Assembly (NCBI GenBank): GCA_039583645.1
Contig: JAVKSP010000001.1
Span: 12,360-76,359, forward strand
Length of the DNA stretch: 64,000 bases
Direction of reading: 5' to 3'
Origin: Solirubrobacteraceae bacterium
GTDB lineage: Bacteria; Actinomycetota; Thermoleophilia; Solirubrobacterales; Solirubrobacteraceae
Shown here: positions 1-64,000 of the stretch, one piece after another
Layout: each line of letters begins with the position of its first letter
Numbering within the stretch: position 1 is the first letter of the stretch
Notes under the pieces: model-generated
The model's database searches: none
Told to the model about the DNA's origin: nothing
What the model saw: the letters and a program-made list of their open reading frames with translations, nothing else
Program-made: the position numbers and the translations under genes

Positions 1-338
1 GTGTCAGACAGCCCACCGGCCCTGAGGCCGCGCACCACCACGCTGATCTCCGTAGACGGCACGCCCAGCAGGACGTAGTCGGCGCGCTCGACGCCGGCTT
101 CGGCCGGCTCGATCCGAAGCTCACGCGGCAGCTCGACGCCAGAGAGGTAGGCGCGATTCTCGCGATCTTCGCGAAGCCGTCCGGCCTGCTCGGGCACTCG
201 GGTCTGCAGCGTGGTTCGAAGACCTCCGCGCGCGAGCAGCACCGCGACCGCGGTGCCAAAGGAGCCGGCTCCGATTACGACGGCGCGCCTGGTGCCAGGC
301 GCCGGGAGATGAATCGAGCGCCGCGGTGCTGGTGGCAT
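1..338 (-). CDS. gpsA: NAD(P)H-dependent glycerol-3-phosphate dehydrogenase, N-terminal part (runs off window)
   Basis: Not in the ORF track. Manual translation from ATG at 338 gives MPPAPRRSIHLPAPGTRRAVVIGAGSFGTAVAVLLARGG...ENRAYLSGVELP, with the Rossmann GAGSFG and EN.YL.GV.LP motifs of GpsA. Confidence 0.9.
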   Translation of the reverse strand, partial: MPPAPRRSIHLPAPGTRRAVVIGAGSFGTAVAVLLARGGLRTTLQTRVPEQAGRLREDRENRAYLSGVELPRELRIEPAEAGVERADYVLLGVPSTEISVVVRGLRAGGLSD

Positions 339-381
339 CGCGCGAGCCTAGCGGGCGCTTCGCGTCGCGGACGCAGCGACA

Positions 382-423
382 GCATGTTGCGCGCCGGTTT
401 CGACGGCATGTTGCGCGCCGGTT
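382..423. repeat. 18-bp direct repeat GCATGTTGCGCGCCGGTT, two copies, 24-bp period, upstream of gpsA
   Basis: Identical copies at 382-399 and 406-423 in the 96-bp intergenic gap. Confidence 0.85.
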
Positions 424-434
424 CAGGCGTTTGG

Positions 435-902
435 CTAGGCGGCGCCGCGAGCGCGCGGCTGCGTTTGGAGACCTGCCTGATCCTCGCGCGCCACTGCTTC
501 GGCGAGCCCGCCAGCCGCCGCCGCCATTTCGCCAAAGGCGTCGGCCACGTCGGCTGCGTTAGTACTCGTGATGGCCCGATTGAGCCCGGCGACCGCGCGG
601 TCGAATCTCTCCCACAGTTCCACCGGCCCCCGGCGACCGGTCCCCGGCCGCAGCTCGTAGGGCGGTTCAGCGCCCTCGGCGCCGGGCACCGGGCGCCAGA
701 GCAGGCCGGCTGCGTGGGCGTGCTCCCAAGTGATCTGTTCGCGTTCGGCCGCCGCCGCGAGGTCGCGCAGGCGGTTTGCGAATCCGGCGTCCGGAGGAGC
801 GAGCTTGTGAGCTCGCATCGCCTCAGCCCACGCGTTGCTCGCGTGGCGCACGGCCCGCATGACATGGGCGCGTTCAGGGTCGAGTTCGTCGCCGGTGGTC
901 AT
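435..902 (-). CDS. Hypothetical helical protein
   Basis: 155-aa ORF with GC3-rich codons; its ATG overlaps the TGA of the upstream HTH gene (ATGA). Confidence 0.7.
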   Translation of the reverse strand: MTTGDELDPERAHVMRAVRHASNAWAEAMRAHKLAPPDAGFANRLRDLAAAAEREQITWEHAHAAGLLWRPVPGAEGAEPPYELRPGTGRRGPVELWERFDRAVAGLNRAITSTNAADVADAFGEMAAAAGGLAEAVAREDQAGLQTQPRARGAA

Positions 903-1201
903 TCCGCGGGCTCTCCCTCCTCTCTGCCCGGTGCCTGGTCGGCCTGCCCGACCGGCTCTCCGCTCCAGAAGTCCTCTGCGTTCGGCCCCGTCGCTTGCTC
1001 CCCACCCGCCGCGCGTGCGCGATATCCCTCCTCAACCAGCCGTTCGAAATCCGACCGCAGGATCCGCACGCGGCGCCCGACGCGCACAGCCGGCAGCGAT
1101 CCTTGGTCAATCCAGTTGCGAACGGTCTGCTGATTGAGCTTCAGCAGCGCTGCGACCTCGGCCACGGTCAGAAACCGGTCCTCGCGACCTGTGCTATCCA
1201 C
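899..1201 (-). CDS. Excisionase-family (MerR-like) helix-turn-helix DNA-binding protein
   Basis: FLTVAEVAALLKLNQQTVRNWIDQGSLPAVRVGRRVRI motif; GTG start at 1201 preceded by AAAGGT. Confidence 0.85.
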   Translation of the reverse strand: MDSTGREDRFLTVAEVAALLKLNQQTVRNWIDQGSLPAVRVGRRVRILRSDFERLVEEGYRARAAGGEQATGPNAEDFWSGEPVGQADQAPGREEGEPAE

Positions 1202-1307
1202 ACGTACCTTTTCTAATTGAGACAAAGTAGAGCCAATTTGCGAGGTATACTCTAGCGCGACCCGAGGAGAGCAAGCGTTTGGACCGGGGAGAAAGGTCTG
1301 CAAATCG

Positions 1308-2159
1308 GTGAAATTCGACGACGCGGGCAACGAGGGGAAGCGCGGCGGCGGCCCAGGGCCGGACCCGGGCACACCTGCCGAGCAAAGCGACAACGTTGTG
1401 GAACTGCGCCCACGCGACTGGCTTGGCCCGCGCGAGGGACTTGTGCCTTTCGGTCCCTCGGCCGCCCCTGAGGGGCAGGAGCCCACAACCGGGCACCAAG
1501 CTCGCGGAGACGGAGTCGAATCCCCGCTCTCGGAGGAACCGTCGCGCTCCGTCTCACCCGAGGACTTTTGGGGCGAGCATTCCGCGTCAGTTCAGGACAC
1601 CCTCGACCGACGCGATGCCGCGGCGGCCAGGCTCGCAAGCATGCGCGCGCGGGTTGTCCCACGGGTTGGGTTCGGATCGGGCGAGCTGCGACGCCCGGTC
1701 GTGGCCGCAGGGGCGACAGCTGTGCTCGCGTTACTGGTGGTGGGCTATTTGACGCTGCTCAGCCCGTCGGGCGGTCCTGGACGTTCGCCGATCGCGGCGA
1801 CCCTCGGTCCGTCTGGGCAAGGGACAAGCTCGCCGTGGGCCGTGTCACGGCCTCGACTGCCGACGCGCTCAGTTCAGGGCGGTAGCAAATCGAGCGCGAC
1901 ATCCCACCGCGCTCGGCACGGTATCCGGGCCATCCCGGTGCGGTATGCGCCTAAGACCTCCCCTCAGGGACCGAGCACGCGAGCGGTCTCTGCGACTCCC
2001 ACGAGCCAGAGCCCGGCAACCGTGCCGGTGGTGACGACGACCAGTCCCGCTCCCAGCACAACGTCGCCTCCACCACAGACCCGTCAAAGCTCGAGGTCGT
2101 CCTCGCGATCGTTCGGTGCCCACGGGGTGCTCGGTCCAGGACATTCGCGTAGCGGCTAG
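1308..2159 (+). CDS. Single-pass membrane protein with Pro/Ser/Thr-rich C-terminus
   Basis: TM segment VVAAGATAVLALLVVGYLTLL followed by a low-complexity tail; divergent from the HTH gene across an AT-rich gap containing TATACT at 1246-1251. Confidence 0.6.
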   Translation: MKFDDAGNEGKRGGGPGPDPGTPAEQSDNVVELRPRDWLGPREGLVPFGPSAAPEGQEPTTGHQARGDGVESPLSEEPSRSVSPEDFWGEHSASVQDTLDRRDAAAARLASMRARVVPRVGFGSGELRRPVVAAGATAVLALLVVGYLTLLSPSGGPGRSPIAATLGPSGQGTSSPWAVSRPRLPTRSVQGGSKSSATSHRARHGIRAIPVRYAPKTSPQGPSTRAVSATPTSQSPATVPVVTTTSPAPSTTSPPPQTRQSSRSSSRSFGAHGVLGPGHSRSG

Positions 2160-2170
2160 GCCGCCGCGAG

Positions 2171-4015
2171 ATGGAAGGAGCAACATTGATTTTGAGAAAG
2201 AAGCACTCCGTTCGCCGATTTATTGCGGTCGCGGCGGGCTCGGCGATAGCCGTCTGCACGGTCGCAGCACTTGCGGCACCGCCCACCGCACTCGGTGGGA
2301 CGTTGACGCTGAAGGTGTGCGGGAAGTGGAGCCCTGACCAGGGCCCGTTTCGTGCGCATACCCCGTCGCTTTTCGGCTGGGATGTGCAGTGCGGAGCTCG
2401 TGCGAACGGGCTTGAGTTGTGGTTCGGCACGGGCGGGGGCTCAGCGCGGAAAGGTGCGACAGCTCACTGGGTGGCGAAGGCGCCGAAAGGGATCACGATC
2501 CGCCAGGCCACCGTTTCTCGTCTTGCATCCCATGGCGTCAACAATGGTCGGGGCTGGCGGGCCGTTCTTTACTGGTCTAATGGTCACAGGACGCTTCCGG
2601 ACAACGTCGGACGCTGCTGCAACCTGTACTTCCATAGCTCGATTTTCGGGTGGCGTCTGTCATGCACAGCCGGGCCATGTGCGCGCGCAGCAACCGTCGA
2701 CCTTGGAGCGATCCAACTCCAAGCGAGAGAGACCCGAGGTCCAAACGTCACTCCGACGGGCCACCCAAATCTGTGGGATGAGGGAGGCAAATGGATACGG
2801 GGTGTATGGCCGGTGCAGCTGCAGGCCACCGATCCGTCAGGGGTGTGCTCAGCAAGCGTTGCGTTAGGCACTGAGGTCGTGCGGGGCCAACGCGCCACCC
2901 ACAACACCGACACCTGGCAGCAGTGCCCTAACCGGACATGGACGGCACATGTCGACGCGACGCGCGCCCATGGCGCAAACGGCAACAGGGCGGGTTCGAT
3001 GAAACTCAAGCTGGTCGCGAACAACGCTGCTGGCGTGAGCAACTCGCGCTCTGAGATGGTCCGTGTCGACAACAGCACCCCGTGGATAAAGCTGTCTGGG
3101 CCGAAATATGCCCTGTCGACTGGTCGCACTCACTATGTGTCGGCCAAGGCGGGCGGAAGCCCGTCCGGAATTGCTCGCATCACGTGCACGATCGGTCGCA
3201 AGAAGCGGTCCTATCGAGGGTCGTCCGCTCACGTGGTGGTGAGAGGCGTGGGTCGTCATGCAATCACCTGTACGGCCCAAAACAACGCAATCAATTCGTC
3301 TGGTCATTCAGCCAGATCGCGGACCGCGACGAGGTCATTGACCATCCGACGTCCCACCGCACTGACTGCCACGTTCGCTTCCCTCAACTCTGCCCGCACC
3401 TCATACCGCCGCACCAAGCACATCCCCTTCGGAACTAGAACCAAAATTGGGGGACGGCTCACTTTGAAGGGCGGGCGCGGCCTTGCGGGTCAGACGGTTC
3501 GTGTCCTGACTGCTCCCGACAACCGATCGGGTCACTACTCACAAGTTGCTCGGGCCAGGACAGGGGCGAGCGGTCGGTGGCAGGTCACGCTTCCGGTTGG
3601 GCCGTCGAGACTGATCAAGGCCGAGTACGGCGGGAACTCGAAGAACGCGCCGGTAACGTCGCGACGCGCGAAGGTGATCGTGCCCGCGCGCGTGAAGATC
3701 GTGCGGCTGTGGCCGCGACGAGTTCAGTGGGGCGGGACGGTGCACATCCGCGGTCGGCTCAAAGGCGGCTATCTGCCACCGGCGCCCGCGGGCGAGCTCG
3801 TCCGGCTCAGGCTCGGCTACGGCCGCAGTTACACGACGTATGGCGTCAAAACCGACGTCACCGGCGGCGGCCGGTTCTCGGTGACGTACAAGTTCGGTCC
3901 CGGGTCGTCGAAGATCGTTCGCGACTACTGGTTCGAGGAGTGCGCGCTCCCTGCGGACGACTACCCATACGCCCCGGCTTGCGGCCGCAAGATCACTGTG
4001 CGCGTGGGCGGGTAG
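2171..4015 (+). CDS. Large secreted protein, probably several beta-sandwich (Ig-like) domains
   Basis: 614 aa; signal-peptide-like N-terminus, Cys pairs, VRVDNSTP and TITC-type beta motifs. Confidence 0.75.
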   Translation: MEGATLILRKKHSVRRFIAVAAGSAIAVCTVAALAAPPTALGGTLTLKVCGKWSPDQGPFRAHTPSLFGWDVQCGARANGLELWFGTGGGSARKGATAHWVAKAPKGITIRQATVSRLASHGVNNGRGWRAVLYWSNGHRTLPDNVGRCCNLYFHSSIFGWRLSCTAGPCARAATVDLGAIQLQARETRGPNVTPTGHPNLWDEGGKWIRGVWPVQLQATDPSGVCSASVALGTEVVRGQRATHNTDTWQQCPNRTWTAHVDATRAHGANGNRAGSMKLKLVANNAAGVSNSRSEMVRVDNSTPWIKLSGPKYALSTGRTHYVSAKAGGSPSGIARITCTIGRKKRSYRGSSAHVVVRGVGRHAITCTAQNNAINSSGHSARSRTATRSLTIRRPTALTATFASLNSARTSYRRTKHIPFGTRTKIGGRLTLKGGRGLAGQTVRVLTAPDNRSGHYSQVARARTGASGRWQVTLPVGPSRLIKAEYGGNSKNAPVTSRRAKVIVPARVKIVRLWPRRVQWGGTVHIRGRLKGGYLPPAPAGELVRLRLGYGRSYTTYGVKTDVTGGGRFSVTYKFGPGSSKIVRDYWFEECALPADDYPYAPACGRKITVRVGG

Positions 4016-4074
4016 CGCGGCTTGGTCAGGCAGCCCTTTGTCGCGCGCAAAGCAACGAGCTAACCTCTGTCCCA

Positions 4075-4338
4075 GTGATCGGGGACATCTTCCAACCAAC
4101 ACATCTGCTGTTCCTGCTTGTGGTCGTGCTGATCGTGCTCGGTCCGAAGCGGCTTCCGGAAATGGCGCGAGCCTTGGGGCGCGGATTCCGCGACTTCAAG
4201 ACTGCGGTTAGCGGCGAGGACAACCCGATGGTGCATGAGCTGCAGCAGCAAGCGGCCGCACCGCCCCCGCCGCCTCCGCCGCCTCAGCAGCCGGCGGTAC
4301 CACCCGCCGCTCAGGGCCCGGTCGAGGGCTCGGGATAG
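4075..4338 (+). CDS. tatA: Twin-arginine translocase TatA/TatE family subunit
   Basis: GTG at 4075; LLVVVLIVLGPKRLPEMARALGRGFRDFK is the TatA TM, hinge and amphipathic helix signature. Confidence 0.85.
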   Translation: MIGDIFQPTHLLFLLVVVLIVLGPKRLPEMARALGRGFRDFKTAVSGEDNPMVHELQQQAAAPPPPPPPPQQPAVPPAAQGPVEGSG

Positions 4339-4360
4339 CGAACGGACGTAGCTCGCGGCG

Positions 4361-5182
4361 GTGACGGGACCGCTGATCTCGGCGAGGGCGCTCGCCGAGT
4401 GCTCGACCGACCTAACCCTGCTGGACATTCGATGGTCGCTGGGAGGTCCACCAGGCCGTGACGAGTACGACCAGGGTCACATTCCCGGAGCCATCTTCGT
4501 TGATCTCGAAACGGAGCTGGCCGCCCCGCCCGGTTCAGGCGGACGACATCCATTGCCGTCGGAAGCCGCGTTCCAGGCCGCGATGCGCCGAGCCGGCGTC
4601 AACAACGACCGGCTGGTTGTCGTCTACGACGCGGCCACCTCGATGGCCGCGGCGAGAGCCTGGTGGCTGCTCCGGTACTTCGGTCACCCCGAGGTCAGGG
4701 TCCTAGACGGCGGGCTGGCGGCGTGGTCCGCCGCGGGCTATCCGCTCAGCATCGACACGCCGGCGGTCGAGCGCGGCGACTTCGTTGCGCGGGCCGGCGG
4801 GATGCCGGTGCTCCACGCGGGAGAAGTCCCCTCCATCGCCGCCCGCGGCGCGCTGATAGACGCGCGGGCGCCGGAGCGCTTCCGCGGTGAGGCAGAGCTG
4901 GTCGACCGTGTCGCGGGCCACATCCCCGGCGCTCGCAACCTCCCGGCCACGGGCTTCGTCGAGCCATCCGGCCGCTTTCGCGACTCGGCCGCGCTGCGGC
5001 GGTACTTCGAGGGGGCGGGGATCACCACAGAGGTAGAGGTGGCGGCGTACTGCGGCTCCGGCGTGACCGCCGCCCACGAAGTTCTCGCGCTGGAGCTCGC
5101 CGGCTTCGGCGCGGCTCTCTACCCCGGGTCTTGGAGCGAATGGATTTGCGATCCCCGGCGCCCCGTCGCGCGCGGCAGCTGA
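4361..5182 (+). CDS. Two-domain rhodanese / sulfurtransferase (SseA-like)
   Basis: GHIPGA repeats, active-site loop CGSGVTA, C-terminal LYPGSWSEW. Confidence 0.92.
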   Translation: MTGPLISARALAECSTDLTLLDIRWSLGGPPGRDEYDQGHIPGAIFVDLETELAAPPGSGGRHPLPSEAAFQAAMRRAGVNNDRLVVVYDAATSMAAARAWWLLRYFGHPEVRVLDGGLAAWSAAGYPLSIDTPAVERGDFVARAGGMPVLHAGEVPSIAARGALIDARAPERFRGEAELVDRVAGHIPGARNLPATGFVEPSGRFRDSAALRRYFEGAGITTEVEVAAYCGSGVTAAHEVLALELAGFGAALYPGSWSEWICDPRRPVARGS

Positions 5183-5201
5183 GGGGCGCGGCAGCTGAGG
5201 G
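5170..5201. repeat. 16-bp tandem duplication spanning the sulfurtransferase stop codon
   Basis: GCGCGGCAGCTGAGGG at 5170-5185 and 5186-5201. Confidence 0.85.
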
Positions 5202-5204
5202 GCG

Positions 5205-5708
5205 TCAAGCGCGCGGGCCACCCGCGGCGGCTATCTGAGCCGCCGATGCATCACTTATGTGATGACCGCCGGCGGTCGCCGCCTGGTTGATTCGACCGAG
5301 GCTCTGGTTGACTGCCTCGATCGCCGCCAGCGACGAGGTCGGTCCGACAATCGTCGCGCGCAGCGCCTCGACCTTGTCTGCTACGACCGTTAGCGCCGGG
5401 AAGAGCGATCGCTCGGCCGGATTCCGTCGCGCGTAGCCGGCGGCCTGCTTCAACTGGCTCGCGGCGAAGGTCGCGGCAGCCGCCGCCTCCGATACCGCCG
5501 AGGGCGAAGTGGCGAACTTGCCGTCATGGGCCGGTGCCCAGATGAAGGTATGGAAGGCGCCGAACCCGAGTCCCGCGTGAAGTAAGAACTTGGGCGTCCT
5601 GAAGTGCTTGGGACTAGGAGGCTTGCCGCTGCCGCCACAGGCGGTAATCCCGACGGCCGCCAGGCAAGAAATCGCAACTAACAGGAGCGCTCGCCGACGC
5701 AGTGTCAT
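5205..5708 (-). CDS. Putative lipoprotein
   Basis: ATG at 5708; MTLRRRALLLVAISCLAAVGITAC carries a lipobox. Confidence 0.7.
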   Translation of the reverse strand: MTLRRRALLLVAISCLAAVGITACGGSGKPPSPKHFRTPKFLLHAGLGFGAFHTFIWAPAHDGKFATSPSAVSEAAAAATFAASQLKQAAGYARRNPAERSLFPALTVVADKVEALRATIVGPTSSLAAIEAVNQSLGRINQAATAGGHHISDASAAQIAAAGGPRA

Positions 5709-5851
5709 CGGTTGGGAGCGGACCCTACAAGCAAGCGACCCTGGCCGCACCTGGAGCGATTCGAGATAAGCGGAGCCTCACGCGTAAACAATGACTAAAA
5801 AATGCTTCCAGAGGGCCAGAGGCGTCACGTGGTCACGATAGGCTCGGCCGG

Positions 5852-6787
5852 ATGTCGTCTCCGGTCGAGAACGCGGCGCTCGTGGCTTTGCTCCGGGACG
5901 GCCGGCGACCCTGGGCGGTTTACGCAGATTTCGTCGAGGAGACAGGCAGCGCGCTGCGCGTGCTCGAGCAGGAGCTCGAACGCGAGCAGAGCTCCGAAAC
6001 CCTTTTCGAGCTAGGGCCTAGTCAACCCCGGGTCGATCTCAGCGCCGCGCTCGACGGTGCCGCGGCGGAGCTCGCCGAATGGACGAGCGACGGGATCAAG
6101 GTCATCAGCGTGCTCGACCAGCACTATCCCGACAACCTCCGCGCCGTCTACGACCGACCGCCGCTGTTGTTCGTCGTCGGCGAGCTGCTCCAGGACGATT
6201 CGCGTTCGGTTGCAGTGGTCGGCTCGCGCAATCCGAGCGCTGCGGGAATTAGCAGAACCCAGACGCTGGTGACCGGATTGGTCCAAGCCGGCTACACCAT
6301 CGTGTCGGGGCTCGCAGCGGGGGTCGACACCGCTGCGCATGCCAGGACGCTCGCCCTGGGCGGGCGCACCCTGGCGGTCGTCGGCACCGGTCTGCGCAAG
6401 TGCTATCCGCCGCAGAATGCCGAGCTCGCGCTACGGCTTGCCAAGCGGTGCGCTCTGGTCTCGCAGTTCTGGCCCGACACCCCACCGGCGCGCCGGAATT
6501 TCCCGATGCGCAACGCGGTCATGTCCGGCATCACGCGCGGCACCGTCATTGTGGAGGCCACGCACACCAGCGGCACGCGCGTGCAGGCGCGGCTGGCGCT
6601 GGCGCAGGGCCGCCCGGTCTTCCTCTTCGCCTCGCTGCTGCGCCAGCCGTGGGCGCGTGAGCTGTCGCGGCGGCCGGGCACCCATGTCGTTGACGGCGCG
6701 GCTCAGGTCGTGGAGGTACTTGACAGGCTCGCCGGAGCCGGCGAACTCGTCGCGGACGGTTTGGCCGCGGGCGCCCCACCCCGGTGA
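5852..6787 (+). CDS. dprA: DprA/Smf (SLOG) family protein lacking the C-terminal winged helix
   Basis: YPDNLRAVYDRPPLLFV, VAVVGSR, IVSGLAAGVDTAAH, FPMRNAVMSG, VEATHTSGT motifs; TAGGCT -10 lies 7 nt before the ATG. Confidence 0.88.
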   Translation: MSSPVENAALVALLRDGRRPWAVYADFVEETGSALRVLEQELEREQSSETLFELGPSQPRVDLSAALDGAAAELAEWTSDGIKVISVLDQHYPDNLRAVYDRPPLLFVVGELLQDDSRSVAVVGSRNPSAAGISRTQTLVTGLVQAGYTIVSGLAAGVDTAAHARTLALGGRTLAVVGTGLRKCYPPQNAELALRLAKRCALVSQFWPDTPPARRNFPMRNAVMSGITRGTVIVEATHTSGTRVQARLALAQGRPVFLFASLLRQPWARELSRRPGTHVVDGAAQVVEVLDRLAGAGELVADGLAAGAPPR

Positions 6788-6810
6788 CCGCAACGTACTG
6801 AAGGGGCCTC

Positions 6811-7539
6811 GTGGCGACCGTCTCGGAACTGAGCGGCCCGTACGAGAATTTTATGATCGCCCCGCGCACTGGTGCCGGCGTCTGCACCGCCTGCTTCAAC
6901 CTCACGCGCGGGTTTGAACGCTGTTACTCGTGCTCGCGCGCCGAACTCTGGCTCGCCGCCGTCGTGCCGATCTCCTACAGCGTCGGTCGGGAACAGCTTC
7001 ACCACGCGCTGCGGGGGTACAAGCGCTTCGCCGGCGAGGTCGCTCGACGGCTTACGGTAGAGCTCGCAGCAGTACTGTGGCGGTTCATCGCGATTCACGA
7101 GCGGTGCCTCGCGCGAGCAGCGGGTGTGCCGGGCTTCGGGGTGGTGACGACGGTTCCATCCGGTGACCGCGTCCGCGACGGCACCCACCCGCTGCGGCGG
7201 ATCGCGGGCGAGCTGGTTGGCCCCATGCGAGGACGGTATGAGCCCTTGCTCCGGCGGTCAAAGCTCCAAGTGCCGCCGCGCCAGATCCATGTCGACAAGT
7301 TCGAGCCGACCCGGAAGCTGGCGGGGGAGGCCGTGCTCTTGGTCGACGACACCTGGACGACGGGCGCGAGTGCACGAAGCGCCGCAGCTGCTCTGACCGG
7401 CGCGGGGGCCGGTCCGGTGGGGGCAGTCGTGATCGGGCGCTACCTCAATCGCGCTTGGCATGAAAACGATCGCCGGCTGCGTGCTCTTGCGCGACCATTC
7501 GACTGGAACCGCTGCGTCCTCTGCCCCCAGGAGGAATGA
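6811..7539 (+). CDS. Phosphoribosyltransferase-fold (ComF-like) protein with CxxC motifs
   Basis: PRPP loop VLLVDDTWTTGAS; CTAC and CYSC at the N-terminus, CVLC at the C-terminus; starts 23 bp after dprA. Confidence 0.8.
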   Translation: MATVSELSGPYENFMIAPRTGAGVCTACFNLTRGFERCYSCSRAELWLAAVVPISYSVGREQLHHALRGYKRFAGEVARRLTVELAAVLWRFIAIHERCLARAAGVPGFGVVTTVPSGDRVRDGTHPLRRIAGELVGPMRGRYEPLLRRSKLQVPPRQIHVDKFEPTRKLAGEAVLLVDDTWTTGASARSAAAALTGAGAGPVGAVVIGRYLNRAWHENDRRLRALARPFDWNRCVLCPQEE

Positions 7540-7548
7540 GCGCTCCGG

Positions 7549-7866
7549 TCAGGACCCCACGACTTCGCTCTGCAGGACGATCTCGTACTTGTCCGTAATC
7601 GGCGGCCGGTTCCGGTCCACACCCGCTCGCGTCACGGCCGCGGTACGGATCTCGTTGGCCAGGGGGTCGCTGCCGTGAAGAGCCTCGGCCGTGTCCCAGT
7701 AGGTGACCGCGATTGCGCGGCCGCCGGTGTAGTCGACGCCAGCCCACATCCCTCGGTAGCCGGGCGCCTGCTCGAACTTGGGCAGGTTCTCGGCCTTGAA
7801 GTGCTCGAGCGTGGCCTTAATGCGCTCTGGAGCGAGACCGGGGAAGAGCGTCACCCTCGCATACAT
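7549..7866 (-). CDS. ABM/Dabb-type ferredoxin-fold protein
   Basis: MYARVT...APGYRG...AIAVTYWDT pattern; GGAGG SD before ATG 7866. Confidence 0.7.
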   Translation of the reverse strand: MYARVTLFPGLAPERIKATLEHFKAENLPKFEQAPGYRGMWAGVDYTGGRAIAVTYWDTAEALHGSDPLANEIRTAAVTRAGVDRNRPPITDKYEIVLQSEVVGS

Positions 7867-7945
7867 GCACACCTCCAACTTGTGTCAGCTGCAGCGTACT
7901 GCGGCGCGGCAAGCGCGCGCAAGCGCTGGAGGTGGCGCCTGAGTT

Positions 7946-8695
7946 CTAGCTCCGGCCGAGGCGGTGGGCGCTTTCGACTGCCGCCGCGCTGCCGTCTCGC
8001 CAGGGGTCGCCGTGGCCGAGAAGCAGCACCTGTGCGGCGACCGCCTCGATCGCCTCGAGTGACTCGAAGCACTGGTCGGTAGAGACGTTGAGCGCCGAGG
8101 GCATCACCTGGGCACCGACGCGACCGGTGATCGGGTTTCGAGTGCAGAGCGCGTCGCCGGCAAACAAGACCCCCTTGCTCTCGAAATAAAGCGCCGAGTG
8201 CCCGGGCGTATGCCCGGGGGTGGGGATGACCCGGGGGCTCCCGGGCACGTCCAAGACGTCGCCGCCGGAGAACGTCTGCGCGCCTTGTACCCCCTTCATT
8301 CTCATAGCTCCCCCTGCGGCCAGGTGCACGACCAGTTTGAGCAAGGGGGGGTGCCAGAGCTGAGGCAGAATGTTGATCGGCTTGGCGTCCCCCGATTTCG
8401 GCGCCGGCTTGCGCAGAGTCGGGTCATCGCCGGAATGAATGAGCACTCGTGCGCCCGCATCTTGCAGCGCGTGCGCGAGTCCGACGTGATCGCTGTCTGA
8501 GTGCGTGAGCACCAGTGCGTCAACGTCGCCGAGGCCGTGGCCGAGCAGCGCCAAGTCACTCTGCAGGCTCTTGCCAAAACCCGGGATTCCCGCGTCAACG
8601 GCGGTCAGGCGACCCCCGTCTTCGACCAAATACCAGTTGACCAGCGAGCTCCCGAGCCGGTGAACGCCTGGGACGATGTCACGCGCGACGACGAT
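7946..8695 (-). CDS. Metallo-beta-lactamase fold hydrolase (start uncertain)
   Basis: THSDSDHVG, GHTPGH, AGDAL, LGHG motifs. The reading frame extends upstream of the TTG at 8629 as IVVARDIVPGVHRLGSSLVNWYL with no ATG/GTG; 8695 is an ATC. Confidence 0.8.
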   Translation of the reverse strand: MVVARDIVPGVHRLGSSLVNWYLVEDGGRLTAVDAGIPGFGKSLQSDLALLGHGLGDVDALVLTHSDSDHVGLAHALQDAGARVLIHSGDDPTLRKPAPKSGDAKPINILPQLWHPPLLKLVVHLAAGGAMRMKGVQGAQTFSGGDVLDVPGSPRVIPTPGHTPGHSALYFESKGVLFAGDALCTRNPITGRVGAQVMPSALNVSTDQCFESLEAIEAVAAQVLLLGHGDPWRDGSAAAVESAHRLGRS

Positions 8696-8771
8696 TTCCC
8701 GATCCTAGCCGGAAGGTTAGGCGGCGGACCTGTGGCGGAGCCTTGATCGGTGAAGCGGCTATTGCAGCCAC

Positions 8772-8785
8772 CTACACAGGTGTAG
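8772..8785. promoter_or_regulatory. Inverted repeat CTACAC-AG-GTGTAG, candidate TetR operator
   Basis: 6-2-6 palindrome between the divergent MBL and TetR genes. Confidence 0.55.
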
Positions 8786-8821
8786 CTACCGGAAGTGCCG
8801 CTGCTAGCCTGCGGCCGTCGA

Positions 8822-9508
8822 ATGGCAGGAAAGCCAGCATCAACGCCCGCTGGACCCGGCTCGCTGGAAAGCGAAGGCCAGCGGCCGCCGGGCAGGCGCC
8901 GCTACGCGCCCCGTATGGCGCCGGCCGAGCGTCGCGAGCAGCTGATCGACGCCGCGCTCGATGTGATCCTCGAGCAGGGCTATGACGGCGTCTCGATCGA
9001 GGCCATCGCCCGGCGCGCCGGCGTCACGCGGCCGGTCGTCTATGACCATTTCCCAAACCTGGGGCGGTTGCTGCACGCGCTCGTCGAGCGCGAAGAGCGC
9101 ATCTCCTTGCAGCAACTCGAAGAGGTGGTGCCGGACGATCCGGGGGGAAGAGACCCAGTCGCTCTGCTCGCGGCCGGGGTGCGGAGATTCCTAGAGGCGG
9201 TCGCGAGCCGGCCGGCTACGTGGCGCATCATCCTCTTGCCACTCGAGGGCACGCCCTCGCTCGTGCGCGATCACGTGGAGATGAATCGAGCGCGCACGCA
9301 GGCCCGGATCGCACGACTGGTTGAGTGGGCGCTCGAGCGCGACGAGCTGCCGAGCGACCTCGACGTGGAGCTGACGGCGCGCGCGATCCGGGTCTTGGGC
9401 GAGGATGCCGGACGCACGCTGCTGACGGACCCCGGGACCTACCCGCCCGAGCGCTACGAGCGCTTCGTGCGTCAGGTCATGGGGCTTCTCTTTCCCCAGA
9501 CTCGCTGA
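8822..9508 (+). CDS. TetR/AcrR family transcriptional regulator
   Basis: RREQLIDAALDVILEQGYDGVSIEAIARRAGVTRPVVYDHF helix-turn-helix; alternative start at 8915. Confidence 0.93.
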   Translation: MAGKPASTPAGPGSLESEGQRPPGRRRYAPRMAPAERREQLIDAALDVILEQGYDGVSIEAIARRAGVTRPVVYDHFPNLGRLLHALVEREERISLQQLEEVVPDDPGGRDPVALLAAGVRRFLEAVASRPATWRIILLPLEGTPSLVRDHVEMNRARTQARIARLVEWALERDELPSDLDVELTARAIRVLGEDAGRTLLTDPGTYPPERYERFVRQVMGLLFPQTR

Positions 9509-9580
9509 CATGTGCGATCTACCGGGTTCAGCGCTCGGTGGGCGCTCTGCTGCTTGTTGCCATACTGAAGTCCCCGTCAC

Positions 9581-9654
<74 letters not shown>

Positions 9655-9755
9655 CTTCACGATCCCCTTCAAATACTGATGGTATGCCGGTTCTGGCCTG
9701 GTCGCGGTACGCCACCGCTGTGGATGGAGTAGCAGGTAGGAGTAGCAACTGGCCC

Positions 9756-9782
9756 GGGAGCGAGCCTCAACGGCTCGCTCCC
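9756..9782. other. Perfect 11-bp GC-rich hairpin (possible terminator or processing signal)
   Basis: GGGAGCGAGCC-TCAAC-GGCTCGCTCCC about 100 bp after the tRNA; no U-tract. Confidence 0.5.
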
Positions 9783-9797
9783 GCGCGGGAGCAACAC

Positions 9798-9848
9798 CCG
9801 CGTCCTTTCAAGGGACCCGCGACGCTATGCAATCGCACGCGTCGGGAC
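9798..9848 (-). repeat. Bipartite A-spacer-B element, weak copy
   Basis: A=GTCCCGACGCGTGCG (12/15 to consensus), 25-bp spacer, B=AAAGGACGCGG. Confidence 0.5.
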
Positions 9849-9887
9849 GTGTCCTTGCGAGACTGGGGCTGTCAACGTGAGCTGACG

Positions 9888-10559
9888 ATGCCGCATCCTC
9901 CGAACCGCGATCCCCGCCCGCCGCAGCTATCACGCGACCTCGAGCGGCCGGAGGCGCCAAGCAAAGTGTTCATCGACGAGGCTCTCCATGAGAGCCTGCG
10001 CCTAGAGGGCATCCGGTTCGCTGACCTCGAGGCCGATAACGTCATGCTCAAGCGGTTCGTCCTGACCGACCTCGATCTGAGTGCAGCGAAGCTTGATCGT
10101 CTCGGCCTTGAAGATGGATCGGTCAAAGCCTGCGACCTGGCCAACATGCGGGGCACGGGGTGCAGCTTTGAGCGTGTGGTGATCGAGGCATCCCGGCTTA
10201 CCGGTGTGGTGCTCGTCGAGCCACGGCTGATGGACGTTGTGATCCGCGATGCCCCGATCGGCTCCTCTTGCTTTCGGTTCGGACGGTTGCACCGCGTTCG
10301 CTTCGAGCGCTGCCGGCTCGTCGAGGCGGACTTCCAAGGCGTGACGGCCAAAGCATGCACATTTATCGACTGCGACCTGACCGGCGCCCAGCTCTCGCAG
10401 GCGAACTTTGCCGGATCTGGGTTTCGCGGGTGTCGGCTTGCTGGCGTGAGCGGTCTCGAAGCGCTCAAAGGCGCACAGCTGGCATGGCAAGACGTAATGG
10501 AGCTCGCGACAGCGTTGGCAGCGGCGCTCGGGATCGAAGTCCGCGACGACATCACATGA
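9888..10559 (+). CDS. Pentapeptide repeat protein
   Basis: Recurrent 5-residue units such as CDLAN, ADFQG, CDLTG, AQLSQ, ANFAG, CRLAG. Confidence 0.88.
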   Translation: MPHPPNRDPRPPQLSRDLERPEAPSKVFIDEALHESLRLEGIRFADLEADNVMLKRFVLTDLDLSAAKLDRLGLEDGSVKACDLANMRGTGCSFERVVIEASRLTGVVLVEPRLMDVVIRDAPIGSSCFRFGRLHRVRFERCRLVEADFQGVTAKACTFIDCDLTGAQLSQANFAGSGFRGCRLAGVSGLEALKGAQLAWQDVMELATALAAALGIEVRDDIT

Positions 10560-10638
10560 GCTCCTCGACGGCCGTGCGAGCCTCGCCGTTTTCTCCCCGC
10601 TCCCACGGAGCCACATGCAGCGGGCATAAGCTTGAGCG

Positions 10639-11282
10639 GTGCCGAGTGAAGCGACGTCAGTACTCCGTGTCGCGGTGCTCGCTTCTGGACAAGGCACCAC
10701 TTTCGAGGTGCTCGTTTGTGCCGGCCGCCGCGGCGAGATGGTGGCCGATGTAGTTCTGCTGATCGCCAGCAGGCAGGACGCGCCGGTGGTGGAGCTGGCT
10801 CGGCGACTGGGAGTGGAGTGCGTCGTGCTCGACGAGAAGCTGTACGGATCTTCCGACGGTGACGCTGCGATGGAGGGGTTGCTCACCAGGCGTCAGGTGG
10901 ACCTGGTGGTCTTGGCTGGCTTTCTCCGGAAGGTTGGTCCCGGAACGCTGATTACGTTCGCCGGTCGCGTCATCAACACGCATCCGGCGCCGTTGCCCCG
11001 GTTGGGGGCAAGGGAATGTTTGGGGAGCATGTGTACAAGGCGGTGCTCGAAGCTGGAGTCACGAGCTCTGCTGCCACGGTGCACCTGGTCGACGAGGAGT
11101 ACGACCACGGGCCGGTTATTGCTCAGCGAGAAGTCCCTGTACTGCCCGATGACGACGTCGTCACCCTCCGCGAACGTGTCAAAGGAGTCGAGAGGCGACT
11201 GCTCATCTCGGTGATCGACAGCCTTGCTCAGGACCAGCATGCTCACGACGCAGCCGGAGACGACTGGACTGCCCAGTCTTAG
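10639..11282 (+). pseudogene. purN: Phosphoribosylglycinamide formyltransferase (PurN-like), apparent 1-nt deletion near 11004
   Basis: VAVLASGQGT, LVVLAGFLRKV and INTHPA lie in one frame; GGKGMFGEHVYKAVL...ATVHLVDEEYDHGPVIAQ lies in another. One base is missing at CGG TT- GGG GGC. Confidence 0.8.
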
Positions 11283-11294
11283 CTGTCGAAGGTC

Positions 11295-11996
11295 GTGACA
11301 GCGTTGGTAGCTCCTCGCGCGCAGGTGTTGCAGCGGCTGGCTGACCTGGTGGCCGGCCTTCGCGCCGACCGGCCCGCGCTGGTCGCGGTCGATGGCCCCG
11401 ACGCTTCGGGGAAGACGAGCTTTGCCGAGGAGCTGGCGGTGCTAGTGCGGGTGAGGCGGCCGGTGGTTCGCATCCAGGCGGATCGGTTTCTCAATCCCCG
11501 CGCTGTGCGCTACCGCCGCGGCGCATGCTCGGTCGAGGGCTTTCTGGACGATTCCTATGACCTGCCTGCTCTTATCGCGAAGGTGCTCGCGCCGTTGAGT
11601 GGTGGAGACCGGTGGATCGTGCCTGCTGTTTTCGATCGCGCGACCGATTCAGTCATCGAAGAGCAGCGAGAACGAGTCCCCGATGATGCGGTTGTGATCG
11701 TCGACGGCGGCTTTCTGCTCCGCCGCCAACTTCGTGACTACTGGCAGTTCAGCGTGCTGCTCGAGGTCGCTGAGCAAGAACTTCTCTCAAGAGCACTTAT
11801 CCGCGATGCGGACCGGCTCGGCGGCCTGGGGGGCGTGCGAGAGCGCTACCAGCGGCGCTACCTGCCCGGCTTTCGGCTCTACCTCGCGCGCGAGCGCCCC
11901 GATAAGCATGCGAGCGTCGTGATCGATAACACCACGTTCGAAACGCTCACAGTGCGCCAATGCACGCGTCCCAGACCCTGCGCCCCAGGTCGGTAA
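11295..11996 (+). CDS. Uridine-kinase-like P-loop kinase
   Basis: Walker A DGPDASGKTS; VIVDGGFLLR; RYQRRYLPG..LY. Confidence 0.82.
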   Translation: MTALVAPRAQVLQRLADLVAGLRADRPALVAVDGPDASGKTSFAEELAVLVRVRRPVVRIQADRFLNPRAVRYRRGACSVEGFLDDSYDLPALIAKVLAPLSGGDRWIVPAVFDRATDSVIEEQRERVPDDAVVIVDGGFLLRRQLRDYWQFSVLLEVAEQELLSRALIRDADRLGGLGGVRERYQRRYLPGFRLYLARERPDKHASVVIDNTTFETLTVRQCTRPRPCAPGR

Positions 11997-12134
11997 AGCC
12001 AGGTTGTGGCAGCCATGGGCTCACCGCTCGGGGTTGCGGGGCGACGGCCATGAGATGGCTTGTTGCCCCGAGCATCTGCGGATCGTGCTCGATGAGCCGG
12101 GCGGCGGCGAGCATCGCTTCCGCCGGGCCGGCCT

Positions 12135-12374
12135 TCACGTCGATGGCAAATTCGCGCCCAGGCTCAAATCGATCGTGCCGCGGGCTACCCCGTGATCGTC
12201 CACGGTCGCAATCGAAGTTGCCAGCTGTTCAAATGTCTCTCGGCTACCGACGCCACTGAGCACGATTTGAACGAGTTCTTGACGATGATCAGCGAGGCCA
12301 GACGCTTCTACAGCAACGCTGTCGCCGTCGACAATGGTCAAGGGTGAAAGCGCTGTGAGGATTGGTGACGTCAT
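12135..12374 (-). CDS. Small hypothetical protein
   Basis: GGAGG SD before ATG 12374; 79 aa; no recognised motif. Confidence 0.4.
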   Translation of the reverse strand: MTSPILTALSPLTIVDGDSVAVEASGLADHRQELVQIVLSGVGSRETFEQLATSIATVDDHGVARGTIDLSLGANLPST

Positions 12375-12594
12375 ACGAACCTCCTGCCGGGCCAGCCCGC
12401 CCAACGCCCAGGGTACGTGGCGGGAACACGATCACAGACTGATCTCTCCGGCGACGTGACGCCCCTTCTGCCCGGTCGGGTGCGAGTCGGCGAGGCTTGC
12501 AAATGCCCGCCATCTTTGGGATCGGATGTTGTTCTCTGGTCCCAGCCGTGCTGGAATTTGCGCGCCAGCGCCGCGGTGTGGTGAGAATCATCCT

Positions 12595-13740
12595 GTGTCA
12601 TCTTCAGGGGTGGAGGCGATTGCTGCTGGCGGCGGGTTGGCTTTGGTGGCGGCTGGCTATTGGATCGCGATCGCGCGCGGTGCCCTCTCTCGCCGGCGGG
12701 CGGAGCGCAGCGAGCGGGTGCGCGCTAAGCAGACCGAAGCCGCGGCGCTAGAAGCATCGTTTGAGGACCGTGCCTTCGCACCGGACGTAATCCGTAAAGC
12801 GGTCCACGACATCTTGGCGCGGGCAGCCGAGGTGTGGCGAGGTGAGCCATCGGCGGCGCATGCAGACGCTCGGGTGATACTTGGATGGGCGCGGTCCTTT
12901 CAGGAGTCGGTCGGCAGCGGTGTTCGCCTGGCTGGGCCCCCGTCGATTGACTTGCTGCGTGTCGTCAATCGCCCGGGCGAAAGCGAGGATCGGATTGTCC
13001 TTCGAGTCCGCCTACGCCTCTCGCGAGGCCGCCGCGGGTCGCTCCGCAAGCCACGCACTGTAACCATCGACCAACGCTGGACGCTCGCGCGAGCATCCGG
13101 GGGCTGGACGCTGAGCGCGATCGAGCCCGACCCGCTGGCGCCACGCCTCCTGAACCGCCCCCTCGTCGCCGGCGTGTGGCAGGACGAGGATCGCATTCGC
13201 GAGGAGAGTCTGCTGGAGCTCGCCGCCGCCGAAGCAACTCCCTCGCCTCCGGACCCCAGCGAGCTGGTGTCACCAGAGGCTCCGCCGCGAACACAGCTGC
13301 TCGAGCTCGCGGAGTTCGACGCGCGCTTCTCGCCCGACCTTCTGGCCGCCACGCTCGACCGCATCGTGGAAGCCTGGGAGGAGGCCGGGACTGGGAGTCA
13401 GGCACCGCTCGCGAGCGTCGCCTCGCCAGACGCGATCGAGCAGCTTTTGCATCCGCTCGGCGATCCGAGACCGAGCTTGCGCATCCACGACCCGCACGTC
13501 GATCAATGGGAAGTGGTCGAGCTCAACTTGAACACGCACCCGCCGCAAGTCGTGCTGAGCCTCACGGTGTCCGCCGTGCGTTACCTCGTGATGGGCACCG
13601 AGCGGGTTGTAGGCAGCCGCGAGATCGCTCACGAGATGGAACTCGTCTGGCGACTCAAACTCACTGGACGCGACACCTCGCCCTGGCAGCTTACGGCGAG
13701 CACTAACCCCGCCGCTGACATCCCCAACATCGAGCTTTGA
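12595..13740 (+). CDS. Membrane-anchored Tim44-like (NTF2-fold) domain protein
   Basis: N-terminal TM, AAALEASFEDRAFAPD, ERW/QRWTL strands, second domain with DARFSPD; start uncertain. Confidence 0.7.
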   Translation: MSSSGVEAIAAGGGLALVAAGYWIAIARGALSRRRAERSERVRAKQTEAAALEASFEDRAFAPDVIRKAVHDILARAAEVWRGEPSAAHADARVILGWARSFQESVGSGVRLAGPPSIDLLRVVNRPGESEDRIVLRVRLRLSRGRRGSLRKPRTVTIDQRWTLARASGGWTLSAIEPDPLAPRLLNRPLVAGVWQDEDRIREESLLELAAAEATPSPPDPSELVSPEAPPRTQLLELAEFDARFSPDLLAATLDRIVEAWEEAGTGSQAPLASVASPDAIEQLLHPLGDPRPSLRIHDPHVDQWEVVELNLNTHPPQVVLSLTVSAVRYLVMGTERVVGSREIAHEMELVWRLKLTGRDTSPWQLTASTNPAADIPNIEL

Positions 13741-14615
13741 GAGCAACGCATGCGTACATGAGGAGCGTGTATGCGCTCCGCCGCGCAATCGTCGCGCGGC
13801 AGCGGGCTCGCATCGTGGTGTGGTGGGCAGGTCTGCTGGCGGTTCCCGCAGGGGTGCTGCTCGCGACCAAAGGCGTCTGGACGGGGGCTGTTTCACTGCT
13901 GGTCGTCGCCGCAGCCTTGACGTGGCTGGTCGGAGCCTGGGTGCTGCCAGCGACCCGAGACGCCTACATACGCCGGGTCGCGCGCATCTTGCGGGAATTG
14001 GCGGCTGACACTCAGTTGGCATACGGCCGCTTCGATAACCGGCAAGCGAAGTTCGCCGAGCGGGTTGCCAGCCTCGTGGCGCCGCAGGAACTCGTCGCTG
14101 AGCATGACCGACTCGTGCGCCATTTGCACGCGTACGAGCAACTCCGCAGACAACCCTGGAGTCCGAGCCTTGCGCGAGAAGCCACCGAAGCGTGGCGAAC
14201 GATCACAGACGTCAAGAATGATCTCTGCTGTTCGCCGGGGTCCGAGGAACAGCGGGCATACGCGGCAGCGCTAGATCGACTGTTCACCAACCATCGCCAC
14301 GATTACGCAACCGCAGCAGCCACGTCAGAAAGAGCGAACATCGACGCTGTGCGCAACCTCGCACGAGCCAAGCCGCCCGCGTCAGTCGCCAACGAGCACC
14401 AAGCACTGACAGCCAGCCTCAACGGACTTCTCGAAGTGGCGCGCGAGCTGTACGAAGCATCCGAGGCCGCCAATCCCGAACGCGCTGGCGAAGCCGCGAT
14501 CAGATGGCAAACGTCCGTCACGCAAATCCGAGCAGAAGTCCGCCGCATCGCCGACCGCCTCGATGTTTACGAACGTTGGCCAGCCCCGGCAGCGCAACGA
14601 CCGAGCGGCGACTAA
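13737..14615 (+). CDS. Hypothetical two-TM membrane protein with helical C-terminus
   Basis: TTG overlaps the upstream TGA; two hydrophobic segments at the N-terminus. Confidence 0.65.
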   Translation: MRATHAYMRSVYALRRAIVARQRARIVVWWAGLLAVPAGVLLATKGVWTGAVSLLVVAAALTWLVGAWVLPATRDAYIRRVARILRELAADTQLAYGRFDNRQAKFAERVASLVAPQELVAEHDRLVRHLHAYEQLRRQPWSPSLAREATEAWRTITDVKNDLCCSPGSEEQRAYAAALDRLFTNHRHDYATAAATSERANIDAVRNLARAKPPASVANEHQALTASLNGLLEVARELYEASEAANPERAGEAAIRWQTSVTQIRAEVRRIADRLDVYERWPAPAAQRPSGD

Positions 14616-14973
14616 AGGGCTGCACAATCGGCGAGGACACGGCTCGGACAGGACGCACCTATGACGGCTGTGACCACCTGACCGGCGACGAGAGGAACTT
14701 GTCGTTTCGGGGGGTGTGCGTGCATGCGACCGGACATCGCCGAAGGAGTCGTGATATCGGCGGGCTGCGGACGCTCGCTTTCCGTTGTTAACGCTCGTCC
14801 GCGGATCAGGACAGAGCAGACGTCTGAGCGGTCAAAGCACGCGTCAGCCCCAGGATGTCGGGGGTGCGGCCCACACGCATGCGCGCCGGTCTGCCCGAGG
14901 CCCTGCGGTTTGGAGGACTCGAGAGGCATGCCAGGAGCGCATCCGCCGCGCGCGAAGGGCGTCCACCTCGGGT

Positions 14974-16482
14974 CTAGCCTTCTGGATAGCCGGTGCCGAT
15001 AAAGACGCCGTATGGGGGCCGGATTGTGCGCCAGTGGTGCGGGCCGCTGAGAATTTTGGTTGTCGGTCGGGATTTCGGGACGACGATGTAGTAGATGCCG
15101 GTCGTGGGGGTTTGGCCGGCGGACTCTCCGGCGCCGCCTTGCTCGGCCTGCCTGAGGCTTGGCGCACAACCTCCGCTTGCTCCGCCCCCGCCCAGTGCGC
15201 CCGCGGGTCCGCGCGGGGGTTGACTTGCGAAGAGGCACAGCCCGTTTCGACCGGGCACGATCCAGGCGCTGAGGCCGGTCGGGGAGGTGATTTGGCGGAT
15301 CTGGCTGAGGTCGGGCTCGACGGGCTGCCGGTTGAGTTTCGATAGCAGCGGGGTCCGGGTGTACTGGCGTTCGATGAGGTCAAGGACTGCGGCGGGTAGT
15401 GAGCTGACCCGCGGCCGCGAGACGGTGAGTCCCGAGGAGATCCTGACGCCGGAGCGGCTCGTGATCGCGAACACGGCAAAATCTGCCAGTAGGGCACGTG
15501 GCGCGTGGTAGGCGGGATAGCGGGAGAGGGTGCGGAGGGCTTGCTCTTTTTGCTCGTTCTGCCGTGCCTGGATGGCTTGCCGCAGCGCACGGTCAGAGGT
15601 CGGGATCACCGCGTGGTTGGCTCCATACCACGTGGCGTGCGTTAGCAAAGCAGGCAGCGCGTGCGGCACCAAATGTGCGTAGGCGATGTTGTGACTGACC
15701 GCCGGCGTGAGCGTCATAACGGGCTTGCGCTGGCGGGGGCCCGGCGTGCCGAATGTCCAGTGCACGTGCGCCACGCCGTCGGGCACGATCCCGACGACGT
15801 ATTCGTCTTTGAGCGCGACGCTTCGCTTGGCGTGGTGAGCTCCTATGAGACGGGCTATCGGAACGCCGACAACGCCGATCTGCTGAGCGTTGGTGAGATC
15901 GGCGGCTGGGACCGGCATGGTCTGGGTCGTCCCGTAGGGGCTGAGCGCGACGATCGAGACTTGATCGCCGAGCGTCGGGCTCCACAGAGCGTTAGGACCG
16001 CTGTGGGGTTCGCTGACCACGAGGAAAAGCCTGACCCCGCCCTGGGTGACAACCAGCCGGGTGAGGCCCGGGACGACCTTGCCGCTGCCAGGAAAAGGAA
16101 GTCTCACGTTCGCTGGCAGGCGGTCTGATGGCGTCTGCGGACGTCGCAGGACAGCCAATCGCGCGGTCAAGCCGCTCGCACCAGCGCCTGTCTGCTGGAC
16201 GGCCCCGCGGGGACGTAGCGCGAACAACACGATCGCCACGGCAGCCACCACCACCACCGCCAAGCCAACAGTGACAATCCCGGAGGCGGCGCTGAAAATC
16301 CGCTTGCTAGGTCGGTGTCGACCCCACAGCACCCCGGACAGACGTCCGCCCCTGCGCTCCCGCTCGATCTCTCGCTCAACGGCTGCCTGCGTTTTTGCGC
16401 TCAGGGCCGCCGTGTCGAGCTCGGGGAGCTCTCGATCCCGAATCGCGTACAGGGCTTCGAGGACCGCGTCTCGCTCAAACAT
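14974..16482 (-). CDS. Putative anti-sigma membrane protein with extracytoplasmic domain
   Basis: ATG at 16482 overlaps the end of the ECF sigma gene; single TM GIVTVGLAVVVVAAVAIVLFAL. Confidence 0.7.
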   Translation of the reverse strand: MFERDAVLEALYAIRDRELPELDTAALSAKTQAAVEREIERERRGGRLSGVLWGRHRPSKRIFSAASGIVTVGLAVVVVAAVAIVLFALRPRGAVQQTGAGASGLTARLAVLRRPQTPSDRLPANVRLPFPGSGKVVPGLTRLVVTQGGVRLFLVVSEPHSGPNALWSPTLGDQVSIVALSPYGTTQTMPVPAADLTNAQQIGVVGVPIARLIGAHHAKRSVALKDEYVVGIVPDGVAHVHWTFGTPGPRQRKPVMTLTPAVSHNIAYAHLVPHALPALLTHATWYGANHAVIPTSDRALRQAIQARQNEQKEQALRTLSRYPAYHAPRALLADFAVFAITSRSGVRISSGLTVSRPRVSSLPAAVLDLIERQYTRTPLLSKLNRQPVEPDLSQIRQITSPTGLSAWIVPGRNGLCLFASQPPRGPAGALGGGGASGGCAPSLRQAEQGGAGESAGQTPTTGIYYIVVPKSRPTTKILSGPHHWRTIRPPYGVFIGTGYPEG

Positions 16483-17062
16483 TCCTATCTCCCTCAGGCA
16501 TAGCTTCTGGACGGCCGCTTTTTCCAAACTGTGGGGGTGGCTCGGCGAGGTCTCGTGCCAGCCGCTCGCGCGCCCGGGCGATCCGCGAGCGGATCGTCCC
16601 CACAGGAATCCCGAGCGCCGAGGCTGCTTCTTGGTAGGACAGCTCCCCCCACACCACCAACAGCAGCGCGTCACGATCGCCCGCCGGCAATTCGCGAAGA
16701 CGCTCGACGACTGTCGAGGCCAGCAGCGCAACCTCGTCCTCCGTGGCTGGCGGCGTCGCAGCCATCACCTGCTGCACAGCTGTCAAACGCTGCCGCTCGG
16801 CTCGCCGGTGATCCGCGACAAGATGAGAAGCAATCCCCAAAAGCCACGGCAGAGCGGACTCATGATCCGCTCGAAACCTCGCTCGAGCACGGAAAGCCCT
16901 GACGAACACCTCTGCCGCCAGATCCTCCGCGCACTCGTGACCCACCCGGCGAGACAGATACTGCGCCACCCGGCGCAAATGCCGTTCATACAAAACGCCG
17001 AACCGCGCCGGAACCGCCACCGATTCCGCGATCACCTCAGCGTCAGAGCCAGTAGGCCCCAT
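16475..17062 (-). CDS. ECF RNA polymerase sigma factor
   Basis: FGVLYERH, AEDLAAEVF, ALPWLLGIA, LSYQEAASALGIPVGTIRSRIARAR. Confidence 0.93.
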   Translation of the reverse strand: MGPTGSDAEVIAESVAVPARFGVLYERHLRRVAQYLSRRVGHECAEDLAAEVFVRAFRARARFRADHESALPWLLGIASHLVADHRRAERQRLTAVQQVMAATPPATEDEVALLASTVVERLRELPAGDRDALLLVVWGELSYQEAASALGIPVGTIRSRIARARERLARDLAEPPPQFGKSGRPEAMPEGDRNV

Positions 17063-17114
17063 ACCCCTACATCGTCACCGAGCCCGAAAAAGTTCGCACC
17101 GGCAAGACACCCCA

Positions 17115-17774
17115 CTAATGGAGTTGCTCAGGGGCGGGACGATCTGAGCGCTGCGATTTCACGGCGAGCACCCAGAGGAAGCTGGCAACGCCCTCCGGCT
17201 CCTTCATCGGGACCACCTCGTCGAGCACGAGCGTAAGCCCTGCCGCTTGGAGCAGACGTAGGTTGGTGTTGGCGTCGTGGCTGCTGAAGAACATCGGCAC
17301 GCCGAGCCACTGGCCTGTCCAATCGGCGCCGCCGCGGGCCCCAAGGGCAGCGAGAAACAACCCGTTCGGCTTGAGCCAGCGGGCGATCTTCTCGAACAAC
17401 GCAGCGTGCTCCTGACGGGGCACGTGAGAGATCGAGTAGAAGGCTGTGACGCCATCAAACGTGTCTTCTTCGAACCTCAGCTCCGACAGGTCGCTGCGAA
17501 CGAAGGTTGCAGTCGGGACATTGGCCCGGGCGAGATGGATCTGCTCGTCCGAAATATCGACACCCACAACCTCAAAGCGCTCCGCCAGCTGCTTCGTCGA
17601 CGGCACGCCCGCGCCGCAACCAAGATCGAGTACCCGCCCTCCCCCGTGCAGGCGCCCCATCAACTCGCGCAGGAAACGATCGCGCGGATCGCCCTGGACA
17701 GCTTCACTCCAAGCCAGATGGCGCTCCCCCAAGGCATCGTAGCCAGCCTGCACAATCCTCTTCCGGACGTCCAT
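17115..17774 (-). CDS. Class I SAM-dependent methyltransferase
   Basis: VLDLGCGAG, VVGVDIS, FDGVTAFYSISHV, LKPNG. Confidence 0.92.
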   Translation of the reverse strand: MDVRKRIVQAGYDALGERHLAWSEAVQGDPRDRFLRELMGRLHGGGRVLDLGCGAGVPSTKQLAERFEVVGVDISDEQIHLARANVPTATFVRSDLSELRFEEDTFDGVTAFYSISHVPRQEHAALFEKIARWLKPNGLFLAALGARGGADWTGQWLGVPMFFSSHDANTNLRLLQAAGLTLVLDEVVPMKEPEGVASFLWVLAVKSQRSDRPAPEQLH

Positions 17775-17828
17775 CGGCTCCCGCTTTTATCAACTCAACG
17801 GCCGGTATCCGCACGCTCGCTTAGCGAC
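17775..17828 (-). repeat. Bipartite A-26-B element; B supplies the SD of the methyltransferase
   Basis: A=GTCGCTAAGCGAGCG, 26-bp spacer, B=AAAGCGGGAGCCG immediately followed by ATG 17774. Confidence 0.8.
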
Positions 17829-17829
17829 G

Positions 17830-17975
17830 GCGGCAGACGCCACCAGCGGAGCGAGACCCCGCGTCGGGCGACCGGTGGCATGAGCGCCCACCCGGGCGGG
17901 CCAAGGCTGTCGAGATCGCTCCAGACCCGCAGTCTCGCGTTGGCCGGATCGAGGCGAGGACGCCGCTGCAAGTAG
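17830..17975 (-). repeat. Long conserved leader block (L) preceding Box A, copy 1 of 3
   Basis: GCAGCGGCGTCCTCGCCTCGATCCGGCCAACGCGAGACTGC...CATGCCAC, shared with 40255-40399 and 48262-48421. Confidence 0.85.
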
Positions 17976-17996
17976 CCCGAAGCGGGAGGCTGGTCG

Positions 17997-18599
17997 TCAG
18001 CCTGCTTCGGCCCAGGCGTGGTGCGCTTCATGTAACCCGTAGAAGACGAGCACGAGGGCTGAGAGAGGGTCCGCCCACCACCACCCGGCGGCGGCGTTGA
18101 GGACGACGCCGGCGAGCACGGCTGCGGCGAGGGCGCCGTCGATGACGGTCACGCGAGACTCGGTCTGCAGCACGGGATTGCCGAGCCGCTTACCAGTCTC
18201 GCGTTTGCCTGCTGCGAGGGCGAACATGGCGAGAACGGTCGCGGCGAGCCAAACGATGCCGAGCGTCGAGTGTCCAGGATGCGATCGTGAGGCCAGCGTT
18301 ATTGCGCTTTGCGCCGCTATGTAGATGGCGAGCAGCACGAACGCGACCGCGATGACGCGCAGAGCCCGCCGCTCGCGCCCCGAGCCCATCTCGCCTTTGA
18401 GCTGCCAAACAACGACGGCGGAAGCGACGATTTCGATAAGCGAGTCCGCGCCGAACCCGGCAAGCGCCACGGAGCCAGCAGCAATCGCGGCGATGACAAG
18501 CACGGGCGTCCCGACGACGTTCCAGGACAGCGTTGCGTACTCGAGCATCAGTCCGCGCTGCACGAGCTTCTGATCGGACGCGATGCGGGCGGGGCTCAT
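17997..18599 (-). CDS. Cation-efflux (CDF-like) TM-only transporter
   Basis: SVALAGFGADSLIE and WWWADP motifs; six TM segments; no cytosolic C-terminal domain. Confidence 0.8.
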   Translation of the reverse strand: MSPARIASDQKLVQRGLMLEYATLSWNVVGTPVLVIAAIAAGSVALAGFGADSLIEIVASAVVVWQLKGEMGSGRERRALRVIAVAFVLLAIYIAAQSAITLASRSHPGHSTLGIVWLAATVLAMFALAAGKRETGKRLGNPVLQTESRVTVIDGALAAAVLAGVVLNAAAGWWWADPLSALVLVFYGLHEAHHAWAEAG

Positions 18600-18659
18600 C
18601 GGCGCTCGGGTGTCCGAGATGCCGCTGGGAGCGGTCGAGACTGCGCCTCGGGGTCTGCT

Positions 18660-19343
18660 TTAGGGATCGACAACGGGCGGGACAGGGCAAGACACGCATT
18701 CGCAGCTTTCGCCCTGCCATGACCGGCGCCCCTCCCAGAGGGCGAGCGCAGCGATACCGAGCGCGACCACGGGATCGAGCCACCAAAGCCCAAACAGATT
18801 GTTGGCAAGCAGGCCAGCTAGGACCGCGGCCGCGAGGTACGCGCAGATCAGGTTTTGACGTCCTTCTCCGGCCGTCGCCGACGATCCGAGTTGCGCGCCT
18901 AGCCGGAGCTTTGCGCGACCGAGCCAGGGGCAGATCGAAAGCGTCGCGACACACAGACCCACGCCCAGCCAGGTCGTATCGGCGTGGTGCTCGATCGCTA
19001 GCGCCCGCGTTGCCTCGTAGGCGATGTAGGGGGCCAGCAGGAAAAAGCTCACGGCGACCAGCCGCTGCGCCGTCCGCTCAGATGTGGCCGAGAGTGTGCG
19101 CGCACCCGAGAAGCGCCAGACGATGATGACGCTCGCCAATCCCTCGATCGCTCCATCCAGCCCGTTCCCGATCAGCGCAATCGACCCGGCGAGCAATCCG
19201 GCCGTCGTCGTTGCCGCCCCTTCGATGCAAAGCCACGCCAGAGAGACACTCGCTAGGCGACGAGCACGCCGCGCTGCGTCAAGCCACTCCTGACTCTTAC
19301 CGGAATCGACTTGCGGGGCGATTGTCCCCACATCGACGCTCAT
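18660..19343 (-). CDS. Cation-efflux (CDF-like) TM-only transporter, paralog with Cys-rich tail
   Basis: SIALIGNGLDGAIE, WWLDPVVAL, C-terminal CECVSC. Confidence 0.8.
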   Translation of the reverse strand: MSVDVGTIAPQVDSGKSQEWLDAARRARRLASVSLAWLCIEGAATTTAGLLAGSIALIGNGLDGAIEGLASVIIVWRFSGARTLSATSERTAQRLVAVSFFLLAPYIAYEATRALAIEHHADTTWLGVGLCVATLSICPWLGRAKLRLGAQLGSSATAGEGRQNLICAYLAAAVLAGLLANNLFGLWWLDPVVALGIAALALWEGRRSWQGESCECVSCPVPPVVDP

Positions 19344-19444
19344 GGACGTAAGGTAGCTGCACCCAGTGCCGTGAAAGAGTCACGGCTTCTGCCTCGATCA
19401 AACAGCAGCAGTCTCGGCCGTTTGCCCGATCGGCTACTGAGCCG

Positions 19445-19669
19445 TTAGCGGCGCTTGCGCGATGCGGTGGTCTGCTGCCTCTTGCCGCGCCGCTCGGCTC
19501 GTAGGGCACCGCCTGCGGGGGCGTAGATGCTCTCGTGGCCGTCGTCCCAGCGGATGCGATACCGCGGCGACGGATCACCCCGGAGGACTTCCTCGACAAC
19601 ACCGGGCCGAGGCTGGCGGCTCGTTGACTCGGCCTCGGCAACCACCCGATTCCCGACTTCAAAGGCCAT
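19445..19669 (-). CDS. DUF1918-like SH3-fold small protein
   Basis: VGNRVVA...GVVEEV...PRYRIRWDDGHESIYAP. Confidence 0.75.
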   Translation of the reverse strand: MAFEVGNRVVAEAESTSRQPRPGVVEEVLRGDPSPRYRIRWDDGHESIYAPAGGALRAERRGKRQQTTASRKRR

Positions 19670-19925
19670 TGCTACCCCTTCCACGTTCTATCTCGAACCT
19701 CGCACTAACGGTACTCCGCCGCCTCGAGTCCGCGCGCTTCTGGAGCGGCGCAATGCAAGGGGCTGGGGTCAGAGCGGTCGCGCCATGCGCGCGTTCCGGC
19801 GACGCAGCTGAATGTCGAGTCGATCGAGCAACACGAGTCTCAGGCACGCAGCTGCATCTGAGGAATAGGGGACGGTCAGCAATCCCACCCAAGACCGGAG
19901 CTCGTGGCCGGCCAGCGTGTCTTCG

Positions 19926-19978
19926 GACGCTTGCTGTCCAGGCACGCGCCGCGCTCAAGCGCACGCTCGCAATGCGAC
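19926..19978 (-). repeat. Bipartite A-26-B element
   Basis: A=GTCGCATTGCGAGCG, 26-bp spacer, B=ACAGCAAGCGTC. Confidence 0.75.
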
Positions 19979-20077
19979 GAGACGTAGCGTCTCGCGTCTG
20001 ACGCGGAGATGGGACGACCCCGAATGCGGCTGGACACCCGCTTTGGCTTGGTCGTGCTACTCCACCGGGGCTTCGTC

Positions 20078-20719
20078 TTAGTGGCGCAGTGCCGAGCCGA
20101 CTAGGCGTTTGAGTGTGGCGATCACTTGGGTCACTGGCGCCCATGAATGCAAAGTGATCGCGTAATTAACGCCAGCGGTGCGAAAGCAGAATGCGAGGTG
20201 GTCTCCCACCGCGCCGCCGCCCGCAAAGTAGGGAGGCGCCAGGACCAGCTGACCGGACTGGCCATACCACCGGACCTGCCCCAGAGACACAGCGTGCCTG
20301 CGCTTCTGGGCCAGCAGGCGATCATTCGGAGCCCGCGCTCGGTGTTCGTGCGGCCAGGTGCACTGCCAAGTATTCAGCGACGCAAGGATCACGAGGTGAC
20401 CGATAGGCGCGGGCTTCGGCGGGGCGCCCTCAAGGCCCCACAAGGCGCTTCGGCAGCGTTTGCTCGCGAGCGCAACCAGCGACCCGCCTGAATCCAGACA
20501 ACCTTTCTCTACGGCCGTGGGGCGGCCGCTCAGCAGCGGCACCCGCCGCGGGCACACGCTCCGCATGAACCTGATCTTCAAACAGGTTGCGAGCGCCTGT
20601 GCCGGAGTCGGCGCCAAGGGTAAGGCGACGCCCGGGGAAGCGCCGCCACACGCGGCAAGCACCAGGGCTAGCGCCAACACAGAGCCGGTCACGCCTCGCT
20701 TCGTCACCCCGACGAGCAT
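20078..20719 (-). CDS. Putative lipoprotein
   Basis: ATG 20719; VLALALVLAAC lipobox. Confidence 0.65.
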   Translation of the reverse strand: MLVGVTKRGVTGSVLALALVLAACGGASPGVALPLAPTPAQALATCLKIRFMRSVCPRRVPLLSGRPTAVEKGCLDSGGSLVALASKRCRSALWGLEGAPPKPAPIGHLVILASLNTWQCTWPHEHRARAPNDRLLAQKRRHAVSLGQVRWYGQSGQLVLAPPYFAGGGAVGDHLAFCFRTAGVNYAITLHSWAPVTQVIATLKRLVGSALRH

Positions 20720-20781
20720 CTCATCCCCGACGCTCGACCACCCTCGGCCGCGCGGAAGCTGCCACACGAAGCCCTCCACCC

Positions 20782-20835
20782 GGACGCTTCCTTTCACCAA
20801 GACGCCGTCGCCTCAGCGCGCTTCTCCTTCGCGAC
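20782..20835 (-). repeat. Bipartite A-26-B element
   Basis: A=GTCGCGAAGGAGAAG, 26-bp spacer, B=AAAGGAAGCGTCC. Confidence 0.78.
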
Positions 20836-20923
20836 GCGAGCGCGCGCTTGCTTGGGGCGATAAGAGGGCCGATCTGAGTCGTGCCCACCGCTAGGCACAC
20901 AAATGTTCGCTTTTCGGCGCCTG

Positions 20924-21406
20924 TCAGCGGACGCCGACTCGGAAGCGGCCCGTCCGCGACCGCCCCCTGCCGTGGTCGGCAACGGGCTCCCGGCCGTCGC
21001 TCGCGTCCCCGGCGACGATCAGGCCGCCGATGATGGGCAGGGCCCAACCGGGAGACGCCGGCATCGCCGTTACGAACGGCAGCCCCCAGGCCAGGACAAT
21101 CCCGCCAAGCCATCTCGGGACCCGGCGACCCCGGCGTGCCGAACATATGAGATGACCACCGAGTGTCAGCATCGGCCAGCCGAAGCTCCCTAACGTCTGC
21201 CAGAACGTCACCGCGCGCTCGGCTTCGGCGAGGGTGGTCGGCTCGTCGAGCGTGAAGGCGTTCCACCAGCCGTCCGCCCACACCTCTGAAAGATTCTTCC
21301 GTCGACGGACGGGAACAACGACGATATGGACAGCGCCGAAGATGACGGCCATCCACCCGGCCGTGGCGGTACGGTCGACCCTTCTGCCGCTCGCCTCGCA
21401 CCTCAT
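20924..21406 (-). CDS. Membrane protein (DUF6463-like)
   Basis: GAVHI, FWQTLGSFGWP, VPRWLG, ASPGW motifs recalled for this family. Confidence 0.6.
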   Translation of the reverse strand: MRCEASGRRVDRTATAGWMAVIFGAVHIVVVPVRRRKNLSEVWADGWWNAFTLDEPTTLAEAERAVTFWQTLGSFGWPMLTLGGHLICSARRGRRVPRWLGGIVLAWGLPFVTAMPASPGWALPIIGGLIVAGDASDGREPVADHGRGRSRTGRFRVGVR

Positions 21407-21500
21407 GCGCTTGCTCTACCCCAGACCACTTGGTCCTACCAGCCCCCTGCCGCGTCCGGCCATTCCCGCCGAGGCCATGGGGCTCACCGGGGTCGGCGCG

Positions 21501-21553
21501 GCACGCTCGCTTTCCGAAGCCGGGCACCCCAACGCTGACGCTCGGTTCGCGAC
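21501..21553 (-). repeat. Bipartite A-25-B element
   Basis: A=GTCGCGAACCGAGCG, 25-bp spacer, B=AAAGCGAGCGTGC. Confidence 0.82.
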
Positions 21554-21690
21554 GGATTCAGCACTCTCGACTGGCGGAGCAAGGGTGCTCCGTATCGATC
21601 GGAGCGACAGTGAGGACCTGGGTTGGGGAGTCGATCTGCTGGGGACGTCGGGAGTTCCCCTTGTGCCGCTCGCAGCTGGCCGAGGCTTTC

Positions 21691-23001
21691 TCAGCGGTCG
21701 CCGGTCGTGGCTGTCCAGCCGTGGTCGGTCCAGCGTTCGATCAGTGGCTTGCCGAAGGGGCTGCCGGCGCTAAAGCTGCCTGTCGCCCACACGGTCGATG
21801 GCGAAGCGGCCGACACTGCGTGAAGGATGTTTTGCTCGCCGTGACAGCAGGCGGAGCCGCCGGGGTTCGGGCTGGCTACCTGCTTCCACGCGCGGCCGTT
21901 CCAATGCTCGATCAGCGTGTTGAGCGCCGGGTCTACGTTTGCCTTGTTCGCAACGACGTAGTCGCCCACCGCCCAGGCGTCGGAGGAGCCGGAAGCGCTG
22001 ACAGCGTAGAAGTCGCTGCCGTGTGAGCCGGGCGGTATGGGGCTGGCTACCTGGCTCCACGCGCGGCCGTTCCAGCGTTCGACCAGTATCTGGTCCACGT
22101 CATGACCCTTGTTGCCCACTGCCCAGGCATCACCCGAGGGCGTGGTGGCAACTGCATTGAGGGCGCTACAGCAGCCGGGGCTTGGGGCGGCCACCTGCCT
22201 CCACGCGCGACCGTTCCAGCGCACGATCAGGGTCCTGGGGTGGGTCCTCCTCTGGTTGCTGATGTGGCGATAGACGCCAACCGCCCACGCTCCGGATGGG
22301 CCGCTAGCGGCGACGCCGCCTAGGGTGCTGTAGCCTGGCGAGCCGCCCGGACTGGGGCTGGCCACCTGCTTCCATGCGCGGCCGTTCCAACGCTCGATCA
22401 AGGTCTTGGTGTTGACGTGCGGGTCGCGGGGATTCGAGCCGGTGACGTGCTCAGCGGAGCCAACCGCCCAAGCGCTGGACGACCCGGCAGCGGCGACTGA
22501 TGTCAGGGTGCTGTCGTCGTGAGGGCCACCCGGGCTGGGGCTGGGCACCTGCCTCCACGCGCGGCCGTTCCAGTGCGCGATCAGCGTCTTGAGCATATGC
22601 CCGTTGCTGTAGTAGCCAACCGCCCAGGCATCAGCGCGGCCGGCAACCGAGACGGCGCTGAGAACGCTGCAGTACCGGCCGCCCGGGTTTGGGCTCGCCA
22701 CCTTCCCCCACGCGCGGCCGTTCCAACGCTCGATCAGCGCCTGGCCGCCGGCAGTCTCCCCCACAGCCCAGACCTCGGAGCGAGAGGCGGCAGCCACACC
22801 GTTCAGCGTGTTATCCGGAATCGAAGACCACGCCTGGGTCACGCACAGGCGCTGCCTTCCCCTCCCGGGCGAAGCCCCGCGGCGGACGCCCGTCGGACGC
22901 GGCACCGTAGGCGAACCGCGATCAAACCCACCAGCGAGGGCGGCGGCCCCAACTCCCAGCCAAACCACGGCCGCGAGGGCAACCATCCACCTGAAAAACA
23001 T
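21691..23001 (-). CDS. Secreted repeat protein (WAVG...LIERWNGRAW repeats, probable beta-propeller)
   Basis: Signal peptide plus about seven WAVG/LIxxWNG repeats, visible in DNA as recurring CGCGGCCGTTCCA. Confidence 0.8.
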   Translation of the reverse strand: MFFRWMVALAAVVWLGVGAAALAGGFDRGSPTVPRPTGVRRGASPGRGRQRLCVTQAWSSIPDNTLNGVAAASRSEVWAVGETAGGQALIERWNGRAWGKVASPNPGGRYCSVLSAVSVAGRADAWAVGYYSNGHMLKTLIAHWNGRAWRQVPSPSPGGPHDDSTLTSVAAAGSSSAWAVGSAEHVTGSNPRDPHVNTKTLIERWNGRAWKQVASPSPGGSPGYSTLGGVAASGPSGAWAVGVYRHISNQRRTHPRTLIVRWNGRAWRQVAAPSPGCCSALNAVATTPSGDAWAVGNKGHDVDQILVERWNGRAWSQVASPIPPGSHGSDFYAVSASGSSDAWAVGDYVVANKANVDPALNTLIEHWNGRAWKQVASPNPGGSACCHGEQNILHAVSAASPSTVWATGSFSAGSPFGKPLIERWTDHGWTATTGDR

Positions 23002-23133
23002 CCGCGTCACAGACCTCGGCCCGATCGAACACAAACACTACGCGACACGACCTCACCCATCACACCCTGTACTCGATCGATGCAGCAGTCTGGGCGAGTC
23101 TCGACCACCATGCCAGATCGCCATCCGGGCAGG

Positions 23134-23164
23134 AAAAAAGGAGCGCCAGCCGGTTTCCGGCTGG
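23134..23164 (-). terminator. Possible intrinsic terminator
   Basis: Minus strand CCAGCCGG-AAA-CCGGCTGG then CGCTCC and TTTTTT, 73 bp after the 23237 stop; the gap before the U-tract is atypical. Confidence 0.35.
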
Positions 23165-23236
23165 TAGGTACGAGCTGCCCGTCCTCCGATACCCGGGTCG
23201 CGACGTGGGCTGTTAGATCGTCCTTGATTTGTGGAC

Positions 23237-23677
23237 CTATACGGGTGGACCTCCGTGCCACTCCCACGCCTGGCAGCTCACGGCGCTGCGGGACTTCAAG
23301 ATCAACGGGCGGGCGATCCCCCGCCATATCGCAACACCCGAGCCCGCCTTGGTGCTGCTTGGCGGGACATACAAGCCAGCGATGGGATCGACTACCAGCC
23401 GCGCTTGAGAGATCTGACGACCGGAGCTGTTGAACGCCGACAGGCGGCATTCCTCGACATACACGGCTTGGTGGCCCCGGTTGGTCACCCGGACCCGGTA
23501 GACGGAGAAGCAGCCCTGCTGCGTGCAGCGCCCGAGCCGGAAAGACGGGAGCACCACACGCATCGGCTCGTGGACGATCGAGGCGACGTGTCGCTCACCA
23601 CTCGAACAGGAGACAGCGACAAACAGGATTACGACGAGTCCCAAGGGCTGCAGCAGGCTTTTCACTGCGGGTCCCAT
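23237..23677 (-). CDS. Putative lipoprotein
   Basis: LGLVVILFVAVSC lipobox; beta-rich body with Cys pairs. Confidence 0.6.
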   Translation of the reverse strand: MGPAVKSLLQPLGLVVILFVAVSCSSGERHVASIVHEPMRVVLPSFRLGRCTQQGCFSVYRVRVTNRGHQAVYVEECRLSAFNSSGRQISQARLVVDPIAGLYVPPSSTKAGSGVAIWRGIARPLILKSRSAVSCQAWEWHGGPPV

Positions 23678-23826
23678 GTCACCCACTCGAAACTTGACAC
23701 CAGATGGCTCAGCGGTTCACCGGTAACAGCCTGCAGCAATGCTACGTCGCTGCTCTCCAATCGGACCAAGAGCGGTCAGTGGATAAGTATGTGATAACCG
23801 GCGCTGGCGAGCGTAGTGTGCGGTAG

Positions 23827-24252
23827 ATGGCGCGGAGGGCCTGGATCGTTTCAATCGTGCTGGCGGCTCTGGGAGCGCTTGCCGCGGGGCTCACTGTCGG
23901 CGCCTCCGCGGCGGCTCGCCCGGCGCGCCGCACCGCAGTCGTGTCCGGCTACGTCGAGCTGTGCGGCGGCCCAGCCCCCGGCCACTGCTGGAAGGGGAAA
24001 ATCGGCTTCTGCGAGGCTCCCACGGGTTGCGTGACCTCAGACCGCGTGGCTGCGGTCAACGCCTCTGGGCGCCGGGTCGCGACCCAGAAGCTCCATCACG
24101 CGCGCTTCAAGCTCCATCTCGTTCCCGGTCGGTACACGATCGAGCTACTCGGTGACGGCAAGCGGGTGCACGGTCAGGTGATGCAACGCAAGAAAGTCCG
24201 GGCTCGGGCTCATCGCACCACCACCGTCCGCTTTCTCTTCAGTGTCCCCTAG
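23827..24252 (+). CDS. Secreted protein with prealbumin/carboxypeptidase-regulatory-like beta domain
   Basis: Signal peptide; VSGYVELCGGP and FKLHLVPGRYTI; TAGTGT -10 lies 7 nt before the ATG. Confidence 0.72.
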   Translation: MARRAWIVSIVLAALGALAAGLTVGASAAARPARRTAVVSGYVELCGGPAPGHCWKGKIGFCEAPTGCVTSDRVAAVNASGRRVATQKLHHARFKLHLVPGRYTIELLGDGKRVHGQVMQRKKVRARAHRTTTVRFLFSVP

Positions 24253-24361
24253 GCTCACGCCGAAGGCGGACGCCGGCTAGGTCGCTTCCGCTCCGCGCTA
24301 CAGCGAGCTGTCTGCGTGAGGACGACCCGCAGCTCCTTTTTTATGGAACGCGGCACTCTCG

Positions 24362-24416
24362 CCGACGCTCGCTTTGCCGTGTTGACCGACATTTGAGCGG
24401 ACGACTCCTTCGCGAC
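24362..24416 (-). repeat. Bipartite A-26-B element
   Basis: A=GTCGCGAAGGAGTCG, 26-bp spacer, B=AAAGCGAGCGTCGG. Confidence 0.85.
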
Positions 24417-24539
24417 GAATCCACGCGCGGCGGCATCGGCCGAGTGTGAGGTGTCGGAAAGCTGCGGCCGAACGCCTTGCGAGCCGGTCGTTGAGGACTC
24501 ATAGTCCGCGGTCAAGGGATCCAACGAGAGGAGAGCGTG

Positions 24540-24893
24540 ATGGCCGTTGCAGCGCCTCGGTATGTCGTCCATCGTGCGGACGCGATCGAGTATCAGCCGA
24601 TGTTCATCGACGGTTCGCAGGTCGGCGATGACCATGTGCTTCGAAGCGAAGGTTCTCACGGCAATGAGCACGAGGCGTCCCTTTGGCGCACTGGCGCTCC
24701 GGCGCGGTACGAGTACTTGTTTCCCGGGGACGAGTCGTTCTATGTCCTAGAGGGCTCGGTGGCTATCGACCTCGTGGCGACGGGTGAGCGCGTCGAACTC
24801 AAGGCAGGCGACATCGCCTCGTTTCCGAAGGGCACACGGTCGGTCTGGACGTTCAGCGAGCCGTTCAAGAAGTTCACCGTCATTTCGAACTGA
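24540..24893 (+). CDS. Cupin domain protein (EutQ/DUF861-like)
   Basis: SLWRT..DESFYVLEGSV..ELKAGDIASFPKG..WTFSEPFKKF. Confidence 0.85.
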   Translation: MAVAAPRYVVHRADAIEYQPMFIDGSQVGDDHVLRSEGSHGNEHEASLWRTGAPARYEYLFPGDESFYVLEGSVAIDLVATGERVELKAGDIASFPKGTRSVWTFSEPFKKFTVISN

Positions 24894-24937
24894 ACCGCGG
24901 CGCGTTTCGCTTCAAGCTCAACGCGAAGGCCAGCGGG

Positions 24938-24989
24938 GCTCTCGCATTCATTGACGCGATCGACTGCGGCCGGACTGTCGCTTGGCGAC
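24938..24989 (-). repeat. Bipartite element, degenerate B
   Basis: CGCTCGC followed by A=GTCGCCAAGCGACAG, about 26-bp spacer, B about AATGCGAGAGC. Confidence 0.5.
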
Positions 24990-25043
24990 GCGAGCGGGCA
25001 TGTTGGCGCGGTGGCCGTGCAATCGATCAACGGGTAGTTTGGA

Positions 25044-26015
25044 ATGGTGGCTGAGCAGCGCAACCGAGCGCCCGAGCCGCTCGTGCGGGTGCGCGATGAG
25101 AGCATGATCGTGCAACTCGCCCGTCAGGTGGCGACGCGGCACGGCGATCCCTATCCGGAGCTGATCCAGCACGCCGTCGGGTCCCGGGAGGAGGTCACGC
25201 GGACGACCGGATCGATCGTATTCAGCGACGAGCCGTCTTACATCATCGTGATCAAGGGCAAGTTTCGAGCTCGCCGGCCAAGCGGCCCACGGCCTGCGTC
25301 TCCCCGAAAGCCGGCGTTCGTCTCCTACCCATTCCAGGTGCTCGTCGTGAACATGGCAACGGGGCTGGTGACCGACAGCGGCTCGACGCACGCATGCCCC
25401 GATCTGACGCCGCTTGGGCCAGTTATCACCGACCACCCGGTCGCGCCCGATGGCGAGCGCACGGTGGGCGCGGATCTGCTTTCAGCGCTGATGGATAGGT
25501 CAACGCGCGTGGAAGAGATAGTGGAGGTGCGTTACCGGGGCCCCGCGACGGTCGGCTCTCCGGGGCGCGCGCGACTTCACGGGCGCGATGGTGGCATTGC
25601 TGGGCTCGTCTGGTACGCGCTTGGGCAGTCGGGATGGCTCGGGCATACCGTCCATCTGAAGCCAACCCTCGAAGTGACGATCCGCGTGGCGCCGGTTCGG
25701 CCCGGCGAGCGGCCCGCTCCGCCGCGCTTCGCGCCCCTGCCAGGCGGACCCCGGCGTCGGGGCGAGTCCGGCGTCGTGAGCGAAGACGGGACCGTCACCT
25801 ACAAGTACGCGGGGTCACTGCACCCGCGGGCCGCAGGGCCCGGCGTGCGGCTGGTCGAGACTGAGGGCCATGCCGAGGACTTCGACGCCTTCGAAGACAT
25901 GCTCTACAGGGCAGCTGCCCAAGCAGACTGGCTGTCCGTCCGCGAGGACAAACAATCAAGCGGCGAGGTGCCGGACGCCGAAATTCTCATCCGGCTCCTG
26001 CGCCGCCCACCCTAA
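25044..26015 (+). CDS. Hypothetical protein
   Basis: 323-aa GC3-rich ORF filling the gap between two repeat elements; no motif recognised. Confidence 0.6.
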   Translation: MVAEQRNRAPEPLVRVRDESMIVQLARQVATRHGDPYPELIQHAVGSREEVTRTTGSIVFSDEPSYIIVIKGKFRARRPSGPRPASPRKPAFVSYPFQVLVVNMATGLVTDSGSTHACPDLTPLGPVITDHPVAPDGERTVGADLLSALMDRSTRVEEIVEVRYRGPATVGSPGRARLHGRDGGIAGLVWYALGQSGWLGHTVHLKPTLEVTIRVAPVRPGERPAPPRFAPLPGGPRRRGESGVVSEDGTVTYKYAGSLHPRAAGPGVRLVETEGHAEDFDAFEDMLYRAAAQADWLSVREDKQSSGEVPDAEILIRLLRRPP

Positions 26016-26063
26016 CCTCGACCGCCGTCCCCCGACCGAAACAGCCGGCGCGCGACAGCGGCC

Positions 26064-26116
26064 GGCTTCTGCTTTCGTTGGACCAGGCACTCGCCGAGTC
26101 GCTCCCGCTTCGCGAC
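26064..26116 (-). repeat. Bipartite A-26-B element
   Basis: A=GTCGCGAAGCGGGAG, 26-bp spacer, B=AAAGCAGAAGCC. Confidence 0.75.
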
Positions 26117-26243
26117 GGATCCAGGAGGTGGGCAGTTCGGGAGGGAGGGTGCTCGACGTCGATTCATGTGGGAGGGCAGGGGCCTTCCTGCGGCTCCGTG
26201 TCGAGTTCGAGGAATCGGGGGGCGTGGAGTTGCCCGCGCGCTG

Positions 26244-27452
26244 CTATTTCGGCGCGCGGTTGTTCTCTTGCCACAGGAGGTTGGTATGGCCGCGGCTCAC
26301 GGAGAGCAGCTGTTGGTGGTCCTCGAAGCCAGTGTTGCCAGGAATCTCATCGGCGTACAGCGATCCGCTTGCCGCGAAGGCGAAGTAGGTCAGCCAGAAG
26401 TAGTCGCCGTGTATCACCTTGCTGAATCTAAAGGTCGGCACGAGGCGCCGGTTGATGATTCTCAGCAGGGTTGGCCCGTCCTCTGCATACACCGCTCCGT
26501 TGGGCGCGCGTTCGAGCAGGGAGTAGTCGCCGCCGCTGCGTCGTGCGCCGGAGCCCGGGCCGACCTCGCGCGCGGCGCCGCCTGGCCCGACCTGCCAGAC
26601 CGACCAGCCGTTGAAGCCGGCTAGGTCGATGTTGCCGCGCGCATCGACCGCGATCGGTCCGAAGTCGCCAACCTGTTGGCCTCGCAAGGAGCCAGAGCGG
26701 ACGACGGCTCGCACCGTAGCGAGGGTGTCGCGGCCGGTCAGGCGGAGGATCTGTGAGCGGGCCGTGCGGCTGCCGCCGGTCGAGATGTAGAGCTGTCCGC
26801 TAGGACTGAGCGCGATCGAGAGCGGGTTCCCGCTCATAGCGATCTGCTGCGCGATCGACTGCGCGGAGCCGAGCGGTGCCGAGCGCGCTTCGGTGCCGTT
26901 GGCAACCGGCTGCGCTGGCCGTCCGTCGCCGACGATTGTGCGGATGATGCCGTCCCGGCCGACCACCCGCACGCGCCCGCCATCGGCGATGTAGAGGGCG
27001 CCGCTGGGGGCGAACACCAGGTCGGACACGTCCGAGAGCTCCGCGCGCACGGCCGGACCGCCATCACCGGAGAAGCCGACCTTGCCGTTACCCGCGACGA
27101 CGCGGAAGCGCCCGTCGGGCAGCCGGACAAGTATGCGCTCGCGCGCGACATCCGTGACGTAGAGCACACCATCGGGGGCCACGGCCAGCGCACCGGCCAG
27201 CGTAAGCCTCGCGTAGTGCCCGTTGGGCAGTACCCCGGCGCTGGTAGTGCTAGAGCTCGGCGTCGTGCCGCCGCCTACGCTGGCGAGCACGACGATCGCC
27301 ACGATCGCGCTGATCGCGCTCGCGGCGATCAGAGTCCCAGTTATCCAGCGCCGCCGCCGTAGGCGCCGAGCCTCCGGAAACAGGGCCTCCTCGTCCGGCG
27401 GAAAGGGTGAAGCGATGGGCGGAGTAGAGGTCTCGATCGTCACGGCATGCAC
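26244..27452 (-). CDS. Membrane-anchored NHL-repeat-like beta-propeller protein
   Basis: EEALFPEARRLRRRRW plus TM; VAGNGKVGFSGDGGPA, APSGALYIAD, SPSGQLYIS repeats. Confidence 0.78.
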   Translation of the reverse strand: MHAVTIETSTPPIASPFPPDEEALFPEARRLRRRRWITGTLIAASAISAIVAIVVLASVGGGTTPSSSTTSAGVLPNGHYARLTLAGALAVAPDGVLYVTDVARERILVRLPDGRFRVVAGNGKVGFSGDGGPAVRAELSDVSDLVFAPSGALYIADGGRVRVVGRDGIIRTIVGDGRPAQPVANGTEARSAPLGSAQSIAQQIAMSGNPLSIALSPSGQLYISTGGSRTARSQILRLTGRDTLATVRAVVRSGSLRGQQVGDFGPIAVDARGNIDLAGFNGWSVWQVGPGGAAREVGPGSGARRSGGDYSLLERAPNGAVYAEDGPTLLRIINRRLVPTFRFSKVIHGDYFWLTYFAFAASGSLYADEIPGNTGFEDHQQLLSVSRGHTNLLWQENNRAPK

Positions 27453-27463
27453 ACCAAGCCATC

Positions 27464-27483
27464 GCTAATGGTGCTAGATTAGC
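27464..27483. promoter_or_regulatory. Inverted repeat GCTAAT-N8-ATTAGC, candidate GntR operator
   Basis: Lies in the 38-bp gap between the divergent genes and overlaps a TAGATT -10 box. Confidence 0.4.
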
Positions 27484-27490
27484 CATCACC

Positions 27491-27859
27491 ATGTGGAAAA
27501 GCAAGATCGACCCTACCGAGCCCACACCGCTCTACCTCCAAGTCGCGGCGGAGATACGCCGCGCAATCGCCGAGGGCGAGGCCGAACCAGGCGAGCGCCT
27601 GCCGCTCGCGAAAGACCTCGCCAAAGTGCTAGACGTCAACACCAACACGGTCCTACATGCGCTGCGCACCCTACGCGACGAGGGCCTGCTCGAGTTTCGT
27701 CGCGGCCGCGGCATCACTGTCGCCGGCACACCCGAACGCGGCGCCGTCCTGCGCCGCGTCAACGAACTCGTGGACTTCGCCCGCGCACACGGATACCGAC
27801 GCGAGGAACTCGTCGGCATGATCGAACACGCACCCTGGCCCAGAACCGAGACCGGCTGA
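27491..27859 (+). CDS. GntR family regulator (short, YtrA-like)
   Basis: PLYLQVAAEIRRAI, GERLP, VNTNTVLHALRTLRDEGLLEFRRGRG. Confidence 0.93.
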   Translation: MWKSKIDPTEPTPLYLQVAAEIRRAIAEGEAEPGERLPLAKDLAKVLDVNTNTVLHALRTLRDEGLLEFRRGRGITVAGTPERGAVLRRVNELVDFARAHGYRREELVGMIEHAPWPRTETG

Positions 27860-27983
27860 CCCGCCGCTGCAAAGCACGGAGAGGAACAGCACAACGTTCG
27901 GTCAGGACGCGGATGGATGGAGCAACAAGGTGTCCGGCTTTCGGAGGCTGAGCTCTCCTTTCGGGTAATTCGGCAGCTCCCAC

Positions 27984-28035
27984 GGCGCTTCCTTTCATCG
28001 CCCCGACTCCGTCGACCGCACTTCTGCTTTGCGAC
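27984..28035 (-). repeat. Bipartite A-25-B element
   Basis: A=GTCGCAAAGCAGAAG, 25-bp spacer, B=AAAGGAAGCGCC. Confidence 0.72.
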
Positions 28036-28357
28036 GCGAGCAGGCGTGTTACCTGGTCGCGGGTGTTTGAGTCTGGATGAGGCGTCCAGTTCCGTTGGTA
28101 GCGCTCTTCGGCGACTCGAAGCGAAGCGCGTGTCCGATGACTGAACCGTTGGTTGGACTATGTCCGTAAGCAGATGAGTGACAGTCAGACCAGGGCTCGT
28201 GCAGCCTCGGTGGAGAGGAAGCCCAAGACCACGGCCGTCTCGATTGAGGCGTAGCCGTGACCCGCGGCTGGCACGAATTGCCAGTTGGTGCAACCGCTTA
28301 TCCACGTGGAGCGTCTAATAGGTTTGTGATAGGGCCAGTCGAGGAACGGGGTGGACC

Positions 28358-29122
28358 ATGACGTTTCGTTCATCGCTGCAGCGTTTGGCAGTACTCGCCC
28401 TTGCCACGGCCTTGCTTGGGCTCGCTTTCGCGGCGCTGCTATCTGCGGGTGCCGCCGACGCGGCCGTGAGAGGCGTCAGTTCTGGCTGCGCAAGGTGCAG
28501 CAATCTTGCGGGCTACACGTTCGAAAGCCCAGAGGCGGACTACGGGCCCAGTCAGTTCACCGAGACGAGCACCTTCGTGGTGCCGAGGCTGAGATGCGGT
28601 AGCGCCGACCGGGCGGTCTTGGCGAGCTTTGGCGGCTATGTCGGCAAAGCCGGTCGGCCCCAGGCGGCCGCACTGTTCATCGGCTGCGATGGCGGCAAGG
28701 CCCACTACTGGCCGCAACTTACGGCGAACGGCAGCATCGAGAACTACCGGACTAAGACTGCCCACCCGGGCGACAAGATCGTGCTGCGTCTGGCCTTCTC
28801 CCGCAAGAGCAGCTCCGTTTCAGTTACCGACCAGACGCACAAGTTCAAGGTCACACGAGCCGGCGGCGCTGGCGGGAGTCTTTACGAGTGGATCGGCGAC
28901 GAGCCCTGGGCTAGGTCCCCTTACCACCTCGAGCGAGTGCCGGACTTCGGGACACTGACTTACTCAAACACCAAGGTGCACGGACACGCCCTCGGCTCCA
29001 GCGCCAGCAGCTCGACCCTTGCACGCAACGATCTCGGAACTCCACGCGGGACGCTCCAAGTCAAAACCGGCCCGCTTTCTAGCGACGGGAAGGCATTCAG
29101 CACTTACTTCAAGCACCACTGA
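28358..29122 (+). CDS. Secreted peptidase G1 (glutamic peptidase)-like protein
   Basis: Signal peptide; TFVVPRL.C, HPGDKI, EWIGDEP, VPDFGTLTYSN. Confidence 0.7.
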   Translation: MTFRSSLQRLAVLALATALLGLAFAALLSAGAADAAVRGVSSGCARCSNLAGYTFESPEADYGPSQFTETSTFVVPRLRCGSADRAVLASFGGYVGKAGRPQAAALFIGCDGGKAHYWPQLTANGSIENYRTKTAHPGDKIVLRLAFSRKSSSVSVTDQTHKFKVTRAGGAGGSLYEWIGDEPWARSPYHLERVPDFGTLTYSNTKVHGHALGSSASSSTLARNDLGTPRGTLQVKTGPLSSDGKAFSTYFKHH

Positions 29123-29336
29123 GCCCACGAAAGCCGCAACAGCGGCAATCCCGCCTTTAGCTCAATCGATTAGAGGAAGCCAGCACAGCGGCTAGACGCC
29201 GCCACCCCAACGCTGGTCTGCGCGACCGATTGTTCGTCGCCGCACGACCACCAATCGATCCCGTCGGGATCGCGCCGAAGAAATCATCAGCTCCGTAACC
29301 CTGACGCTTGGCGAACAGCGCCTAGGCGGGTTCGCA

Positions 29337-29387
29337 GCGCTCGCTTTCGCCAGTGGTTCACCGTCGAGCTGGCGCCTGGTTAGCGAC
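29337..29387 (-). repeat. Bipartite A-25-B element
   Basis: A=GTCGCTAACCAGGCG, 25-bp spacer, B=AAAGCGAGCGC. Confidence 0.78.
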
Positions 29388-29605
29388 GAAGACGTTCGCC
29401 GGCGTGGTCGCGCTTTTGGCGACCAGCCACGCAGAGATCCGCGTGAGAGTGCGGGCGCCGGTTCGGTCATTCGGCGGGGCCCGCGGACCGCAATGACGAG
29501 CCTCGTCTGTCCGACTCTCCGAAGGCAACCTCGGCTCTGTGTGCTGGATCTGTATGAGCGACGTAGTTATGTTGCGGCCAGGCACGTCGCCGAAAGGAGG
29601 GTGGG

Positions 29606-30214
29606 ATGACGGAGGCAACGCCGCATCAGCGCGGTAAGCGCAGCGCCGCGGTCGCCGCTGGCGCGCTGGTTGCTGTCATCCTCGCGTCGGGACTCGGCGC
29701 CATCGCGTTTGCTAGCGGGAAGAGTGTGAAGCCCCACCCGCCAGCCATCACGGGGGCCATCCACCTGAAGCACCGCGACGTCCTTAGCGGCCGGACTGTT
29801 CGCGGCGAGCTGGTGTTCGAGAACCACACCTCGAGCACGAAGGTTCTAATGCGCGGTTGCAAGATAGATGGGCTTTATGCCATCGAGCTCCGTGCTGCAG
29901 AGGGCTATAGCCAAGAGCCTGCTTTCTCCCTCGTCGGCTGCAGCCGAGAGCAAGCGATGCTCGCAAGGCCCGGCACCACGGTCTACCGATTCAGGGTGTC
30001 CGCGACCTTCACAGAGTGCTCGCAGCGCGCCGCGGATCAGCCACCGAAGAGCTCCAAGTCCTGGACCCCGCTGTGCCTCAGGGACTCCAGCGGTCAGCGC
30101 GATGTCATGCCGCCGCTCCCGGCCGGCAAGTACACAGCGGTGTTTTTCCCGGACGGCGAGTGGCACGGCCCACACGTGAAGTCTGCCGACCTGATCGTCA
30201 ACAGACCGAGATGA
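29606..30214 (+). CDS. Secreted or membrane-anchored hypothetical protein
   Basis: N-terminal hydrophobic segment; ends PLPAGKYTAVFFP...DLIV, a beta-sandwich-like pattern. Confidence 0.65.
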   Translation: MTEATPHQRGKRSAAVAAGALVAVILASGLGAIAFASGKSVKPHPPAITGAIHLKHRDVLSGRTVRGELVFENHTSSTKVLMRGCKIDGLYAIELRAAEGYSQEPAFSLVGCSREQAMLARPGTTVYRFRVSATFTECSQRAADQPPKSSKSWTPLCLRDSSGQRDVMPPLPAGKYTAVFFPDGEWHGPHVKSADLIVNRPR

Positions 30215-31080
30215 GGGCGATGAGTTTGACTGGGTTACGTGAGTGTGGCTTGTTGTCGCCTGCGCCTGGGTGGCGTGTTTTGTTGCTGGCGGCCCTGGCG
30301 CTGGTGTGTGGGGCGGGTGGCGCGGCGGCGCGGTCGGAGCCGTCCAGAACCGCCAGCGCCCACCTGTACTGGACGAACAACGCCGGCACGATCGTCGAGG
30401 CCAAGCCGAACGGCAAGGAAGCGACGACCATCGCGACAGGCCAGAAGCTCCCAACAGGGATAGCGGTCAGCAATACCCACCTCTACTGGGCCAGCTACCG
30501 AAACCGCACGATCACCGAGGCTAACCTGAACGGCACCGACGCCAAGACCATCGCCAGGGGCCAGGGCGGCCCAAACGGGGTGGCGGTCGGCGGCGGCCAC
30601 CTGTACTGGGCCAACACGAACGCGGGCACGATCGTCGAGGCCAACCTCAACGGCCCCGACGCCAAGACGATCGCCAAGCGCCAGGACTTTCCAGGCGCGG
30701 TCGCGGTTGGCGGCGGGCATCTGTACTGGACAAGCGAGGAGCGCGGCACGATCGTCGAGGCCAACCGGGATGGCACCGGCGCCAAGACCATCGCCAGGAA
30801 CCAGCTCTTGCCAATCTGGGTGGCAGTCGACAGCAGCCACCTCTACTGGGACAACTCTGTCGCTGCCGGCACGATCGTCGAGGCGAACCTGAACGGCACC
30901 GACGCCAAGACCATCGCCACGAACCAAAAACATCCCGACGGGGTGGCAGTCGACAGCAGCCACCTCTACTGGGCCAACTCTCAGGCCGGCACGATCGTCG
31001 AGGCCAAGCCCAACGGCACCGACGCGAAGACCATAGCCATGGGCCAGAAGCACCCGGACGGGATGGCAGTCGGACCCTAG
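30211..31080 (+). CDS. Secreted six-repeat YW(T/A)-type beta-propeller (LDL-receptor class B-like)
   Basis: Six roughly 40-aa repeats HLYW...GTIVEANLNGTDAKTIA with about 120-bp DNA period (30361, 30478, 30598, 30718, 30838, 30958). Confidence 0.85.
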   Translation: MRAMSLTGLRECGLLSPAPGWRVLLLAALALVCGAGGAAARSEPSRTASAHLYWTNNAGTIVEAKPNGKEATTIATGQKLPTGIAVSNTHLYWASYRNRTITEANLNGTDAKTIARGQGGPNGVAVGGGHLYWANTNAGTIVEANLNGPDAKTIAKRQDFPGAVAVGGGHLYWTSEERGTIVEANRDGTGAKTIARNQLLPIWVAVDSSHLYWDNSVAAGTIVEANLNGTDAKTIATNQKHPDGVAVDSSHLYWANSQAGTIVEAKPNGTDAKTIAMGQKHPDGMAVGP

Positions 31081-31223
31081 CGGGCCCAAACCCCCGGCGA
31101 AGGCGCATCGCCTAAGCGCACCATCAGCTCCCACCACCGAGGCATAGCCAGCGACCGGCAACGAACACCGGGTCGGATTGCCTCTCCGCTAAACGCGAGC
31201 TTCCGCCGCGAGCCACAGACCTC

Positions 31224-31275
31224 GCGCTCGCTTTCATCACGGCGACCGTCTCCGGCCCTGCGCTCGCAATGCGAC
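31224..31275 (-). repeat. Bipartite A-26-B element
   Basis: A=GTCGCATTGCGAGCG, 26-bp spacer, B=AAAGCGAGCGC. Confidence 0.85.
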
Positions 31276-31519
31276 GAGGGCGAATCACTAGCCTCAGCGA
31301 CGCCCAAGTGAGCGGTTGGTCGCCGAAGCAATCGCGCGCCGCGTACCGTCCGGAGGCTGAATGCGATCGTGGCGACGCCGCGGCGGCCGATGCGTGCTTC
31401 TGAAGGCGAAAGGAGCGGCGCGCGCAAGGCCAGGCTTAGCACGGGCGACTGGCGGGCGAGGTGCCGTCCAGAGCCGCACTTGCGCCGACAAGAGCACGCG
31501 CCATAGGATGCTTCTGCCG

Positions 31520-32971
31520 ATGGTGCCGCCATCTGGAGAAGCGCCTCGAGTGTCGAGCGATATTGAGGCCGGAGAGCGAGCCGCGCCGCGGGCATCTGTT
31601 GAGCGCATCCCTCTTTTCCGGGGAAGATCACGTGCAAGAGAGTTCGCAGCTCAACTTGACGAGCTGCGCGCACGAGTTGACCGACTGGGGCTACTTTCAG
31701 TTGTAGAGCTAGAGTCGCGGCGCGCCACGCTCGAGTCCGAAACCGCGACGCTTGCCGACAACCTCGAGCGGGAGCGAGCGCAAGCAGCGGCGGTAGTGGA
31801 GAAGGAGACTGCCGATGCGAAGGCGCGGGCGGAGAAGGTCATCAGTGATCTCCAGGTCCAGGAGCGTGACCTCGCCGCCCAGCTAGACCGACTGCGCGAG
31901 GAAGTCGTGGTGACTGAGGAAACTTCACTCCTTCAGGAGGTGGGTCTTTATGAGTATCGGCACCCGTTGACGGACGCGGTGGCCTACCAAGCCGAACTGA
32001 AGCGGCTGCAGGACATGATCAAAGTAATGGCCCTCAAGGACGGCGGCGCGGTACTCGCTTCTACAGACTGGACTGTAAACGGATCGCGTTCCCAGGGAAG
32101 AGCAATGGTGCGTGAATACTCGAAGCTGGTGCTACGCGCATACAACGCGGAGGCCGACAATCTTGTGCGCGGTCTCAAGCCCTACAAGCTGAACTCGGCG
32201 ATCGAGAGGCTCTCGCGGATCAAGCTGACGATTTCCCGGCTTGGCAAGACCATGAACATTCGGATCTCCGACCGCTATCACGCATTGCGGGTAAAAGAAC
32301 TCGAACTTACGGCTGACTATTTGGAGAAGCGGGCCGAGGAGCAAGAACGCGAACGCGCCGAGCGCGAGCGGCTCAAGGAGGAGCGTCGAGTTCAACAGGA
32401 GCTTGCGCGCGAGCGTGCGCGGCTCGAGAAGGAGCACGAGCACTACACGAACGTCATCAAGCGGCTCATCGAGCAGGGTAAACATGAGGCTGTGGCTGAG
32501 CACACCGAGACGCTCGCGCAGATCGAGCAAGCCATTCAAGATGTGGATTACCGGGTGGCGAACGTCCGTGCGGGATATGTGTACGTCATCTCGAACGTCG
32601 GCGCGTTTGGCGAGCGGATGATCAAGGTCGGTCTCACGCGTCGCATCGATCCTACGGAGCGGGTACGGGAACTGGGCGACGCCTCAGTTCCCTTCCGCTA
32701 CGACACACACGCGCTCTTCTTCTCCGATGACGCCGTGGGCCTTGAAACTAAGTTGCATGCCCGCTTGGCGGATCGACGAGTCAACTGGGTCAATAAGCGC
32801 CGAGAGTTTTTCTATGCCACGCCAGAAGAGGCAAAGCGTCACTTAATAGAACTTGCGGGCGAGCTTCTGGAGTACAGCGACGAGCCCGAGGCACTTGAGT
32901 ACAGACAGAGCCTCAACCACGCGAAGACGCTATCCACTGACGGAGATCCGGACGCCCCAAGGCCGCCCTGA
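31520..32971 (+). CDS. DUF4041 plus T5orf172/GIY-YIG-like protein (PD-Lambda-1/SNIPE-like)
   Basis: Coiled coil; KLVLRAYNAEADN; AGYVYVISNVGAFGERMIKVGLTRR.DPTERVRELGDASVPF.YD.HA; VNKRREFF. Start could also be 31508. Confidence 0.85.
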   Translation: MVPPSGEAPRVSSDIEAGERAAPRASVERIPLFRGRSRAREFAAQLDELRARVDRLGLLSVVELESRRATLESETATLADNLERERAQAAAVVEKETADAKARAEKVISDLQVQERDLAAQLDRLREEVVVTEETSLLQEVGLYEYRHPLTDAVAYQAELKRLQDMIKVMALKDGGAVLASTDWTVNGSRSQGRAMVREYSKLVLRAYNAEADNLVRGLKPYKLNSAIERLSRIKLTISRLGKTMNIRISDRYHALRVKELELTADYLEKRAEEQERERAERERLKEERRVQQELARERARLEKEHEHYTNVIKRLIEQGKHEAVAEHTETLAQIEQAIQDVDYRVANVRAGYVYVISNVGAFGERMIKVGLTRRIDPTERVRELGDASVPFRYDTHALFFSDDAVGLETKLHARLADRRVNWVNKRREFFYATPEEAKRHLIELAGELLEYSDEPEALEYRQSLNHAKTLSTDGDPDAPRPP

Positions 32972-33500
32972 TCGAGCCCTTCATTGCGGCCGCCGGCCGC
33001 CCCGGTCGCGGGCTTGGTGGTGAGCACTGAGCGGCGACCTACCCGACAGCGATTCTCCTATGAAGACGGTCGTTGCCCAGCACCATCACGAGCGGTCGTG
33101 ACGTTCCCCGGTGCGCGAGGTCCGCACCGCGGAGATTGCGGCTGCTGACACAGCCTCACGAGACGGCCATTCCGGACGAGGACTCCGCCGGAAACGTTTC
33201 CGTCTAGCGTGGGCGGTCTGCCAGTGCACGGCCGGTGCGTCAAGACCAGGCGCACTGGGCTCGAGTCCGTTGGTCGCGCTTTCGCACTCGCCCAAACGCG
33301 TGCACGGCGGGCCTGGGGCGGTGACGCCACCTTGAGGGCTCGCGGGCTCACCGGTGCAAGCCCGCGCTGCCGCCCATCGCGCGGCCCAGGATCGCTCCAA
33401 CGCCGCGATCACGCATCGGCCCAGCTCGCTTGAGGGCTCAGCGCGCTCCCGGCACGCGATACCCCATCCCCGGCGCTCGCCCGGCGTTATCGTCTCGGCT

Positions 33501-33845
33501 GTGGACAGACAGCTCGCCCTGATCGAGTTCCCGGCCGATGATCCCGACCGCGCGCGCCGGTTCTGGTCGAGTCTGCTCGGCGCTGAGTTGGCCGAACGCA
33601 GCGATGCCGAAGGCCGCGGCTGGCAGACACACGACGGTGATCCCGACGTCGGGATCCACGAGCGTGGCACCGGCCCCGGCGACACGGTCTCTTTGCCCTA
33701 CTTCACCATTACCAACATGGACGCGGCGCTCCACCAGGTCAAGGCTCTGGGTGGAAGCGTTGTCCATCCCGGGTCGCGGTCGGCGATCTGTCGGGACTCC
33801 GAGGGGAGCCCATTCGGACTTGCCCTCGACTTCCGCCCCTCGTAG
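33501..33845 (+). CDS. VOC/glyoxalase family protein
   Basis: IEFPADDPDRARRFWSSLLG, LPYFTITNMDAAL..VKALGG, CRDSEGSPFGL. Confidence 0.88.
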   Translation: MDRQLALIEFPADDPDRARRFWSSLLGAELAERSDAEGRGWQTHDGDPDVGIHERGTGPGDTVSLPYFTITNMDAALHQVKALGGSVVHPGSRSAICRDSEGSPFGLALDFRPS

Positions 33846-33905
33846 CGCTGATGCTCCGAATCGGTTGCGGCACGCCGTCGCGCGGCGCCGACTAACGACC
33901 CCTAG

Positions 33906-33958
33906 GTCGCCATTGCGATGGCCGACATCTTTGCGCCCGAATGACAAAGCGATCGCGC
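33906..33958 (+). repeat. Bipartite element, GTCGCCATT subtype, 24-bp spacer
   Basis: A=GTCGCCATTGCGATGG, B=AAAGCGATCGCGC. Confidence 0.6.
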
Positions 33959-33963
33959 AGGGT

Positions 33964-34551
33964 CTACGTCAGGTGTTGCCCACCGGAAACGAGGCCCTGG
34001 ACTCGATGTAGGCGCTTGTTGTCAAGCAGTGCGACGAGACGGGCGATGTCGGCACGCATATCGTCCAGCGTGATCACCATATCGACGGCCGTAGCGGCCT
34101 TCTTCAGAGGGATTCTCCAGCCGTAGAAGCGACCATCCCCTTTGGCTTGCCACTGGTTGTGGACGTAGTCGTTCCGCTTGGTCGTGATGCCCTTTGCTTC
34201 AGCTAGGAACTCCTCTGCAAACTTACGATCGGCTTGCGGGAGCCGGTGAAGCTCCTTCAAAGCCATGTCGATGAGTCGGCTGACGCTCAGCTCCGTGTGG
34301 GCCTGCTGGTCACGCCCGACGAGGTACTGGAGGAAGCCACGGATCTTGTTCTCGAGGGTCGCGCCCAGCCCGACGATGCGCCCCATGGCCGCGAAGAACT
34401 CCTCCGAGCGGTTGCCGATGATGTTCAACGGAACGCCATACGCGTCCGGGGTCGCGTAGCCAATCAGGTAGTCCTCCTCGGCGAGCTCTTCTTCCCAGCC
34501 CTCAGCCACCTCGAAGAGGCTAGATGATGACCGCGAGACGCTCTCTTGCAT
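33964..34551 (-). CDS. Hypothetical protein with HEPN-like RxxxxH motif
   Basis: AMGRIVGLGATLE helix and KRNDYVH (R-x4-H). Confidence 0.6.
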   Translation of the reverse strand: MQESVSRSSSSLFEVAEGWEEELAEEDYLIGYATPDAYGVPLNIIGNRSEEFFAAMGRIVGLGATLENKIRGFLQYLVGRDQQAHTELSVSRLIDMALKELHRLPQADRKFAEEFLAEAKGITTKRNDYVHNQWQAKGDGRFYGWRIPLKKAATAVDMVITLDDMRADIARLVALLDNKRLHRVQGLVSGGQHLT

Positions 34552-34647
34552 CAGCGCCCCGACGCCGGGCGGACGTTCGCGCGGGCGGCGAATTCGATCG
34601 TGCGCCGGAGACGAGAACCCTAATCTCGCGGGATACTGGCGGCGTGG

Positions 34648-35528
34648 ATGAGGACGCGCCGGTTTCCTACCTGCCGCTGGCGAGAGACGCGCGCGTATAC
34701 GCATTTCGCTCTAGGCCTTGGAGATGACGATTTGACGGCCGAGGAAGCGATCGAGCGCGTGGCGCTTCGCGAGGCGATGCTGGAGTCACTGAAGCGCGAG
34801 GAACCCGACCAGTACCTCGGGTTCAAGCGACAGACGGCAAGCGTTCTTCTGGAGCGCGGGGTTCCGGTTATGGGCGACGGTGCCGACCTGCGTCGGATTG
34901 ACTATCAACGCTTCCGCGAGATCGTCTGGAAGCTGATCAACTCGGGCATCCTCGTCCCGGGGAAGGACTCAAGCAACGAGAACTGGCCTTTCCTGAGCAT
35001 CACCGAGATAGGCCGGGACTACCTCGAGAAGGGTGGGCCCGACGTATACGACCCCGAGAACTACGTAGGTCAGCTCGCGATCAGGTACCCAGTCGATGAA
35101 GTCGAGGCGCGATACCTCGGGCAGCGATTGCTGCGTTCGATGCTGACCTGCCGGACGCCTCTGCCGTCATGCTTGGGGCAGCGGCTGAGCACGTCATCCT
35201 CGTACTCGCGGAGACCATCGCCAAGAGCGACGAAGACGAGGCCAGGGACATCGAGCGATTGCGAGACGGGCCCGCGCTGAGGCTGCTCCGGCGCGTCAAC
35301 AGCTACCTGGAGGAGCACGGCGACAAGCTCTCGAGGCGCTTACGCGAGCAGCGTGAGGCGAACTTCGGCAGCGTCGCGTCGATCATCCGTGTGGCGCGCA
35401 ACGACGGAGGGCACCCAGCGCTGGATGTGGTCGATCGTGACCAGGCGCTGCTCCTTTTGCGGATCTTCCCCAACTTCCGGAACTGGGCGTACGAAGTGAT
35501 GTCGGAGCTACGTCCCGGAGCCCCTTAA
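34648..35528 (+). pseudogene. HEPN-like (RNDGGHP) protein, apparent 1-nt deletion near 35125
   Basis: Frame 1 runs ...VYDPENYV...ARYLGQ and continues in another frame as AIAAFDADLPDASAVMLGAAAE...RNDGGHP; one G is missing at CAG -CG ATT. Confidence 0.65.
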
Positions 35529-35562
35529 GCGCGATCTCCCACGACTCGCCTGCGGTGATTGC

Positions 35563-35615
35563 GCGAGCGCTTTCGTGTCTCACATCAAAGACCGCTCAAT
35601 GACCGCCTCGGCGAA
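35563..35615 (-). repeat. Bipartite element, degenerate A
   Basis: B=AAAGCGCTCGC, 26-bp spacer, A matches 11/16 to the copy at 38382. Confidence 0.45.
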
Positions 35616-35716
35616 GCCGTGATAATCGTGGCTTCCGCCGACGACCTCGTGCTCCGACCTTCGCTTTCTTCGCTCGAATGCTCGCGCTCATCGACCCCGC
35701 GGGGGGGCGCTTAGGG

Positions 35717-36583
35717 GTGGCTGGAAGTCTCGAAGGGCCGCTCGCCAAGTTCTCGCGAGCCGAACGCCAAGTGGACATGCTCCAGAAGGAGATCGAAGCC
35801 ATCTGGCCGCCAAGCCAACCCTGGCCCGTCCGGACCGAAAGACGCCGGCGTGGATTGGAATACCGCTTCTATCTGGGCGAGCTTCCCGAGGTCGATCCTG
35901 ATTGGCTGCTGTGGGCGGGAGAAATCATGTTCGACATGCGATCCGCTCTCGACCATCTGGGCTACCAGCTGCACGTTCGGCACTTCAGAGGCAACCTGCC
36001 CTCCCAACACGAGGGTGTCCCGATGTTCCCCATCTACGACAGCCCCGCGAGGTTCAAAAAGTGGGGCGAGAACCGCATCCGACTCCTCGGCGATCGCGAC
36101 CAGCGGGCGATCAAGCACCTGCAGCCGTACATAACTCGGCGGGACAAGTGGGCCGGGACTCGCTTCTGGCTGGGAAAACTCAACCAGCTTCACAACATCG
36201 ACAAGCATCGGAAGCTACACCTTGTAGCGGCAGCGCAGACCGTCACGGTCGGGCCAACGTTTCCCCCTGCAACGGGCTGGCAGACCATTCCGGTCTGGGG
36301 GGAGGTGGAATCCAATAGCCACGTCGAGACGTGGACCTTCACCAAGCCGCCAGCCGTGATGCAAGCGCACCGCGGTGCGACCATCGAGATAACCCTCAAT
36401 CCCGAAGGCGAGTTTGTAAGCCTCATCCGTTTCCTCCGTCGTACGCGCGCCAGCGTGCGAGCAGTGCTTCACCGCTTCGCCGACCGATTCCCGGAAATCG
36501 AAGGCGCATTCGATCCAACCAAGGCGTACAAGCCGCCGGTAGGGGCTGTCCGATACTCACCTCGGACGCGATTCCGACCGTAG
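35717..36583 (+). CDS. Hypothetical protein of the RSALDHL...N.DKHR type
   Basis: MRSALDHL, FPI, LQPY, LNQLHNIDKHR motifs; function unknown. Confidence 0.7.
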   Translation: MAGSLEGPLAKFSRAERQVDMLQKEIEAIWPPSQPWPVRTERRRRGLEYRFYLGELPEVDPDWLLWAGEIMFDMRSALDHLGYQLHVRHFRGNLPSQHEGVPMFPIYDSPARFKKWGENRIRLLGDRDQRAIKHLQPYITRRDKWAGTRFWLGKLNQLHNIDKHRKLHLVAAAQTVTVGPTFPPATGWQTIPVWGEVESNSHVETWTFTKPPAVMQAHRGATIEITLNPEGEFVSLIRFLRRTRASVRAVLHRFADRFPEIEGAFDPTKAYKPPVGAVRYSPRTRFRP

Positions 36584-36654
36584 ATCCAGACCTTCCATTT
36601 CATTGAAATTTGCTCGCTCATTCTGTCCAGCGACCCAAGTGGGGCCACTGCCAC

Positions 36655-36707
36655 CGCGATCGCTTTCGTCGCTCGTCCCGGCGATGAGCACGTGATCGCT
36701 TAGGCTC
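36655..36707 (-). repeat. Bipartite element, degenerate A
   Basis: B=AAAGCGATCGCG, 26-bp spacer, A=GAGCCTAAGCGATCA (10/15). Confidence 0.5.
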
Positions 36708-36967
36708 CTGACCGACATCTACGGGTCCGCGGGGTGTGCGATCGCTTTGCCGCAAGAGAAACGCCCAGTTCGCACTTACGTGGTGGCGGGACGTCTTGTA
36801 TCGACGGGCGGGGGTCGCGGTATGCGCAGCTTCAATGCGGGAAGCATCAATGAGGTCCTCAGCGTCAGCTTCTTCGTGCTGATCGCGGCGGTGTCGGCGT
36901 CGAACCAGGTGGTAGCGGTGGCCCAGCGCCACCCGACTCTGTAACCCCCCGCGAAAGCCGGAGTGGG

Positions 36968-38095
36968 ATGCGCAGACCTCGTGAGTCCGGAGGAAGCGGC
37001 GGTTCTTCTGAGCCCGAATTGAGAGCACGACTGATCAGTTTCTGGCAGAGGCTTACGCGCCGGTCGACCACGCGTCAGACCGCCGCATCGAAGGGTGCAG
37101 ATCTCGTAGCAGGGACTGCCGGATCGGCAGCAGCGATTGGTGGCGCGCTGCTCCTTCCGCCGTTCGGGTCTCTGATCGGGCCGGCGGTGACCGCTACGAC
37201 CAGGAAGCTCCTCCACGAGCTAGGCATCGACCGGGTATTCGCGACATCGGCCGAAGAGTTCGCTGCGCGGGTCTTGGGTCCGCGCCAGCAGGAGAGAATC
37301 CGCATCACATACGAAACGGCAGCCCGGGGAATCGTCGATCTTGTCCAGAACGGTCCTGGCGTGCGAGACGACGGCTTCTTCACAGACCGGCGCGAGGATG
37401 GTTCAACGGCGGCAGAAGAGACATTGGAGCATCTGCTCCAAGTCGCTCAGGACGACTACGACCGCCGTAAAGCGGAAGCGCTCGGACGATTACTCACGTT
37501 CATAACGAAACGGCCAGATATTCCGCCCGCGCACGCTAACCGACTCATCGAGCTGGCCACGCGTCTGACCTACCAGCAGTTGCTCTGGCTAGGTCTCTTC
37601 CACGTGATTAAAGATCCCAACCACCTACCTGACTGGTCATGCGCTGGCATTGTCAACAGTCACGAGACCCAGTTCATCAGCGAGGTCGGAGAACTCGCGG
37701 CACTCCAACTGGTCAAGCGCCGAGACAACGCCCGCATCTCTGACTTTGGTCAGCTCAACCCGCGCCAACTCCAGACCATCCTTGACGGGAAGCTCTTAGC
37801 GAAAGGGATGGGCCTCCATGAAGCAGAAGAGGATGATGTGAATGCCCTCCGGGAAGTCCTCATTCACCTGGGAGTGATCGATGCGGACCGGGGTAGAACG
37901 CCCGTAGATGCGATCGGCATGCCAGGGGCGAAGGCTGGGAGTGCGGTCAGACTCAACTATCGAGTAGTGCAATTCCCGCCACCGCGACCTTTGGTTCGTA
38001 GCCCTGAAAGCGAGGCCTTAGCCCCATCCGACGACAAAGAGCCTGGCCCCGGTGAGCTAGACATCGTGGTAGAGCCTCCGAAGAACGACGAGTAG
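36968..38095 (+). CDS. Hypothetical protein, possibly Abi-alpha/DUF4393-like
   Basis: Gly/Ala-rich hydrophobic N-terminal segment; LEHLLQVAQ...RRKAEALGRLL...LTYQQLLWL helical pattern. Confidence 0.6.
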   Translation: MRRPRESGGSGGSSEPELRARLISFWQRLTRRSTTRQTAASKGADLVAGTAGSAAAIGGALLLPPFGSLIGPAVTATTRKLLHELGIDRVFATSAEEFAARVLGPRQQERIRITYETAARGIVDLVQNGPGVRDDGFFTDRREDGSTAAEETLEHLLQVAQDDYDRRKAEALGRLLTFITKRPDIPPAHANRLIELATRLTYQQLLWLGLFHVIKDPNHLPDWSCAGIVNSHETQFISEVGELAALQLVKRRDNARISDFGQLNPRQLQTILDGKLLAKGMGLHEAEEDDVNALREVLIHLGVIDADRGRTPVDAIGMPGAKAGSAVRLNYRVVQFPPPRPLVRSPESEALAPSDDKEPGPGELDIVVEPPKNDE

Positions 38096-38342
38096 CGAGA
38101 AGGCAGCTTTCCCGACGCCCTTCGCCACCCGACGACGACACCGGAGGGGACCTCAAGGCCGGGCACGCCTACATGATCGAGCTCCGCGACGAAGCGTCGA
38201 CCGCCTGGAGCGACCGGTTTGTGGGGTTCGAGTTCAAGTCGTCTCGGCCCCCTGCCTGCCCGAGTCGGGTCGCCCTCCGACTAAAGGGATGGTGGTGGTG
38301 GCGGCTCTGCCGCGCCGACGGCGAGCCCAAAGCGGGCCATGC

Positions 38343-38397
38343 GAGCGATTGCTTTCGTAGGTTGGGCAGAGGCGACGCGCACGACCGCAATGGCGAC
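38343..38397 (-). repeat. Bipartite element, GTCGCCATT subtype, 26-bp spacer
   Basis: A=GTCGCCATTGCGGTCG, B=AAAGCAATCGCTC. Confidence 0.68.
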
Positions 38398-38583
38398 AAC
38401 TCGCTTGCTCGGCGTCAAGCTGATCTGCACAACGGCTCACGATCGTCTTCGTCGCCAAGCGGTCATCTGATCGATGCTGTGTCGGAGACGAAAGCAGGTG
38501 TCCCGGGGGCCGCTGCGCAGACGACCGGCGTGCCGAGTGCAGGATGCGGCGGGAGGCAAAGCGCGCGGCTACCGTAGTGGGCG

Positions 38584-39093
38584 ATGAACGTCGAAGAGGC
38601 TATTCGAGGAAGGCGGACCCACAAGGTCTTCGCTTCCGAGCCGCTTCCGCGCTCGCTCCTGGATGAGCTGCTGGAGCTCGCGCGGTGGGCGCCGAACCAC
38701 CATCTCACGAACCCGTGGCGTTTCCGCGTGCTGGGCCGTGGCGCGCTGCAGCGGGTTAAGCAAGCCGCCGGGCCCGGAGCCGCCGCGAAGCTCGACCGCG
38801 CCCCCACGCTAGTCGCTGTCACTCAGGTGCGCTCGGACGATCCGGTCCAAGATGAAGAGGACCTTTGCGCCACCGCCTGCGCCGCCTACGCGCTTCTGCT
38901 CGGCGCCCACGGGCGCGGGCTGGCGGGCTATTGGCGAACGCCCTACGTGCTGCGGACACAGGAAGGTCGCGACGCCTTAGGAATCAGCGACGACGAGCGA
39001 TTCGTCGCGCTCATCCACCTCGGCTGGCCACGCCAGGAGAAAGCGCCGCTCGAGCGCGCTCCCTGCAGCGACATCGTCAGCTACCTCGACTAG
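38584..39093 (+). CDS. Nitroreductase family protein
   Basis: AIRGRRTHK, ARWAPNHHLTNPWRF, LLGAHGRGLAGYWRT. Confidence 0.92.
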   Translation: MNVEEAIRGRRTHKVFASEPLPRSLLDELLELARWAPNHHLTNPWRFRVLGRGALQRVKQAAGPGAAAKLDRAPTLVAVTQVRSDDPVQDEEDLCATACAAYALLLGAHGRGLAGYWRTPYVLRTQEGRDALGISDDERFVALIHLGWPRQEKAPLERAPCSDIVSYLD

Positions 39094-39192
39094 CGAGAGG
39101 GCGGCGCGACACCGAGGCGGACACGGCTGATTTCGAGTCGCGCCACCCTGCCCGACTGCACAACCGGACCCGGCTCCCAATGTGCCGCACCC

Positions 39193-39247
39193 GTCGCGTT
39201 GCAACCGTCCGTTTGACTGCGGCGCGTGCGCGGAAAGCAAGCGTCCG
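39193..39247 (+). repeat. Bipartite A-26-B element (intact twin of the IS110 target)
   Basis: A=GTCGCGTTGCAACCG, 26-bp spacer, B=AAAGCAAGCGTCCG; 39222-39247 is the exact reverse complement of the reconstructed empty IS110 site. Confidence 0.85.
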
Positions 39248-39398
39248 AAGGCACGCTGGCCCGCGACGAGTCCTCTCGTGGCCCGGATGGCTGACTACCC
39301 CATTTCGTCAGATACACGTGCCGCCCTGAGACTGGTGCTGGTCGATCGAAGCGGTACTCCGTGATCGTGGCTTTGCGGCTGTTCGCCGCGCCCTTGGG

Positions 39399-39578
39399 TC
39401 AGTGGCGCTTGAAGTAGGTGCTGAACGTCTTGCCGTTGCCGGAGAGCGGGCCTGTTTTGACTTCGAGCCTTCCGTGCGGGGTCCGCGGTCGTTGAGGACA
39501 AGGCTCAAGGTGCCGCCGAAGGACCCCAGGGGGTGTCCGTCGACCTGCGTACCCGCCTAGATCGGTGTCCCGAAGTCC
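39399..39578 (-). pseudogene. 3' remnant of a peptidase G1-like paralog
   Basis: DFGTPI*AGTQVDGHPLG...NDRG, then a frameshift, then PHGRLEVKTGPLSGNGKTFSTYFKRH* aligns with the C-terminus of 28358-29122. Confidence 0.8.
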
Positions 39579-39656
39579 CTTCGGCTCAGCCCGCGAATGT
39601 TTGTAGCTTGCGGGCGATGACCGGCGATTTGGGCAGGCGCAACGGGCAGCTGCGCA

Positions 39657-40124
39657 TTGGCGGCAGGAGGAGAACTATTCGTCCCAGCCGGCTTTCCGGG
39701 CGAGCGCGCGTGCGAAGCGTTCGGCGTCGTCCCCTGGGCTGCCGTAGTCATCGAGGCGACCAGAGACTTCGAGCCAATCGTCCCGGCGGCGAAGGCGAAA
39801 CCTCCAGATAGTCCGCTTCCCGGGCAGAACGCTCCGGGCGTCGAATTCACCGCGGCGGTATTCGACTTCAACCGGACAGGCGCGAACGCTCGACACTCGC
39901 ACCCGACGATCCTCTGGATCGAGATCAAACGTGAAAAGAACGTCGCCCGAAAGCAGGAGGACGCGAGGATCGGCTGTGTCTTCGACAGGAGCAACCTCGC
40001 CATCTTCGGGAACCATCGGCAAGAGTTCGTCGAGCTGGCGTCCGATGTCTTCACGGGCCTTGCCGTCAACGTTGAGCCCGAGCACTTGAAAGAGCTTCAA
40101 GCGGATGCGCTGCGCCATACGTGA
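39657..40124 (+). CDS. Hypothetical protein (start uncertain)
   Basis: High GC3 in this frame; preferred over the antisense ORF 39675-40136. Confidence 0.45.
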   Translation: MAAGGELFVPAGFPGERACEAFGVVPWAAVVIEATRDFEPIVPAAKAKPPDSPLPGQNAPGVEFTAAVFDFNRTGANARHSHPTILWIEIKREKNVARKQEDARIGCVFDRSNLAIFGNHRQEFVELASDVFTGLAVNVEPEHLKELQADALRHT

Positions 40125-40254
40125 GGCTGGCTCCACCGTGGGTGCGAATGTACAAGAGGCGCGGTTCGGCCTTCCGACGGGGCGAACCCGGAGCTGCGGG
40201 ACGACCTGTCAACGCACAACGCGGGGCCGCCCGAGACAGTCGGTCCGGGCGCTG

Positions 40255-40399
40255 CTTGCAGCGGCGTCCTCGCCTCGATCGGGCCAACGCGAGGCTGCTG
40301 GGTCTGGAACGATCTCCACAGCCTTCGCCAGCCGGCGTGGGCGCTCATGCCACAGGTCGCCGTACGCAGGGTCTGACGCCGCCGGTGGCGCCTGGTCTC
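40255..40399 (+). repeat. Long leader block (L), copy 2 of 3
   Basis: GCAGCGGCGTCCTCGCCTCGATCGGGCCAACGCGAGG...CATGCCAC; ends directly at Box A 40400. Confidence 0.85.
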
Positions 40400-40458
40400 G
40401 TCGCGAAGCGAGCGCCTCCAGTAGGACAAGCCTGGACATGAAAGCGAGCGTCCGCGAG
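40400..40458 (+). repeat. Bipartite A-26-B element (consensus copy)
   Basis: GTCGCGAAGCGAGCG, N26, AAAGCGAGCGTCCGCGAG. Confidence 0.92.
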
Positions 40459-40487
40459 CGTGCGTTTGGCCGCGCGCTGCGCTCGGG

Positions 40488-41144
40488 CTAGTCGGGCTTG
40501 TCGGAGGACGGACCCTGAGAGAAGGCCTGTCTCGATGAGGACCAGAGCGACTGCTCGCCGGCCGGAGGCTCGTCAGGAAACACTGCGACGGCCCGTGCGG
40601 CGGCATCGACCAGCTGCTGGGCATCCGTTTCGACGCGACTGAGCGCAATACCAGCCGCCGGCCATTCGCACACAAAGGCGAGCGGCCCAGCGGGCGGGAG
40701 TGGCCATACCCAGAAATCCTGACGCCAACGACCGCCGCCGCCACCACCTCCCATTGACCACAGCACTGGCTCCTCCGGCTCTCCCGCTCCCGTTCCATGC
40801 CCGCCGACATTAGTCGCCTTGCGCCGGTCGGAGAACTCGACGCCGAACTTCAGCATCTCCTCATAGTTCGAGCCTCTGCCCGGGAAGTGGTGAGGACCAT
40901 TGAGTGACGGGTCCAGGTCTTCCGCGTCAGCCAAAAGAACCCGAACCTCGAGCTCAAATCCTGTGGGGTATGCCGAGCAACGGCCAACGAACACCGCCGC
41001 CTTCGCGTTGCTGGCGATCACCAGCTCGACCGGCGCGACGCCCGGCAGCATGCCGTATGGCGGCCCCGTCCACGGAGGCGACGGCGGCCGCGGACGCGGT
41101 TCCTCTGAAGGCCGAGGGGGACGAGCAAAGAAATCGCTCGACAT
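40488..41144 (-). CDS. Hypothetical protein
   Basis: ATG 41144; AYPTGFEL, FGVEFSD, GGGGG..W...FWVWPLPPAGPLAFVCEWP. Confidence 0.72.
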   Translation of the reverse strand: MSSDFFARPPRPSEEPRPRPPSPPWTGPPYGMLPGVAPVELVIASNAKAAVFVGRCSAYPTGFELEVRVLLADAEDLDPSLNGPHHFPGRGSNYEEMLKFGVEFSDRRKATNVGGHGTGAGEPEEPVLWSMGGGGGGGRWRQDFWVWPLPPAGPLAFVCEWPAAGIALSRVETDAQQLVDAAARAVAVFPDEPPAGEQSLWSSSRQAFSQGPSSDKPD

Positions 41145-41223
41145 GCCACGACGATACAGCGCGCAGACAGCGCTGCTGCCCGGATCGGCCTCCGGCACCG
41201 CGACTCGGCGCAATAGCGGTTCC

Positions 41224-41275
41224 GTCGCAAGCAGGCGCGCGCTCGACGGCTGAACCGCTGGCGAAAGCAACCGCC
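41224..41275 (+). repeat. Bipartite element (14-nt A), 26-bp spacer
   Basis: A=GTCGCAAGCAGGCG, B=AAAGCAACCGCC. Confidence 0.62.
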
Positions 41276-41435
41276 CCAGATCCGCCTGAGTCGCTGCTCG
41301 CCGAGCATCGATCGTCGCCAATCGGACAGTAGCGTCGGCGTCGAAGCAGACCGTCTGTAACGCTGGGTTGCTTCGTGACAGAACCCGTGTAATGGAGGAT
41401 GCTGACGCGCGCTTCCGGGTTGTGTCCCAGCGGTA

Positions 41436-42146
41436 TTAGGACACACAGCGGACGAGTTGACTGCGCAACTGCGGAGCGGGGGCCCGTAGCCAGAGTACCG
41501 TCACAGCTCCCAGCCGTTGTACCTGCCCGCCCAGGCGTTTGGCGTTGCGCGCGACATATGGCTCACGCTGTTGGGCTTGGCGGGCGTTGGCATAGAAGCC
41601 GACGAAGGCGGTGATGGCGCCAGTCCTGTGGTTGGCGACGATGAGTTCTCCGGCGGGGCTCTTTCCAGCATTCGCACTCGGCGTCGGGACCGCTCCGCCG
41701 TGCACCTTGAGGCCGTCTTCGAGTAGGCATTGGCGCGCGGCGACAATCCCAGCCAGCACCGGCGGGGCGCTCGCTGCGGGCCTGGAGGATGGCAGCGAGG
41801 TACATGTCCGCGAGTGGAAGATGTCGCCCACCGTCGGATGCGACAGCGCAAACCCTTGAGCGCACAGAAACCGTCGTCCGTCACTCAAAACGAAGGTGCA
41901 CGAGCTGTGGGACGAAGCGCTCCCAGTACTGCCGCTCGCGGAACAGCTCGACGAGATGATCTGCAGGCCGGATTCGAACACGCCGGCAGCAGCAAGGGAA
42001 GGCCCCGCTACGACCACAGCGGCGAAGGCGACAATCAGGACACGGCGATGGCCTCGCCCGAGGCGCAGATACCACGGCAGGTGGGCCTGATGGCGAGCAG
42101 CGGCTCGCAGACCCCGCTCGACGTCTTCAAAGTAAGTGCTCCTCAT
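41436..42146 (-). CDS. Putative anti-sigma membrane protein
   Basis: Overlaps the ECF stop by 4 nt; YFEDVERGLRAAA N-terminus followed by a TM segment. Confidence 0.7.
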   Translation of the reverse strand: MRSTYFEDVERGLRAAARHQAHLPWYLRLGRGHRRVLIVAFAAVVVAGPSLAAAGVFESGLQIISSSCSASGSTGSASSHSSCTFVLSDGRRFLCAQGFALSHPTVGDIFHSRTCTSLPSSRPAASAPPVLAGIVAARQCLLEDGLKVHGGAVPTPSANAGKSPAGELIVANHRTGAITAFVGFYANARQAQQREPYVARNAKRLGGQVQRLGAVTVLWLRAPAPQLRSQLVRCVS

Positions 42147-42700
42147 CGCTCCTCCACCTTTGCTCTCAGGTTCTTCAGACCACGACTAACGCGCTGACGA
42201 ACGACCGATTCCGAGCATGCGAGCTCCGATGCAATCTCGTCGTAGGGCCGCTCGTCGATGACCCTGCTGACGATGGCGTTGCGTTGATCCTCCGGAAGCT
42301 CGGCAATCCGCGTGAGGACCCCGTCGTCCAGGCTGACGAGGTCCTCCACCCGCTCAAGGTCCGCGTCCGTAATCGCCAAGCGTTCCAAGCCAAGACGCTG
42401 CCGGGCAGCATTCTCAACGCGTCCGCGCCTGCGACTCTCACTGAGCTTGTTCCGCGCGATCCCCAGCAGCCATGCGAGCACCGACCCGCGCTCCGGGTGA
42501 TAGCGTCGCGCCGCGATCAAGGCCGCTGCGAACACCTCAGCCGAGAGATCGCTAGCCAGCTCTCGGTTGCGCGTCTCTCGCAGGCACCACCGCAACACCA
42601 CCGGCAAATACCGGCGATAAACGACCGCGAACGCCGCATCGTCACCCCTGGCCACCTCGGCCAGTAGCTCGCCTTCGGAACGATCAGCTACACCAGCCAC
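42143..42700 (-). CDS. ECF RNA polymerase sigma factor
   Basis: AFAVVYRRY, ASDLSAEVF, LAWLLGIARN, PYDEIASELACSESVVRQRVSRGL. Confidence 0.93.
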   Translation of the reverse strand: MAGVADRSEGELLAEVARGDDAAFAVVYRRYLPVVLRWCLRETRNRELASDLSAEVFAAALIAARRYHPERGSVLAWLLGIARNKLSESRRRGRVENAARQRLGLERLAITDADLERVEDLVSLDDGVLTRIAELPEDQRNAIVSRVIDERPYDEIASELACSESVVRQRVSRGLKNLRAKVEER

Positions 42701-43097
42701 CTAACAGAGATTGACGGAAGCCGATTCCTTGTGACAGCAGCCGAGTGGCCCTGCAGGTACCAGGCCGGCAAGGCTCATTCGCGAAACCACACCGCCAAGG
42801 GAAGACAAGCTGCCACGGATGTCAGCGAGTGCTTCGACTGGTACCCGAGTCAGACGATCACACACCGCGACCGCACCCAGGACCACGACCTGCCACCCAA
42901 GCGCCTTACCGGCATCCACTGCTAACCGTCGTAAACCCCGTAGGCACGAAGCGGACAGGCAAAGGGAAGTGAAGCGACGTTAACACCCCATCGCCGACGC
43001 CGTCACCCAAAAGGCCGGGGCACGAACGCACGAGACGGCAGCCAAGCAGGCACCCGCGCAATAGTCGTGACATGGGGTTCTGACTGCTGTCGCTCGC

Positions 43098-43150
43098 GTC
43101 GCGAAGCAAGCGTCACCATCCTGTCCCTGAGAGAAGGAAAGCGAGCGTCG
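43098..43150 (+). repeat. Bipartite A-25-B element
   Basis: A=GTCGCGAAGCAAGCG, 25-bp spacer, B=AAAGCGAGCGTCG. Confidence 0.88.
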
Positions 43151-43282
43151 CGCTCTCCGCGCATACGGGGGCTCGCACTGCTGGCGCCGAAAGGCGGGGC
43201 GCTCCCCTGCTTGACCGCGTAAAGGACTGGCGCGATCCTCGCTGCTTGCTGTTCACAAGCCCTGGCGGCTATCCCGTCAGCC

Positions 43283-43560
43283 ATGCCAATTTCCACGAGC
43301 GGGCGTGGCAGCCGACTATCCCGACGCCTATGGCCGAAGCCGCATCGCCTTCACGCGCTGAGGTTCCACGACCTCCGGCACTGCGCAGCCGCCTACACCA
43401 TTGACGCGAGCGGCGCCACCGAGGTGAGCTTGGTGCTTGTGATGAAGCGGCTCGGGCATCGCAACATCGCGACCACCGTCGATGTGTACGGTCACCTGCT
43501 CGCGCACGCGGACAAGACCGTGCCGACGCGCTCAGCGACATGTCAGAGCAGGGTCACCCG
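43283..43560 (+). pseudogene. Tyrosine recombinase/integrase C-terminal remnant
   Basis: LRFHDLRHCAA...RLGHRNIATTVDVYGHLL (box II H-x-x-R, H, Y); flanking NFHERAWQP and ADALSDM segments are in other frames; no N-terminus seen. Confidence 0.82.
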
Positions 43561-43641
43561 GCTAACGCCGACCGGCTAGCGTCAAGTGCGCGCATAGATA
43601 AAGAAGCTAGGAATCTGCGCGGTAACCTACTCCGTGGTCCA

Positions 43642-44022
43642 ATGTCTGCTCAGCAGCCGACTCCGCGAGGCGGACCGCGAAATCGAGGGCTGATCATCGG
43701 CGGGTTGCTCGCCGCGATCGCGGTGGCAATCGTCGTTGTTGCCCTCGTGGTCAGCGCGAGCGGGCATCTCAGTGATCAACAAGTCGCCAGCTGTGTGCAG
43801 AGCCAGCTAAACGGCGGTGTCCCTGTGCTCGACGGCTGTGGCACCGCTGCAGCGGCAAAGGACGCTAACGCCAAACGCTTCAACCAAGGCGTCTCCAACG
43901 TCACCTGCCACTACCAGCAGGGAGATACCTATCTGTGCACGACTGGCGCGGGCACGACATATTCCGTTGCTTACGACGGGGGGAACTCGATTTACATGCA
44001 GCTTGCGCGCAGGCGCCCGTAG
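43642..44022 (+). CDS. Membrane-anchored small Cys-containing protein
   Basis: ATG 43642; TM LIIGGLLAAIAVAIVVVALVV; four Cys. Confidence 0.7.
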   Translation: MSAQQPTPRGGPRNRGLIIGGLLAAIAVAIVVVALVVSASGHLSDQQVASCVQSQLNGGVPVLDGCGTAAAAKDANAKRFNQGVSNVTCHYQQGDTYLCTTGAGTTYSVAYDGGNSIYMQLARRRP

Positions 44023-44250
44023 GCGCGGCGTAGGCATACCGCATGGTGCGTGGGCCAGTCGTCAGCGCCGACGGTGCCATCCCGCCCCGCGACCATCGGA
44101 CCACGTGACCGATCAGCTAGCCACGGTCGCGCGGTAGTTGCGTCTCAATGTTGCGAGAGCGTGGCTCGGTAGGCGACGAGGTCGAACGCCTCCGTGGCCA
44201 CGTCGTGTTCCTGCCCAACTGACGACCCTCACACGCTGGAACGTGCGTTC

Positions 44251-44309
44251 GTCGCGAAGCGAGCGTCCCGAGGGCTGCCGATTAGAAGGCCAAAGCGAGC
44301 GTCCGCGAG
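44251..44309 (+). repeat. Bipartite A-26-B element (consensus copy)
   Basis: GTCGCGAAGCGAGCG, N26, AAAGCGAGCGTCCGCGAG; boxes identical to the 40400 copy but spacer unrelated. Confidence 0.92.
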
Positions 44310-44388
44310 AGCGCTGCACCCCACCAGAAGGGAGCTGCGTACCGTCGTGACCGCCGACTGCTGGATGTAAGCCTTTGTGGAAGCGCAG

Positions 44389-44988
44389 CTAGGGAAACCC
44401 GATGGAGAAATCGCTCTTGGTCGATTGATGCGCTCTCACCACGATGGTCTTCGTCAGCGAGCCGCCTTTCTCGAACCTCAGCACCAATGTGTACCGGCCA
44501 GGAGCGAGGAGAAATGAGTAGCGGCTCTTCACCAGTCGCCGCGTGGCCACCACTCGGCTGCGCGCGTCGCGAGCGAAAACAGTTCCCGCTATCCCGCCGC
44601 ATATGTTGGCTGGGCCACCACACGATCTCCCTGTCCCAAACACCCGAGCATCACCAACCATGCCGGAGCCGTGAAAGACGCAGGTGACATCGGCTCGGCT
44701 AATCCTGCCCGCTTGAACGCGCACCATTTGCCTACACGCCCGAGACGTCAAGAGCATGTAGGAGCCGGGCGCGAGTCGAAAGTGAAATCGCTCGCCCCGC
44801 TGCATTTGAGCATGTGCGACGACATGGCCGCGTTGCACCACCTGCACCAATCCGGGCTGGTACCCGGGGCTATACGAGCGGCCGCGATAGACGATGCCGC
44901 CTACCACGGTTCCCGTGTTTGAGCCACCGCACCCCGCTAGCACTGCCGCTACCACCAGACCGCCGAGCACGGGGGGCATTCGTCGCAT
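44389..44988 (-). CDS. Lipoprotein with two prealbumin-like beta domains
   Basis: VLAGC lipobox; FRLAPGSY and FLLAPGRY repeats; GGAGG SD. Confidence 0.75.
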   Translation of the reverse strand: MRRMPPVLGGLVVAAVLAGCGGSNTGTVVGGIVYRGRSYSPGYQPGLVQVVQRGHVVAHAQMQRGERFHFRLAPGSYMLLTSRACRQMVRVQAGRISRADVTCVFHGSGMVGDARVFGTGRSCGGPANICGGIAGTVFARDARSRVVATRRLVKSRYSFLLAPGRYTLVLRFEKGGSLTKTIVVRAHQSTKSDFSIGFP

Positions 44989-45092
44989 GTGGAATGACCT
45001 CCCTTGCGTTCAGGCTACGCCCACGCACGCGTCTCGTCACGCGCCCGGGCCCACGCGGCTATCGCGGGGTCAGCACGATCGAAAGCGGCAAG

Positions 45093-45593
45093 CTAGCGGC
45101 GTCTAACCGTCCAGCCGGCCCGGTTCCACCGCAGGCTCCAGTACGTGAATCCGTCCGGGCAACACAGCGGATCACCGCGGTCGTAATCCGGTCGCTTTTC
45201 GATCAATGTCCTGTGCTTCAACGTAAGCCGGTAGACAAGCGGCTTCCAACTGGAGTAGCTCAGATACCACCGGCCATGTCTCGGACGCAAGATCGCCAGC
45301 GGCGTTGGTGCTCCTGTCGTACAACAGCCAAAGAGCACAGTCATGTCACTGCCACCAGCTCCGGCTACATCGTGGCAATAGAGGTTGGTGATCGCCCAAG
45401 GGGTCGAGTGGGGGACCTCCACCATCTTTTGCCCCAGCGAGGTAGACGAGACCGCGTTAATGGCCGCATGCTGATCACACGCCGGACCCGACGCTGACGC
45501 CTGCGCACCTTGAGTCACAACGACAACTCCGCTCCCAGCGGCCATCATGACGCCCAGAGCGGTGAAGCTAGCGATTAGCCCGTGTCGGCGCAT
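45093..45593 (-). CDS. Secreted protein with DPLCCP motif (LppP/LprE-like)
   Basis: Signal peptide; YDRGDPLCCPDG...LRWN. Confidence 0.65.
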   Translation of the reverse strand: MRRHGLIASFTALGVMMAAGSGVVVVTQGAQASASGPACDQHAAINAVSSTSLGQKMVEVPHSTPWAITNLYCHDVAGAGGSDMTVLFGCCTTGAPTPLAILRPRHGRWYLSYSSWKPLVYRLTLKHRTLIEKRPDYDRGDPLCCPDGFTYWSLRWNRAGWTVRRR

Positions 45594-45695
45594 CTCTTCG
45601 CCCGAATCCCAGTGTATGCCGCCTGCCTAGTGCCTGAGTGCCCGGCGCACCAAGGGCGGGATCTGCCGCAGAATCGTCGACTAGATGCTTCGTGC

Positions 45696-45745
45696 GTCGC
45701 AAAGCGCGCGCAGCGCCTAGGAGATCGTGGGAGGAAAGCGAGCGT
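45696..45745 (+). repeat. Bipartite A-24-B element
   Basis: A=GTCGCAAAGCGCGCG, 24-bp spacer, B=AAAGCGAGCGT. Confidence 0.8.
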
Positions 45746-45774
45746 GAGTTCGTTACGGGCGCCACACTCAGCTT

Positions 45775-46281
45775 GTGGTCACGGTCCGGACGGCAGAGCC
45801 CACCGACGCGCTTGAAGTTGCGAGGGTGCATGTCCGATCGTGGCAGCAGGGGTACCGCGGGCTGCTGCCTGACGAGTACCTGGAGGGGTTGCGACCTGAG
45901 GATCGCGCCGCGCGCTACACCTTGGGCCGGCCTGTAGGCGACGGGCCCGAGACTGTCGTCGCGCTCGAGGGGCACACGATCCGTGGGTTCGCGACGATCG
46001 GCGGCTGCGAGGACGCGAGCGAGCGAGGGGGCGAGCTACTGGCGCTCTATGTCGATCCCGGCCACTGGGGTCGCGGCATCGGTCAGCGGCTGATGACTGA
46101 GTCCCGCCATCGGCTCATGCTGAAGGGCTTTTGCGAGGCGATCCTTTGGGTTCTCGTTGGCAACGAGCGGGCGCAGCGTTTCTACCGTGCCGACGGATGG
46201 ATACCCGACGGCGGGAGACGCCAACACGAGCTATGGGGCGTGACAGTGGAGGAAAGCCGCTACCGCCGCGCGCGGCTCTGA
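45775..46281 (+). CDS. GNAT family N-acetyltransferase
   Basis: VHVRSWQQGY, ELLALYVDPGHWGRGIGQRLM, LWVLVGNERAQRFY..GW. Confidence 0.93.
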   Translation: MVTVRTAEPTDALEVARVHVRSWQQGYRGLLPDEYLEGLRPEDRAARYTLGRPVGDGPETVVALEGHTIRGFATIGGCEDASERGGELLALYVDPGHWGRGIGQRLMTESRHRLMLKGFCEAILWVLVGNERAQRFYRADGWIPDGGRRQHELWGVTVEESRYRRARL

Positions 46282-46425
46282 GTCAGGCGCTGCCACGATC
46301 GATTGAGATCAGGCTGCCCCGCGTGGGGAGCACTGGCTCGCGTCTCAAGCAGGAGGCGAGCGATGGCAGCGGGGCTAGCGCGGCGCTCGCTAGCTGCCGT
46401 GGCTTAGCGGATCTAGGATCAGGCG

Positions 46426-47070
46426 ATGGGCGCTTGGCTGTTTGACTTGGATGGGGTGTTGGTCAATTCAGTCGCTGCCTATAGCTCGGCGTGGAGGCGT
46501 TGGGCAAAGGAGCGCGGGATCTCTGAGTCGGCGATCTGGGTGGACGCGCACGGCAAGCGTCCGGAGGACATCATCGGTCGTGTAACGTCGGGATCTGATC
46601 TCGAGTCTGGGCTGCGGGCGTTTGATGAGGCCCTCGCGGCTGCAGCCGCCGCCTGCAAGCCGATGCCGGACGCCGTTGAATGCCTCGCCACGCTCGACCC
46701 GGGCAGCTGGGCGATCGTCACATCGGGCAGACGAGGCCATGTTCGCGCCTGCCTTCAGCACTGCGGGCTGCCGGTGCCGCGGGTGCTGGTCTGCGGCGAT
46801 GAGGTATCGCGTGGCAAGCCCGATCCAGAGTGCTATTTGGCTGCAGCAGCCGGGTTGGCTGTCGAGCCCGCTGCATGCGCGGTGGTTGAGGACGCGCCGG
46901 TGGGGATCGATGCGGCGCACGCAGCTGGCATGCGCGCGATCGCGATCACGAATACGCACAGCGCAAGCGAGCTCCTTGCCGCGGACGAGATCTACAGCTC
47001 CCTTCGCGACCTCACGGCGAGTCTTCACGGAGACCGTGCTTACTCCCATCGATCGCATCGATCGGCGTGA
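46426..47070 (+). CDS. HAD-superfamily phosphatase (likely leaderless)
   Basis: FDLDGVLVNS, VTSG, KPDPECY, VEDAPVG; TAGGAT lies 6 nt before the ATG. Confidence 0.93.
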   Translation: MGAWLFDLDGVLVNSVAAYSSAWRRWAKERGISESAIWVDAHGKRPEDIIGRVTSGSDLESGLRAFDEALAAAAAACKPMPDAVECLATLDPGSWAIVTSGRRGHVRACLQHCGLPVPRVLVCGDEVSRGKPDPECYLAAAAGLAVEPAACAVVEDAPVGIDAAHAAGMRAIAITNTHSASELLAADEIYSSLRDLTASLHGDRAYSHRSHRSA

Positions 47071-47152
47071 GGCGCGCGACCCAGCGCAGGGCCTGCCGTC
47101 GCATCGTGGATGATCCATCCCGCTCGAGCCGAAGCTCTGGCCACGCGCTCGC

Positions 47153-47203
47153 GTCGCAAAGGAGTCGTCCGCTCGGCCGCCAGGGAACCAGATCGAGCGT
47201 CCG
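47153..47203 (+). repeat. Bipartite element, 22-bp spacer
   Basis: A=GTCGCAAAGGAGTCG plus TCCGCTC (22-nt near identity with the 24362 copy), B=AGATCGAGCGTCCG. Confidence 0.7.
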
Positions 47204-47257
47204 GAATGGGGGAATCAGGCTAGATGCTGGAGGGCTCGGCGAGGAGCAGCGGTCCGT

Positions 47258-47989
47258 TCAGTGATGCTCGAAGATCGTCTTGAACGACTCGTCAGCTGCC
47301 GCCAATTTGGTCGTCTTGATCAGCAGCGTGGAGTTGCGGTAGCGGTCATAGCGGGTACTACTGGCGGCTAGGGGTTGGCCGTTTACCGTCGACGCGGAGA
47401 ACTTGATCGTGCCGAAGTCCGGCACCGACGTCGTGCCGACCAGGCCGATGAAGTAGGGACCTCCTTTGAAGGATCCGGCTTGGGTGTATGTCGACTTCAC
47501 GCTCTTATGGGTCATGTCTTGGACGGAGGCGGTGTGTTTGTGCGCTGTGATGTCCTCGGTGATGACGACCTTGTCACCTGGGTGCGCCTGAAGTGAGGAT
47601 CGTCCTGTGGTGGTCCACGGGTAGTAGCGGGCCTTGCCCCTGACGCATTCGATTAACAGTCCCGCTTGGTCAAAGTCCGAGTTGCCCTGATCGGTGAACC
47701 AAAGCTGGACCTCGGCGGAGACCGCTTGCTTCTTGGTGGCGCAGTTTTTGATCTTCGGCACGACGATCGTCGTGGTTTCCGATACGCGCGCGACCCAATG
47801 CGAGGACTCCGGGCTGTAGCCCGCCAGCGAGGAGCTCGTCTGGGGCGTTGAGCCGAAACGGGCCGCCGGTATAGCGCCGCCGCCTTTCGCATTAGCGGGG
47901 CTGACAGAGGACCCTAACGCGGGCACCGCCAGTGCAAGCAACGCTGTGAGCACGAGCACCGCGCACGAACTGCCCCGACGAATGGACAT
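47258..47989 (-). CDS. Secreted peptidase G1-like protein, possibly inactive
   Basis: GGAGGA SD; IVVPKIKNC, DQAG, HPGDKV, VPDFGTIKF; lacks the EWIxE segment. Confidence 0.68.
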   Translation of the reverse strand: MSIRRGSSCAVLVLTALLALAVPALGSSVSPANAKGGGAIPAARFGSTPQTSSSLAGYSPESSHWVARVSETTTIVVPKIKNCATKKQAVSAEVQLWFTDQGNSDFDQAGLLIECVRGKARYYPWTTTGRSSLQAHPGDKVVITEDITAHKHTASVQDMTHKSVKSTYTQAGSFKGGPYFIGLVGTTSVPDFGTIKFSASTVNGQPLAASSTRYDRYRNSTLLIKTTKLAAADESFKTIFEHH

Positions 47990-48261
47990 CTGCGTCCTCC
48001 TTATCACCGCTGCACCCCCAAAGTTAGCCCGATCGGGAAGCTAACGATACCCGCGTCCCGCGGCTCGCCGCGGCGGGCACCGCAAACATAGTAAGGGCCG
48101 CTCGCGATGATTCCGAATGGCGACTAATCACCGCCACCCACAACCTCACCAAACTCCACAAACACCAGCTCGCCGCAGCCGCCTAACCCGAAACGGCCGG
48201 CCCGTGGTGCTTCAACCGACAAACCATCGGTATTGACCGCCCGCCCGCGAGTTACGCGACA

Positions 48262-48421
48262 GCCTCCGACGACGGCAGGCGTCACCGGCCGAGCGAGAAG
48301 CTGCGCCCGTCGTGAGAGCGTGGCATGAGGCGCCCACTCGGGTGAGCCAAGGCTGTCGAGATCGTTCCAGACCAGCAGTCTCGCGTTGGCCGGATCGAGG
48401 CGAGGACGCCGCTGAAAGTAG
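48262..48421 (-). repeat. Long leader block (L), copy 3 of 3, followed by an A-like box at 48246-48260
   Basis: TCAGCGGCGTCCTCGCCTCGATCCGGCCAACGCGAGACTGC...CATGCCAC; no clear B at the expected distance. Confidence 0.82.
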
Positions 48422-48674
48422 CCCAAACGAGAAGCGTAAACCGGCAATGACGGGCGCTGGCGCGACGCGAGCGCGGCGAGCCCGCGAAGCTGATCGTCGG
48501 GCGGTTCAAACGGTGTAATGATTTCGCTGCGGCCCGCAATCATGCCCACTCGCTCGCGACCGGCGAAACGTGCGGGCATATGCGCGGGAGCACGGGGACG
48601 CACCCCTGCGCTCCTACGCGCCCGTCGAGGTTCTTAAGCGCTGCCCGGGAGACCGGCCGGGCCCAAGCGTGCCG

Positions 48675-48881
48675 CTAGCCGCTCCCACCTAGTTCTTCTT
48701 CCGGTGGCGGCGTAGGATCGTCAACCGTCCACGTGTTGTCCTCTAGGTCGGGATGGCGGACGAGTTCAGCGTGGCACTGCGGGCAGGTTGAGCGTTGGTT
48801 CCGCGCATGATGCTGGCCGATTGTGTAGGTCCCCGTATCGAGAACCCGCTCCCCGCACTGAGGACACCAGAGGCCTGCCAT
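48675..48881 (-). CDS. Small zinc-ribbon protein
   Basis: WCPQCG and TCPQCH (two CxxC) in 68 aa. Confidence 0.65.
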   Translation of the reverse strand: MAGLWCPQCGERVLDTGTYTIGQHHARNQRSTCPQCHAELVRHPDLEDNTWTVDDPTPPPEEELGGSG

Positions 48882-49230
48882 GCGTCGGAATGTACTACCG
48901 GGACCTACTCACGACCCAAGCGTCCGGGCGAGTTGCCACGGGTCTAGCTCGACCGTCCAGCGCGGTGCGGGCCACTGTTCGTGGGCTCACTCGAGGAAGT
49001 TCAGGCCAGCGTCCAGCGTGACCGTGCGGTGTCCCTGGCGGATCACGGGGCAAGCGCGGTGTCTCTCGCTCTCAGGTGGGTCGACGCCGGACAAGCGACC
49101 TCACGATTGCTGCTTTGATCGACCACCACCAGTCTTAGGGAGGCCCCTGCATTTGGGGAATAGGGACAGTCAGCAACCCAGACTGAGAAAGGCATGCCGT
49201 GGTCGGCCAGCGTGACCTCGGACGCTTGCT

Positions 49231-49440
49231 GATAGGGCAAGCTTGGTATTGCCTCGACCGCCGCCGGGGGAGGGCCTCGCTTGCTTGCCCTTGTTCGAGG
49301 GCCATGGAAAGACCGGCCCCTCCCGGCGGTGGTGAGGTGCCGCGAGCGGCGACAGGACGTAGCCCCACTTGAGGGCCTTGTCTATCAGCACCCGCAACGG
49401 TACCTCCGGGTCGGGGCGCTGTCGAATGGTCCGATTGTGG
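49231..49440 (+). ncRNA. Predicted IS110 bridge RNA with target-binding and donor-binding loops
   Basis: Target loop: CGCTTGCT (49278-49285) and GGAAAG (49306-49311) between GGGAGGGCC/GGCCCCTCCC and CCCT/AGGG stems. Donor loop: ACAGGACGT (49352-49360) and CTATCAG (49382-49388). RNA ends are approximate. Confidence 0.8.
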
Positions 49441-49451
49441 GGAGGTAAGTG

Positions 49452-50765
49452 ATGGGCAATTGCGCGGGGATCGACTGGGCCTCGGAGAAGCACGAGGTAC
49501 TGATCGAGGACCCGGCCGGCGAGGAGCTGCTGGCAGGGACGTTCGCGCACGATGAGGATGGCGTGAGCGCGTTGTGCGGGGCGTTGGCGTGCTTTGACGT
49601 TGAGCTGGTGGCGATCGAGCGGCCGGATGGCCTGTTGGTCGACCGGCTGTTGGAAGCGGGGGTGCGGGTGCTGGCGCTGCATCCCAACCAGGTCAAGGCG
49701 GCGCGCGATCGCTTCCGCGCCTCGGGCGGGAAGTCCGATCAGTTCGACCGGTTCGTGCTGTGCGAGCTGGCGCGCACCGACAACCACCGCTTCCGGGTAC
49801 TGGAGCCCGACTCCGATCAGACCAAGGCGCTGCGAGCGCTGGTCAGAGCCCGGGAGGATCTGGTCGGCGCGCGGGTGGCGCTGGCCAACCAGCTACGCGC
49901 CGAGCTTGGCCGGTTCTGGCCGGGCCCGGTCGGCCTGTTCTCGGCGATCGATAGCCCGGTCTCGCTCGCGTTCCTGGCCCGCTATCCCAGCCCGGCCGAC
50001 GCGCGGGGACTAGGTCACAAGCGCATGGCCGCGTTCTTGAAGGCCCAGCACTACTGCAGCCACAAGACTGCCGGGCAGCTGCTTGAGCGACTGCGCTCGG
50101 CTCCGACCGGGCGCGCCGGCGAAGTGGAGACTCGCGCCCGACGCTCGGTCGTGGTGCGCCTGGTCGCCACGCTGCAGATCATGGTCACGCAGATCGCAGA
50201 GCTCGAGTCAGAGATCTCCCAAGCGCTCGACGCCCATCCCGACGGGGAGATCTTCCGCAGCTTCTTCCGCAGCCGCGACTCGGTGATCTGCGCCGCCACG
50301 CTGCTGGCAGAGATCGGCGACTGCCGCGCCCGGTATCCACACCGCGACGCGATCGCCGCCGACGGCGGCCAGGCCCCCGTCGCCAAGGAGTCCGGCAAAC
50401 GCAAGCACGCGCAGTTCCGCTGGGCGTGCAACAAGCGCCTGCGCAACGCGCTCTCGACCCTCGCCCAAAGCACCCGCATGTGGAACCCATGGGCCGCTGC
50501 CCGCTATGCCGCGGCCAGAGCCCGGGGGCACAACCACCGCCGCGCATTACGCACCCTAGGCCGTGCCTGGAGCCGCATCATCTGGCGCTGCTGGCACAAC
50601 CGCACCCCGTATGACCCGCAGCGCCACACCGGGCTGCAACAACACATCACCGTCACCATCCCCACCCCGTCGGGCCCCCGGCCCGACCTCACCGCCACCC
50701 AGCGAATGGCAGGCGCGGACGTCACCTCAACGGTGGCCCGGAGGGCCGAGCGCGCCAGCGCTTGA
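49452..50765 (+). CDS. IS110 family DEDD recombinase/transposase
   Basis: GIDWAS, VAIER, KSDQFD (RuvC-like DEDD), ATLLAEIG, APVAKESGK; GGGAGGT SD. Confidence 0.95.
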   Translation: MGNCAGIDWASEKHEVLIEDPAGEELLAGTFAHDEDGVSALCGALACFDVELVAIERPDGLLVDRLLEAGVRVLALHPNQVKAARDRFRASGGKSDQFDRFVLCELARTDNHRFRVLEPDSDQTKALRALVRAREDLVGARVALANQLRAELGRFWPGPVGLFSAIDSPVSLAFLARYPSPADARGLGHKRMAAFLKAQHYCSHKTAGQLLERLRSAPTGRAGEVETRARRSVVVRLVATLQIMVTQIAELESEISQALDAHPDGEIFRSFFRSRDSVICAATLLAEIGDCRARYPHRDAIAADGGQAPVAKESGKRKHAQFRWACNKRLRNALSTLAQSTRMWNPWAAARYAAARARGHNHRRALRTLGRAWSRIIWRCWHNRTPYDPQRHTGLQQHITVTIPTPSGPRPDLTATQRMAGADVTSTVARRAERASA

Positions 50766-50910
50766 CGGCAAGCCGCCAGTCGCTAAACACCCCCGACCTT
50801 GACACAGGACGTCTTTCCGCGCACGCGCGAGCGATGCGGTCCTGCCGACAATCGGCGCAGCTCTTGCCATGGTCGCGGCGGGCACGCCCGCAAGGTGGAC
50901 GACCGCGACC

Positions 50911-51201
50911 TCAGGCAACCCCCTCGACGGCAACCATGTTGAGACGCGCGGCGCCCTCACGGAGGCGCTTGGCCTCCTCGTAATCCGGTGAGGCGTAGAA
51001 CCGCTTGGCGGCGTCGAGGTTCTTGAACTCAAGCACCACAAGCCGACGAGGGTTCCAATCGCCCTCGAGTACGGCAATCTCGCCGCCCCGGACTACGAAC
51101 CTGCCTCCCCCGGCCGCGACGGCGCCCGGAGAAGCCGCCTTGTAGTGCTCGTACTGGTCGGGGTCGTGGATGTCGGTCTCGACGATGATAAATGCGGACA
51201 T
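50911..51201 (-). CDS. DUF1330 domain protein
   Basis: AYIIV-type start, GGRFVVRGG..LEG.W.P.RLVVLEF.....FYASPDY. Confidence 0.9.
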   Translation of the reverse strand: MSAFIIVETDIHDPDQYEHYKAASPGAVAAGGGRFVVRGGEIAVLEGDWNPRRLVVLEFKNLDAAKRFYASPDYEEAKRLREGAARLNMVAVEGVA

Positions 51202-51241
51202 ATGCGCTCCTATGGGCGGGGTCGAGAGATCTTCTGATCAT

Positions 51242-51294
51242 GCCGCCTGCTTTCACAAAGAGCGCCCGCCTGGAGGTCGCTTTCGCAATGCGAC
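51242..51294 (-). repeat. Bipartite A-26-B element
   Basis: A=GTCGCATTGCGAAAG, 26-bp spacer, B=AAAGCAGGCGGC. Confidence 0.7.
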
Positions 51295-51406
51295 GTATCC
51301 GCCTTGACGGGCATGGCGCCTTCTCGTTTCGCCCGATGGAGCTCGGCGGTCTCTCGTTCTTGGACGAACTCGACGGGGTCGTGGCCGCCGTCCGTGCTGG
51401 TCGCCG

Positions 51407-52341
51407 ATGAACCCTGAGGAGAGGATCTGGGTCGCGCTGCGGGGTGCGCTCGTGACGCGCGCGCTCGCCCTGGCCGCCGACCTGCGCGTTGCGCAGGCGC
51501 TGGCGGCCGGCCCGCGGAGCATTCACGAGCTCGCGCGCCGGTGCGGCGCCGACAGCGACACGCTGTACCGGGTGCTGCGAGCGCTCGCGAGCGATGGCAT
51601 CTTCGAGGAGGCCGAGCCGGGCATTTTTGGCAACAGCGCCGCCTCGCAGGTGCTGGCGCGCGACGGCTGGGATGACTTCGCCCACCTTTTCGGCGGCGTC
51701 TGGCTGCGAGCGGTCGCGGCGCTAGACGCGAGCGGCGAGCCGTCGTTCCCGCGCATCCACGGCAGCGAGCTCTGGGCGTGGTTCGCGGCGCACCCGCACG
51801 AGCGCGCCGCCTTCGATCGTGCGATGGCGCAGGGCTGGCAGAACCGCCTCGAGCGGCTCGAGAGCGTCGAGTGGCGCGGCGATGAGCTGGTCGTCGACGT
51901 CGGCGGTGACAACGGCTCGCTGCTTCTCGCGCTGCTGCAGCGTCACCCGCGGATGCGCGGCGTCGTCTTCGACCTGCCCGAGACGGTGCGCGACGAGGAG
52001 GCGCTCGGCGACCGCTGTGAGTTCGCCGAGGGCAGCTTCTTCGAGTCGGTGCCGCAGGGCGACGCCCACCTGCTCTCGACGATCCTCCACGACTGGGACG
52101 ACCGCTCGGCACGGCGGATTCTGGAGACGGTCCGTGCGGCGGCGGGTGAGCGGCTGATCGTGCTGGAAACGTGATCGAGCCCGGCAACGCCCCCGACGAC
52201 GGGAAATGGCTGGACCTGCTGATGCTCGCGCTCGCCGGCGGACGCGAACGCACGGAGGAGCAGTGGCGGGCGCTGCTCGGCGACACGGGCTGGCAGCCGA
52301 CGCGCATCGGCCGAGGGGTGATCGAGGCTCAGCCGGCGTAG
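51407..52341 (+). pseudogene. O-methyltransferase (dimerisation plus SAM domain), apparent 1-nt deletion near 52170
   Basis: LYRVLRALAS.GIF, VVDVGG, VFDLP, GSFF, ILHDWDD; the C-terminus VIEPGN...KWLDLLML..GGRERT is in the adjacent frame. Confidence 0.82.
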
Positions 52342-52680
52342 CGCCAGTGCGCGGGAACCGCGACGCTCGCTTTTGCAGACCCAGCGACTACGAAGCGGAC
52401 ATTGAAATGACTCTTGTTTTGACCGTCCGGGTTTATCCGCCGGCGATAGGCGGTTGCAAATCAACTGCCAGGGTTCTGCGACGGTGTTCTCCGGGTAGCG
52501 GTATGGATGAGGACCCCCGGTACGCGGCCTTCCTGTGCCCCTTGGAGGGTCACGTAGACGGCAGCCCCAGGCACGAAGCCTGAGCCTCCCCGACACACCG
52601 GGGGTCCACTCGCCTCGTCGCCTGGACCGGCGCTCGCGCTCGTAGGCTGCGGCTTCCGCTCTCCGTACGCAGAAAGCACG

Positions 52681-52732
52681 ACGCCCGCTTTCGTCGGCCA
52701 CACACCCACCGAGCTGGCGCTCGCCTTGCGAC
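52681..52732 (-). repeat. Bipartite A-26-B element
   Basis: A=GTCGCAAGGCGAGCG begins 12 nt after the AlkZ-like stop; 26-bp spacer; B=AAAGCGGGCGT. Confidence 0.85.
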
Positions 52733-52744
52733 GAGGGAGGGCGT

Positions 52745-53812
52745 CTACACGCCCGTGACGTGGACCTTTCGTGCCTCCGGCACCAGCCACCGTCCCAGCC
52801 GTCGCGCCTCGGCCCCCATCCGGTCGCGCGCCTTGTGCGCCAGTTCAAGGTGTGCGGTGATCTCGATCTCGACCGGGTCGCCTGCGCGCCGCCAAAGCCA
52901 GCTGGCGACGATCCGGCCATCGACCGTGACCGTCTGGTCGCCGGCGAGCCCCAGCTTCAGCGCTTGGATCTCCGGGGCCATGATCCGGTCACGGTCGGCG
53001 TGGGCGAGCGTTGCCTGGTCCCAGCGCGAGAGAAACCGCACCGGCATCCGAGTCGACGCGGGCGGCAGCGGGAGGTTGGGCAGGTCGAGGAGCTCGACGC
53101 CCTTCTCGTCGCGGAAGCAGACAGTCGACACGCGCGCCAGCGCCTGAGCGAAGTCGGCTTGGGGTACGCCGGCCCACGCCGCGATGTCACGCCGGCTGGC
53201 GGGCCCGAAGGCCGCCAAGTAGCGCTTGAGCGCGATCGTTGCGGCGTCAGCGGGGCTCGGCAACGGCCGCGGATCGACGCCGAACCGCGGCCGGCGGCGA
53301 TCGTCCCACGCGCCGGCCGGCGGCAGCTGCACTAGCGGCAAGAGGGTGCGGGCGAACATGATCGGTCCATAGTCGGTGTCGGGGACGCCGTCGTAGCGCT
53401 GCACGCGCTCGCGAATCTCGTCATTGGCCCGCGCCTTGGCCTCGAACCATCCCTCCAGCTCGGCGGTGACCTGCGCGAGGTCAAGCTGCGCGTGGGCCTT
53501 GTGCAGCCGGCGGAGCCGCGGCTGCCTGGCGAGCTGGTGATACGCCGGGTACTCGTCCGCCGCCGTGATGTGCAGGGTCGTTCGCATCAGCGTCGACTTA
53601 ACTGCCTTACGTGCATGGAGCGCCACCTCGAGCTGATCACGGGTGAAGCCCGCGAGCCGTGCCGCGAGCGCGATGTATGGCGCCCGCGGCTCCTGGCCCT
53701 GCAGCGGAGTGAGCCGGCGGAGCGCCTCGACCGGATCGAGCCGCTGACGGTCGAGCAACATCTGCCTGGCCGCGAGCGCGGCCGTAAGTTCGCGCCGCGT
53801 GAGAGTACGCAT
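52745..53812 (-). CDS. AlkZ/YcaQ-family (HTH_42) DNA glycosylase-like protein
   Basis: RQMLL, PLQGQ (QxQ), LMRTTLH, RYLAAFGPASRRDIAAWAG, FLSRWD. Confidence 0.88.
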   Translation of the reverse strand: MRTLTRRELTAALAARQMLLDRQRLDPVEALRRLTPLQGQEPRAPYIALAARLAGFTRDQLEVALHARKAVKSTLMRTTLHITAADEYPAYHQLARQPRLRRLHKAHAQLDLAQVTAELEGWFEAKARANDEIRERVQRYDGVPDTDYGPIMFARTLLPLVQLPPAGAWDDRRRPRFGVDPRPLPSPADAATIALKRYLAAFGPASRRDIAAWAGVPQADFAQALARVSTVCFRDEKGVELLDLPNLPLPPASTRMPVRFLSRWDQATLAHADRDRIMAPEIQALKLGLAGDQTVTVDGRIVASWLWRRAGDPVEIEITAHLELAHKARDRMGAEARRLGRWLVPEARKVHVTGV

Positions 53813-53836
53813 GCCTGCAATTTGCCACCCCGCTCA

Positions 53837-53890
53837 GGACGCTCGCTTCCACGGCTCGCGACAGCCGTCGCCTTACGCCTGCTTCGCGAC
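53837..53890 (-). repeat. Bipartite A-26-B element
   Basis: A=GTCGCGAAGCAGGCG, 26-bp spacer, B=GAAGCGAGCGTCC. Confidence 0.85.
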
Positions 53891-54056
53891 GGACGCGATC
53901 GCCAGCCACAGCGCCGCACGGGTGAGCGCTTCGGCGACGAGGCGAGCGCCCGCGAGCTGAGGCTTATCCGGCCGCTTTCACTGCCAACGGCTTGGCTGAT
54001 GTCTACGTCGGTGGTAGGCACCTCGCGCTGCGCCGGAGCCCCACCGTTGAGTCGTC

Positions 54057-54460
54057 TCAGGCCCAGCCGAGCTGCTTCAGTGTGATGCCCGAGTTCCAAA
54101 TCTTGGTCATGTGGCGAATCCGGTCGCCCTCAAAGTCCATCACGTACACGTAGTCCGCCTGAGCGCTTTTGCCGGTCGGTGGGACCGGCCCGCCTTCGCC
54201 GGTGTGGGTGCTGGAGAACACGGCGTACGCCATTACGCTGTTCCGCTCCTCGTCGACCGCGAACGACTTCAGGTCGTAACGGCCGTCGGGGAGCAACGAC
54301 AGGAGGCGCTTTATCCAATTGGTGTACTGCTCCAAGGTGTGGACGTCCTCGAGGGGCTCGGCCTGCGCCGAAAAGGTGGCATCGGGAGCGCAGAACTGCT
54401 GGCACACCTCCCGGCCCTTGCCGTCTCGCATGCGTCGAAAAAGGCTCGCGCGATGGCCAG
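54057..54460 (-). pseudogene. SnoaL-like (ester cyclase) protein, frameshifted near 54422, no clear start
   Basis: AIARAFFDACET continues as GKGREVCQQFC in another frame; THTGEGGPVPPTGK, YVYVMDF, TKIWN. Confidence 0.72.
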
Positions 54461-54487
54461 TATGTGCTGGCGCCAGCTTCTACTCGA

Positions 54488-55264
54488 CTAGATCCCCGCC
54501 GTGACGTGGGCGTACGGGCCACTGCCGACGGCGATGGACCCCGAGAACGGGTATTGAAGAACCAAGGCGGTGAACAACCCGACACCTACGATCACCGCGA
54601 CACCCACCACAAGCGCTATGTCGACACCCGGGCGGTGAGCCTTGATCAGTAGCGAGGTGCCAAGCAGCACTGCGCCTGAAAGGACTATCAGCGCGAGTAG
54701 TGGTGCCGGGATAGATGTCTCTGCGGCCTCCACTCGTTTTTGCCGCGCGCCTGCGACGGCGTTCAGCTGGTCGGCGACCGAGCCGTAGAACGCGCGCTGT
54801 GCCTCGGTCACCGGCGAATAGCCCTGCACCGCGGAAAAAATGAGCGCCATACGACTTCGCGCTTCGGGATCCTCGCGCCCTTTCCTCAGCAGCGCGAACT
54901 CCCGGTTCCGGACTTCGTTCGCATAAGCCGCGACCGCACGGTCAATCCGCCCCCGCTCCGCTGACGGGAACACCTCCGCGTCCCGCACAAGCGTGCTGAG
55001 CGAGTTCGCCTCCGCGCTGACGCTCCCGACGGCGCTTTCAAACCCGCTGTACAGGTTGACGACTACGAACGCGAGAACGAGCGCGAACATCGTCATCGCC
55101 ATCTGGGCGACACCGACAACCTGCTCCGCCGAGTGGGCCGCTCGCCACCCCGGCAAAAACCGGCGCATCAACCACCATCCCAGCAACGCGATGGCGACCG
55201 ATACCACGATAAAGATCGGGCCGATCGCCCAGTCCGAGAGATGGTTCAAAAGGCTTCTCGCCAT
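54488..55264 (-). CDS. DUF4239-like (bestrophin-like) membrane protein
   Basis: FALVLAFVVVNLY, V..EANSL, YA..V...E, R..R, LQYPFSGSIAV. Confidence 0.78.
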   Translation of the reverse strand: MARSLLNHLSDWAIGPIFIVVSVAIALLGWWLMRRFLPGWRAAHSAEQVVGVAQMAMTMFALVLAFVVVNLYSGFESAVGSVSAEANSLSTLVRDAEVFPSAERGRIDRAVAAYANEVRNREFALLRKGREDPEARSRMALIFSAVQGYSPVTEAQRAFYGSVADQLNAVAGARQKRVEAAETSIPAPLLALIVLSGAVLLGTSLLIKAHRPGVDIALVVGVAVIVGVGLFTALVLQYPFSGSIAVGSGPYAHVTAGI

Positions 55265-55601
55265 ACGGCACGATTCTCCCCGACTGCATCGCACCATGCT
55301 CGAGAGGAATTCCCACCCGCCACTTTGCGGCCCTGCCAGCTCTTGCCTGAGGACCTTCGTACCTCAAGCTCGCCGAAGACCGCGGGCTTACTTGTCCCAG
55401 GCGGACCTTTCCCGGGACCCATTCACAATCGCGCACGCATCTCGAGGTCGCCGACACGCTCGGGCGACGAGGCGCGCACCGGGTCGCTGAGGCCCGGACG
55501 AGCGCTATCGCGAGAAACGAGTAGCCGGCCCCGCGGCAATCCGGCGGCTGCTTCGCGTCGAACGCGATCGCCAGCCGCAGCGCCGCTCGAGTGAGCGGAA
55601 G

Positions 55602-55652
55602 GTCGCCATTCGCCTGACGCGCCGCGACGGCATGGAACGCAAAGCGATCGCG
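55602..55652 (+). repeat. Bipartite element, GTCGCCATT subtype, 23-bp spacer
   Basis: A=GTCGCCATTCGCCTGA, B=AAAGCGATCGCG; last copy seen. Confidence 0.6.
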
Positions 55653-55836
55653 CCGCGGCGGGCTCGGCGCCGTTCAGGCTAGGCGGTCGCGAAAGCGACG
55701 GCTTTCGCCTATGGGCAGCCGTCGCCGTGCTGCTCGTCCGACGCGAGAGTCAGGTTCCGGGGTTGCGAATTGGCTTCCGCGTTCGGCCGAGTGCTAGCTG
55801 CGACGTTGTAAGCCCCCACCCCGGAGAGCCTAAGGC

Positions 55837-56016
55837 TCAGCGTGCCGCCCGCTTGGCGCGACCCTTGCCGCTTCTGGCGGCGCCGCGGCCTCGTGCCGCC
55901 TTGCCCTTGGCCTGGTGGGAGCGGCGCCCAGTCAGCCGACCGATCGCCTCCAGCACCCAGCCACCAAACCGATCCAGACCGCCCTCGGCCCGATCTCGCC
56001 GGGAACTTTTGAACAT
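55837..56016 (-). CDS. CsbD-like small basic protein
   Basis: GGAGG SD plus ATG 56016; MFKSSRRDRAEGGLDRFGGWVLEAIGRLTG..QAKGKA. Confidence 0.7.
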   Translation of the reverse strand: MFKSSRRDRAEGGLDRFGGWVLEAIGRLTGRRSHQAKGKAARGRGAARSGKGRAKRAAR

Positions 56017-56052
56017 GAATCCTCCGCTCGTTTGTTCGAGATGCCAGCGGTC

Positions 56053-56076
56053 TTCCCTGTGATGGGACACACAAAC
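56053..56076 (-). promoter_or_regulatory. SigF/SigB-type promoter GTTT-N15-GGGAA
   Basis: Minus strand GTTT (56076-56073), 15 nt, GGGAA (56057-56053), upstream of the CsbD-like gene. Confidence 0.55.
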
Positions 56077-56178
56077 GCTGACACACGGCGCAGCCGCGTC
56101 GAAACTGTAGTCCGAGCTGAGCTCGAGGCCAGCCCGTCTGTAGACATGCGGTCGGGCATGCCCATCTACTATCGCCGC

Positions 56179-56559
56179 ATGACAGAGCGTCGTTTTGATC
56201 TCGCGGCGTCCTCGCTGCGTGCCGACGCGTCGGACGCCCGAGCGCTGGCCGAGGCGCTCGCGGCAAAGCTGGGTGGGGCCCTTCCCGATCAGACGAGGAC
56301 CCGACGTCAGCGCGGGCGATTGTTCTCCAGGGAGCAGCGCCTGGAGAGCATCGAAGTGCAACTCGGTGAGGAGACGTTCGTGCTGTCGCTGTCCGGGGAC
56401 AAGGCGCAGACGAGCCGAGCCAAGACTGTAAGGGGAGTCGTCATCAAGCGCCAGGACTTGCCGCTCGACGCCTGGCTGGAGGCATTGAGCGAAGCGCTGA
56501 ACGCTGAAGCGCAGCGGTCAGCGGCCGCGCGGCTCTCGCTCGAACGACACCTCGGCTGA
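56179..56559 (+). CDS. Hypothetical protein (likely leaderless)
   Basis: TACTAT lies 6 nt before ATG 56179; DLAASSLRADASD and KTVRGVVIK..LPLDAWL. Confidence 0.75.
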   Translation: MTERRFDLAASSLRADASDARALAEALAAKLGGALPDQTRTRRQRGRLFSREQRLESIEVQLGEETFVLSLSGDKAQTSRAKTVRGVVIKRQDLPLDAWLEALSEALNAEAQRSAAARLSLERHLG

Positions 56560-56581
56560 GACCTCGCAGCCCCGGCGGCGC

Positions 56582-57406
56582 CTAGTCGTTGATGTCAAGG
56601 ACTGGTGTGATGTCGGGCAACTGCTGGCCCGCGGCGGCGTGTTCGTTGGGCACCACGGCAGTACCGATCGCGAAGAACTCGATTACATGGCTGCCCCAGC
56701 CATGGTTGTTCTGGTGGAGCTTGACCTCGACGATCCCGAGAACGCCGTCCCCGATCTCCTCCGCCTCGCGCTGCATCCGTTCCATCGCGAGCTCTCGAGC
56801 GTCGTACAGAGCCTGGGTGTACTGCTCGAGCTCGACGTTCTGACCGGTCTGGCGAAGCGATTGCATCATTCCGCGATGTGCGACGTGGTAGACACAGTTG
56901 CCCATGACCATGCCGACGGGCCGCTTGCCTGTCTGCATCAGCGTCCAGAACGCCTGGCCACTGAGATCTGAAGTGAACGGCCGCCCATTTGGCGCGCGAT
57001 GCACCTTGCCTCCCTTGTGCTTGACCGCGGTGCCGATGGCGATGAATTCCGCCATGTCCGCCCCCCACTCGTAGCGCCCGATGTCCAGGCGGACGCCGAC
57101 GATGCCGTCCGCGCCCAGTTGATCGGCCTCCTCTTCCATGCGTGTCATGGCGAGCTCTCGGGCTGAGTACATCGCCTGGGTGAGGACGCCCATTTCCTGG
57201 CTCGCCTTCCAGTTGGCCGCCTGAAAGCCGATGTGGTAGATGCTCGACCCCACCACCAGCCCCACGGGCTCAAAGCCAGCCTTCTCCACGCACAGATACT
57301 CGTTCACCGAGAGATCTGAGGTGAACAGCCCGCGGGCGTTCATCTCGAGACGTTCGCTGGCGTGTTCGGCGAGGCCTTCGGTACTTGTGGGGTCGTATGT
57401 CGACAT
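56582..57406 (-). CDS. Tandem YbjQ/UPF0145-like (heavy-metal-binding) domain protein
   Basis: FTSDLS occurs twice; ARELAM.RM..EA occurs twice; GADGIVGV; IEFFAIGTAV. Confidence 0.85.
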   Translation of the reverse strand: MSTYDPTSTEGLAEHASERLEMNARGLFTSDLSVNEYLCVEKAGFEPVGLVVGSSIYHIGFQAANWKASQEMGVLTQAMYSARELAMTRMEEEADQLGADGIVGVRLDIGRYEWGADMAEFIAIGTAVKHKGGKVHRAPNGRPFTSDLSGQAFWTLMQTGKRPVGMVMGNCVYHVAHRGMMQSLRQTGQNVELEQYTQALYDARELAMERMQREAEEIGDGVLGIVEVKLHQNNHGWGSHVIEFFAIGTAVVPNEHAAAGQQLPDITPVLDIND

Positions 57407-57431
57407 TGGTTGCTCCTAAGTTTGTAGCGGA

Positions 57432-58352
57432 CTAGGCGCCAAGGCTGATCGACATCACGGGCGTCCCGAGCGGGGCCGGATGCGGCTCATGCGCGCCCAA
57501 TCGAATCGCGGTCCCCAGCACGTGCATGGACACGATGAAGAAGTGCTGCACAAATCCGAGGCGTTCGCTCTCGTAGTGATCGATGTTGTGCGTCAACGTC
57601 GAGATGACCATTTCGTTCGCACCGGCCTGGCGCGCCTGACGCGAGACCTCGTTCATCGCGACATGGCGAGCCGCGTAGACGCCCTGGGTGACCTCGGTCA
57701 TCTCCTGGTTGCCCCACCACGAGCGCATCAACTGGTTGGCCTGCATGCTCAGTGCGACGATCACCACCGAGGTATGGCCGATGACGCCCAGCGTCTCTGC
57801 TCCGATGCGACGCAGCTTGTCGACGTCCTGTCCAGACAGCGCGCACATCCGCGGCTCAGGGCTTCCGTGGCGCGCCAGTGCGGTCTCGCGTACGGCGGTG
57901 CCGAAGACGACGTATTCGATGGTCCCCGGTTCGCCGAGAAGGCGATCGATGGTCAACTCGATCCCGATCACGGCGTCAGCGCCCGCGAACTGAGCCTCCT
58001 GTCGCAGACGGTCGAACGAGCGCTCGCGCGCCAGGTTCCACGGCATTGCGAAGGAAGGCATCTCACGAATCCCTCCGCCGTACGTGGACCAGCCGTAGTT
58101 CTGCCATCCGTGCTGAACAACTGAGGAGCCCATGATCTGCGCGACCGGTTCTAGGCCCGAGGCCTGCGCAACCGCATACTCCTTAGTGCTCAGATCGCTG
58201 CTGAAGACCGGCGAGGCAGTTGCAGCGATGGCCCTCAGGCGCTGTTCCGCCCCAAGCGGAATGCCCCCGCGCTGGACACGGTCAAGATCAACTGCGGCCG
58301 CCTCACGCTCGCTCTCACTGGGCGGGGCTGGTCGTTTCCCAAACGGTGACAA
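57432..58352 (-). CDS. Tandem YbjQ/UPF0145-like domain protein
   Basis: FSSDLS, ARERSFDRLRQEA..GADAVIG, VFGTAV, YAARHVAM, VLGTAI. Confidence 0.8.
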   Translation of the reverse strand: MSPFGKRPAPPSESEREAAAVDLDRVQRGGIPLGAEQRLRAIAATASPVFSSDLSTKEYAVAQASGLEPVAQIMGSSVVQHGWQNYGWSTYGGGIREMPSFAMPWNLARERSFDRLRQEAQFAGADAVIGIELTIDRLLGEPGTIEYVVFGTAVRETALARHGSPEPRMCALSGQDVDKLRRIGAETLGVIGHTSVVIVALSMQANQLMRSWWGNQEMTEVTQGVYAARHVAMNEVSRQARQAGANEMVISTLTHNIDHYESERLGFVQHFFIVSMHVLGTAIRLGAHEPHPAPLGTPVMSISLGA

Positions 58353-58471
58353 AAACCGATGTTCTCACATCGGACCGCCATCAATGGGCGTGGCTAACTC
58401 GGCACCAACGATGTATGCCGCCGCTCGACGAAGATTGGTCTCCGCCAGCGGGTCGTTCGGTCAGCGGCCTT

Positions 58472-58675
58472 TTACCCTGACAGCTGCCCGCCGCGCTTGG
58501 CTTCGAGCTTGCGGCGCTCTCGCCGCGCGCCGTGGATCTGGCCGGCCGCGTACCCGCCGGCCAGTGCGATGACGGCTGGGACGAACGCGAGCACAAGCAC
58601 GCTGACGGCGGCAATGACCTTCAGCACGACAATGACGGCGATGACAACCGCGACCACGGCGAGAACTGCTCTCAT
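58472..58675 (-). CDS. Small two-TM membrane protein
   Basis: 67 aa, hydrophobic with a basic tail. Confidence 0.6.
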   Translation of the reverse strand: MRAVLAVVAVVIAVIVVLKVIAAVSVLVLAFVPAVIALAGGYAAGQIHGARRERRKLEAKRGGQLSG

Positions 58676-58819
58676 GAGCTGACTATAGGCCCCCGCGACC
58701 GGGAACCCATGAACCTGCCAGCCGCCCTCGCGCCAATGGTCCTTCCGCAGCTTCCCGCTTAAGCGCGCCCGCGCAGGACGGCCCGCCCCGCTTTCAATGC
58801 AACGGCCCGTTGCGCGTTT

Positions 58820-59668
58820 TCAAACTCCGCCTCTCGCGCCGTCCGCCGGGCCTTCCGAGTGTGGCGAGAACTCGACATCCGCCTCGAGCGCTGAGTGATC
58901 ACTCAGCCCATCGTCACGCCACTCGTGGTGGTACTGGCAGGCGACAGGGCGCAACTCCCTGGAGAGGAAGATGTGGTCGAGACGCCAGCCGCTGTCGTGG
59001 CCGGCGATCTTCTTCCACGTCCAGCTGGGCGAGCGCGACCCATAGCCGTGCAGCGCCCGGTATGCGTCGCGATACCCGAGATCGCGCAGACCGGGCACGA
59101 CGCCGAGCTCGGCAGCGTCCCATTGAGGACCGCGCTCCGCGCGGAGGCGGCCCCGGGAATCGCGCGCGAACGAGATCGTCTCGCCGTTGGCAAGCTCGCG
59201 GCGCGGGGTGTTGAGATCACCACCCAGCACGCGGGCCACACGCGCGGGGGCCGCGAGCCCCCGGCGCAACATCTGCAGGGTCTCAACCTTCACCCAGCCG
59301 TTAGCGGCGTTCGGCACGTGGACACAGTGAAGCTCCAGCGGGCCGGAAGCAGCCTGGGCAAGCACGCTCACCACGCTCTCGGGCCTGGGCAGCTCAAGCG
59401 GCTGCTCGGCTTCGGAAAGCGCAATTCGCGAGCCGACCATGACGCGCGTTCGCCGGCTCGCAGGTTCCCCGATCGCAGGCTGGCTAATAGACGAGACACG
59501 AACGTGTTGCAGCCCCATCAGCTTGAAGGCACGGGACCAAAGGGGGAGGCTCCGCCCGGTGATCTCCTGGAGCGCCACGAGGTCGGGCTTCCGCGTGGCC
59601 ACCGCAGCGGCCTGATCGGGGAGCCGAGAAGAACGACCGGCGACGTTCCAGGTGATCACTCGGATCAC
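58820..59668 (-). CDS. Endonuclease/exonuclease/phosphatase family protein
   Basis: ITWNV, DLVALQE, LGGDLN, RDAYR, WRLDHIF, SDHSAL; GTG at 59668. Confidence 0.92.
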   Translation of the reverse strand: MIRVITWNVAGRSSRLPDQAAAVATRKPDLVALQEITGRSLPLWSRAFKLMGLQHVRVSSISQPAIGEPASRRTRVMVGSRIALSEAEQPLELPRPESVVSVLAQAASGPLELHCVHVPNAANGWVKVETLQMLRRGLAAPARVARVLGGDLNTPRRELANGETISFARDSRGRLRAERGPQWDAAELGVVPGLRDLGYRDAYRALHGYGSRSPSWTWKKIAGHDSGWRLDHIFLSRELRPVACQYHHEWRDDGLSDHSALEADVEFSPHSEGPADGARGGV

Positions 59669-59684
59669 GCCGAAGACCGAGGCG

Positions 59685-60317
59685 CTAGTTCTCTGACTTG
59701 CGCTCGGCCTTGACGGCGCCTGCAGCCTCGGCCAGCCGACGCGCTTCGTCCCGCGCCGCGAGCTCCTGTTCGCGCGCTTGGAGAGCCTCTGAGTTGGCCT
59801 CCAGGTTGCGAAGCTCCTCGCGCGCTGCGCGCTCCTCGATGGCCTTTTCCCGCTCCTGGGCGGACTGGCGAGCTGCCTCCCGGCGGAGGCTCTCCGCATC
59901 GGCGGCCCGCTCCTTCTGCTTCTGAGCCTGGGTCTCCGCCACGCGGCGGCGGTCCTCGGCCGCTTCACGAGCGCGCTGTCGCTGCTTGTTGGCCCGTTCT
60001 TCGCTCTCTTGCAGGAGCGTGTCGGCGCTCTCGGCCTTCTCCTCTGCGCGGCCTCGAAGCCTCAACGCGCGCTCTCGCTCACGCGCGGCCTGTCGGCGAC
60101 GCTGCCCGTCTTCGCGCAAGGCGGAGTCGCCGAGGAGCGTCCCGGCCAACGAGCGGACACTGGCATCCGCCCGCTCGACCGCGAGCTGAGCGGCTGGCTT
60201 GACGCCCTCGCCATTCTCGGGGTTTCCGGGCAACAGCCCGATCATGGCGTCGAGCGGCAGCCGAAGCAGCCTGAGGTACCCCTTCACCGCGGTCCGCGGA
60301 ATCCACCTGGTGCTCAT
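59685..60317 (-). CDS. Coiled-coil hypothetical protein
   Basis: A/E/R/Q-rich; ATG overlaps the upstream TGA. Confidence 0.72.
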   Translation of the reverse strand: MSTRWIPRTAVKGYLRLLRLPLDAMIGLLPGNPENGEGVKPAAQLAVERADASVRSLAGTLLGDSALREDGQRRRQAARERERALRLRGRAEEKAESADTLLQESEERANKQRQRAREAAEDRRRVAETQAQKQKERAADAESLRREAARQSAQEREKAIEERAAREELRNLEANSEALQAREQELAARDEARRLAEAAGAVKAERKSEN

Positions 60318-60808
60318 TGGTCCTCCTCGGGATCGATTGCGTCAGCTGTGGCCTCAGCCCGGCGGGCCTGGTGCTTGAGCTGGACCTCCTCGTGGGCAGC
60401 CTCGAGGCGTTCGCGCTCAGCTCGCTGTTCTGCCGCATCGGCGACCGACTCCTGCACGGCCTGCGTGTGTTCCGCCTGTGCCGTGGCCTGCTGCTTCTCC
60501 GCCTCCGCCTGCACCTGGGCCCGTTCGCGGTCCCGCTCGGCCTGGCGCTCGCGCTCCTGCTCAGTGAGCTGGTTTTCTAGACGCTTGCGGTGGAGCTCGA
60601 CCGCGGCCTGGTTGTGCTCGAGCTCGGCTTCATCCTCTCGCTGACGAGCCTCCTGCGCCTGGCGACGGGCTTCGAGCTCAGCCTCCGATTGCGCCTGCTG
60701 AAGGCGGCCTTCACGGGCCAGATCGTCTCTCCCGGTAACCGACCCGGCAGCTTCCTTCGCTTTCCCGGCGAGCTTTCCAACCAGCCCGCCGCTTGTCCTT
60801 TCAGGCAA
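60314..60808 (-). CDS. CsbD-like N-terminus plus coiled coil
   Basis: GKLAGKAKEAAGSVTGRDDLAREGRLQQ; TTG start. Confidence 0.75.
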   Translation of the reverse strand: MPERTSGGLVGKLAGKAKEAAGSVTGRDDLAREGRLQQAQSEAELEARRQAQEARQREDEAELEHNQAAVELHRKRLENQLTEQERERQAERDRERAQVQAEAEKQQATAQAEHTQAVQESVADAAEQRAERERLEAAHEEVQLKHQARRAEATADAIDPEEDQ

Positions 60809-60888
60809 AAGTATCCACGCTCCTTCGGAGTCGAGTCTTGGCGTTCCAGCAGCAGCTGCAGCCGCTGCTGACCCCCTGGACTACGTAC

Positions 60889-60912
60889 TACCCGGCGCGT
60901 TCTGAGCCAAAC
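60889..60912 (-). promoter_or_regulatory. SigF/SigB-type promoter GTTT-N15-GGGTA
   Basis: Minus strand GTTT (60912-60909), 15 nt, GGGTA (60893-60889). Confidence 0.6.
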
Positions 60913-60951
60913 GCACGTTCGTGCCGCAATCCTGCGAGGCCCCGAGTGGCC

Positions 60952-62127
60952 CTACTCGTCCACCTCCACCACGACCGCAGCCCCCGTGTCCCCGGCGGCA
61001 CAGCCGGTGAACAGTCCGCGTCCGCCGCCCCGCTTCGCGAGCGCATAGATCAGCTCCACGATCCCGCGCGCGCCGGTGGGGCCCTGGGGGTGGCCGTAGA
61101 TCAGGCTGCAGCCGTACGGGTTCATCGCGTGCAGGTCGACGCCGGTGTGAGCGGCGAACCACAGATCGTTGACTGCAAACGGGTTGTGGGTCTTGATGAG
61201 GTCGATGTCGGCGAAATCGAGCCCGGCATCGCCCAGCGCGGCCTGCGCCGCCGGGACGGGCGCCTTTGGCATCTCGCCGGGGGAGACGCGCGCAAAGCCC
61301 GTCGCGAGTACACGCGCAACCGGCCCCTCGACTCCGGCCTCGCGGGCCCGCCCCAAGTCCGTGACGATCATGCCCGCGGTGCCGTCCGCGGGATGGGTCT
61401 GCGTGCCGTAGCTAACGACGCCGTCGGCCCAAACCGGCTTCAGTCCTGAGAGGCCATCCGCCGTGACAGGCCGCACCCCCTCGTCGGCAGCGATCTCGAG
61501 CGTCTTGCGGCCGGCGCGCACGGTGACAGGGATCATCCAGGGCCGCTGAAACGCCCGGTCATCGGTCAGTGCCTCCGCGTACTGCTCATAGCGGCGGACG
61601 GCGACCTCGTCGAGCGCCTCCTTGGTAAAGCCCGCCTCGCCGGCCACGCGCTCCGCGGTGGCGAGCATCGACTCGCCGGTCACGGGGTCGTGATCAAAGG
61701 CGTCCAGCACCCAGTTCTCGCTCTCGGCGGTCCCGCCGGGGGCGCCGGTGCGCGGATACACGAGGTGCGGACCATTGCTGGTGCGGTCCGTGGTCACGAC
61801 CAGGCGAACGCCGGCGCCCGAGGCCGCCGCGGCGTGAAGCGCGGCCACGGAGGTGGCGCACGCCTGCGAGATCATCGGTCCGCTCACGCCCGCGAAGCCG
61901 AGCCGCGCTGCCAGAGTTGGCGCGCCGTAAAAGGACTCCTTCTGGGGGACGGTCAGCCCAAGCACGAGCTCGGCGACGGGCCACGGCACTCCTCGTTCGG
62001 ACAAGGCTCGCGCCGTCACACAAAACGCGAGCTCGAGGCTGTTCATGTCCGCGGTCGACCCCTGCCAGCGCACGAACGGCGAGGACCAGGCGGCGCGCAG
62101 AGGGATGACCACGTCTTCAAAGCGCAA
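60952..62127 (-). CDS. Thiolase family protein
   Basis: SQACATS (active Cys), THNPFAVND, GHPQGPTG, GCAAGD; TTG 62127 with GGAGG SD. Confidence 0.9.
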   Translation of the reverse strand: MRFEDVVIPLRAAWSSPFVRWQGSTADMNSLELAFCVTARALSERGVPWPVAELVLGLTVPQKESFYGAPTLAARLGFAGVSGPMISQACATSVAALHAAAASGAGVRLVVTTDRTSNGPHLVYPRTGAPGGTAESENWVLDAFDHDPVTGESMLATAERVAGEAGFTKEALDEVAVRRYEQYAEALTDDRAFQRPWMIPVTVRAGRKTLEIAADEGVRPVTADGLSGLKPVWADGVVSYGTQTHPADGTAGMIVTDLGRAREAGVEGPVARVLATGFARVSPGEMPKAPVPAAQAALGDAGLDFADIDLIKTHNPFAVNDLWFAAHTGVDLHAMNPYGCSLIYGHPQGPTGARGIVELIYALAKRGGGRGLFTGCAAGDTGAAVVVEVDE

Positions 62128-62890
62128 GGCGAGTCTCCTCCGAACAGATCCTGGCAACAAAACGCGAGGCCACAGCCACGTTCTCGTCTTGGCTCTGAAC
62201 GAATGGCGCATGGCGGCAGTCGAGGTGCAGCCGCTCGACCGGCCCCGCCGTCAGGCGCTCGATCTCGTCCAGCTGCGCGAGGGTGCCGTACTGATCCTCC
62301 AGCCCCTGGATCAAAAGCAGCGGCGCCTCGACCCGCGGCAACAGTTCGCGGATGTCCCAACGCCGGAACTCTGGATCGAGCCACACGTCGCACCAGCCAA
62401 AAAACGCCGCGTCGACATCCTTGTGATGGGGCTTCATCTTCTCTCGCAGATCCTCGTGCAGGTACTGCTCGCGCACGCGCGCGATCTCATCGACACAGAC
62501 GTCCTCGACGAACACGTGCGGCGCCATCGCCACGACGCCCCGGACCGAACGCTCCGCGGCGTAGATGAGCGCGATCGAGGCGCCGTCGCTGTGGCCCACC
62601 AGGACCGGCTCGTGCACATCGAGCCGCGCCAACAGCTCGGGCAGCATCTTCCGAGCCTCCTCGTGCATGAAGCTCGGCGTGCGGCGCTCCGACGGCGGCG
62701 CCGACCATCCGTGCCCATGCCGGGAGAACGCGATCGTGCGAGCTCTGGTAGCCGCAGCGACCTTCGGCGTGAAGTCGTCCCAGAGCTGTGCGGAGCCCAG
62801 CCCCCCGTGCATCAGCACGAGCGGGGGGAGGCTCGCCTCGCCCGGGATCTCGATTACCTCCAGCTCTCCGCCGGGAAACTCCATCCTCAT
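62117..62890 (-). CDS. Alpha/beta hydrolase
   Basis: HGGLGS, GHSDGAS nucleophile elbow, QG..DQYG, HAP. Confidence 0.9.
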   Translation of the reverse strand: MRMEFPGGELEVIEIPGEASLPPLVLMHGGLGSAQLWDDFTPKVAAATRARTIAFSRHGHGWSAPPSERRTPSFMHEEARKMLPELLARLDVHEPVLVGHSDGASIALIYAAERSVRGVVAMAPHVFVEDVCVDEIARVREQYLHEDLREKMKPHHKDVDAAFFGWCDVWLDPEFRRWDIRELLPRVEAPLLLIQGLEDQYGTLAQLDEIERLTAGPVERLHLDCRHAPFVQSQDENVAVASRFVARICSEETRLAL

Positions 62891-63732
62891 GCGGCGGCTG
62901 CGGGGACGACGCGACCGTGCTCGGGCCCTGCCAAGAATTCGACCGCGCCTGGCCGCCACCGCGCGTGGCGCTCTTCAAACAACTCGTGCGCTCTGCGCCG
63001 CGGCCAACCCACGGGGAGCAGGTCGCTCGGCAGGTCGGGATCGAGGAAAGGGAACTTGCGCCATGCGTGCACCAACAGCGTGTGCATCCGGAAGCAGGCC
63101 TCCGGCGTAGCCGGACGCACGTGCGAGAAGGCCTCGACGAAGGTCTCGTACTGCCGGCGCACACCATCCAGATCCCAGGCCACTGCCGCCACGCCCGCGG
63201 GGCTGCCGAGCGCACCGAGCGCGGCCACGAACGACGTCGCCTCGGCCGCCGATTCGTCACTGATGGTGGCCGCGAGTTCCGCCTCTCGCTCCACGTGGGG
63301 CGTAAGCCACACGCCGCCGCCGAGCGATCCAAGACCGGCCCAGGCCAACCTCGTGCGCAGCTGGTGGCGCACGGCGCGCCGCTGTTCGGGCACGCGCAGC
63401 ACCACCACCAGCCACCGGCCATCCCACTGCCACGGATTGCCGAAGCTGTAGATCCGCTCGGCGCCGCTGCGCAGCAGACCGGCAGTCCGCCCACTGAGCT
63501 CCATCCGCGCGCGGCGGCCCTCGCGCCGGGCCAGCAGCCATCCGTCGCGCGTGCTGCGTGACACCGCCTGGCGGGCCGCATGCTGGGTGAACCCGACAGA
63601 CACCAGCGCGCTCACCAGCGCCTCCTGCCAGACCGGCTCGCCGGTGGGCAGGACGTATTCGCCGAGGATCGTCAGCAGCAGGGAGCGCGCCGCGGGGGCG
63701 CCGAGCGAGCGGCGCCGGAGCTGATCATCCAT
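62887..63732 (-). CDS. paaX: PaaX family transcriptional regulator
   Basis: ARSLLLTILGEYV, RIYS, WDGRWL, LAWAGLG, LVHAWRKFPFLDPDLP..LLP.GW. Confidence 0.92.
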   Translation of the reverse strand: MDDQLRRRSLGAPAARSLLLTILGEYVLPTGEPVWQEALVSALVSVGFTQHAARQAVSRSTRDGWLLARREGRRARMELSGRTAGLLRSGAERIYSFGNPWQWDGRWLVVVLRVPEQRRAVRHQLRTRLAWAGLGSLGGGVWLTPHVEREAELAATISDESAAEATSFVAALGALGSPAGVAAVAWDLDGVRRQYETFVEAFSHVRPATPEACFRMHTLLVHAWRKFPFLDPDLPSDLLPVGWPRRRAHELFEERHARWRPGAVEFLAGPEHGRVVPAAAA

Positions 63733-63895
63733 GGCGCTCGGACTGGAGAGCCTCGAACTCTTCCCGTACCGCTTCGAAGTACGTATTGCAGCTGCGGCAG
63801 CGAAGCTGGCTGGTGATCATCTGGCCGCCAAAGGCCGAGACGAGCTCGACGTCGTCTGAGTCGCAGAAGGGGCAGGGGGGTAGACCGCGGGTCAT
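63725..63895 (-). CDS. PaaD-like stand-alone zinc ribbon
   Basis: Not in the ORF track: MTRGLPPCPFCDSDDVELVSAFGGQMITSQLRCRSCNTYFEAVR; ATGA coupling upstream. Confidence 0.8.
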   Translation of the reverse strand: MTRGLPPCPFCDSDDVELVSAFGGQMITSQLRCRSCNTYFEAVREEFEALQSERHG

Positions 63896-64000
63896 CGGCG
63901 GTGCTCCTCATCCCAGCCCGACCAGTCAGCCGGTTCGGGCAGCTCGATCTCTACGCCCTCCTCGGCCAAGAGCCCGGCCAACCAGTCCCGTACCCGGGCC
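63892..64000 (-). CDS. C-terminus of a probable phenylacetyl-CoA epoxidase-like subunit (partial)
   Basis: ...VEIELPEPADWSGWDEEHRR*, coupled to the zinc-ribbon gene; identity inferred mostly from context. Confidence 0.5.
   Translation of the reverse strand, partial: ARVRDWLAGLLAEEGVEIELPEPADWSGWDEEHRR

Follow-up and report, generated by a model that had tools for sequence, protein, structure and literature searches.

The closest described systems are sedentary chromosomal integrons and CALIN (IntI with attC sites), in which small accessory and defence modules, unrelated to one another, form long arrays with one site copy each, site sub-families are conserved beside unrelated cargo and a working integrase may be absent. 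The attI1 site of class 1 integrons consists of a simple site to which are added accessory direct repeats, DR1 and DR2, that IntI1 binds. The sfx sites of the R64 shufflon, the substrates of Rci, are asymmetric tyrosine-recombinase sites of 19-31 bp with conservation limited to one arm and the core; they work in inverted pairs only and shuffle the 3' ends of one gene, Rci being a full-size recombinase and the shufflon containing no arrays of unrelated genes. FimB and FimE, minimal tyrosine invertases of ~200-235 aa, flip one promoter segment, and in pdif modules (IMEX) XerC and XerD act on dif-like sites of 28 bp, in which inverted arms of 11 bp enclose an AT-rich centre. Complete integrons have been reported absent from the Actinobacteria (PMC4889954). 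The elements described here are probably sites at which a gene-capture platform other than an integron carries out cassette-type, site-specific recombination, and the presence of a recombinase gene in related arrays points to an undescribed gene-capture system in this phylum reported to lack integrons.

The window, a stretch of 64,000 nucleotides, includes ~40 kb of soil actinobacterium chromosome made up of small unrelated gene modules with a two-box element between them. The element (~55 bp) comprises CGTCGCnAAGCGAGCG (Box A), a spacer of ~26 bp and GAAAGCGAGCGTC (Box B). Relative to dinucleotide shuffles both boxes are over-represented, with 32 matches to Box A against 14.6 +/- 3.8 expected and 37 to Box B against 10.8 +/- 2.9, counts that 0 of 100 shuffles reached in either case. 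Scanning with a profile made from these copies detects 27 at E < 1e-3, of which 20 score 31-56 bits; the whole set falls within 14,758-55,572 (Table 1), with a median site-to-site distance of 1.18 kb. The initial annotation had described about 27 intergenic copies separating accessory-type cargo, with none inside coupled gene pairs or in the flanks, and this picture is borne out: there is one site per intergenic gap, the copies delimit modules of one to three accessory and defence-type genes, the coupled pairs it named hold no copies, and the top profile matches in 1-14.7 kb and 55.7-64 kb are below 10 bits. It had, however, begun the array at 9.8 kb and run it through 31.4-36.6 kb; nothing credible occurs at 9.8-14.7 kb, the first copy being a partial one at 14,758, and 31.4-36.6 kb holds none. 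A search of the whole 3.0-Mb genome (nhmmer, E < 1) gave 42 copies on five of 176 contigs, namely 25 on C1, which holds the window, nine on C46, four on C8, three on C116 and one on C22. These five contigs represent 6.3% of the genome and the other 171 contain no copies, a distribution other than the even spread of a REP or MITE.

Table 1. Positions of the two-box elements and associated features in the window
Feature	Position	Strand	Score (bits)	Remarks
tRNA-Asp (anticodon GTC)	9581..9654	+		adjoins TetR gene
Whole array	14758..55572	.		27 copies between modules of 1-3 unrelated accessory genes
Partial element (Box B half)	14758..14797	-	16	leftmost copy
Element	17763..17841	-	39.8	~150-bp 'U' module before, at 17829-17976
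Element	19913..19988	-	42.8	~110-bp 'D' module after, at 19820-19912
Element	20772..20848	-	40.9	
Element	21490..21565	-	41.1	
Element	24350..24429	-	49.3	neighbouring genes on + strand
Element	24928..25001	-	40	
Element	26051..26127	-	31.6	
Element	27971..28048	-	52.5	
Element	29324..29400	-	44.2	
Element	31211..31283	-	41.1	A-to-A inverted pair with weak copy 31324-31383 (+)
Weak element	31324..31383	+	17.2	
Weak element	36643..36702	-	17	
Weak element	38333..38391	-	17	A-to-A inverted pair with 38439-38516 (+)
Element	38439..38516	+	43.3	
Element	39183..39259	+	47.7	then ~110-bp 'D' module to 39349
Element	40386..40464	+	51.3	between convergent genes; 'U' module before, 40251-40400
Element	41215..41289	+	44.5	
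Element	43087..43161	+	48.2	
Tyrosine recombinase C-terminal fragment (HDLRH...LGH...Y)	43283..43579	+		not array-embedded family
Element	44240..44316	+	50.9	between convergent genes
Element	45689..45746	+	32.4	
Element	47143..47211	+	42.1	between convergent genes
'U' module + degenerate Box A	48257..48427	-		no recognisable spacer or Box B
IS110-split element	49117..50900	-		39.2-kb sub-family; break inside Box B, GAA|AGC
IS110 element	~49231-50814			transposase 49449-50765 (+)
Weak element	51244..51301	-	18.2	
Partial element (Box B half)	52349..52400	-	21.3	
Element	52667..52745	-	56.3	starts directly past stop of AlkZ-like gene
Element	53827..53903	-	37.4	
Partial element (Box A half)	55525..55572	-	16.6	rightmost copy

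The locus shares with integrons and CALIN the array features set out above, as well as a crossover that would lie near one site end and a candidate enzyme that is an Xer-related tyrosine recombinase. The site itself differs, in that it is not a folded hairpin: RNAalifold gave 0 consensus pairs, the mean folding z-scores of -0.08 and -0.32 indicate no excess folding energy, and the elements show neither the R''/L''/L'/R' symmetry nor RYYYAAC/GTTRRRY motifs, consisting instead of two direct repeats whose phase is fixed at 42 bp. Genes here lie in either orientation, and the array falls into orientation blocks, (-) at 14.7-31.3 kb, mixed or empty at 31.3-38.4 kb, (+) at 38.4-47.2 kb and (-) at 48.2-55.6 kb. 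The initial annotation was thus right to set the sites apart from classical attC, while its integron-like array does not fit this block-wise order (-, +, -). A remnant of a classical integron (CALIN) whose attC sites had diverged very far would explain an array of small accessory cassettes in a window without an integrase, yet is very improbable in view of the missing R''/R' inverted repeat, GTTRRRY motif and hairpin, the lack of IntI in the genome (top TIGR02249 score 77 bits against a cut-off of 265), an array-embedded recombinase that reaches 68 bits and is without the IntI insertion, and the reported absence of complete integrons from this phylum. Modules co-oriented and anti-oriented with their site occur in roughly equal numbers, and this independence of gene orientation, together with the sites between convergent genes (40386, 44240 and 47143), indicates that the element acts at the level of DNA and not of transcription. 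It is not an attC site, a REP or a terminator.

Among 109 distinct copies from this genome and its relatives, CGTCGC and AAAGC are 42 bp apart in 65 and 41 bp apart in 28 (together 85%), which equates to the near-fixed 25-26 bp spacer first reported. Spacer length is fixed and spacer sequence free. The alignment columns of the spacer contain almost no information. The earlier description of the spacers as unrelated does not apply to all of them: some sub-families have in common their spacers plus ~105 bp past Box B.

Sequence comparisons place a recurrent boundary within the element. Seven of 11 right-hand homologies begin exactly at the CGTCGC hexamer, and left-hand homologies stop within Box A or at most 6 bp past it. 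The copy at 19913..19988 is 100% identical to C116:5800-5876 over 77 bp starting exactly at CGTCGC, the spacer and right flank of that at 47143..47211 are 85% identical to C22:32247-32332, and the 219 bp upstream of that at 53827..53903 (53887-54105) are 98% identical to C22:30339-30557, the homology stopping inside CGTCGC. In an independent genome (G014), three copies are alike from CGTCGC onward with unrelated left flanks. Variation within Box A is correlated with that in the spacer (r = 0.19, p = 0.01), with no such correlation for the left flank (r = 0.03, p = 0.29); for Box B there is a correlation with the right flank (p = 0.009). The upstream flank is thus unlinked from a co-inherited block of Box A variants, spacer, Box B and downstream flank, indicating a recurrent junction at the invariant hexamer. 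This junction at a fixed position is in line with the initial reading of the copies as recombination sites, although the far ends of the shared segments do not lie at the next CGTCGC; these segments are short, comprising the element plus ~105 bp downstream or ~150-220 bp upstream. It also counts against this reading that the putative core lacks a conserved left arm, with an inverted arm to match (CGCTCG) in only ~1/3 of copies, and that left/right arm complementarity is not significant (p = 0.13).

Alignments starting at CGTCGC would likewise result from a repeat with a sharp left edge, a point that counts against the recombination-site reading. A selfish repeat of this kind, short and MITE-, REP- or BIME-like, multiplying by itself in genomic islands without module exchange and with its 5' end fixed at CGTCGC, would account for sub-families composed of a common element plus ~105 bp with unrelated cargo beyond. 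IS110-family elements often target REPs, and the insertion of an IS110 element into one copy, reported initially and here located inside Box B between GAA and AGC, is a further likeness to short intergenic repeats of the REP/BIME (with RAYT) and MITE classes. Unlike these, the present elements show no palindrome, terminal inverted repeats, hairpin, excess folding energy or genome-wide spread, every copy lying in a few arrays with none in the remaining genome; the genome encodes no Y1/RAYT transposase, and the interior is free in sequence yet fixed in length. The same 'U' left flank is moreover joined to unrelated spacers (85% flank identity), which requires a junction inside the element. A selfish repeat is consequently considered unlikely.

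The candidate enzyme is an Xer-like tyrosine recombinase of ~235 aa that comprises the catalytic domain only; the missing core-binding domain, which also separates it from the integron integrases, counts against it as the enzyme for these sites. The catalytic residues (R, K, HxxRH, GH and Y) are present, and the protein matches Xer catalytic domains best (XerC, 97-109 bits; XerA, PDB 4a8e and 5hxy). It is like FimB and FimE in size and in being essentially a catalytic domain, but the NCBIfam invertase models, aligning over residues 41-204, give 60 bits against a family cut-off of 222. All seven close orthologues examined (76-80% amino acid identity; G065, G072, G087, G088, G089 with two copies, and G085) lie inside or beside arrays, and each has within 3.2 kb an element scoring 26 bits or more. 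Five are inside arrays and run in the same direction as the sites, unlike the divergent gene at the edge of an integron, and at three a site begins 64-122 bp past the end of the protein match. Further recombinase-element adjacencies occur in G015:C8, G018:C1, G033:C16, G023:C1 and G021:C1, and recombinase and element co-occur across 36 genomes (21/5/3/7, odds ratio 9.8, p = 0.007). Against its role, many copies of the recombinase in the genus are truncated and no sites are detectable near the diverged copies in G007, G004 and G090, and the gene could simply be one more of those that accumulate in hypervariable regions. In the source genome both close orthologues are pseudogenes and no intact one is present, and C22 carries a 45%-identical paralogue; the window array is therefore probably frozen and CALIN-like, or served in trans by this paralogue. 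Modules bounded by short sites for an Xer-type recombinase encoded elsewhere recall pdif modules, but the inverted-arm symmetry is absent from the element and no dif-like match was found in the source genome.

Two direct repeats at a fixed, helically phased 42 bp, with a single site per intergenic gap, would also suit the binding sites of a protein whose task is to organise, silence or regulate accessory DNA (an operator, a nucleoid-protein site or a partition-like site) with no part in recombination. This is quite unlikely, however, for sites located between convergent gene ends in either orientation relative to genes, with a linkage break at a fixed hexamer, an association with a recombinase and not a regulator, and a remaining chromosome that is without sites.

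As parts of a gene-capture platform, the elements would be double-stranded, non-palindromic recombination sites of a cassette-type array. Each comprises the invariant hexamer CGTCGC as the probable strand-exchange region, the conserved right arm nAAGCGAGCG, and a second direct copy of this arm (Box B) 36 bp further along, so that Box B lies 42 bp, or four helical turns, from the hexamer. We infer catalysis, probably by the small Xer-like recombinase, whose gene sits within the arrays of related genomes like a cassette, and from the junction data the crossover position, together with excision and integration: two directly repeated sites would recombine to release a circle with one hybrid site, and the reverse reaction would insert a circle at a site already present. 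Inverted sites would, on recombining, flip the intervening segment, which may have given rise to the orientation blocks in the window. The predicted site resembles attI1 in being double-stranded, with crossover in a simple core and extra direct repeats tens of bp to one side; it is unlike attI1 in that every module carries such a site and in having no sequence similarity to it. One conserved arm plus core, and many sites in a region leading to inversions, are reminiscent of the R64 shufflon, from which the small recombinase and the arrays of unrelated genes differ. The gene-capture role proposed initially thus gains from the junction at CGTCGC and from the recombinase tie in relatives, while the comparisons revealed no excision product, no empty site and no whole cassette with a site at both ends in two contexts, and the genome has no intact close orthologue.

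The element is limited to Solirubrobacterales genomes, although detection in relatives is biased since the search model was derived from the source genome. These genomes carry it at a few loci, close-packed in arrays that run mostly in one direction (9 sites in 5 kb at L026; 13 sites in 13 kb at L153), often beside tRNA genes. Arrays starting at tRNA genes, and phage-type integrases or fragments near some of them (L091, L082 and window 43283-43579), could mean that the elements are att scars, left behind as ordinary phage- or ICE-type integrases inserted small tRNA-targeting islands one after another, a tandem accretion without a dedicated cassette system. This explanation is quite improbable: the repeat does not derive from a tRNA 3' end, the hexamer alone occurring in tRNA-Asp, the same element is found at six different tRNAs (Asp, Thr, His, Lys, Ala and Glu) and also at loci that lack one, the modules are of 0.3-3 kb without an integrase of their own, and the phage-type integrases belong to unrelated families. 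The chromosomal positions of the arrays are conserved and their content differs between species; in G011 an array is preceded by the same TetR-tRNA-Asp pair as in the window, and a YbjQ orthologue adjoins the arrays in G011, G021 and G072.

The array in the window is, on balance, probably a site-specific recombination system of the cassette type that differs from integrons, and in which both the sites and the enzyme are putative and proposed from sequence comparisons. Box A and Box B, the two conserved parts of the bipartite element, are each over-represented relative to dinucleotide shuffles, and the motif described in the initial annotation thus exceeds a shuffled control. An element profile built in rounds, from 14 copies at first and from 31 later, was run on the window with filters off and recovered 27 copies at E < 1e-3, 20 of which score 31-56 bits; these copies span 14,758-55,572 and the flanks never rise above 10 bits. 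A genome-wide nhmmer search of the 3.0 Mb assembly (176 contigs, the window being C1:12360-76359) yielded 42 copies at E < 1, distributed over contigs C1 (25), C46 (nine, all on one strand), C8 (four), C116 (three) and C22 (one), with no copy at this threshold on the remaining contigs. The counts against shuffles and the confinement of every copy to five contigs, which together make up 6.3% of the genome, indicate that the element is real, far above chance and clustered rather than dispersed, contradicting an even spread of the REP or MITE kind. A self-propagating repeat is a rival, less likely reading. Known REP/BIME-RAYT repeats, however, are palindromic, spread through core intergenic DNA and accompanied by a RAYT (Y1 transposase) gene, whereas the element forms no hairpin, is restricted to those five contigs, and occurs in a genome from which PF01797 is absent. 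Similarly, MITEs carry terminal inverted repeats, a target-site duplication and a conserved interior, whereas the ends of the element are direct repeats, its interior is unconserved and the left flank pairs with the right arm of Box A no better within a copy than between copies, as expected by chance (p = 0.13).

Strong copies of the element read ...C-GTCGCGAAGCGAGCG-N25/26-GAAAGCGAGCGTC. Box A consists of the hexamer CGTCGC followed by nAAGCGAGCG, while Box B is a direct-orientation repeat of AAGCGAGCG, usually followed by TC. CGTCG is invariant in 31/31 aligned copies, and conservation of at least 90% extends to the C that follows it, to GC and CG in Box A and to AAAGC..G.G in Box B. CGTCGC and AAAGC are 42 bp apart, or four helical turns, in 65 of 109 distinct copies drawn from this genome and others, and 41 bp apart in 28; the columns between the boxes are almost devoid of information content. 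GCGAGCG, the right arm, is conserved; only 12 of 32 copies have a left arm, CGCTCG(C), that matches it, and the consensus has no dyad symmetry. RNAalifold found 0 consensus pairs across 31 copies and the folding energies do not differ from those of shuffles (mean z of -0.08 over the core, -0.32 over 84 nt). This lack of conserved secondary structure excludes a hairpin of the attC type as well as a REP or intrinsic terminator, and the anatomy points to a candidate duplex protein-binding site. The combination of one conserved arm with an accessory direct repeat recalls the layout of attI1 and that of the asymmetric sfx sites in the R64 shufflon. Xer/dif-type modules (pdif/IMEX), whose 28-bp site has a 6-bp centre between inverted arms of 11 bp each, were rejected, given the absence of dyad symmetry in the consensus and of any dif-like sequence at up to 4 mismatches. 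The generic tyrosine-recombinase site has two inverted binding arms around an overlap in which the partners must match; of this, the invariant CGTCG with homology edges at or near the hexamer is present, and the linkage pattern agrees.

These edges emerged when all element contexts (+/-300 bp) were compared pairwise, and they also count against the rival, less likely view that the element is purely a protein-binding or organising site, with which the duplex anatomy alone would be compatible. Seven of the 11 right-hand homologies start precisely at the C of CGTCGC, among them a stretch of 77 bp with 100% identity and unrelated left flanks, while left-hand homologies stop inside Box A or at most 6 bp past it, and upstream segments that are 85% (150 bp) or 98% (219 bp) identical end at the element in the same manner (table). 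In matrix-correlation tests the variable positions of Box A correlate with the spacer (r = 0.19, p = 0.01) and Box B with the right flank (p = 0.009), and neither box correlates with the left flank. In the independent genome G014, three copies are alike from CGTCGC through the element and a further ~105 bp, with both outer flanks unrelated. The homology edges, the correlations and the G014 copies indicate that the hexamer and the DNA to its right are inherited as a unit, while what lies to its left can be exchanged. This pattern is similar to that of VCR-type attC sites, which are conserved beside unrelated cargo, a likeness that does not by itself prove cassette transfer. The right-hand segments in common are short and their far ends miss the next site, and neither the pairwise comparison nor the G014 copies revealed a whole module in two contexts. 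Non-coding U modules of ~150 bp lie directly upstream of CGTCGC in four places and are followed by differing spacers; they are 80-85% identical among the window copies and 78-81% identical to the C116 copy. D modules of ~105-110 bp directly follow Box B and are succeeded by unrelated genes. They fall into several sub-families, some common to different species; long-site variants, promoters and small RNAs are candidate identities.

Modules of 1-3 genes lie between the sites, which are spaced at a median of 1.18 kb. Pfam annotation of the window genes confirmed the cargo types originally named, and includes methyltransferases, a CDF pair, DUF1918, DUF6463, cupin, an NHL/GntR pair, peptidase A4, VOC, nitroreductase, an ECF sigma/anti-sigma pair, GNAT, HAD, DUF1330, an O-methyltransferase, an AlkZ-like glycosylase, SnoaL and bestrophin, as well as, at 31-38 kb, a DUF4041-T5orf172 nuclease among other defence-like genes. 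The sites fall into orientation blocks, each holding genes of either orientation; roughly half of the modules run antisense to their sites, and some sites are located between convergent genes (table). This mixed gene orientation and the convergent-gene sites make a promoter, leader, operator or terminator role for the element unlikely. The blocks, together with A-to-A inverted site pairs, could be the outcome of past inversions. A degenerate integron is a further, unlikely rival. Integron cassettes are mostly promoterless, co-oriented and read from Pc beside attI, a layout at odds with antisense modules and sites between convergent genes. Known attC sites are hairpin-forming imperfect inverted repeats (R''-L''...L'-R', with R' = GTTRRRY), whereas the boxes here are direct rather than inverted, without a GTT core or hairpin; attC sites of an integron or of a CALIN, a cassette array without integrase, were therefore rejected, and the original remark that these are not classical attC is borne out, also by the RNAalifold result. 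A complete integron was likewise rejected, the best TIGR02249 score in the genome being 77 bits against a cut-off of 265, and both an integron integrase and a RAYT gene are absent from this genome.

A sequence-only profile gave matches in 26 of 36 same-genus genomes and essentially none in other families of the order, with a site model that derives from this genome and biases detection in relatives. When 185,579 species genomes were scanned for the pattern, the matches included many Solirubrobacterales/Solirubrobacteraceae MAGs, as well as scattered single matches in unrelated phyla that are taken as chance because the pattern is degenerate. Loci in the Solirubrobacterales form tight, mostly one-direction arrays, with nine sites in 5 kb (L026), five sites (L072) and 13 sites (L153). 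The array starts are often adjoined by tRNA genes for Thr (127 bp before the first site at locus L049), Asp, His, Lys, Ala or Glu, an arrangement also compatible with scars from serial island integration. Known tRNA-targeting islands are each flanked by repeats that derive from the 3' region of the tRNA gene they target; tandem islands of this type were rejected, as the element has only CGTCGC in common with tRNA-Asp and the L049 site beside tRNA-Thr has no tRNA similarity. The hexamer within the window tRNA-Asp probably arose by chance, since the resemblance to the element goes no further and the adjacent site block is oppositely oriented. Against Rfam at gathering threshold, the window matched tRNA alone. 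The window flanks are conserved in the genus: in G011, as in the window, the TetR-tRNA-Asp pair is followed by a (-) array, and the YbjQ orthologues in G011, G021 and G072 have sites just upstream, indicating that the array occupies a conserved chromosomal position with species-specific content. No array is present at this locus in G065, the closest relative at the right flank (91% identity). Five modules compared across species at the DNA level each have homologues in other species on different contigs. As this homology is limited to the gene itself and the species are ~75-85% identical, no cross-species module breakpoints were mapped. Exact-protein look-up returned no records for strain variants of two cassette proteins.

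This genome encodes 13 tyrosine recombinase genes or fragments above the Pfam cut-off, and a search near relatives' arrays led to a recombinase gene in G085 with orthologues of 76-80% amino-acid identity in G065, G072, G087, G088 and G089 (two copies). When 20 kb around each was scanned, 7/7 orthologues had a site scoring 26 bits or more no further than 3.2 kb away, and five of the seven lie inside arrays in the orientation of the sites (L150-L154), in three of which a site starts 64-122 bp past the protein-match end. Further recombinase-site adjacencies occur in G015, G018, G033, G023 and G021, and element and recombinase co-occur across the 36 genomes (21/5/3/7; odds ratio 9.8, p = 0.007). 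By adjacency and co-occurrence, this array-embedded recombinase is read as the putative enzyme acting on the sites. It is ~235 aa long, similar in size to the FimB/FimE invertases, and conservation between genomes is limited to the gene with its ribosome-binding site. Its best family matches are Xer catalytic domains (XerC at 97-109 bits, archaeal XerA, PDB 4a8e and 5hxy), yet it scores far under every family cut-off, reaches 68 bits in two pieces against TIGR02249 and has no IntI insertion. As only ~40 residues precede the catalytic domain, the core-binding domain that is normal in tyrosine recombinases (PMC8138268) is missing. Both close orthologues in this genome are pseudogenes (table), and contig C22 carries an intact paralogue, 45% identical and 1.4 kb from a cassette-end segment. 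Phage-type integrases near the L091 and L082 arrays belong to unrelated families and were set aside, and the integrase fragment in the window, which falls outside the array-embedded family, was rejected as the cognate recombinase.

If the array is such a recombination system, duplex bipartite sites would serve as substrates, with one conserved arm plus an accessory direct repeat, strand exchange would occur at CGTCGC, a minimal Xer-like recombinase would be the enzyme, and the window array would represent a frozen, CALIN-like gene bank. To our knowledge, no other well-understood system than the integron allows bacteria to store and reshuffle individual genes as cassettes. Were the arrays to work as proposed, cassette gene capture would have evolved at least twice with differing DNA-site logic, through a folded single-strand hairpin in integrons and, in contrast, through a two-box duplex with a fixed spacer and a much smaller recombinase here. 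They would then also offer a second case for the study of cassette origin, a new compact tool for site-specific recombination, and cassette-targeted recovery of accessory and defence genes of soil actinobacteria. More tentatively, the Solirubrobacterales (Actinomycetota) may possess a second, independently evolved integron-like capture platform, whose duplex bipartite sites exchange at CGTCGC and whose catalytic-domain-only Xer-like enzyme has a gene borne in the array like a cassette, building chromosomal accessory and defence gene banks in a phylum thought to be without integrons. The absence of complete integrons from Actinobacteria has been reported (PMC4889954), and literature searches found no account of such arrays or of the motif, which falls short of establishing novelty.

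Table. Coordinates of sites, modules and associated genes (window positions unless a contig, genome or locus is named)
Feature	Position	Strand	Remarks
CGTCGC in tRNA-Asp	9643-9648		3' half of gene
Site block	14.7-31.3 kb	-	
Site block	38.4-47.2 kb	+	
Site block	48-55.6 kb	-	
A-to-A inverted pairs	31283 and 31324; 38391 and 38439		
Sites between convergent genes	40386; 44240; 47143		
U module	40251-40400	+	85% identical to 17829-17976 over 150 bp; unrelated spacers attached
U module	17829-17976	-	
U module	48267-48427	-	
U module	C116:5168-5291		
D module	39259-39349	+	
D module	19820-19912	-	
D module	49117-49230	-	
D module	L045:858-960		
D module	L075:2958-3060		
Right-hand homology	19913-19988		matches C116:5807
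Left-hand homology	219 bp upstream of 53890		matches C22:30339-30557; stops within hexamer
SnoaL-end segment and beyond	C22:30339-32315		starts with the 98%-identical match to SnoaL-module end, stopping inside CGTCGC
ORF, 513 aa	C22:30609-32150		
Repeat-bearing cargo gene	21854-22744		
Beta-propeller cargo gene	30356-31073		LDL-receptor class B / DUF5050
Nearly site-free region	31361-38095		
Proteins without Pfam/NCBIfam match	12526-16731; 35678-38095; 55915-56559		array edges and centre; others also
IS110-family element	49231-50814		DEDD transposase 49449-50765
Second IS110 copy	C34:22013-23425		80% identical over 1.4 kb
Array-embedded recombinase	G085:C3:1610051-1610725; intact copies at G088:C7:7771-8478 and G089:C3, L152:9611-10321		
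Pseudogene	C8:30839-31404		frameshift + TGA; two sites 2.7 kb away
Pseudogene	C129:4284-4850, continued at 142-258		~4-kb insert between
Genes in C129 insert	995-1480; 2561-3058		tyrosine recombinases; insert within C129:142-4850
PIN_10-domain gene	G089:C3, L152:9009-9485		

Several minor features accompany the arrays. The defence-like genes of the nearly site-free region comprise that for the DUF4041-T5orf172 protein, a DUF4145 frame and one for a protein of 301 aa that carries the motif N.DKHR, and two large proteins in this region have no family match. The unmatched proteins at the array edges and centre were rejected as recombinases, none being recombinase-like. Internal DNA tandem repeats occur in two cargo genes, one of which codes for a 447-aa protein with DUF6087/DUF2510-like pieces. 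The IS110-family element interrupts a (-) element within Box B, after GAA and before AGC, and its second copy adjoins a tyrosine recombinase gene. On C22, the ORF that follows the SnoaL-end segment is transposase-like by eye, and the spacer of the element after it matches window 47143-47211. The C129 insert looks like a recombinase-in-trio element. In one genome, the gene immediately upstream of the array-embedded recombinase encodes a PIN_10 domain.

What the first reader, a model, noticed from the sequence alone, without database searches (positions are those of the whole stretch)
49219..50859. IS110 whose bridge RNA appears programmed against Box B
Seen: removing 49231-50814 restores a 26-bp sequence identical to the reverse complement of 39222-39247. 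The non-coding left end has target guides CGCTTGCT and GGAAAG and donor guides ACAGGACGT and CTATCAG inside stem-loops. The 2 nt after each right guide match the opposite partner: GGAAAG-AC is the reverse complement of the right junction GTCTTTCC, and CTATCAG-CA is the reverse complement of the left junction TGCTGATAG. Established: IS621-type bridge RNAs use this layout with handshake guides, and some IS110/IS1111 elements target REP or attC repeats. Inference: the element exploits Box B as a recurrent landing pad, which independently supports Box B being real. Five unoccupied ACGCT(C/T)GCTTTCC sites remain near 14771, 21503, 39232, 43136 and 45733.
Basis: partly seen in the sequence, partly recalled or inferred. 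Interest (0 to 1): 0.85.

Follow-up and report, generated by a model that had tools for sequence, protein, structure and literature searches.

The report
IS110 element with Box-B-targeting bridge RNA
This is an ordinary but very clean example of an RNA-guided jumping gene (IS110 family), and its guide RNA spells out the short repeated intergenic sequence (Box B) into which it has inserted.

Summary
Window 49231-50814 is a 1,584-bp IS110-group insertion sequence bounded by a CT core. It has an intact DEDD/Ser recombinase gene (49449-50765) and a 218-bp non-coding left end. That left end folds into the two-loop architecture of an IS621-type bridge RNA.

I collected about 90 related elements from Solirubrobacterales genomes and soil metagenomes. 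Across them the stems show compensatory changes, and each element's guides match its own flanks far better than other elements' flanks (0 of 20,000 shuffles).

Box B is one half of a roughly 65-nt bipartite repeat with 36 copies in this genome, 21 of them in the window. About half of the independent insertions of the close clade lie at the same position of such repeats. In a congeneric genome the guide tracks that host's Box B variant.

In this genome only one Box B is occupied. The second, 80%-identical copy disrupts a tyrosine recombinase gene. Transcription and activity remain untested.

This is a new member of a known kind. Targeting of repeats by IS110/IS1111 elements is already documented. 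Interest is moderate to low.

The parts
49222..49230 (+). Left half of the interrupted Box B (ACGCTTG + core CT). This is the left target.
   Evidence: It matches the LTG 8/8.
49231..50814 (+). IS110-group insertion sequence, 1,584 bp. No terminal inverted repeats. CT core at both junctions.
49231..49448 (+). Non-coding left end (218 bp). It starts with the right-donor sequence GATAG.
49252..49416 (+). Predicted bridge RNA of about 165 nt: a closing helix, a target-binding loop arm and a donor-binding loop arm.
   Evidence: 42 pairs, 16 with compensatory changes, 96.8% of cells paired, z = -4.4.
49278..49285 (+). Left target guide CGCTTGCT (includes the core).
49306..49313 (+). Right target guide GGAAAG plus handshake guide AC. 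AC pairs with donor positions 6-7, GT.
49352..49360 (+). Left donor guide ACAGGACGT, identical to right-end bases 50804-50812.
49382..49390 (+). Right donor guide CTATCAG plus handshake guide CA. CA pairs with target positions 6-7, TG.
   Evidence: It covaries with the left-end terminus.
49449..50765 (+). IS110 recombinase gene, 438 aa from the GTG. The likelier start is ATG 49452, which lies 7 nt after GGAGG. Catalytic residues D9, E57, D97, D100 and S315 are present.
50766..50814 (+). Right end (49 bp) with the invariant TTGACA (50799-50804), the left donor ACAGGACGT (50804-50812) and core CT.
50815..50849 (+). Right half of the interrupted site: TTCC (right target), a spacer, and a degenerate Box A (TGCCGAC, 50843-49).
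39185..39247 (+). Closest unoccupied paralogue of the target site. It is the only other site with the T variant, ACGCTTGCTTTCC.
17782..53902 (.). Cluster of 21 bipartite Box A/Box B repeats, the pool of potential targets. Exact free Box B sites are at 14771, 21503, 39232, 43136 and 45733.

Best explanation
Window 49231-50814 is an intact IS110-group insertion sequence of a Solirubrobacterales bacterium. Its left non-coding end encodes a bridge RNA of about 165 nt with two internal loops.

The target-binding loop carries CGCUUGCU, which pairs with the bottom strand of the left target, and GGAAAG, which pairs with the top strand of the right target. Together they specify CGCTTG-CT-TTCC, the core of Box B. 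The donor-binding loop carries ACAGGACGU and CUAUCAG, which specify the element's own joined ends (..ACAGGACGT-CT-GATAG..). The two 2-nt handshake guides (AC and CA) are complementary to the non-cognate partners, as needed for strand exchange.

By homology with IS621 the inferred pathway is as follows. The element excises as a circle. The RE-LE junction assembles a promoter (TTGACA, 17 nt, CAAGCT) that fires just upstream of the RNA fold. A recombinase tetramer bound to the RNA then synapses the circle junction with a Box B copy and exchanges strands at CT through a phosphoserine intermediate.

What is shown here: the element's anatomy, the covariation-supported RNA fold, guide/flank covariation across about 90 relatives, and repeated use of Box B/Box A-type repeats by this clade. 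What is inferred: transcription, circle formation and catalysis.
For: - Protein identity. PF01548 scores 1e-31 and PF02371 1e-12. NF033542, 'IS110 family RNA-guided transposase', scores 156.5 bits against a 140 cut-off. IS621 (8WT6) is the only PDB hit, and the catalytic D9/E57/D97/D100/S315 align.
- RNA fold. Across 37 distinct relatives the consensus has 42 pairs, 16 with compensatory changes. 96.8% of cells are paired against 36-45% when partners are slid, and 0 of 500 shuffles reach the covariation score. For the single sequence, MFE is -89.9 kcal/mol and z = -4.4.
- Guide-to-own-flank matching. LTG gives 195/287 matches against 119.5 +/- 7.6 shuffled. RTG gives 131/174 against 63.4 +/- 7.4. 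Both are 0 of 20,000, and the close clade alone gives the same result. Another 49 metagenomic copies show many 8/8 LTG matches.
- Donor guide. The RDG covaries with the left-end terminus: GATAG/CTATC, CATAG/CTATG, CATTG/CAATG, CACTG/CAGTG.
- Handshake guides. The DBL handshake position 7 matches the target in 40 of 41 elements, including 4 G-to-C switches. The TBL handshake AC faces donor GT in 41 of 41.
- Junction motif. TTGACA-17-NANNNT is invariant in 29 of 29 circle junctions.
- Target. Box B is a real repeat. Close-clade insertions recur in such repeats, and G155's guide fits G155's Box B variant.
- Published rules. The IS621 rules for guides, the CT core, the junction promoter and handshake guides are in PMC11208160 and PMC11208158.
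Against: - There is no RNA or read evidence.
- Rfam 15 has no matching family.
- Only one copy of this exact element exists in the genome, and no identical copy was found elsewhere. Recent activity is therefore not shown.
- The conserved TTGACA and CAACCT hexamers overlap a subterminal inverted repeat (GGTTGAC/GTCAACC). Their conservation may not reflect a promoter.
- The LDG is followed by AG, not CT, so it does not cover the core.
- The second genomic copy sits at a site with one mismatch in each target guide, inside a gene.
Confidence: 0.88

Rival explanations
1. The element is a correctly built but now silent fossil. The guides still match because it has not moved or decayed since insertion, and it no longer uses Box B as a landing pad.
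For: There is a single copy at 100% identity in the genome. Five perfect or wobble-compatible Box B sites remain empty. No identical copy was found in the public collections. No promoter-like site is present in the integrated state.
Against: The ORF is open with all five catalytic residues. LTG matches 8/8, and RTG matches the core plus 4 nt. Both handshake dinucleotides fit. The fold is intact. Low copy number is normal for IS110 elements, whose promoter forms only in the circle (PMC11208160).
Confidence: 0.15
2. The left-end structure is only a cis-acting 5' leader that controls transposase expression. Target choice would be made by the protein reading DNA, and the guide-like matches would be by-products.
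For: The fold sits directly upstream of the ribosome-binding site and start codon. Small RNAs that modulate expression were once proposed for IS110 members (mentioned in PMC11208160). No transcript data exist here.
Against: The loop sequences change together with each element's flanks, while the stems keep pairing through compensatory changes. A protein-only reader would not produce element-specific complementarity on two strands plus handshake covariation. The homologous IS621 system is experimentally RNA-guided.
Confidence: 0.03
3. The match to Box B is incidental. The element targets a generic 12-bp word, and Box B has no special status as its landing pad.
For: The second copy in this genome, and several relatives (L008, L077, L093), sit at near-cognate sites in apparent coding sequence. 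Only one Box B is occupied here.
Against: All six genomic matches to CGCTYGCTTTCC lie in Box B copies, against about 1 match expected by chance. Seven of 28 independent close-clade sites have a Box A-like motif 24-48 nt downstream, against 6.5% in controls (p = 0.002). Four more sites abut Box A itself, and two more have a degenerate Box A. In G155, 5 of 5 free matches to the programmed target are bipartite repeats.
Confidence: 0.05

Closest known systems
IS621 and other IS110-group bridge-RNA elements (Durrant et al. 2024, PMC11208160; Hiraizumi et al. 2024, PMC11208158)
   Same: - DEDD RuvC-like domain plus a Tnp domain with a catalytic Ser.
- Long left end encoding a two-loop RNA 5' of the gene.
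- LTG/RTG/LDG/RDG layout and a CT core.
- 2-nt handshake guides, with covariation mainly at position 7.
- A -35 hexamer in the right end that can only meet a -10 after circularisation.
- A natural target that is an intergenic repeat.
   Different: - Only distant protein similarity (E = 9e-6 to 8WT6).
- 438 aa against 326 aa, with a low-complexity C-terminal tail.
- Host is a Thermoleophilia actinobacterium with 68% G+C.
- The target is a bipartite 65-nt repeat rather than an E. coli REP.
- The LDG does not cover the core.
- Nothing here has been tested experimentally.
ISPpu10 of Pseudomonas putida (bioRxiv 10.64898/2026.03.19.712850) and ISPa11 (a REP-targeting IS1111 member, cited in PMC11187229)
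   Same: These are RNA-guided IS110/IS1111 elements whose copies all land in copies of one conserved intergenic repeat that can form a hairpin.
   Different: ISPpu10 is reported to need a target DNA stem-loop in addition to pairing. I did not find a consensus hairpin for the Box A/B site, although individual copies have inverted repeats. ISPa11 carries its RNA in the right end.
IS1111-attC group (ISKpn4, ISPst6; Tetu & Holmes 2008, Post & Hall 2009, cited in PMC11187229)
   Same: An insertion sequence specialised on a repeat that separates small accessory-gene cassettes. Insertion occurs at a fixed position and in a fixed orientation within the repeat.
   Different: Those elements belong to the IS1111 group, with the RNA 3' of the gene, and they target genuine integron attC sites. 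Here the RNA is 5' of the gene. The repeat has no R''/R' (RYYYAAC/GTTRRRY) boxes, no integron integrase lies in the window, and the repeats occur in both orientations.
IS900/IS901/IS116-type actinobacterial IS110 members. Their insertion next to host RBS/start codons and the host-expression-dependent 'hed' ORF are from my own knowledge; hed is described in PMC8141618.
   Same: The more distant relatives of this element (16 loci) insert antisense exactly at the start codon of host genes. This resembles the start-site preference of IS900-type elements.
   Different: The window element and its close clade have moved away from gene starts to the Box B/Box A repeat. The window element's left end (GATAG) no longer regenerates an ATG.

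Membership tests
IS110 family, IS110 group (bridge-RNA elements) | N-terminal DEDD RuvC-like transposase domain | tested here: met
   PF01548 E = 8.9e-32 over residues 6-158. D9, E57, D97 and D100 align with IS621 D11/E60/D102/D105.
IS110 family, IS110 group (bridge-RNA elements) | C-terminal Tnp domain with a conserved catalytic serine | tested here: met
   PF02371 E = 1.2e-12. The ESG motif with S315 aligns to IS621 S241. NF033542 scores above its curated cut-off.
IS110 family, IS110 group (bridge-RNA elements) | No terminal inverted repeats or long target duplication, with ends defined by a shared core dinucleotide | tested here: met
   CT is present at both junctions, and removing the element restores an uninterrupted Box B. 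The same CT core is seen in 40 of 41 relatives; L017 has CC.
IS110 family, IS110 group (bridge-RNA elements) | Long non-coding left end and short right end, with the RNA 5' of the gene | tested here: met
   The left end is 218 bp and the right end 49 bp.
IS110 family, IS110 group (bridge-RNA elements) | Conserved two-internal-loop RNA fold supported by covariation | tested here: met
   16 pairs with compensatory changes, and 0 of 500 shuffles reach the covariation score.
IS110 family, IS110 group (bridge-RNA elements) | Loop strands complementary to the target (both strands) and to the element's joined ends | tested here: met
   Window element: LTG 8/8, RTG core plus 4 nt, LDG 9/9, RDG 7/7. 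Family-wide: 0 of 20,000 shuffles. Further copies.
IS110 family, IS110 group (bridge-RNA elements) | Handshake guides complementary to the non-cognate DNA | tested here: met
   40 of 41 at DBL position 7, with 4 covarying switches, and 41 of 41 for the TBL. In the window element both dinucleotides fit.
IS110 family, IS110 group (bridge-RNA elements) | The RNA is transcribed, binds the recombinase and directs recombination | not testable with these tools
Only a junction promoter-like motif can be shown.
Repeat-targeting IS (REP/attC-type landing pads) | Independent insertions at the same position of a multi-copy host repeat | tested here: met
   There is one insertion in this genome. About 13 of 28 close-clade insertions across genomes and metagenomes lie in Box B or Box A halves. 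G155 has two insertions plus 5 free bipartite sites.
IS1111-attC group / integron attC targeting | RNA in the right end, and a target that is an integron attC site (R''/R' boxes, IntI nearby) | tested here: not met
   The RNA is in the left end. The site alignment shows no GTTRRRY/RYYYAAC boxes. There is no full tyrosine recombinase in the window.

The most novel reading that the evidence does not exclude
This IS110 lineage may be a specialised parasite that has co-diversified with a genus-wide bipartite repeat (Box A - about 30 nt - Box B). In this genome that repeat separates single-gene accessory cassettes. Sub-lineages are programmed for either half-site at the same relative position (GAA(A)G^CGAGCG), and their guides follow each host's variant of the repeat. 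If the repeat proves to be the recombination site of an undescribed, integron-like cassette system of Thermoleophilia, this would be an IS110-group counterpart of the IS1111-attC elements. It would also provide a natural series of bridge-RNA retargeting events, from gene start codons to cassette boundaries.
Probability: 0.2. Interest if true: 0.55.

Novelty: new member of a known kind. Interest (0 to 1): 0.33.

Why it matters
The mechanism is not new. IS110 bridge RNAs, handshake guides and repeat targeting have been published since 2024, and NCBI already names the protein family 'RNA-guided transposase'.

The value here lies elsewhere:
- It is a textbook-clean natural example from a poorly studied, high-G+C actinobacterial order.
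- About 90 relatives form a natural reprogramming series. It includes a core change (CC in L017) and guide changes that track host-specific variants of the target repeat. Such a series could inform guide-design rules for bridge recombinases in G+C-rich DNA.
- It gives independent evidence that the Box A/Box B repeat is a conserved, position-specific feature of these genomes, which bears on the separate question of what that repeat array is.

Tried and rejected
- Rfam found nothing in 48800-51200 at E <= 1. At gathering thresholds the whole window gave only a tRNA at 9581-9654. No curated bridge-RNA family matched, and the Box A/B sites match no known RNA.
- Exact-protein look-ups with both possible starts found nothing. 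An exact search for the window element's own target-binding loop in metagenome contigs also found nothing. No second insertion of this exact element is therefore known.
- I searched the own genome for tyrosine recombinases to test an integron reading of the array. There is none in the window apart from a weak C-terminal fragment at about 43352-43501.
- RNAalifold on the 31 best-aligned Box A/B sites gave no consensus structure on either strand. This may be because the variable spacers misalign.
- The exact 12-mer GAAAGCGAGCGT is enriched only in this genome among 151 family genomes. My first idea, that the identical Box B is shared across the family, was wrong. Relatives have their own variants.
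- My first loose regex for bipartite sites gave 512 mostly spurious hits and was discarded. I replaced it with a profile built from seed sites.
- I considered that Box B could be a remnant of the IS ends. I rejected this because the site shares no sequence with the left- or right-end termini.
Full report
**1. The observation**

Window 49100-51000 shows ...CGGACGCTTGCT|GATAGGGCAAGC... on the left and ...TTGACACAGGACGTCT|TTCCGCGCACGCGC... on the right. Deleting 49231-50814 gives CGGACGCTTGCTTTCCGCGCACGCGC. A script confirmed that this equals the reverse complement of 39222-39247. Both junctions end in CT, so the element is bounded by a 2-nt core.

With one mismatch allowed there are nine matches against 0.24 expected. 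The guide-like strings are at 49278-85, 49306-13, 49352-60 and 49382-90.

**2. What the element is**

The 438-aa ORF at 49449-50765 has the two IS110 domains, PF01548 (9e-32) and PF02371 (1e-12). It passes the curated cut-off of NCBIfam NF033542, 'IS110 family RNA-guided transposase'. Its only solved relative is the IS621 recombinase 8WT6. D9, E57, D97, D100 and S315 occupy the positions of the IS621 catalytic residues D11, E60, D102, D105 and S241 (residue roles from PMC11208158).

The left non-coding end is 218 bp and the right end 49 bp. This is the IS110-group arrangement, in which the bridge RNA lies 5' of the gene (PMC11208160). Titles of related records place the organism in the Solirubrobacterales. 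The genome is a 3.0-Mb, 176-contig assembly with 68.5% G+C.

**3. Relatives and the RNA fold**

I collected related copies from four sources:
- a second copy in this genome, 80% identical, on contig C34
- seven loci from species-representative genomes
- about 40 loci from 31 of 401 genomes of the order
- 49 copies from soil and other metagenomes

An alignment of 37 distinct left ends (A1) gives an RNAalifold consensus with a closing helix and two arms. Each arm has an internal loop closed by a short apical hairpin.

Of 42 pairs, 16 show compensatory changes. 96.8% of cells are paired, against 36-45% when the 3' partners are slid by 1-3 columns. No shuffle out of 500 reaches the observed covariation score. 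The window sequence alone folds at -89.9 kcal/mol, z = -4.4. The four guide strings lie in the two internal loops, as in IS621.

**4. Do the loops really read the flanks?**

For 41 elements I read the guides from fixed alignment columns and found the element ends independently.

| Guide segment | Matches to own flank | Shuffled expectation | Shuffles reaching observed |
|---|---|---|---|
| 7 nt 5' of the core in the left target guide | 195 of 287 | 119.5 +/- 7.6 | 0 of 20,000 |
| 6 nt 3' of the core in the right target guide | 131 of 174 | 63.4 +/- 7.4 | 0 of 20,000 |

Both results hold within the close clade alone.

Examples of left target guide (LTG) against left flank:
- CGCTTGCT / CGCTTGCT (window)
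- CGATCGCT / CGATCGCT (L003, L008)
- GACCTGC / GACCTGC (L007, L011)
- CTTCTGCT / CTTCTGCT (L013)
- CGATTCCT / CGAGTCCT (L014)
- CGAGACCT / CGAGACCC (L017)

Examples of right target guide (RTG) against right flank:
- TCAAC / TCAAC (L004)
- GCATT / GCATT (L017)
- CATCTG / CATCTG (L036)

The right donor guide changes together with the first bases of the left end: GATAG/CTATC, CATAG/CTATG, CATTG/CAATG, CACTG/CAGTG. The metagenomic copies add many further 8/8 left-guide matches.

The donor-loop handshake position 7 matches the target in 40 of 41 elements. That count includes four elements where both have switched from G to C. The target-loop handshake AC faces donor GT in all 41. This is the behaviour described for IS621, where covariation is concentrated at position 7. 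In the window element both bases of both handshake guides fit.

**5. Likely mechanism**

By homology with IS621, the element should excise as a circle. In all 29 elements with both ends, the joined RE-LE reads TTGACA, then 17 nt that include the core, then NANNNT. A2 and T6 of that second hexamer are invariant.

In the window element this is TTGACA (50799-50804), 17 nt, then CAAGCT (49238-49243). That would place the transcription start just before the first helix at 49252. In the integrated state the corresponding -35 position reads ACCTCG, and the scan finds no promoter.

This promoter is an inference. The two hexamers also form part of a subterminal inverted repeat (GGTTGAC/GTCAACC), which could explain their conservation on its own.

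**6. What Box B is**

Box B is one half of a bipartite repeat. Read on the opposite strand, the repeat is ..GCTCGC-GTCGCGAA-GCGAGCGTC..(about 22 nt)..C-GAAA-GCGAGCGTC... It is thus two direct copies of GAA(A)GCGAGCGT about 38 nt apart.

A profile built from seed sites finds 36 copies in the genome: 21 in the window (17782-53902), 7 on C46, 5 on C8, 2 on C116 and 1 on C22. They occur in both orientations. They separate one to three small accessory genes: GNAT acetyltransferase, HAD hydrolase, nitroreductase, DUF1330, O-methyltransferase, AlkZ-like glycosylase, SnoaL-like, bestrophin-like, methyltransferases and DUFs.

There is no Rfam match, no complete tyrosine recombinase in the window and no consensus hairpin. 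The accessory region starts just after a tRNA gene at 9581-9654. I cannot say what the repeat does. Another first-reader note proposes an integron-like array. The gene content fits that idea, but the mixed orientations, the lack of attC boxes and the lack of an integrase do not.

**7. Is Box B a recurrent landing pad?**

In this genome only one Box B is occupied. All six genomic matches to the programmed word CGCTYGCTTTCC are Box B copies. The C variant would still pair with the guide through G-U.

The second IS copy (C34:21987-23422) has the guides CGATCGCT and ..TGAAAG. It sits at ACGAGCGCT|TTTATCC, with one mismatch in each guide. That site lies inside an otherwise intact tyrosine recombinase gene of about 370 aa, at about residue 176.

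The relatives give a clearer answer:
- Reconstructed empty sites of L014, L016, L040, L003 and the window hit the site profile.
- Seven of 28 independent close-clade sites have a Box A-like motif 24-48 nt downstream of the core, against 6.5% at control positions (p = 0.002).
- Four more sites (L014, L016, L080, L095) abut Box A itself. They are inserted at the equivalent position of the other half-site, GAAG^CGAGCG.
- The window and L003 have a degenerate Box A.

In the congeneric genome G155, which holds two copies (L011, L040), all five free matches to the programmed target are bipartite repeats of that genome's own variant, ACGCCTGCTTTCGTG - about 30 nt - GGCGAC. These lie inside a dispersed repeat of about 125 bp. 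The exact Box B of this genome is not shared by other family genomes.

So the clade is specialised on this repeat family, and its guides follow the local variant. The landing-pad idea is supported at the level of the lineage, and only potentially for this individual copy.

**8. Comparison with known systems, and novelty**

Every defining feature of an IS110-group bridge-RNA element that can be tested in silico is met. Only expression and activity are untested.

Targeting of host repeats is well documented:
- IS621 in REP (PMC11208160)
- ISPpu10 in a conserved intergenic hairpin repeat (bioRxiv 10.64898/2026.03.19.712850)
- ISPa11 in REP, and ISKpn4/ISPst6 in attC (PMC11187229)

This scan has already logged many IS110 bridge-RNA findings. 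I therefore rate this a new member of a known kind, with moderate to low interest.

The added value is the natural retargeting series and the link to the unexplained Box A/B repeat.

**9. Seen in passing**

The more distant relatives (16 loci) almost all sit antisense between the start codon (ATG, GTG or TTG) and an AGC second codon of genuine genes, in 14 of 16 cases. In-frame GC3 is 0.8-1.0, and recognisable N-termini are present. The outward-facing left end reads ..GGGGAGG-N7-ATG|AG. It would therefore restore a ribosome-binding site and an ATG for the interrupted gene.

This recalls the start-site preference of IS900-type IS110 members (my own knowledge; hed ORF in PMC8141618). It suggests that the Box B-targeting clade arose by retargeting from gene starts.

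Noticed in passing
G000 contig C34:21987-23422 (locus L002), outside the window: A second copy of the IS, 80% identical and 1,436 bp long with a 403-aa open frame, interrupts a tyrosine recombinase (phage-type integrase) gene at about residue 176. The gene is otherwise intact at about 370 aa. The site differs from the copy's own guides by one base in each target guide.
   Followed up: partly
Loci L019-L047 (distant clade from other Solirubrobacterales genomes): In 14 of 16 insertions the element lies antisense exactly between the start codon (ATG, GTG or TTG) and an AGC second codon of real genes. The element's left end regenerates ATG and carries GGAGG about 7 nt upstream, so the interrupted gene may keep a translation start. 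This resembles IS900-type behaviour.
   Followed up: partly
window 17782-53902, plus C46, C8, C116 and C22: A bipartite repeat of about 65 nt (Box A GTCGCGAA-GCGAGCGTC, about 22 nt, Box B GAAA-GCGAGCGTC) has 36 copies in the genome. The copies are clustered, occur in both orientations, and separate small accessory genes (GNAT, HAD, nitroreductase, DUF1330, AlkZ-like, SnoaL-like and others). Its function is unknown. It has no Rfam match and no adjacent integrase.
   Followed up: partly
window 9581-9654 (+): A tRNA gene lies immediately before the accessory, repeat-rich region. G+C drops from about 0.68 to 0.63-0.66 across roughly 8-48 kb, which suggests a genomic island boundary.
   Followed up: no
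window about 43352-43501 (+): A weak C-terminal fragment of a tyrosine recombinase (PF00589, 21.5 bits, below cut-off) lies between two Box A/B sites. It may be a remnant integrase.
   Followed up: no
locus L017 (G146:C4): One relative uses a CC core instead of CT. Its right end, left-flank junction, RTG and RDG all read CC/GG, while its LTG still reads CT. This looks like a natural core reprogramming.
   Followed up: no
loci L052, L054 and L055 (G155): In a congeneric genome the bipartite site is embedded in a near-identical repeat of about 125 bp. The repeat is dispersed over hundreds of kilobases rather than arrayed, so the repeat family can behave like a REP/MITE-type element.
   Followed up: partly
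loci L013, L020 and L024: The right flank begins with CATAG(G), the same bases as the element's own left end. This suggests insertion next to a left-end remnant, or donor-like sites being used as targets.
   Followed up: no
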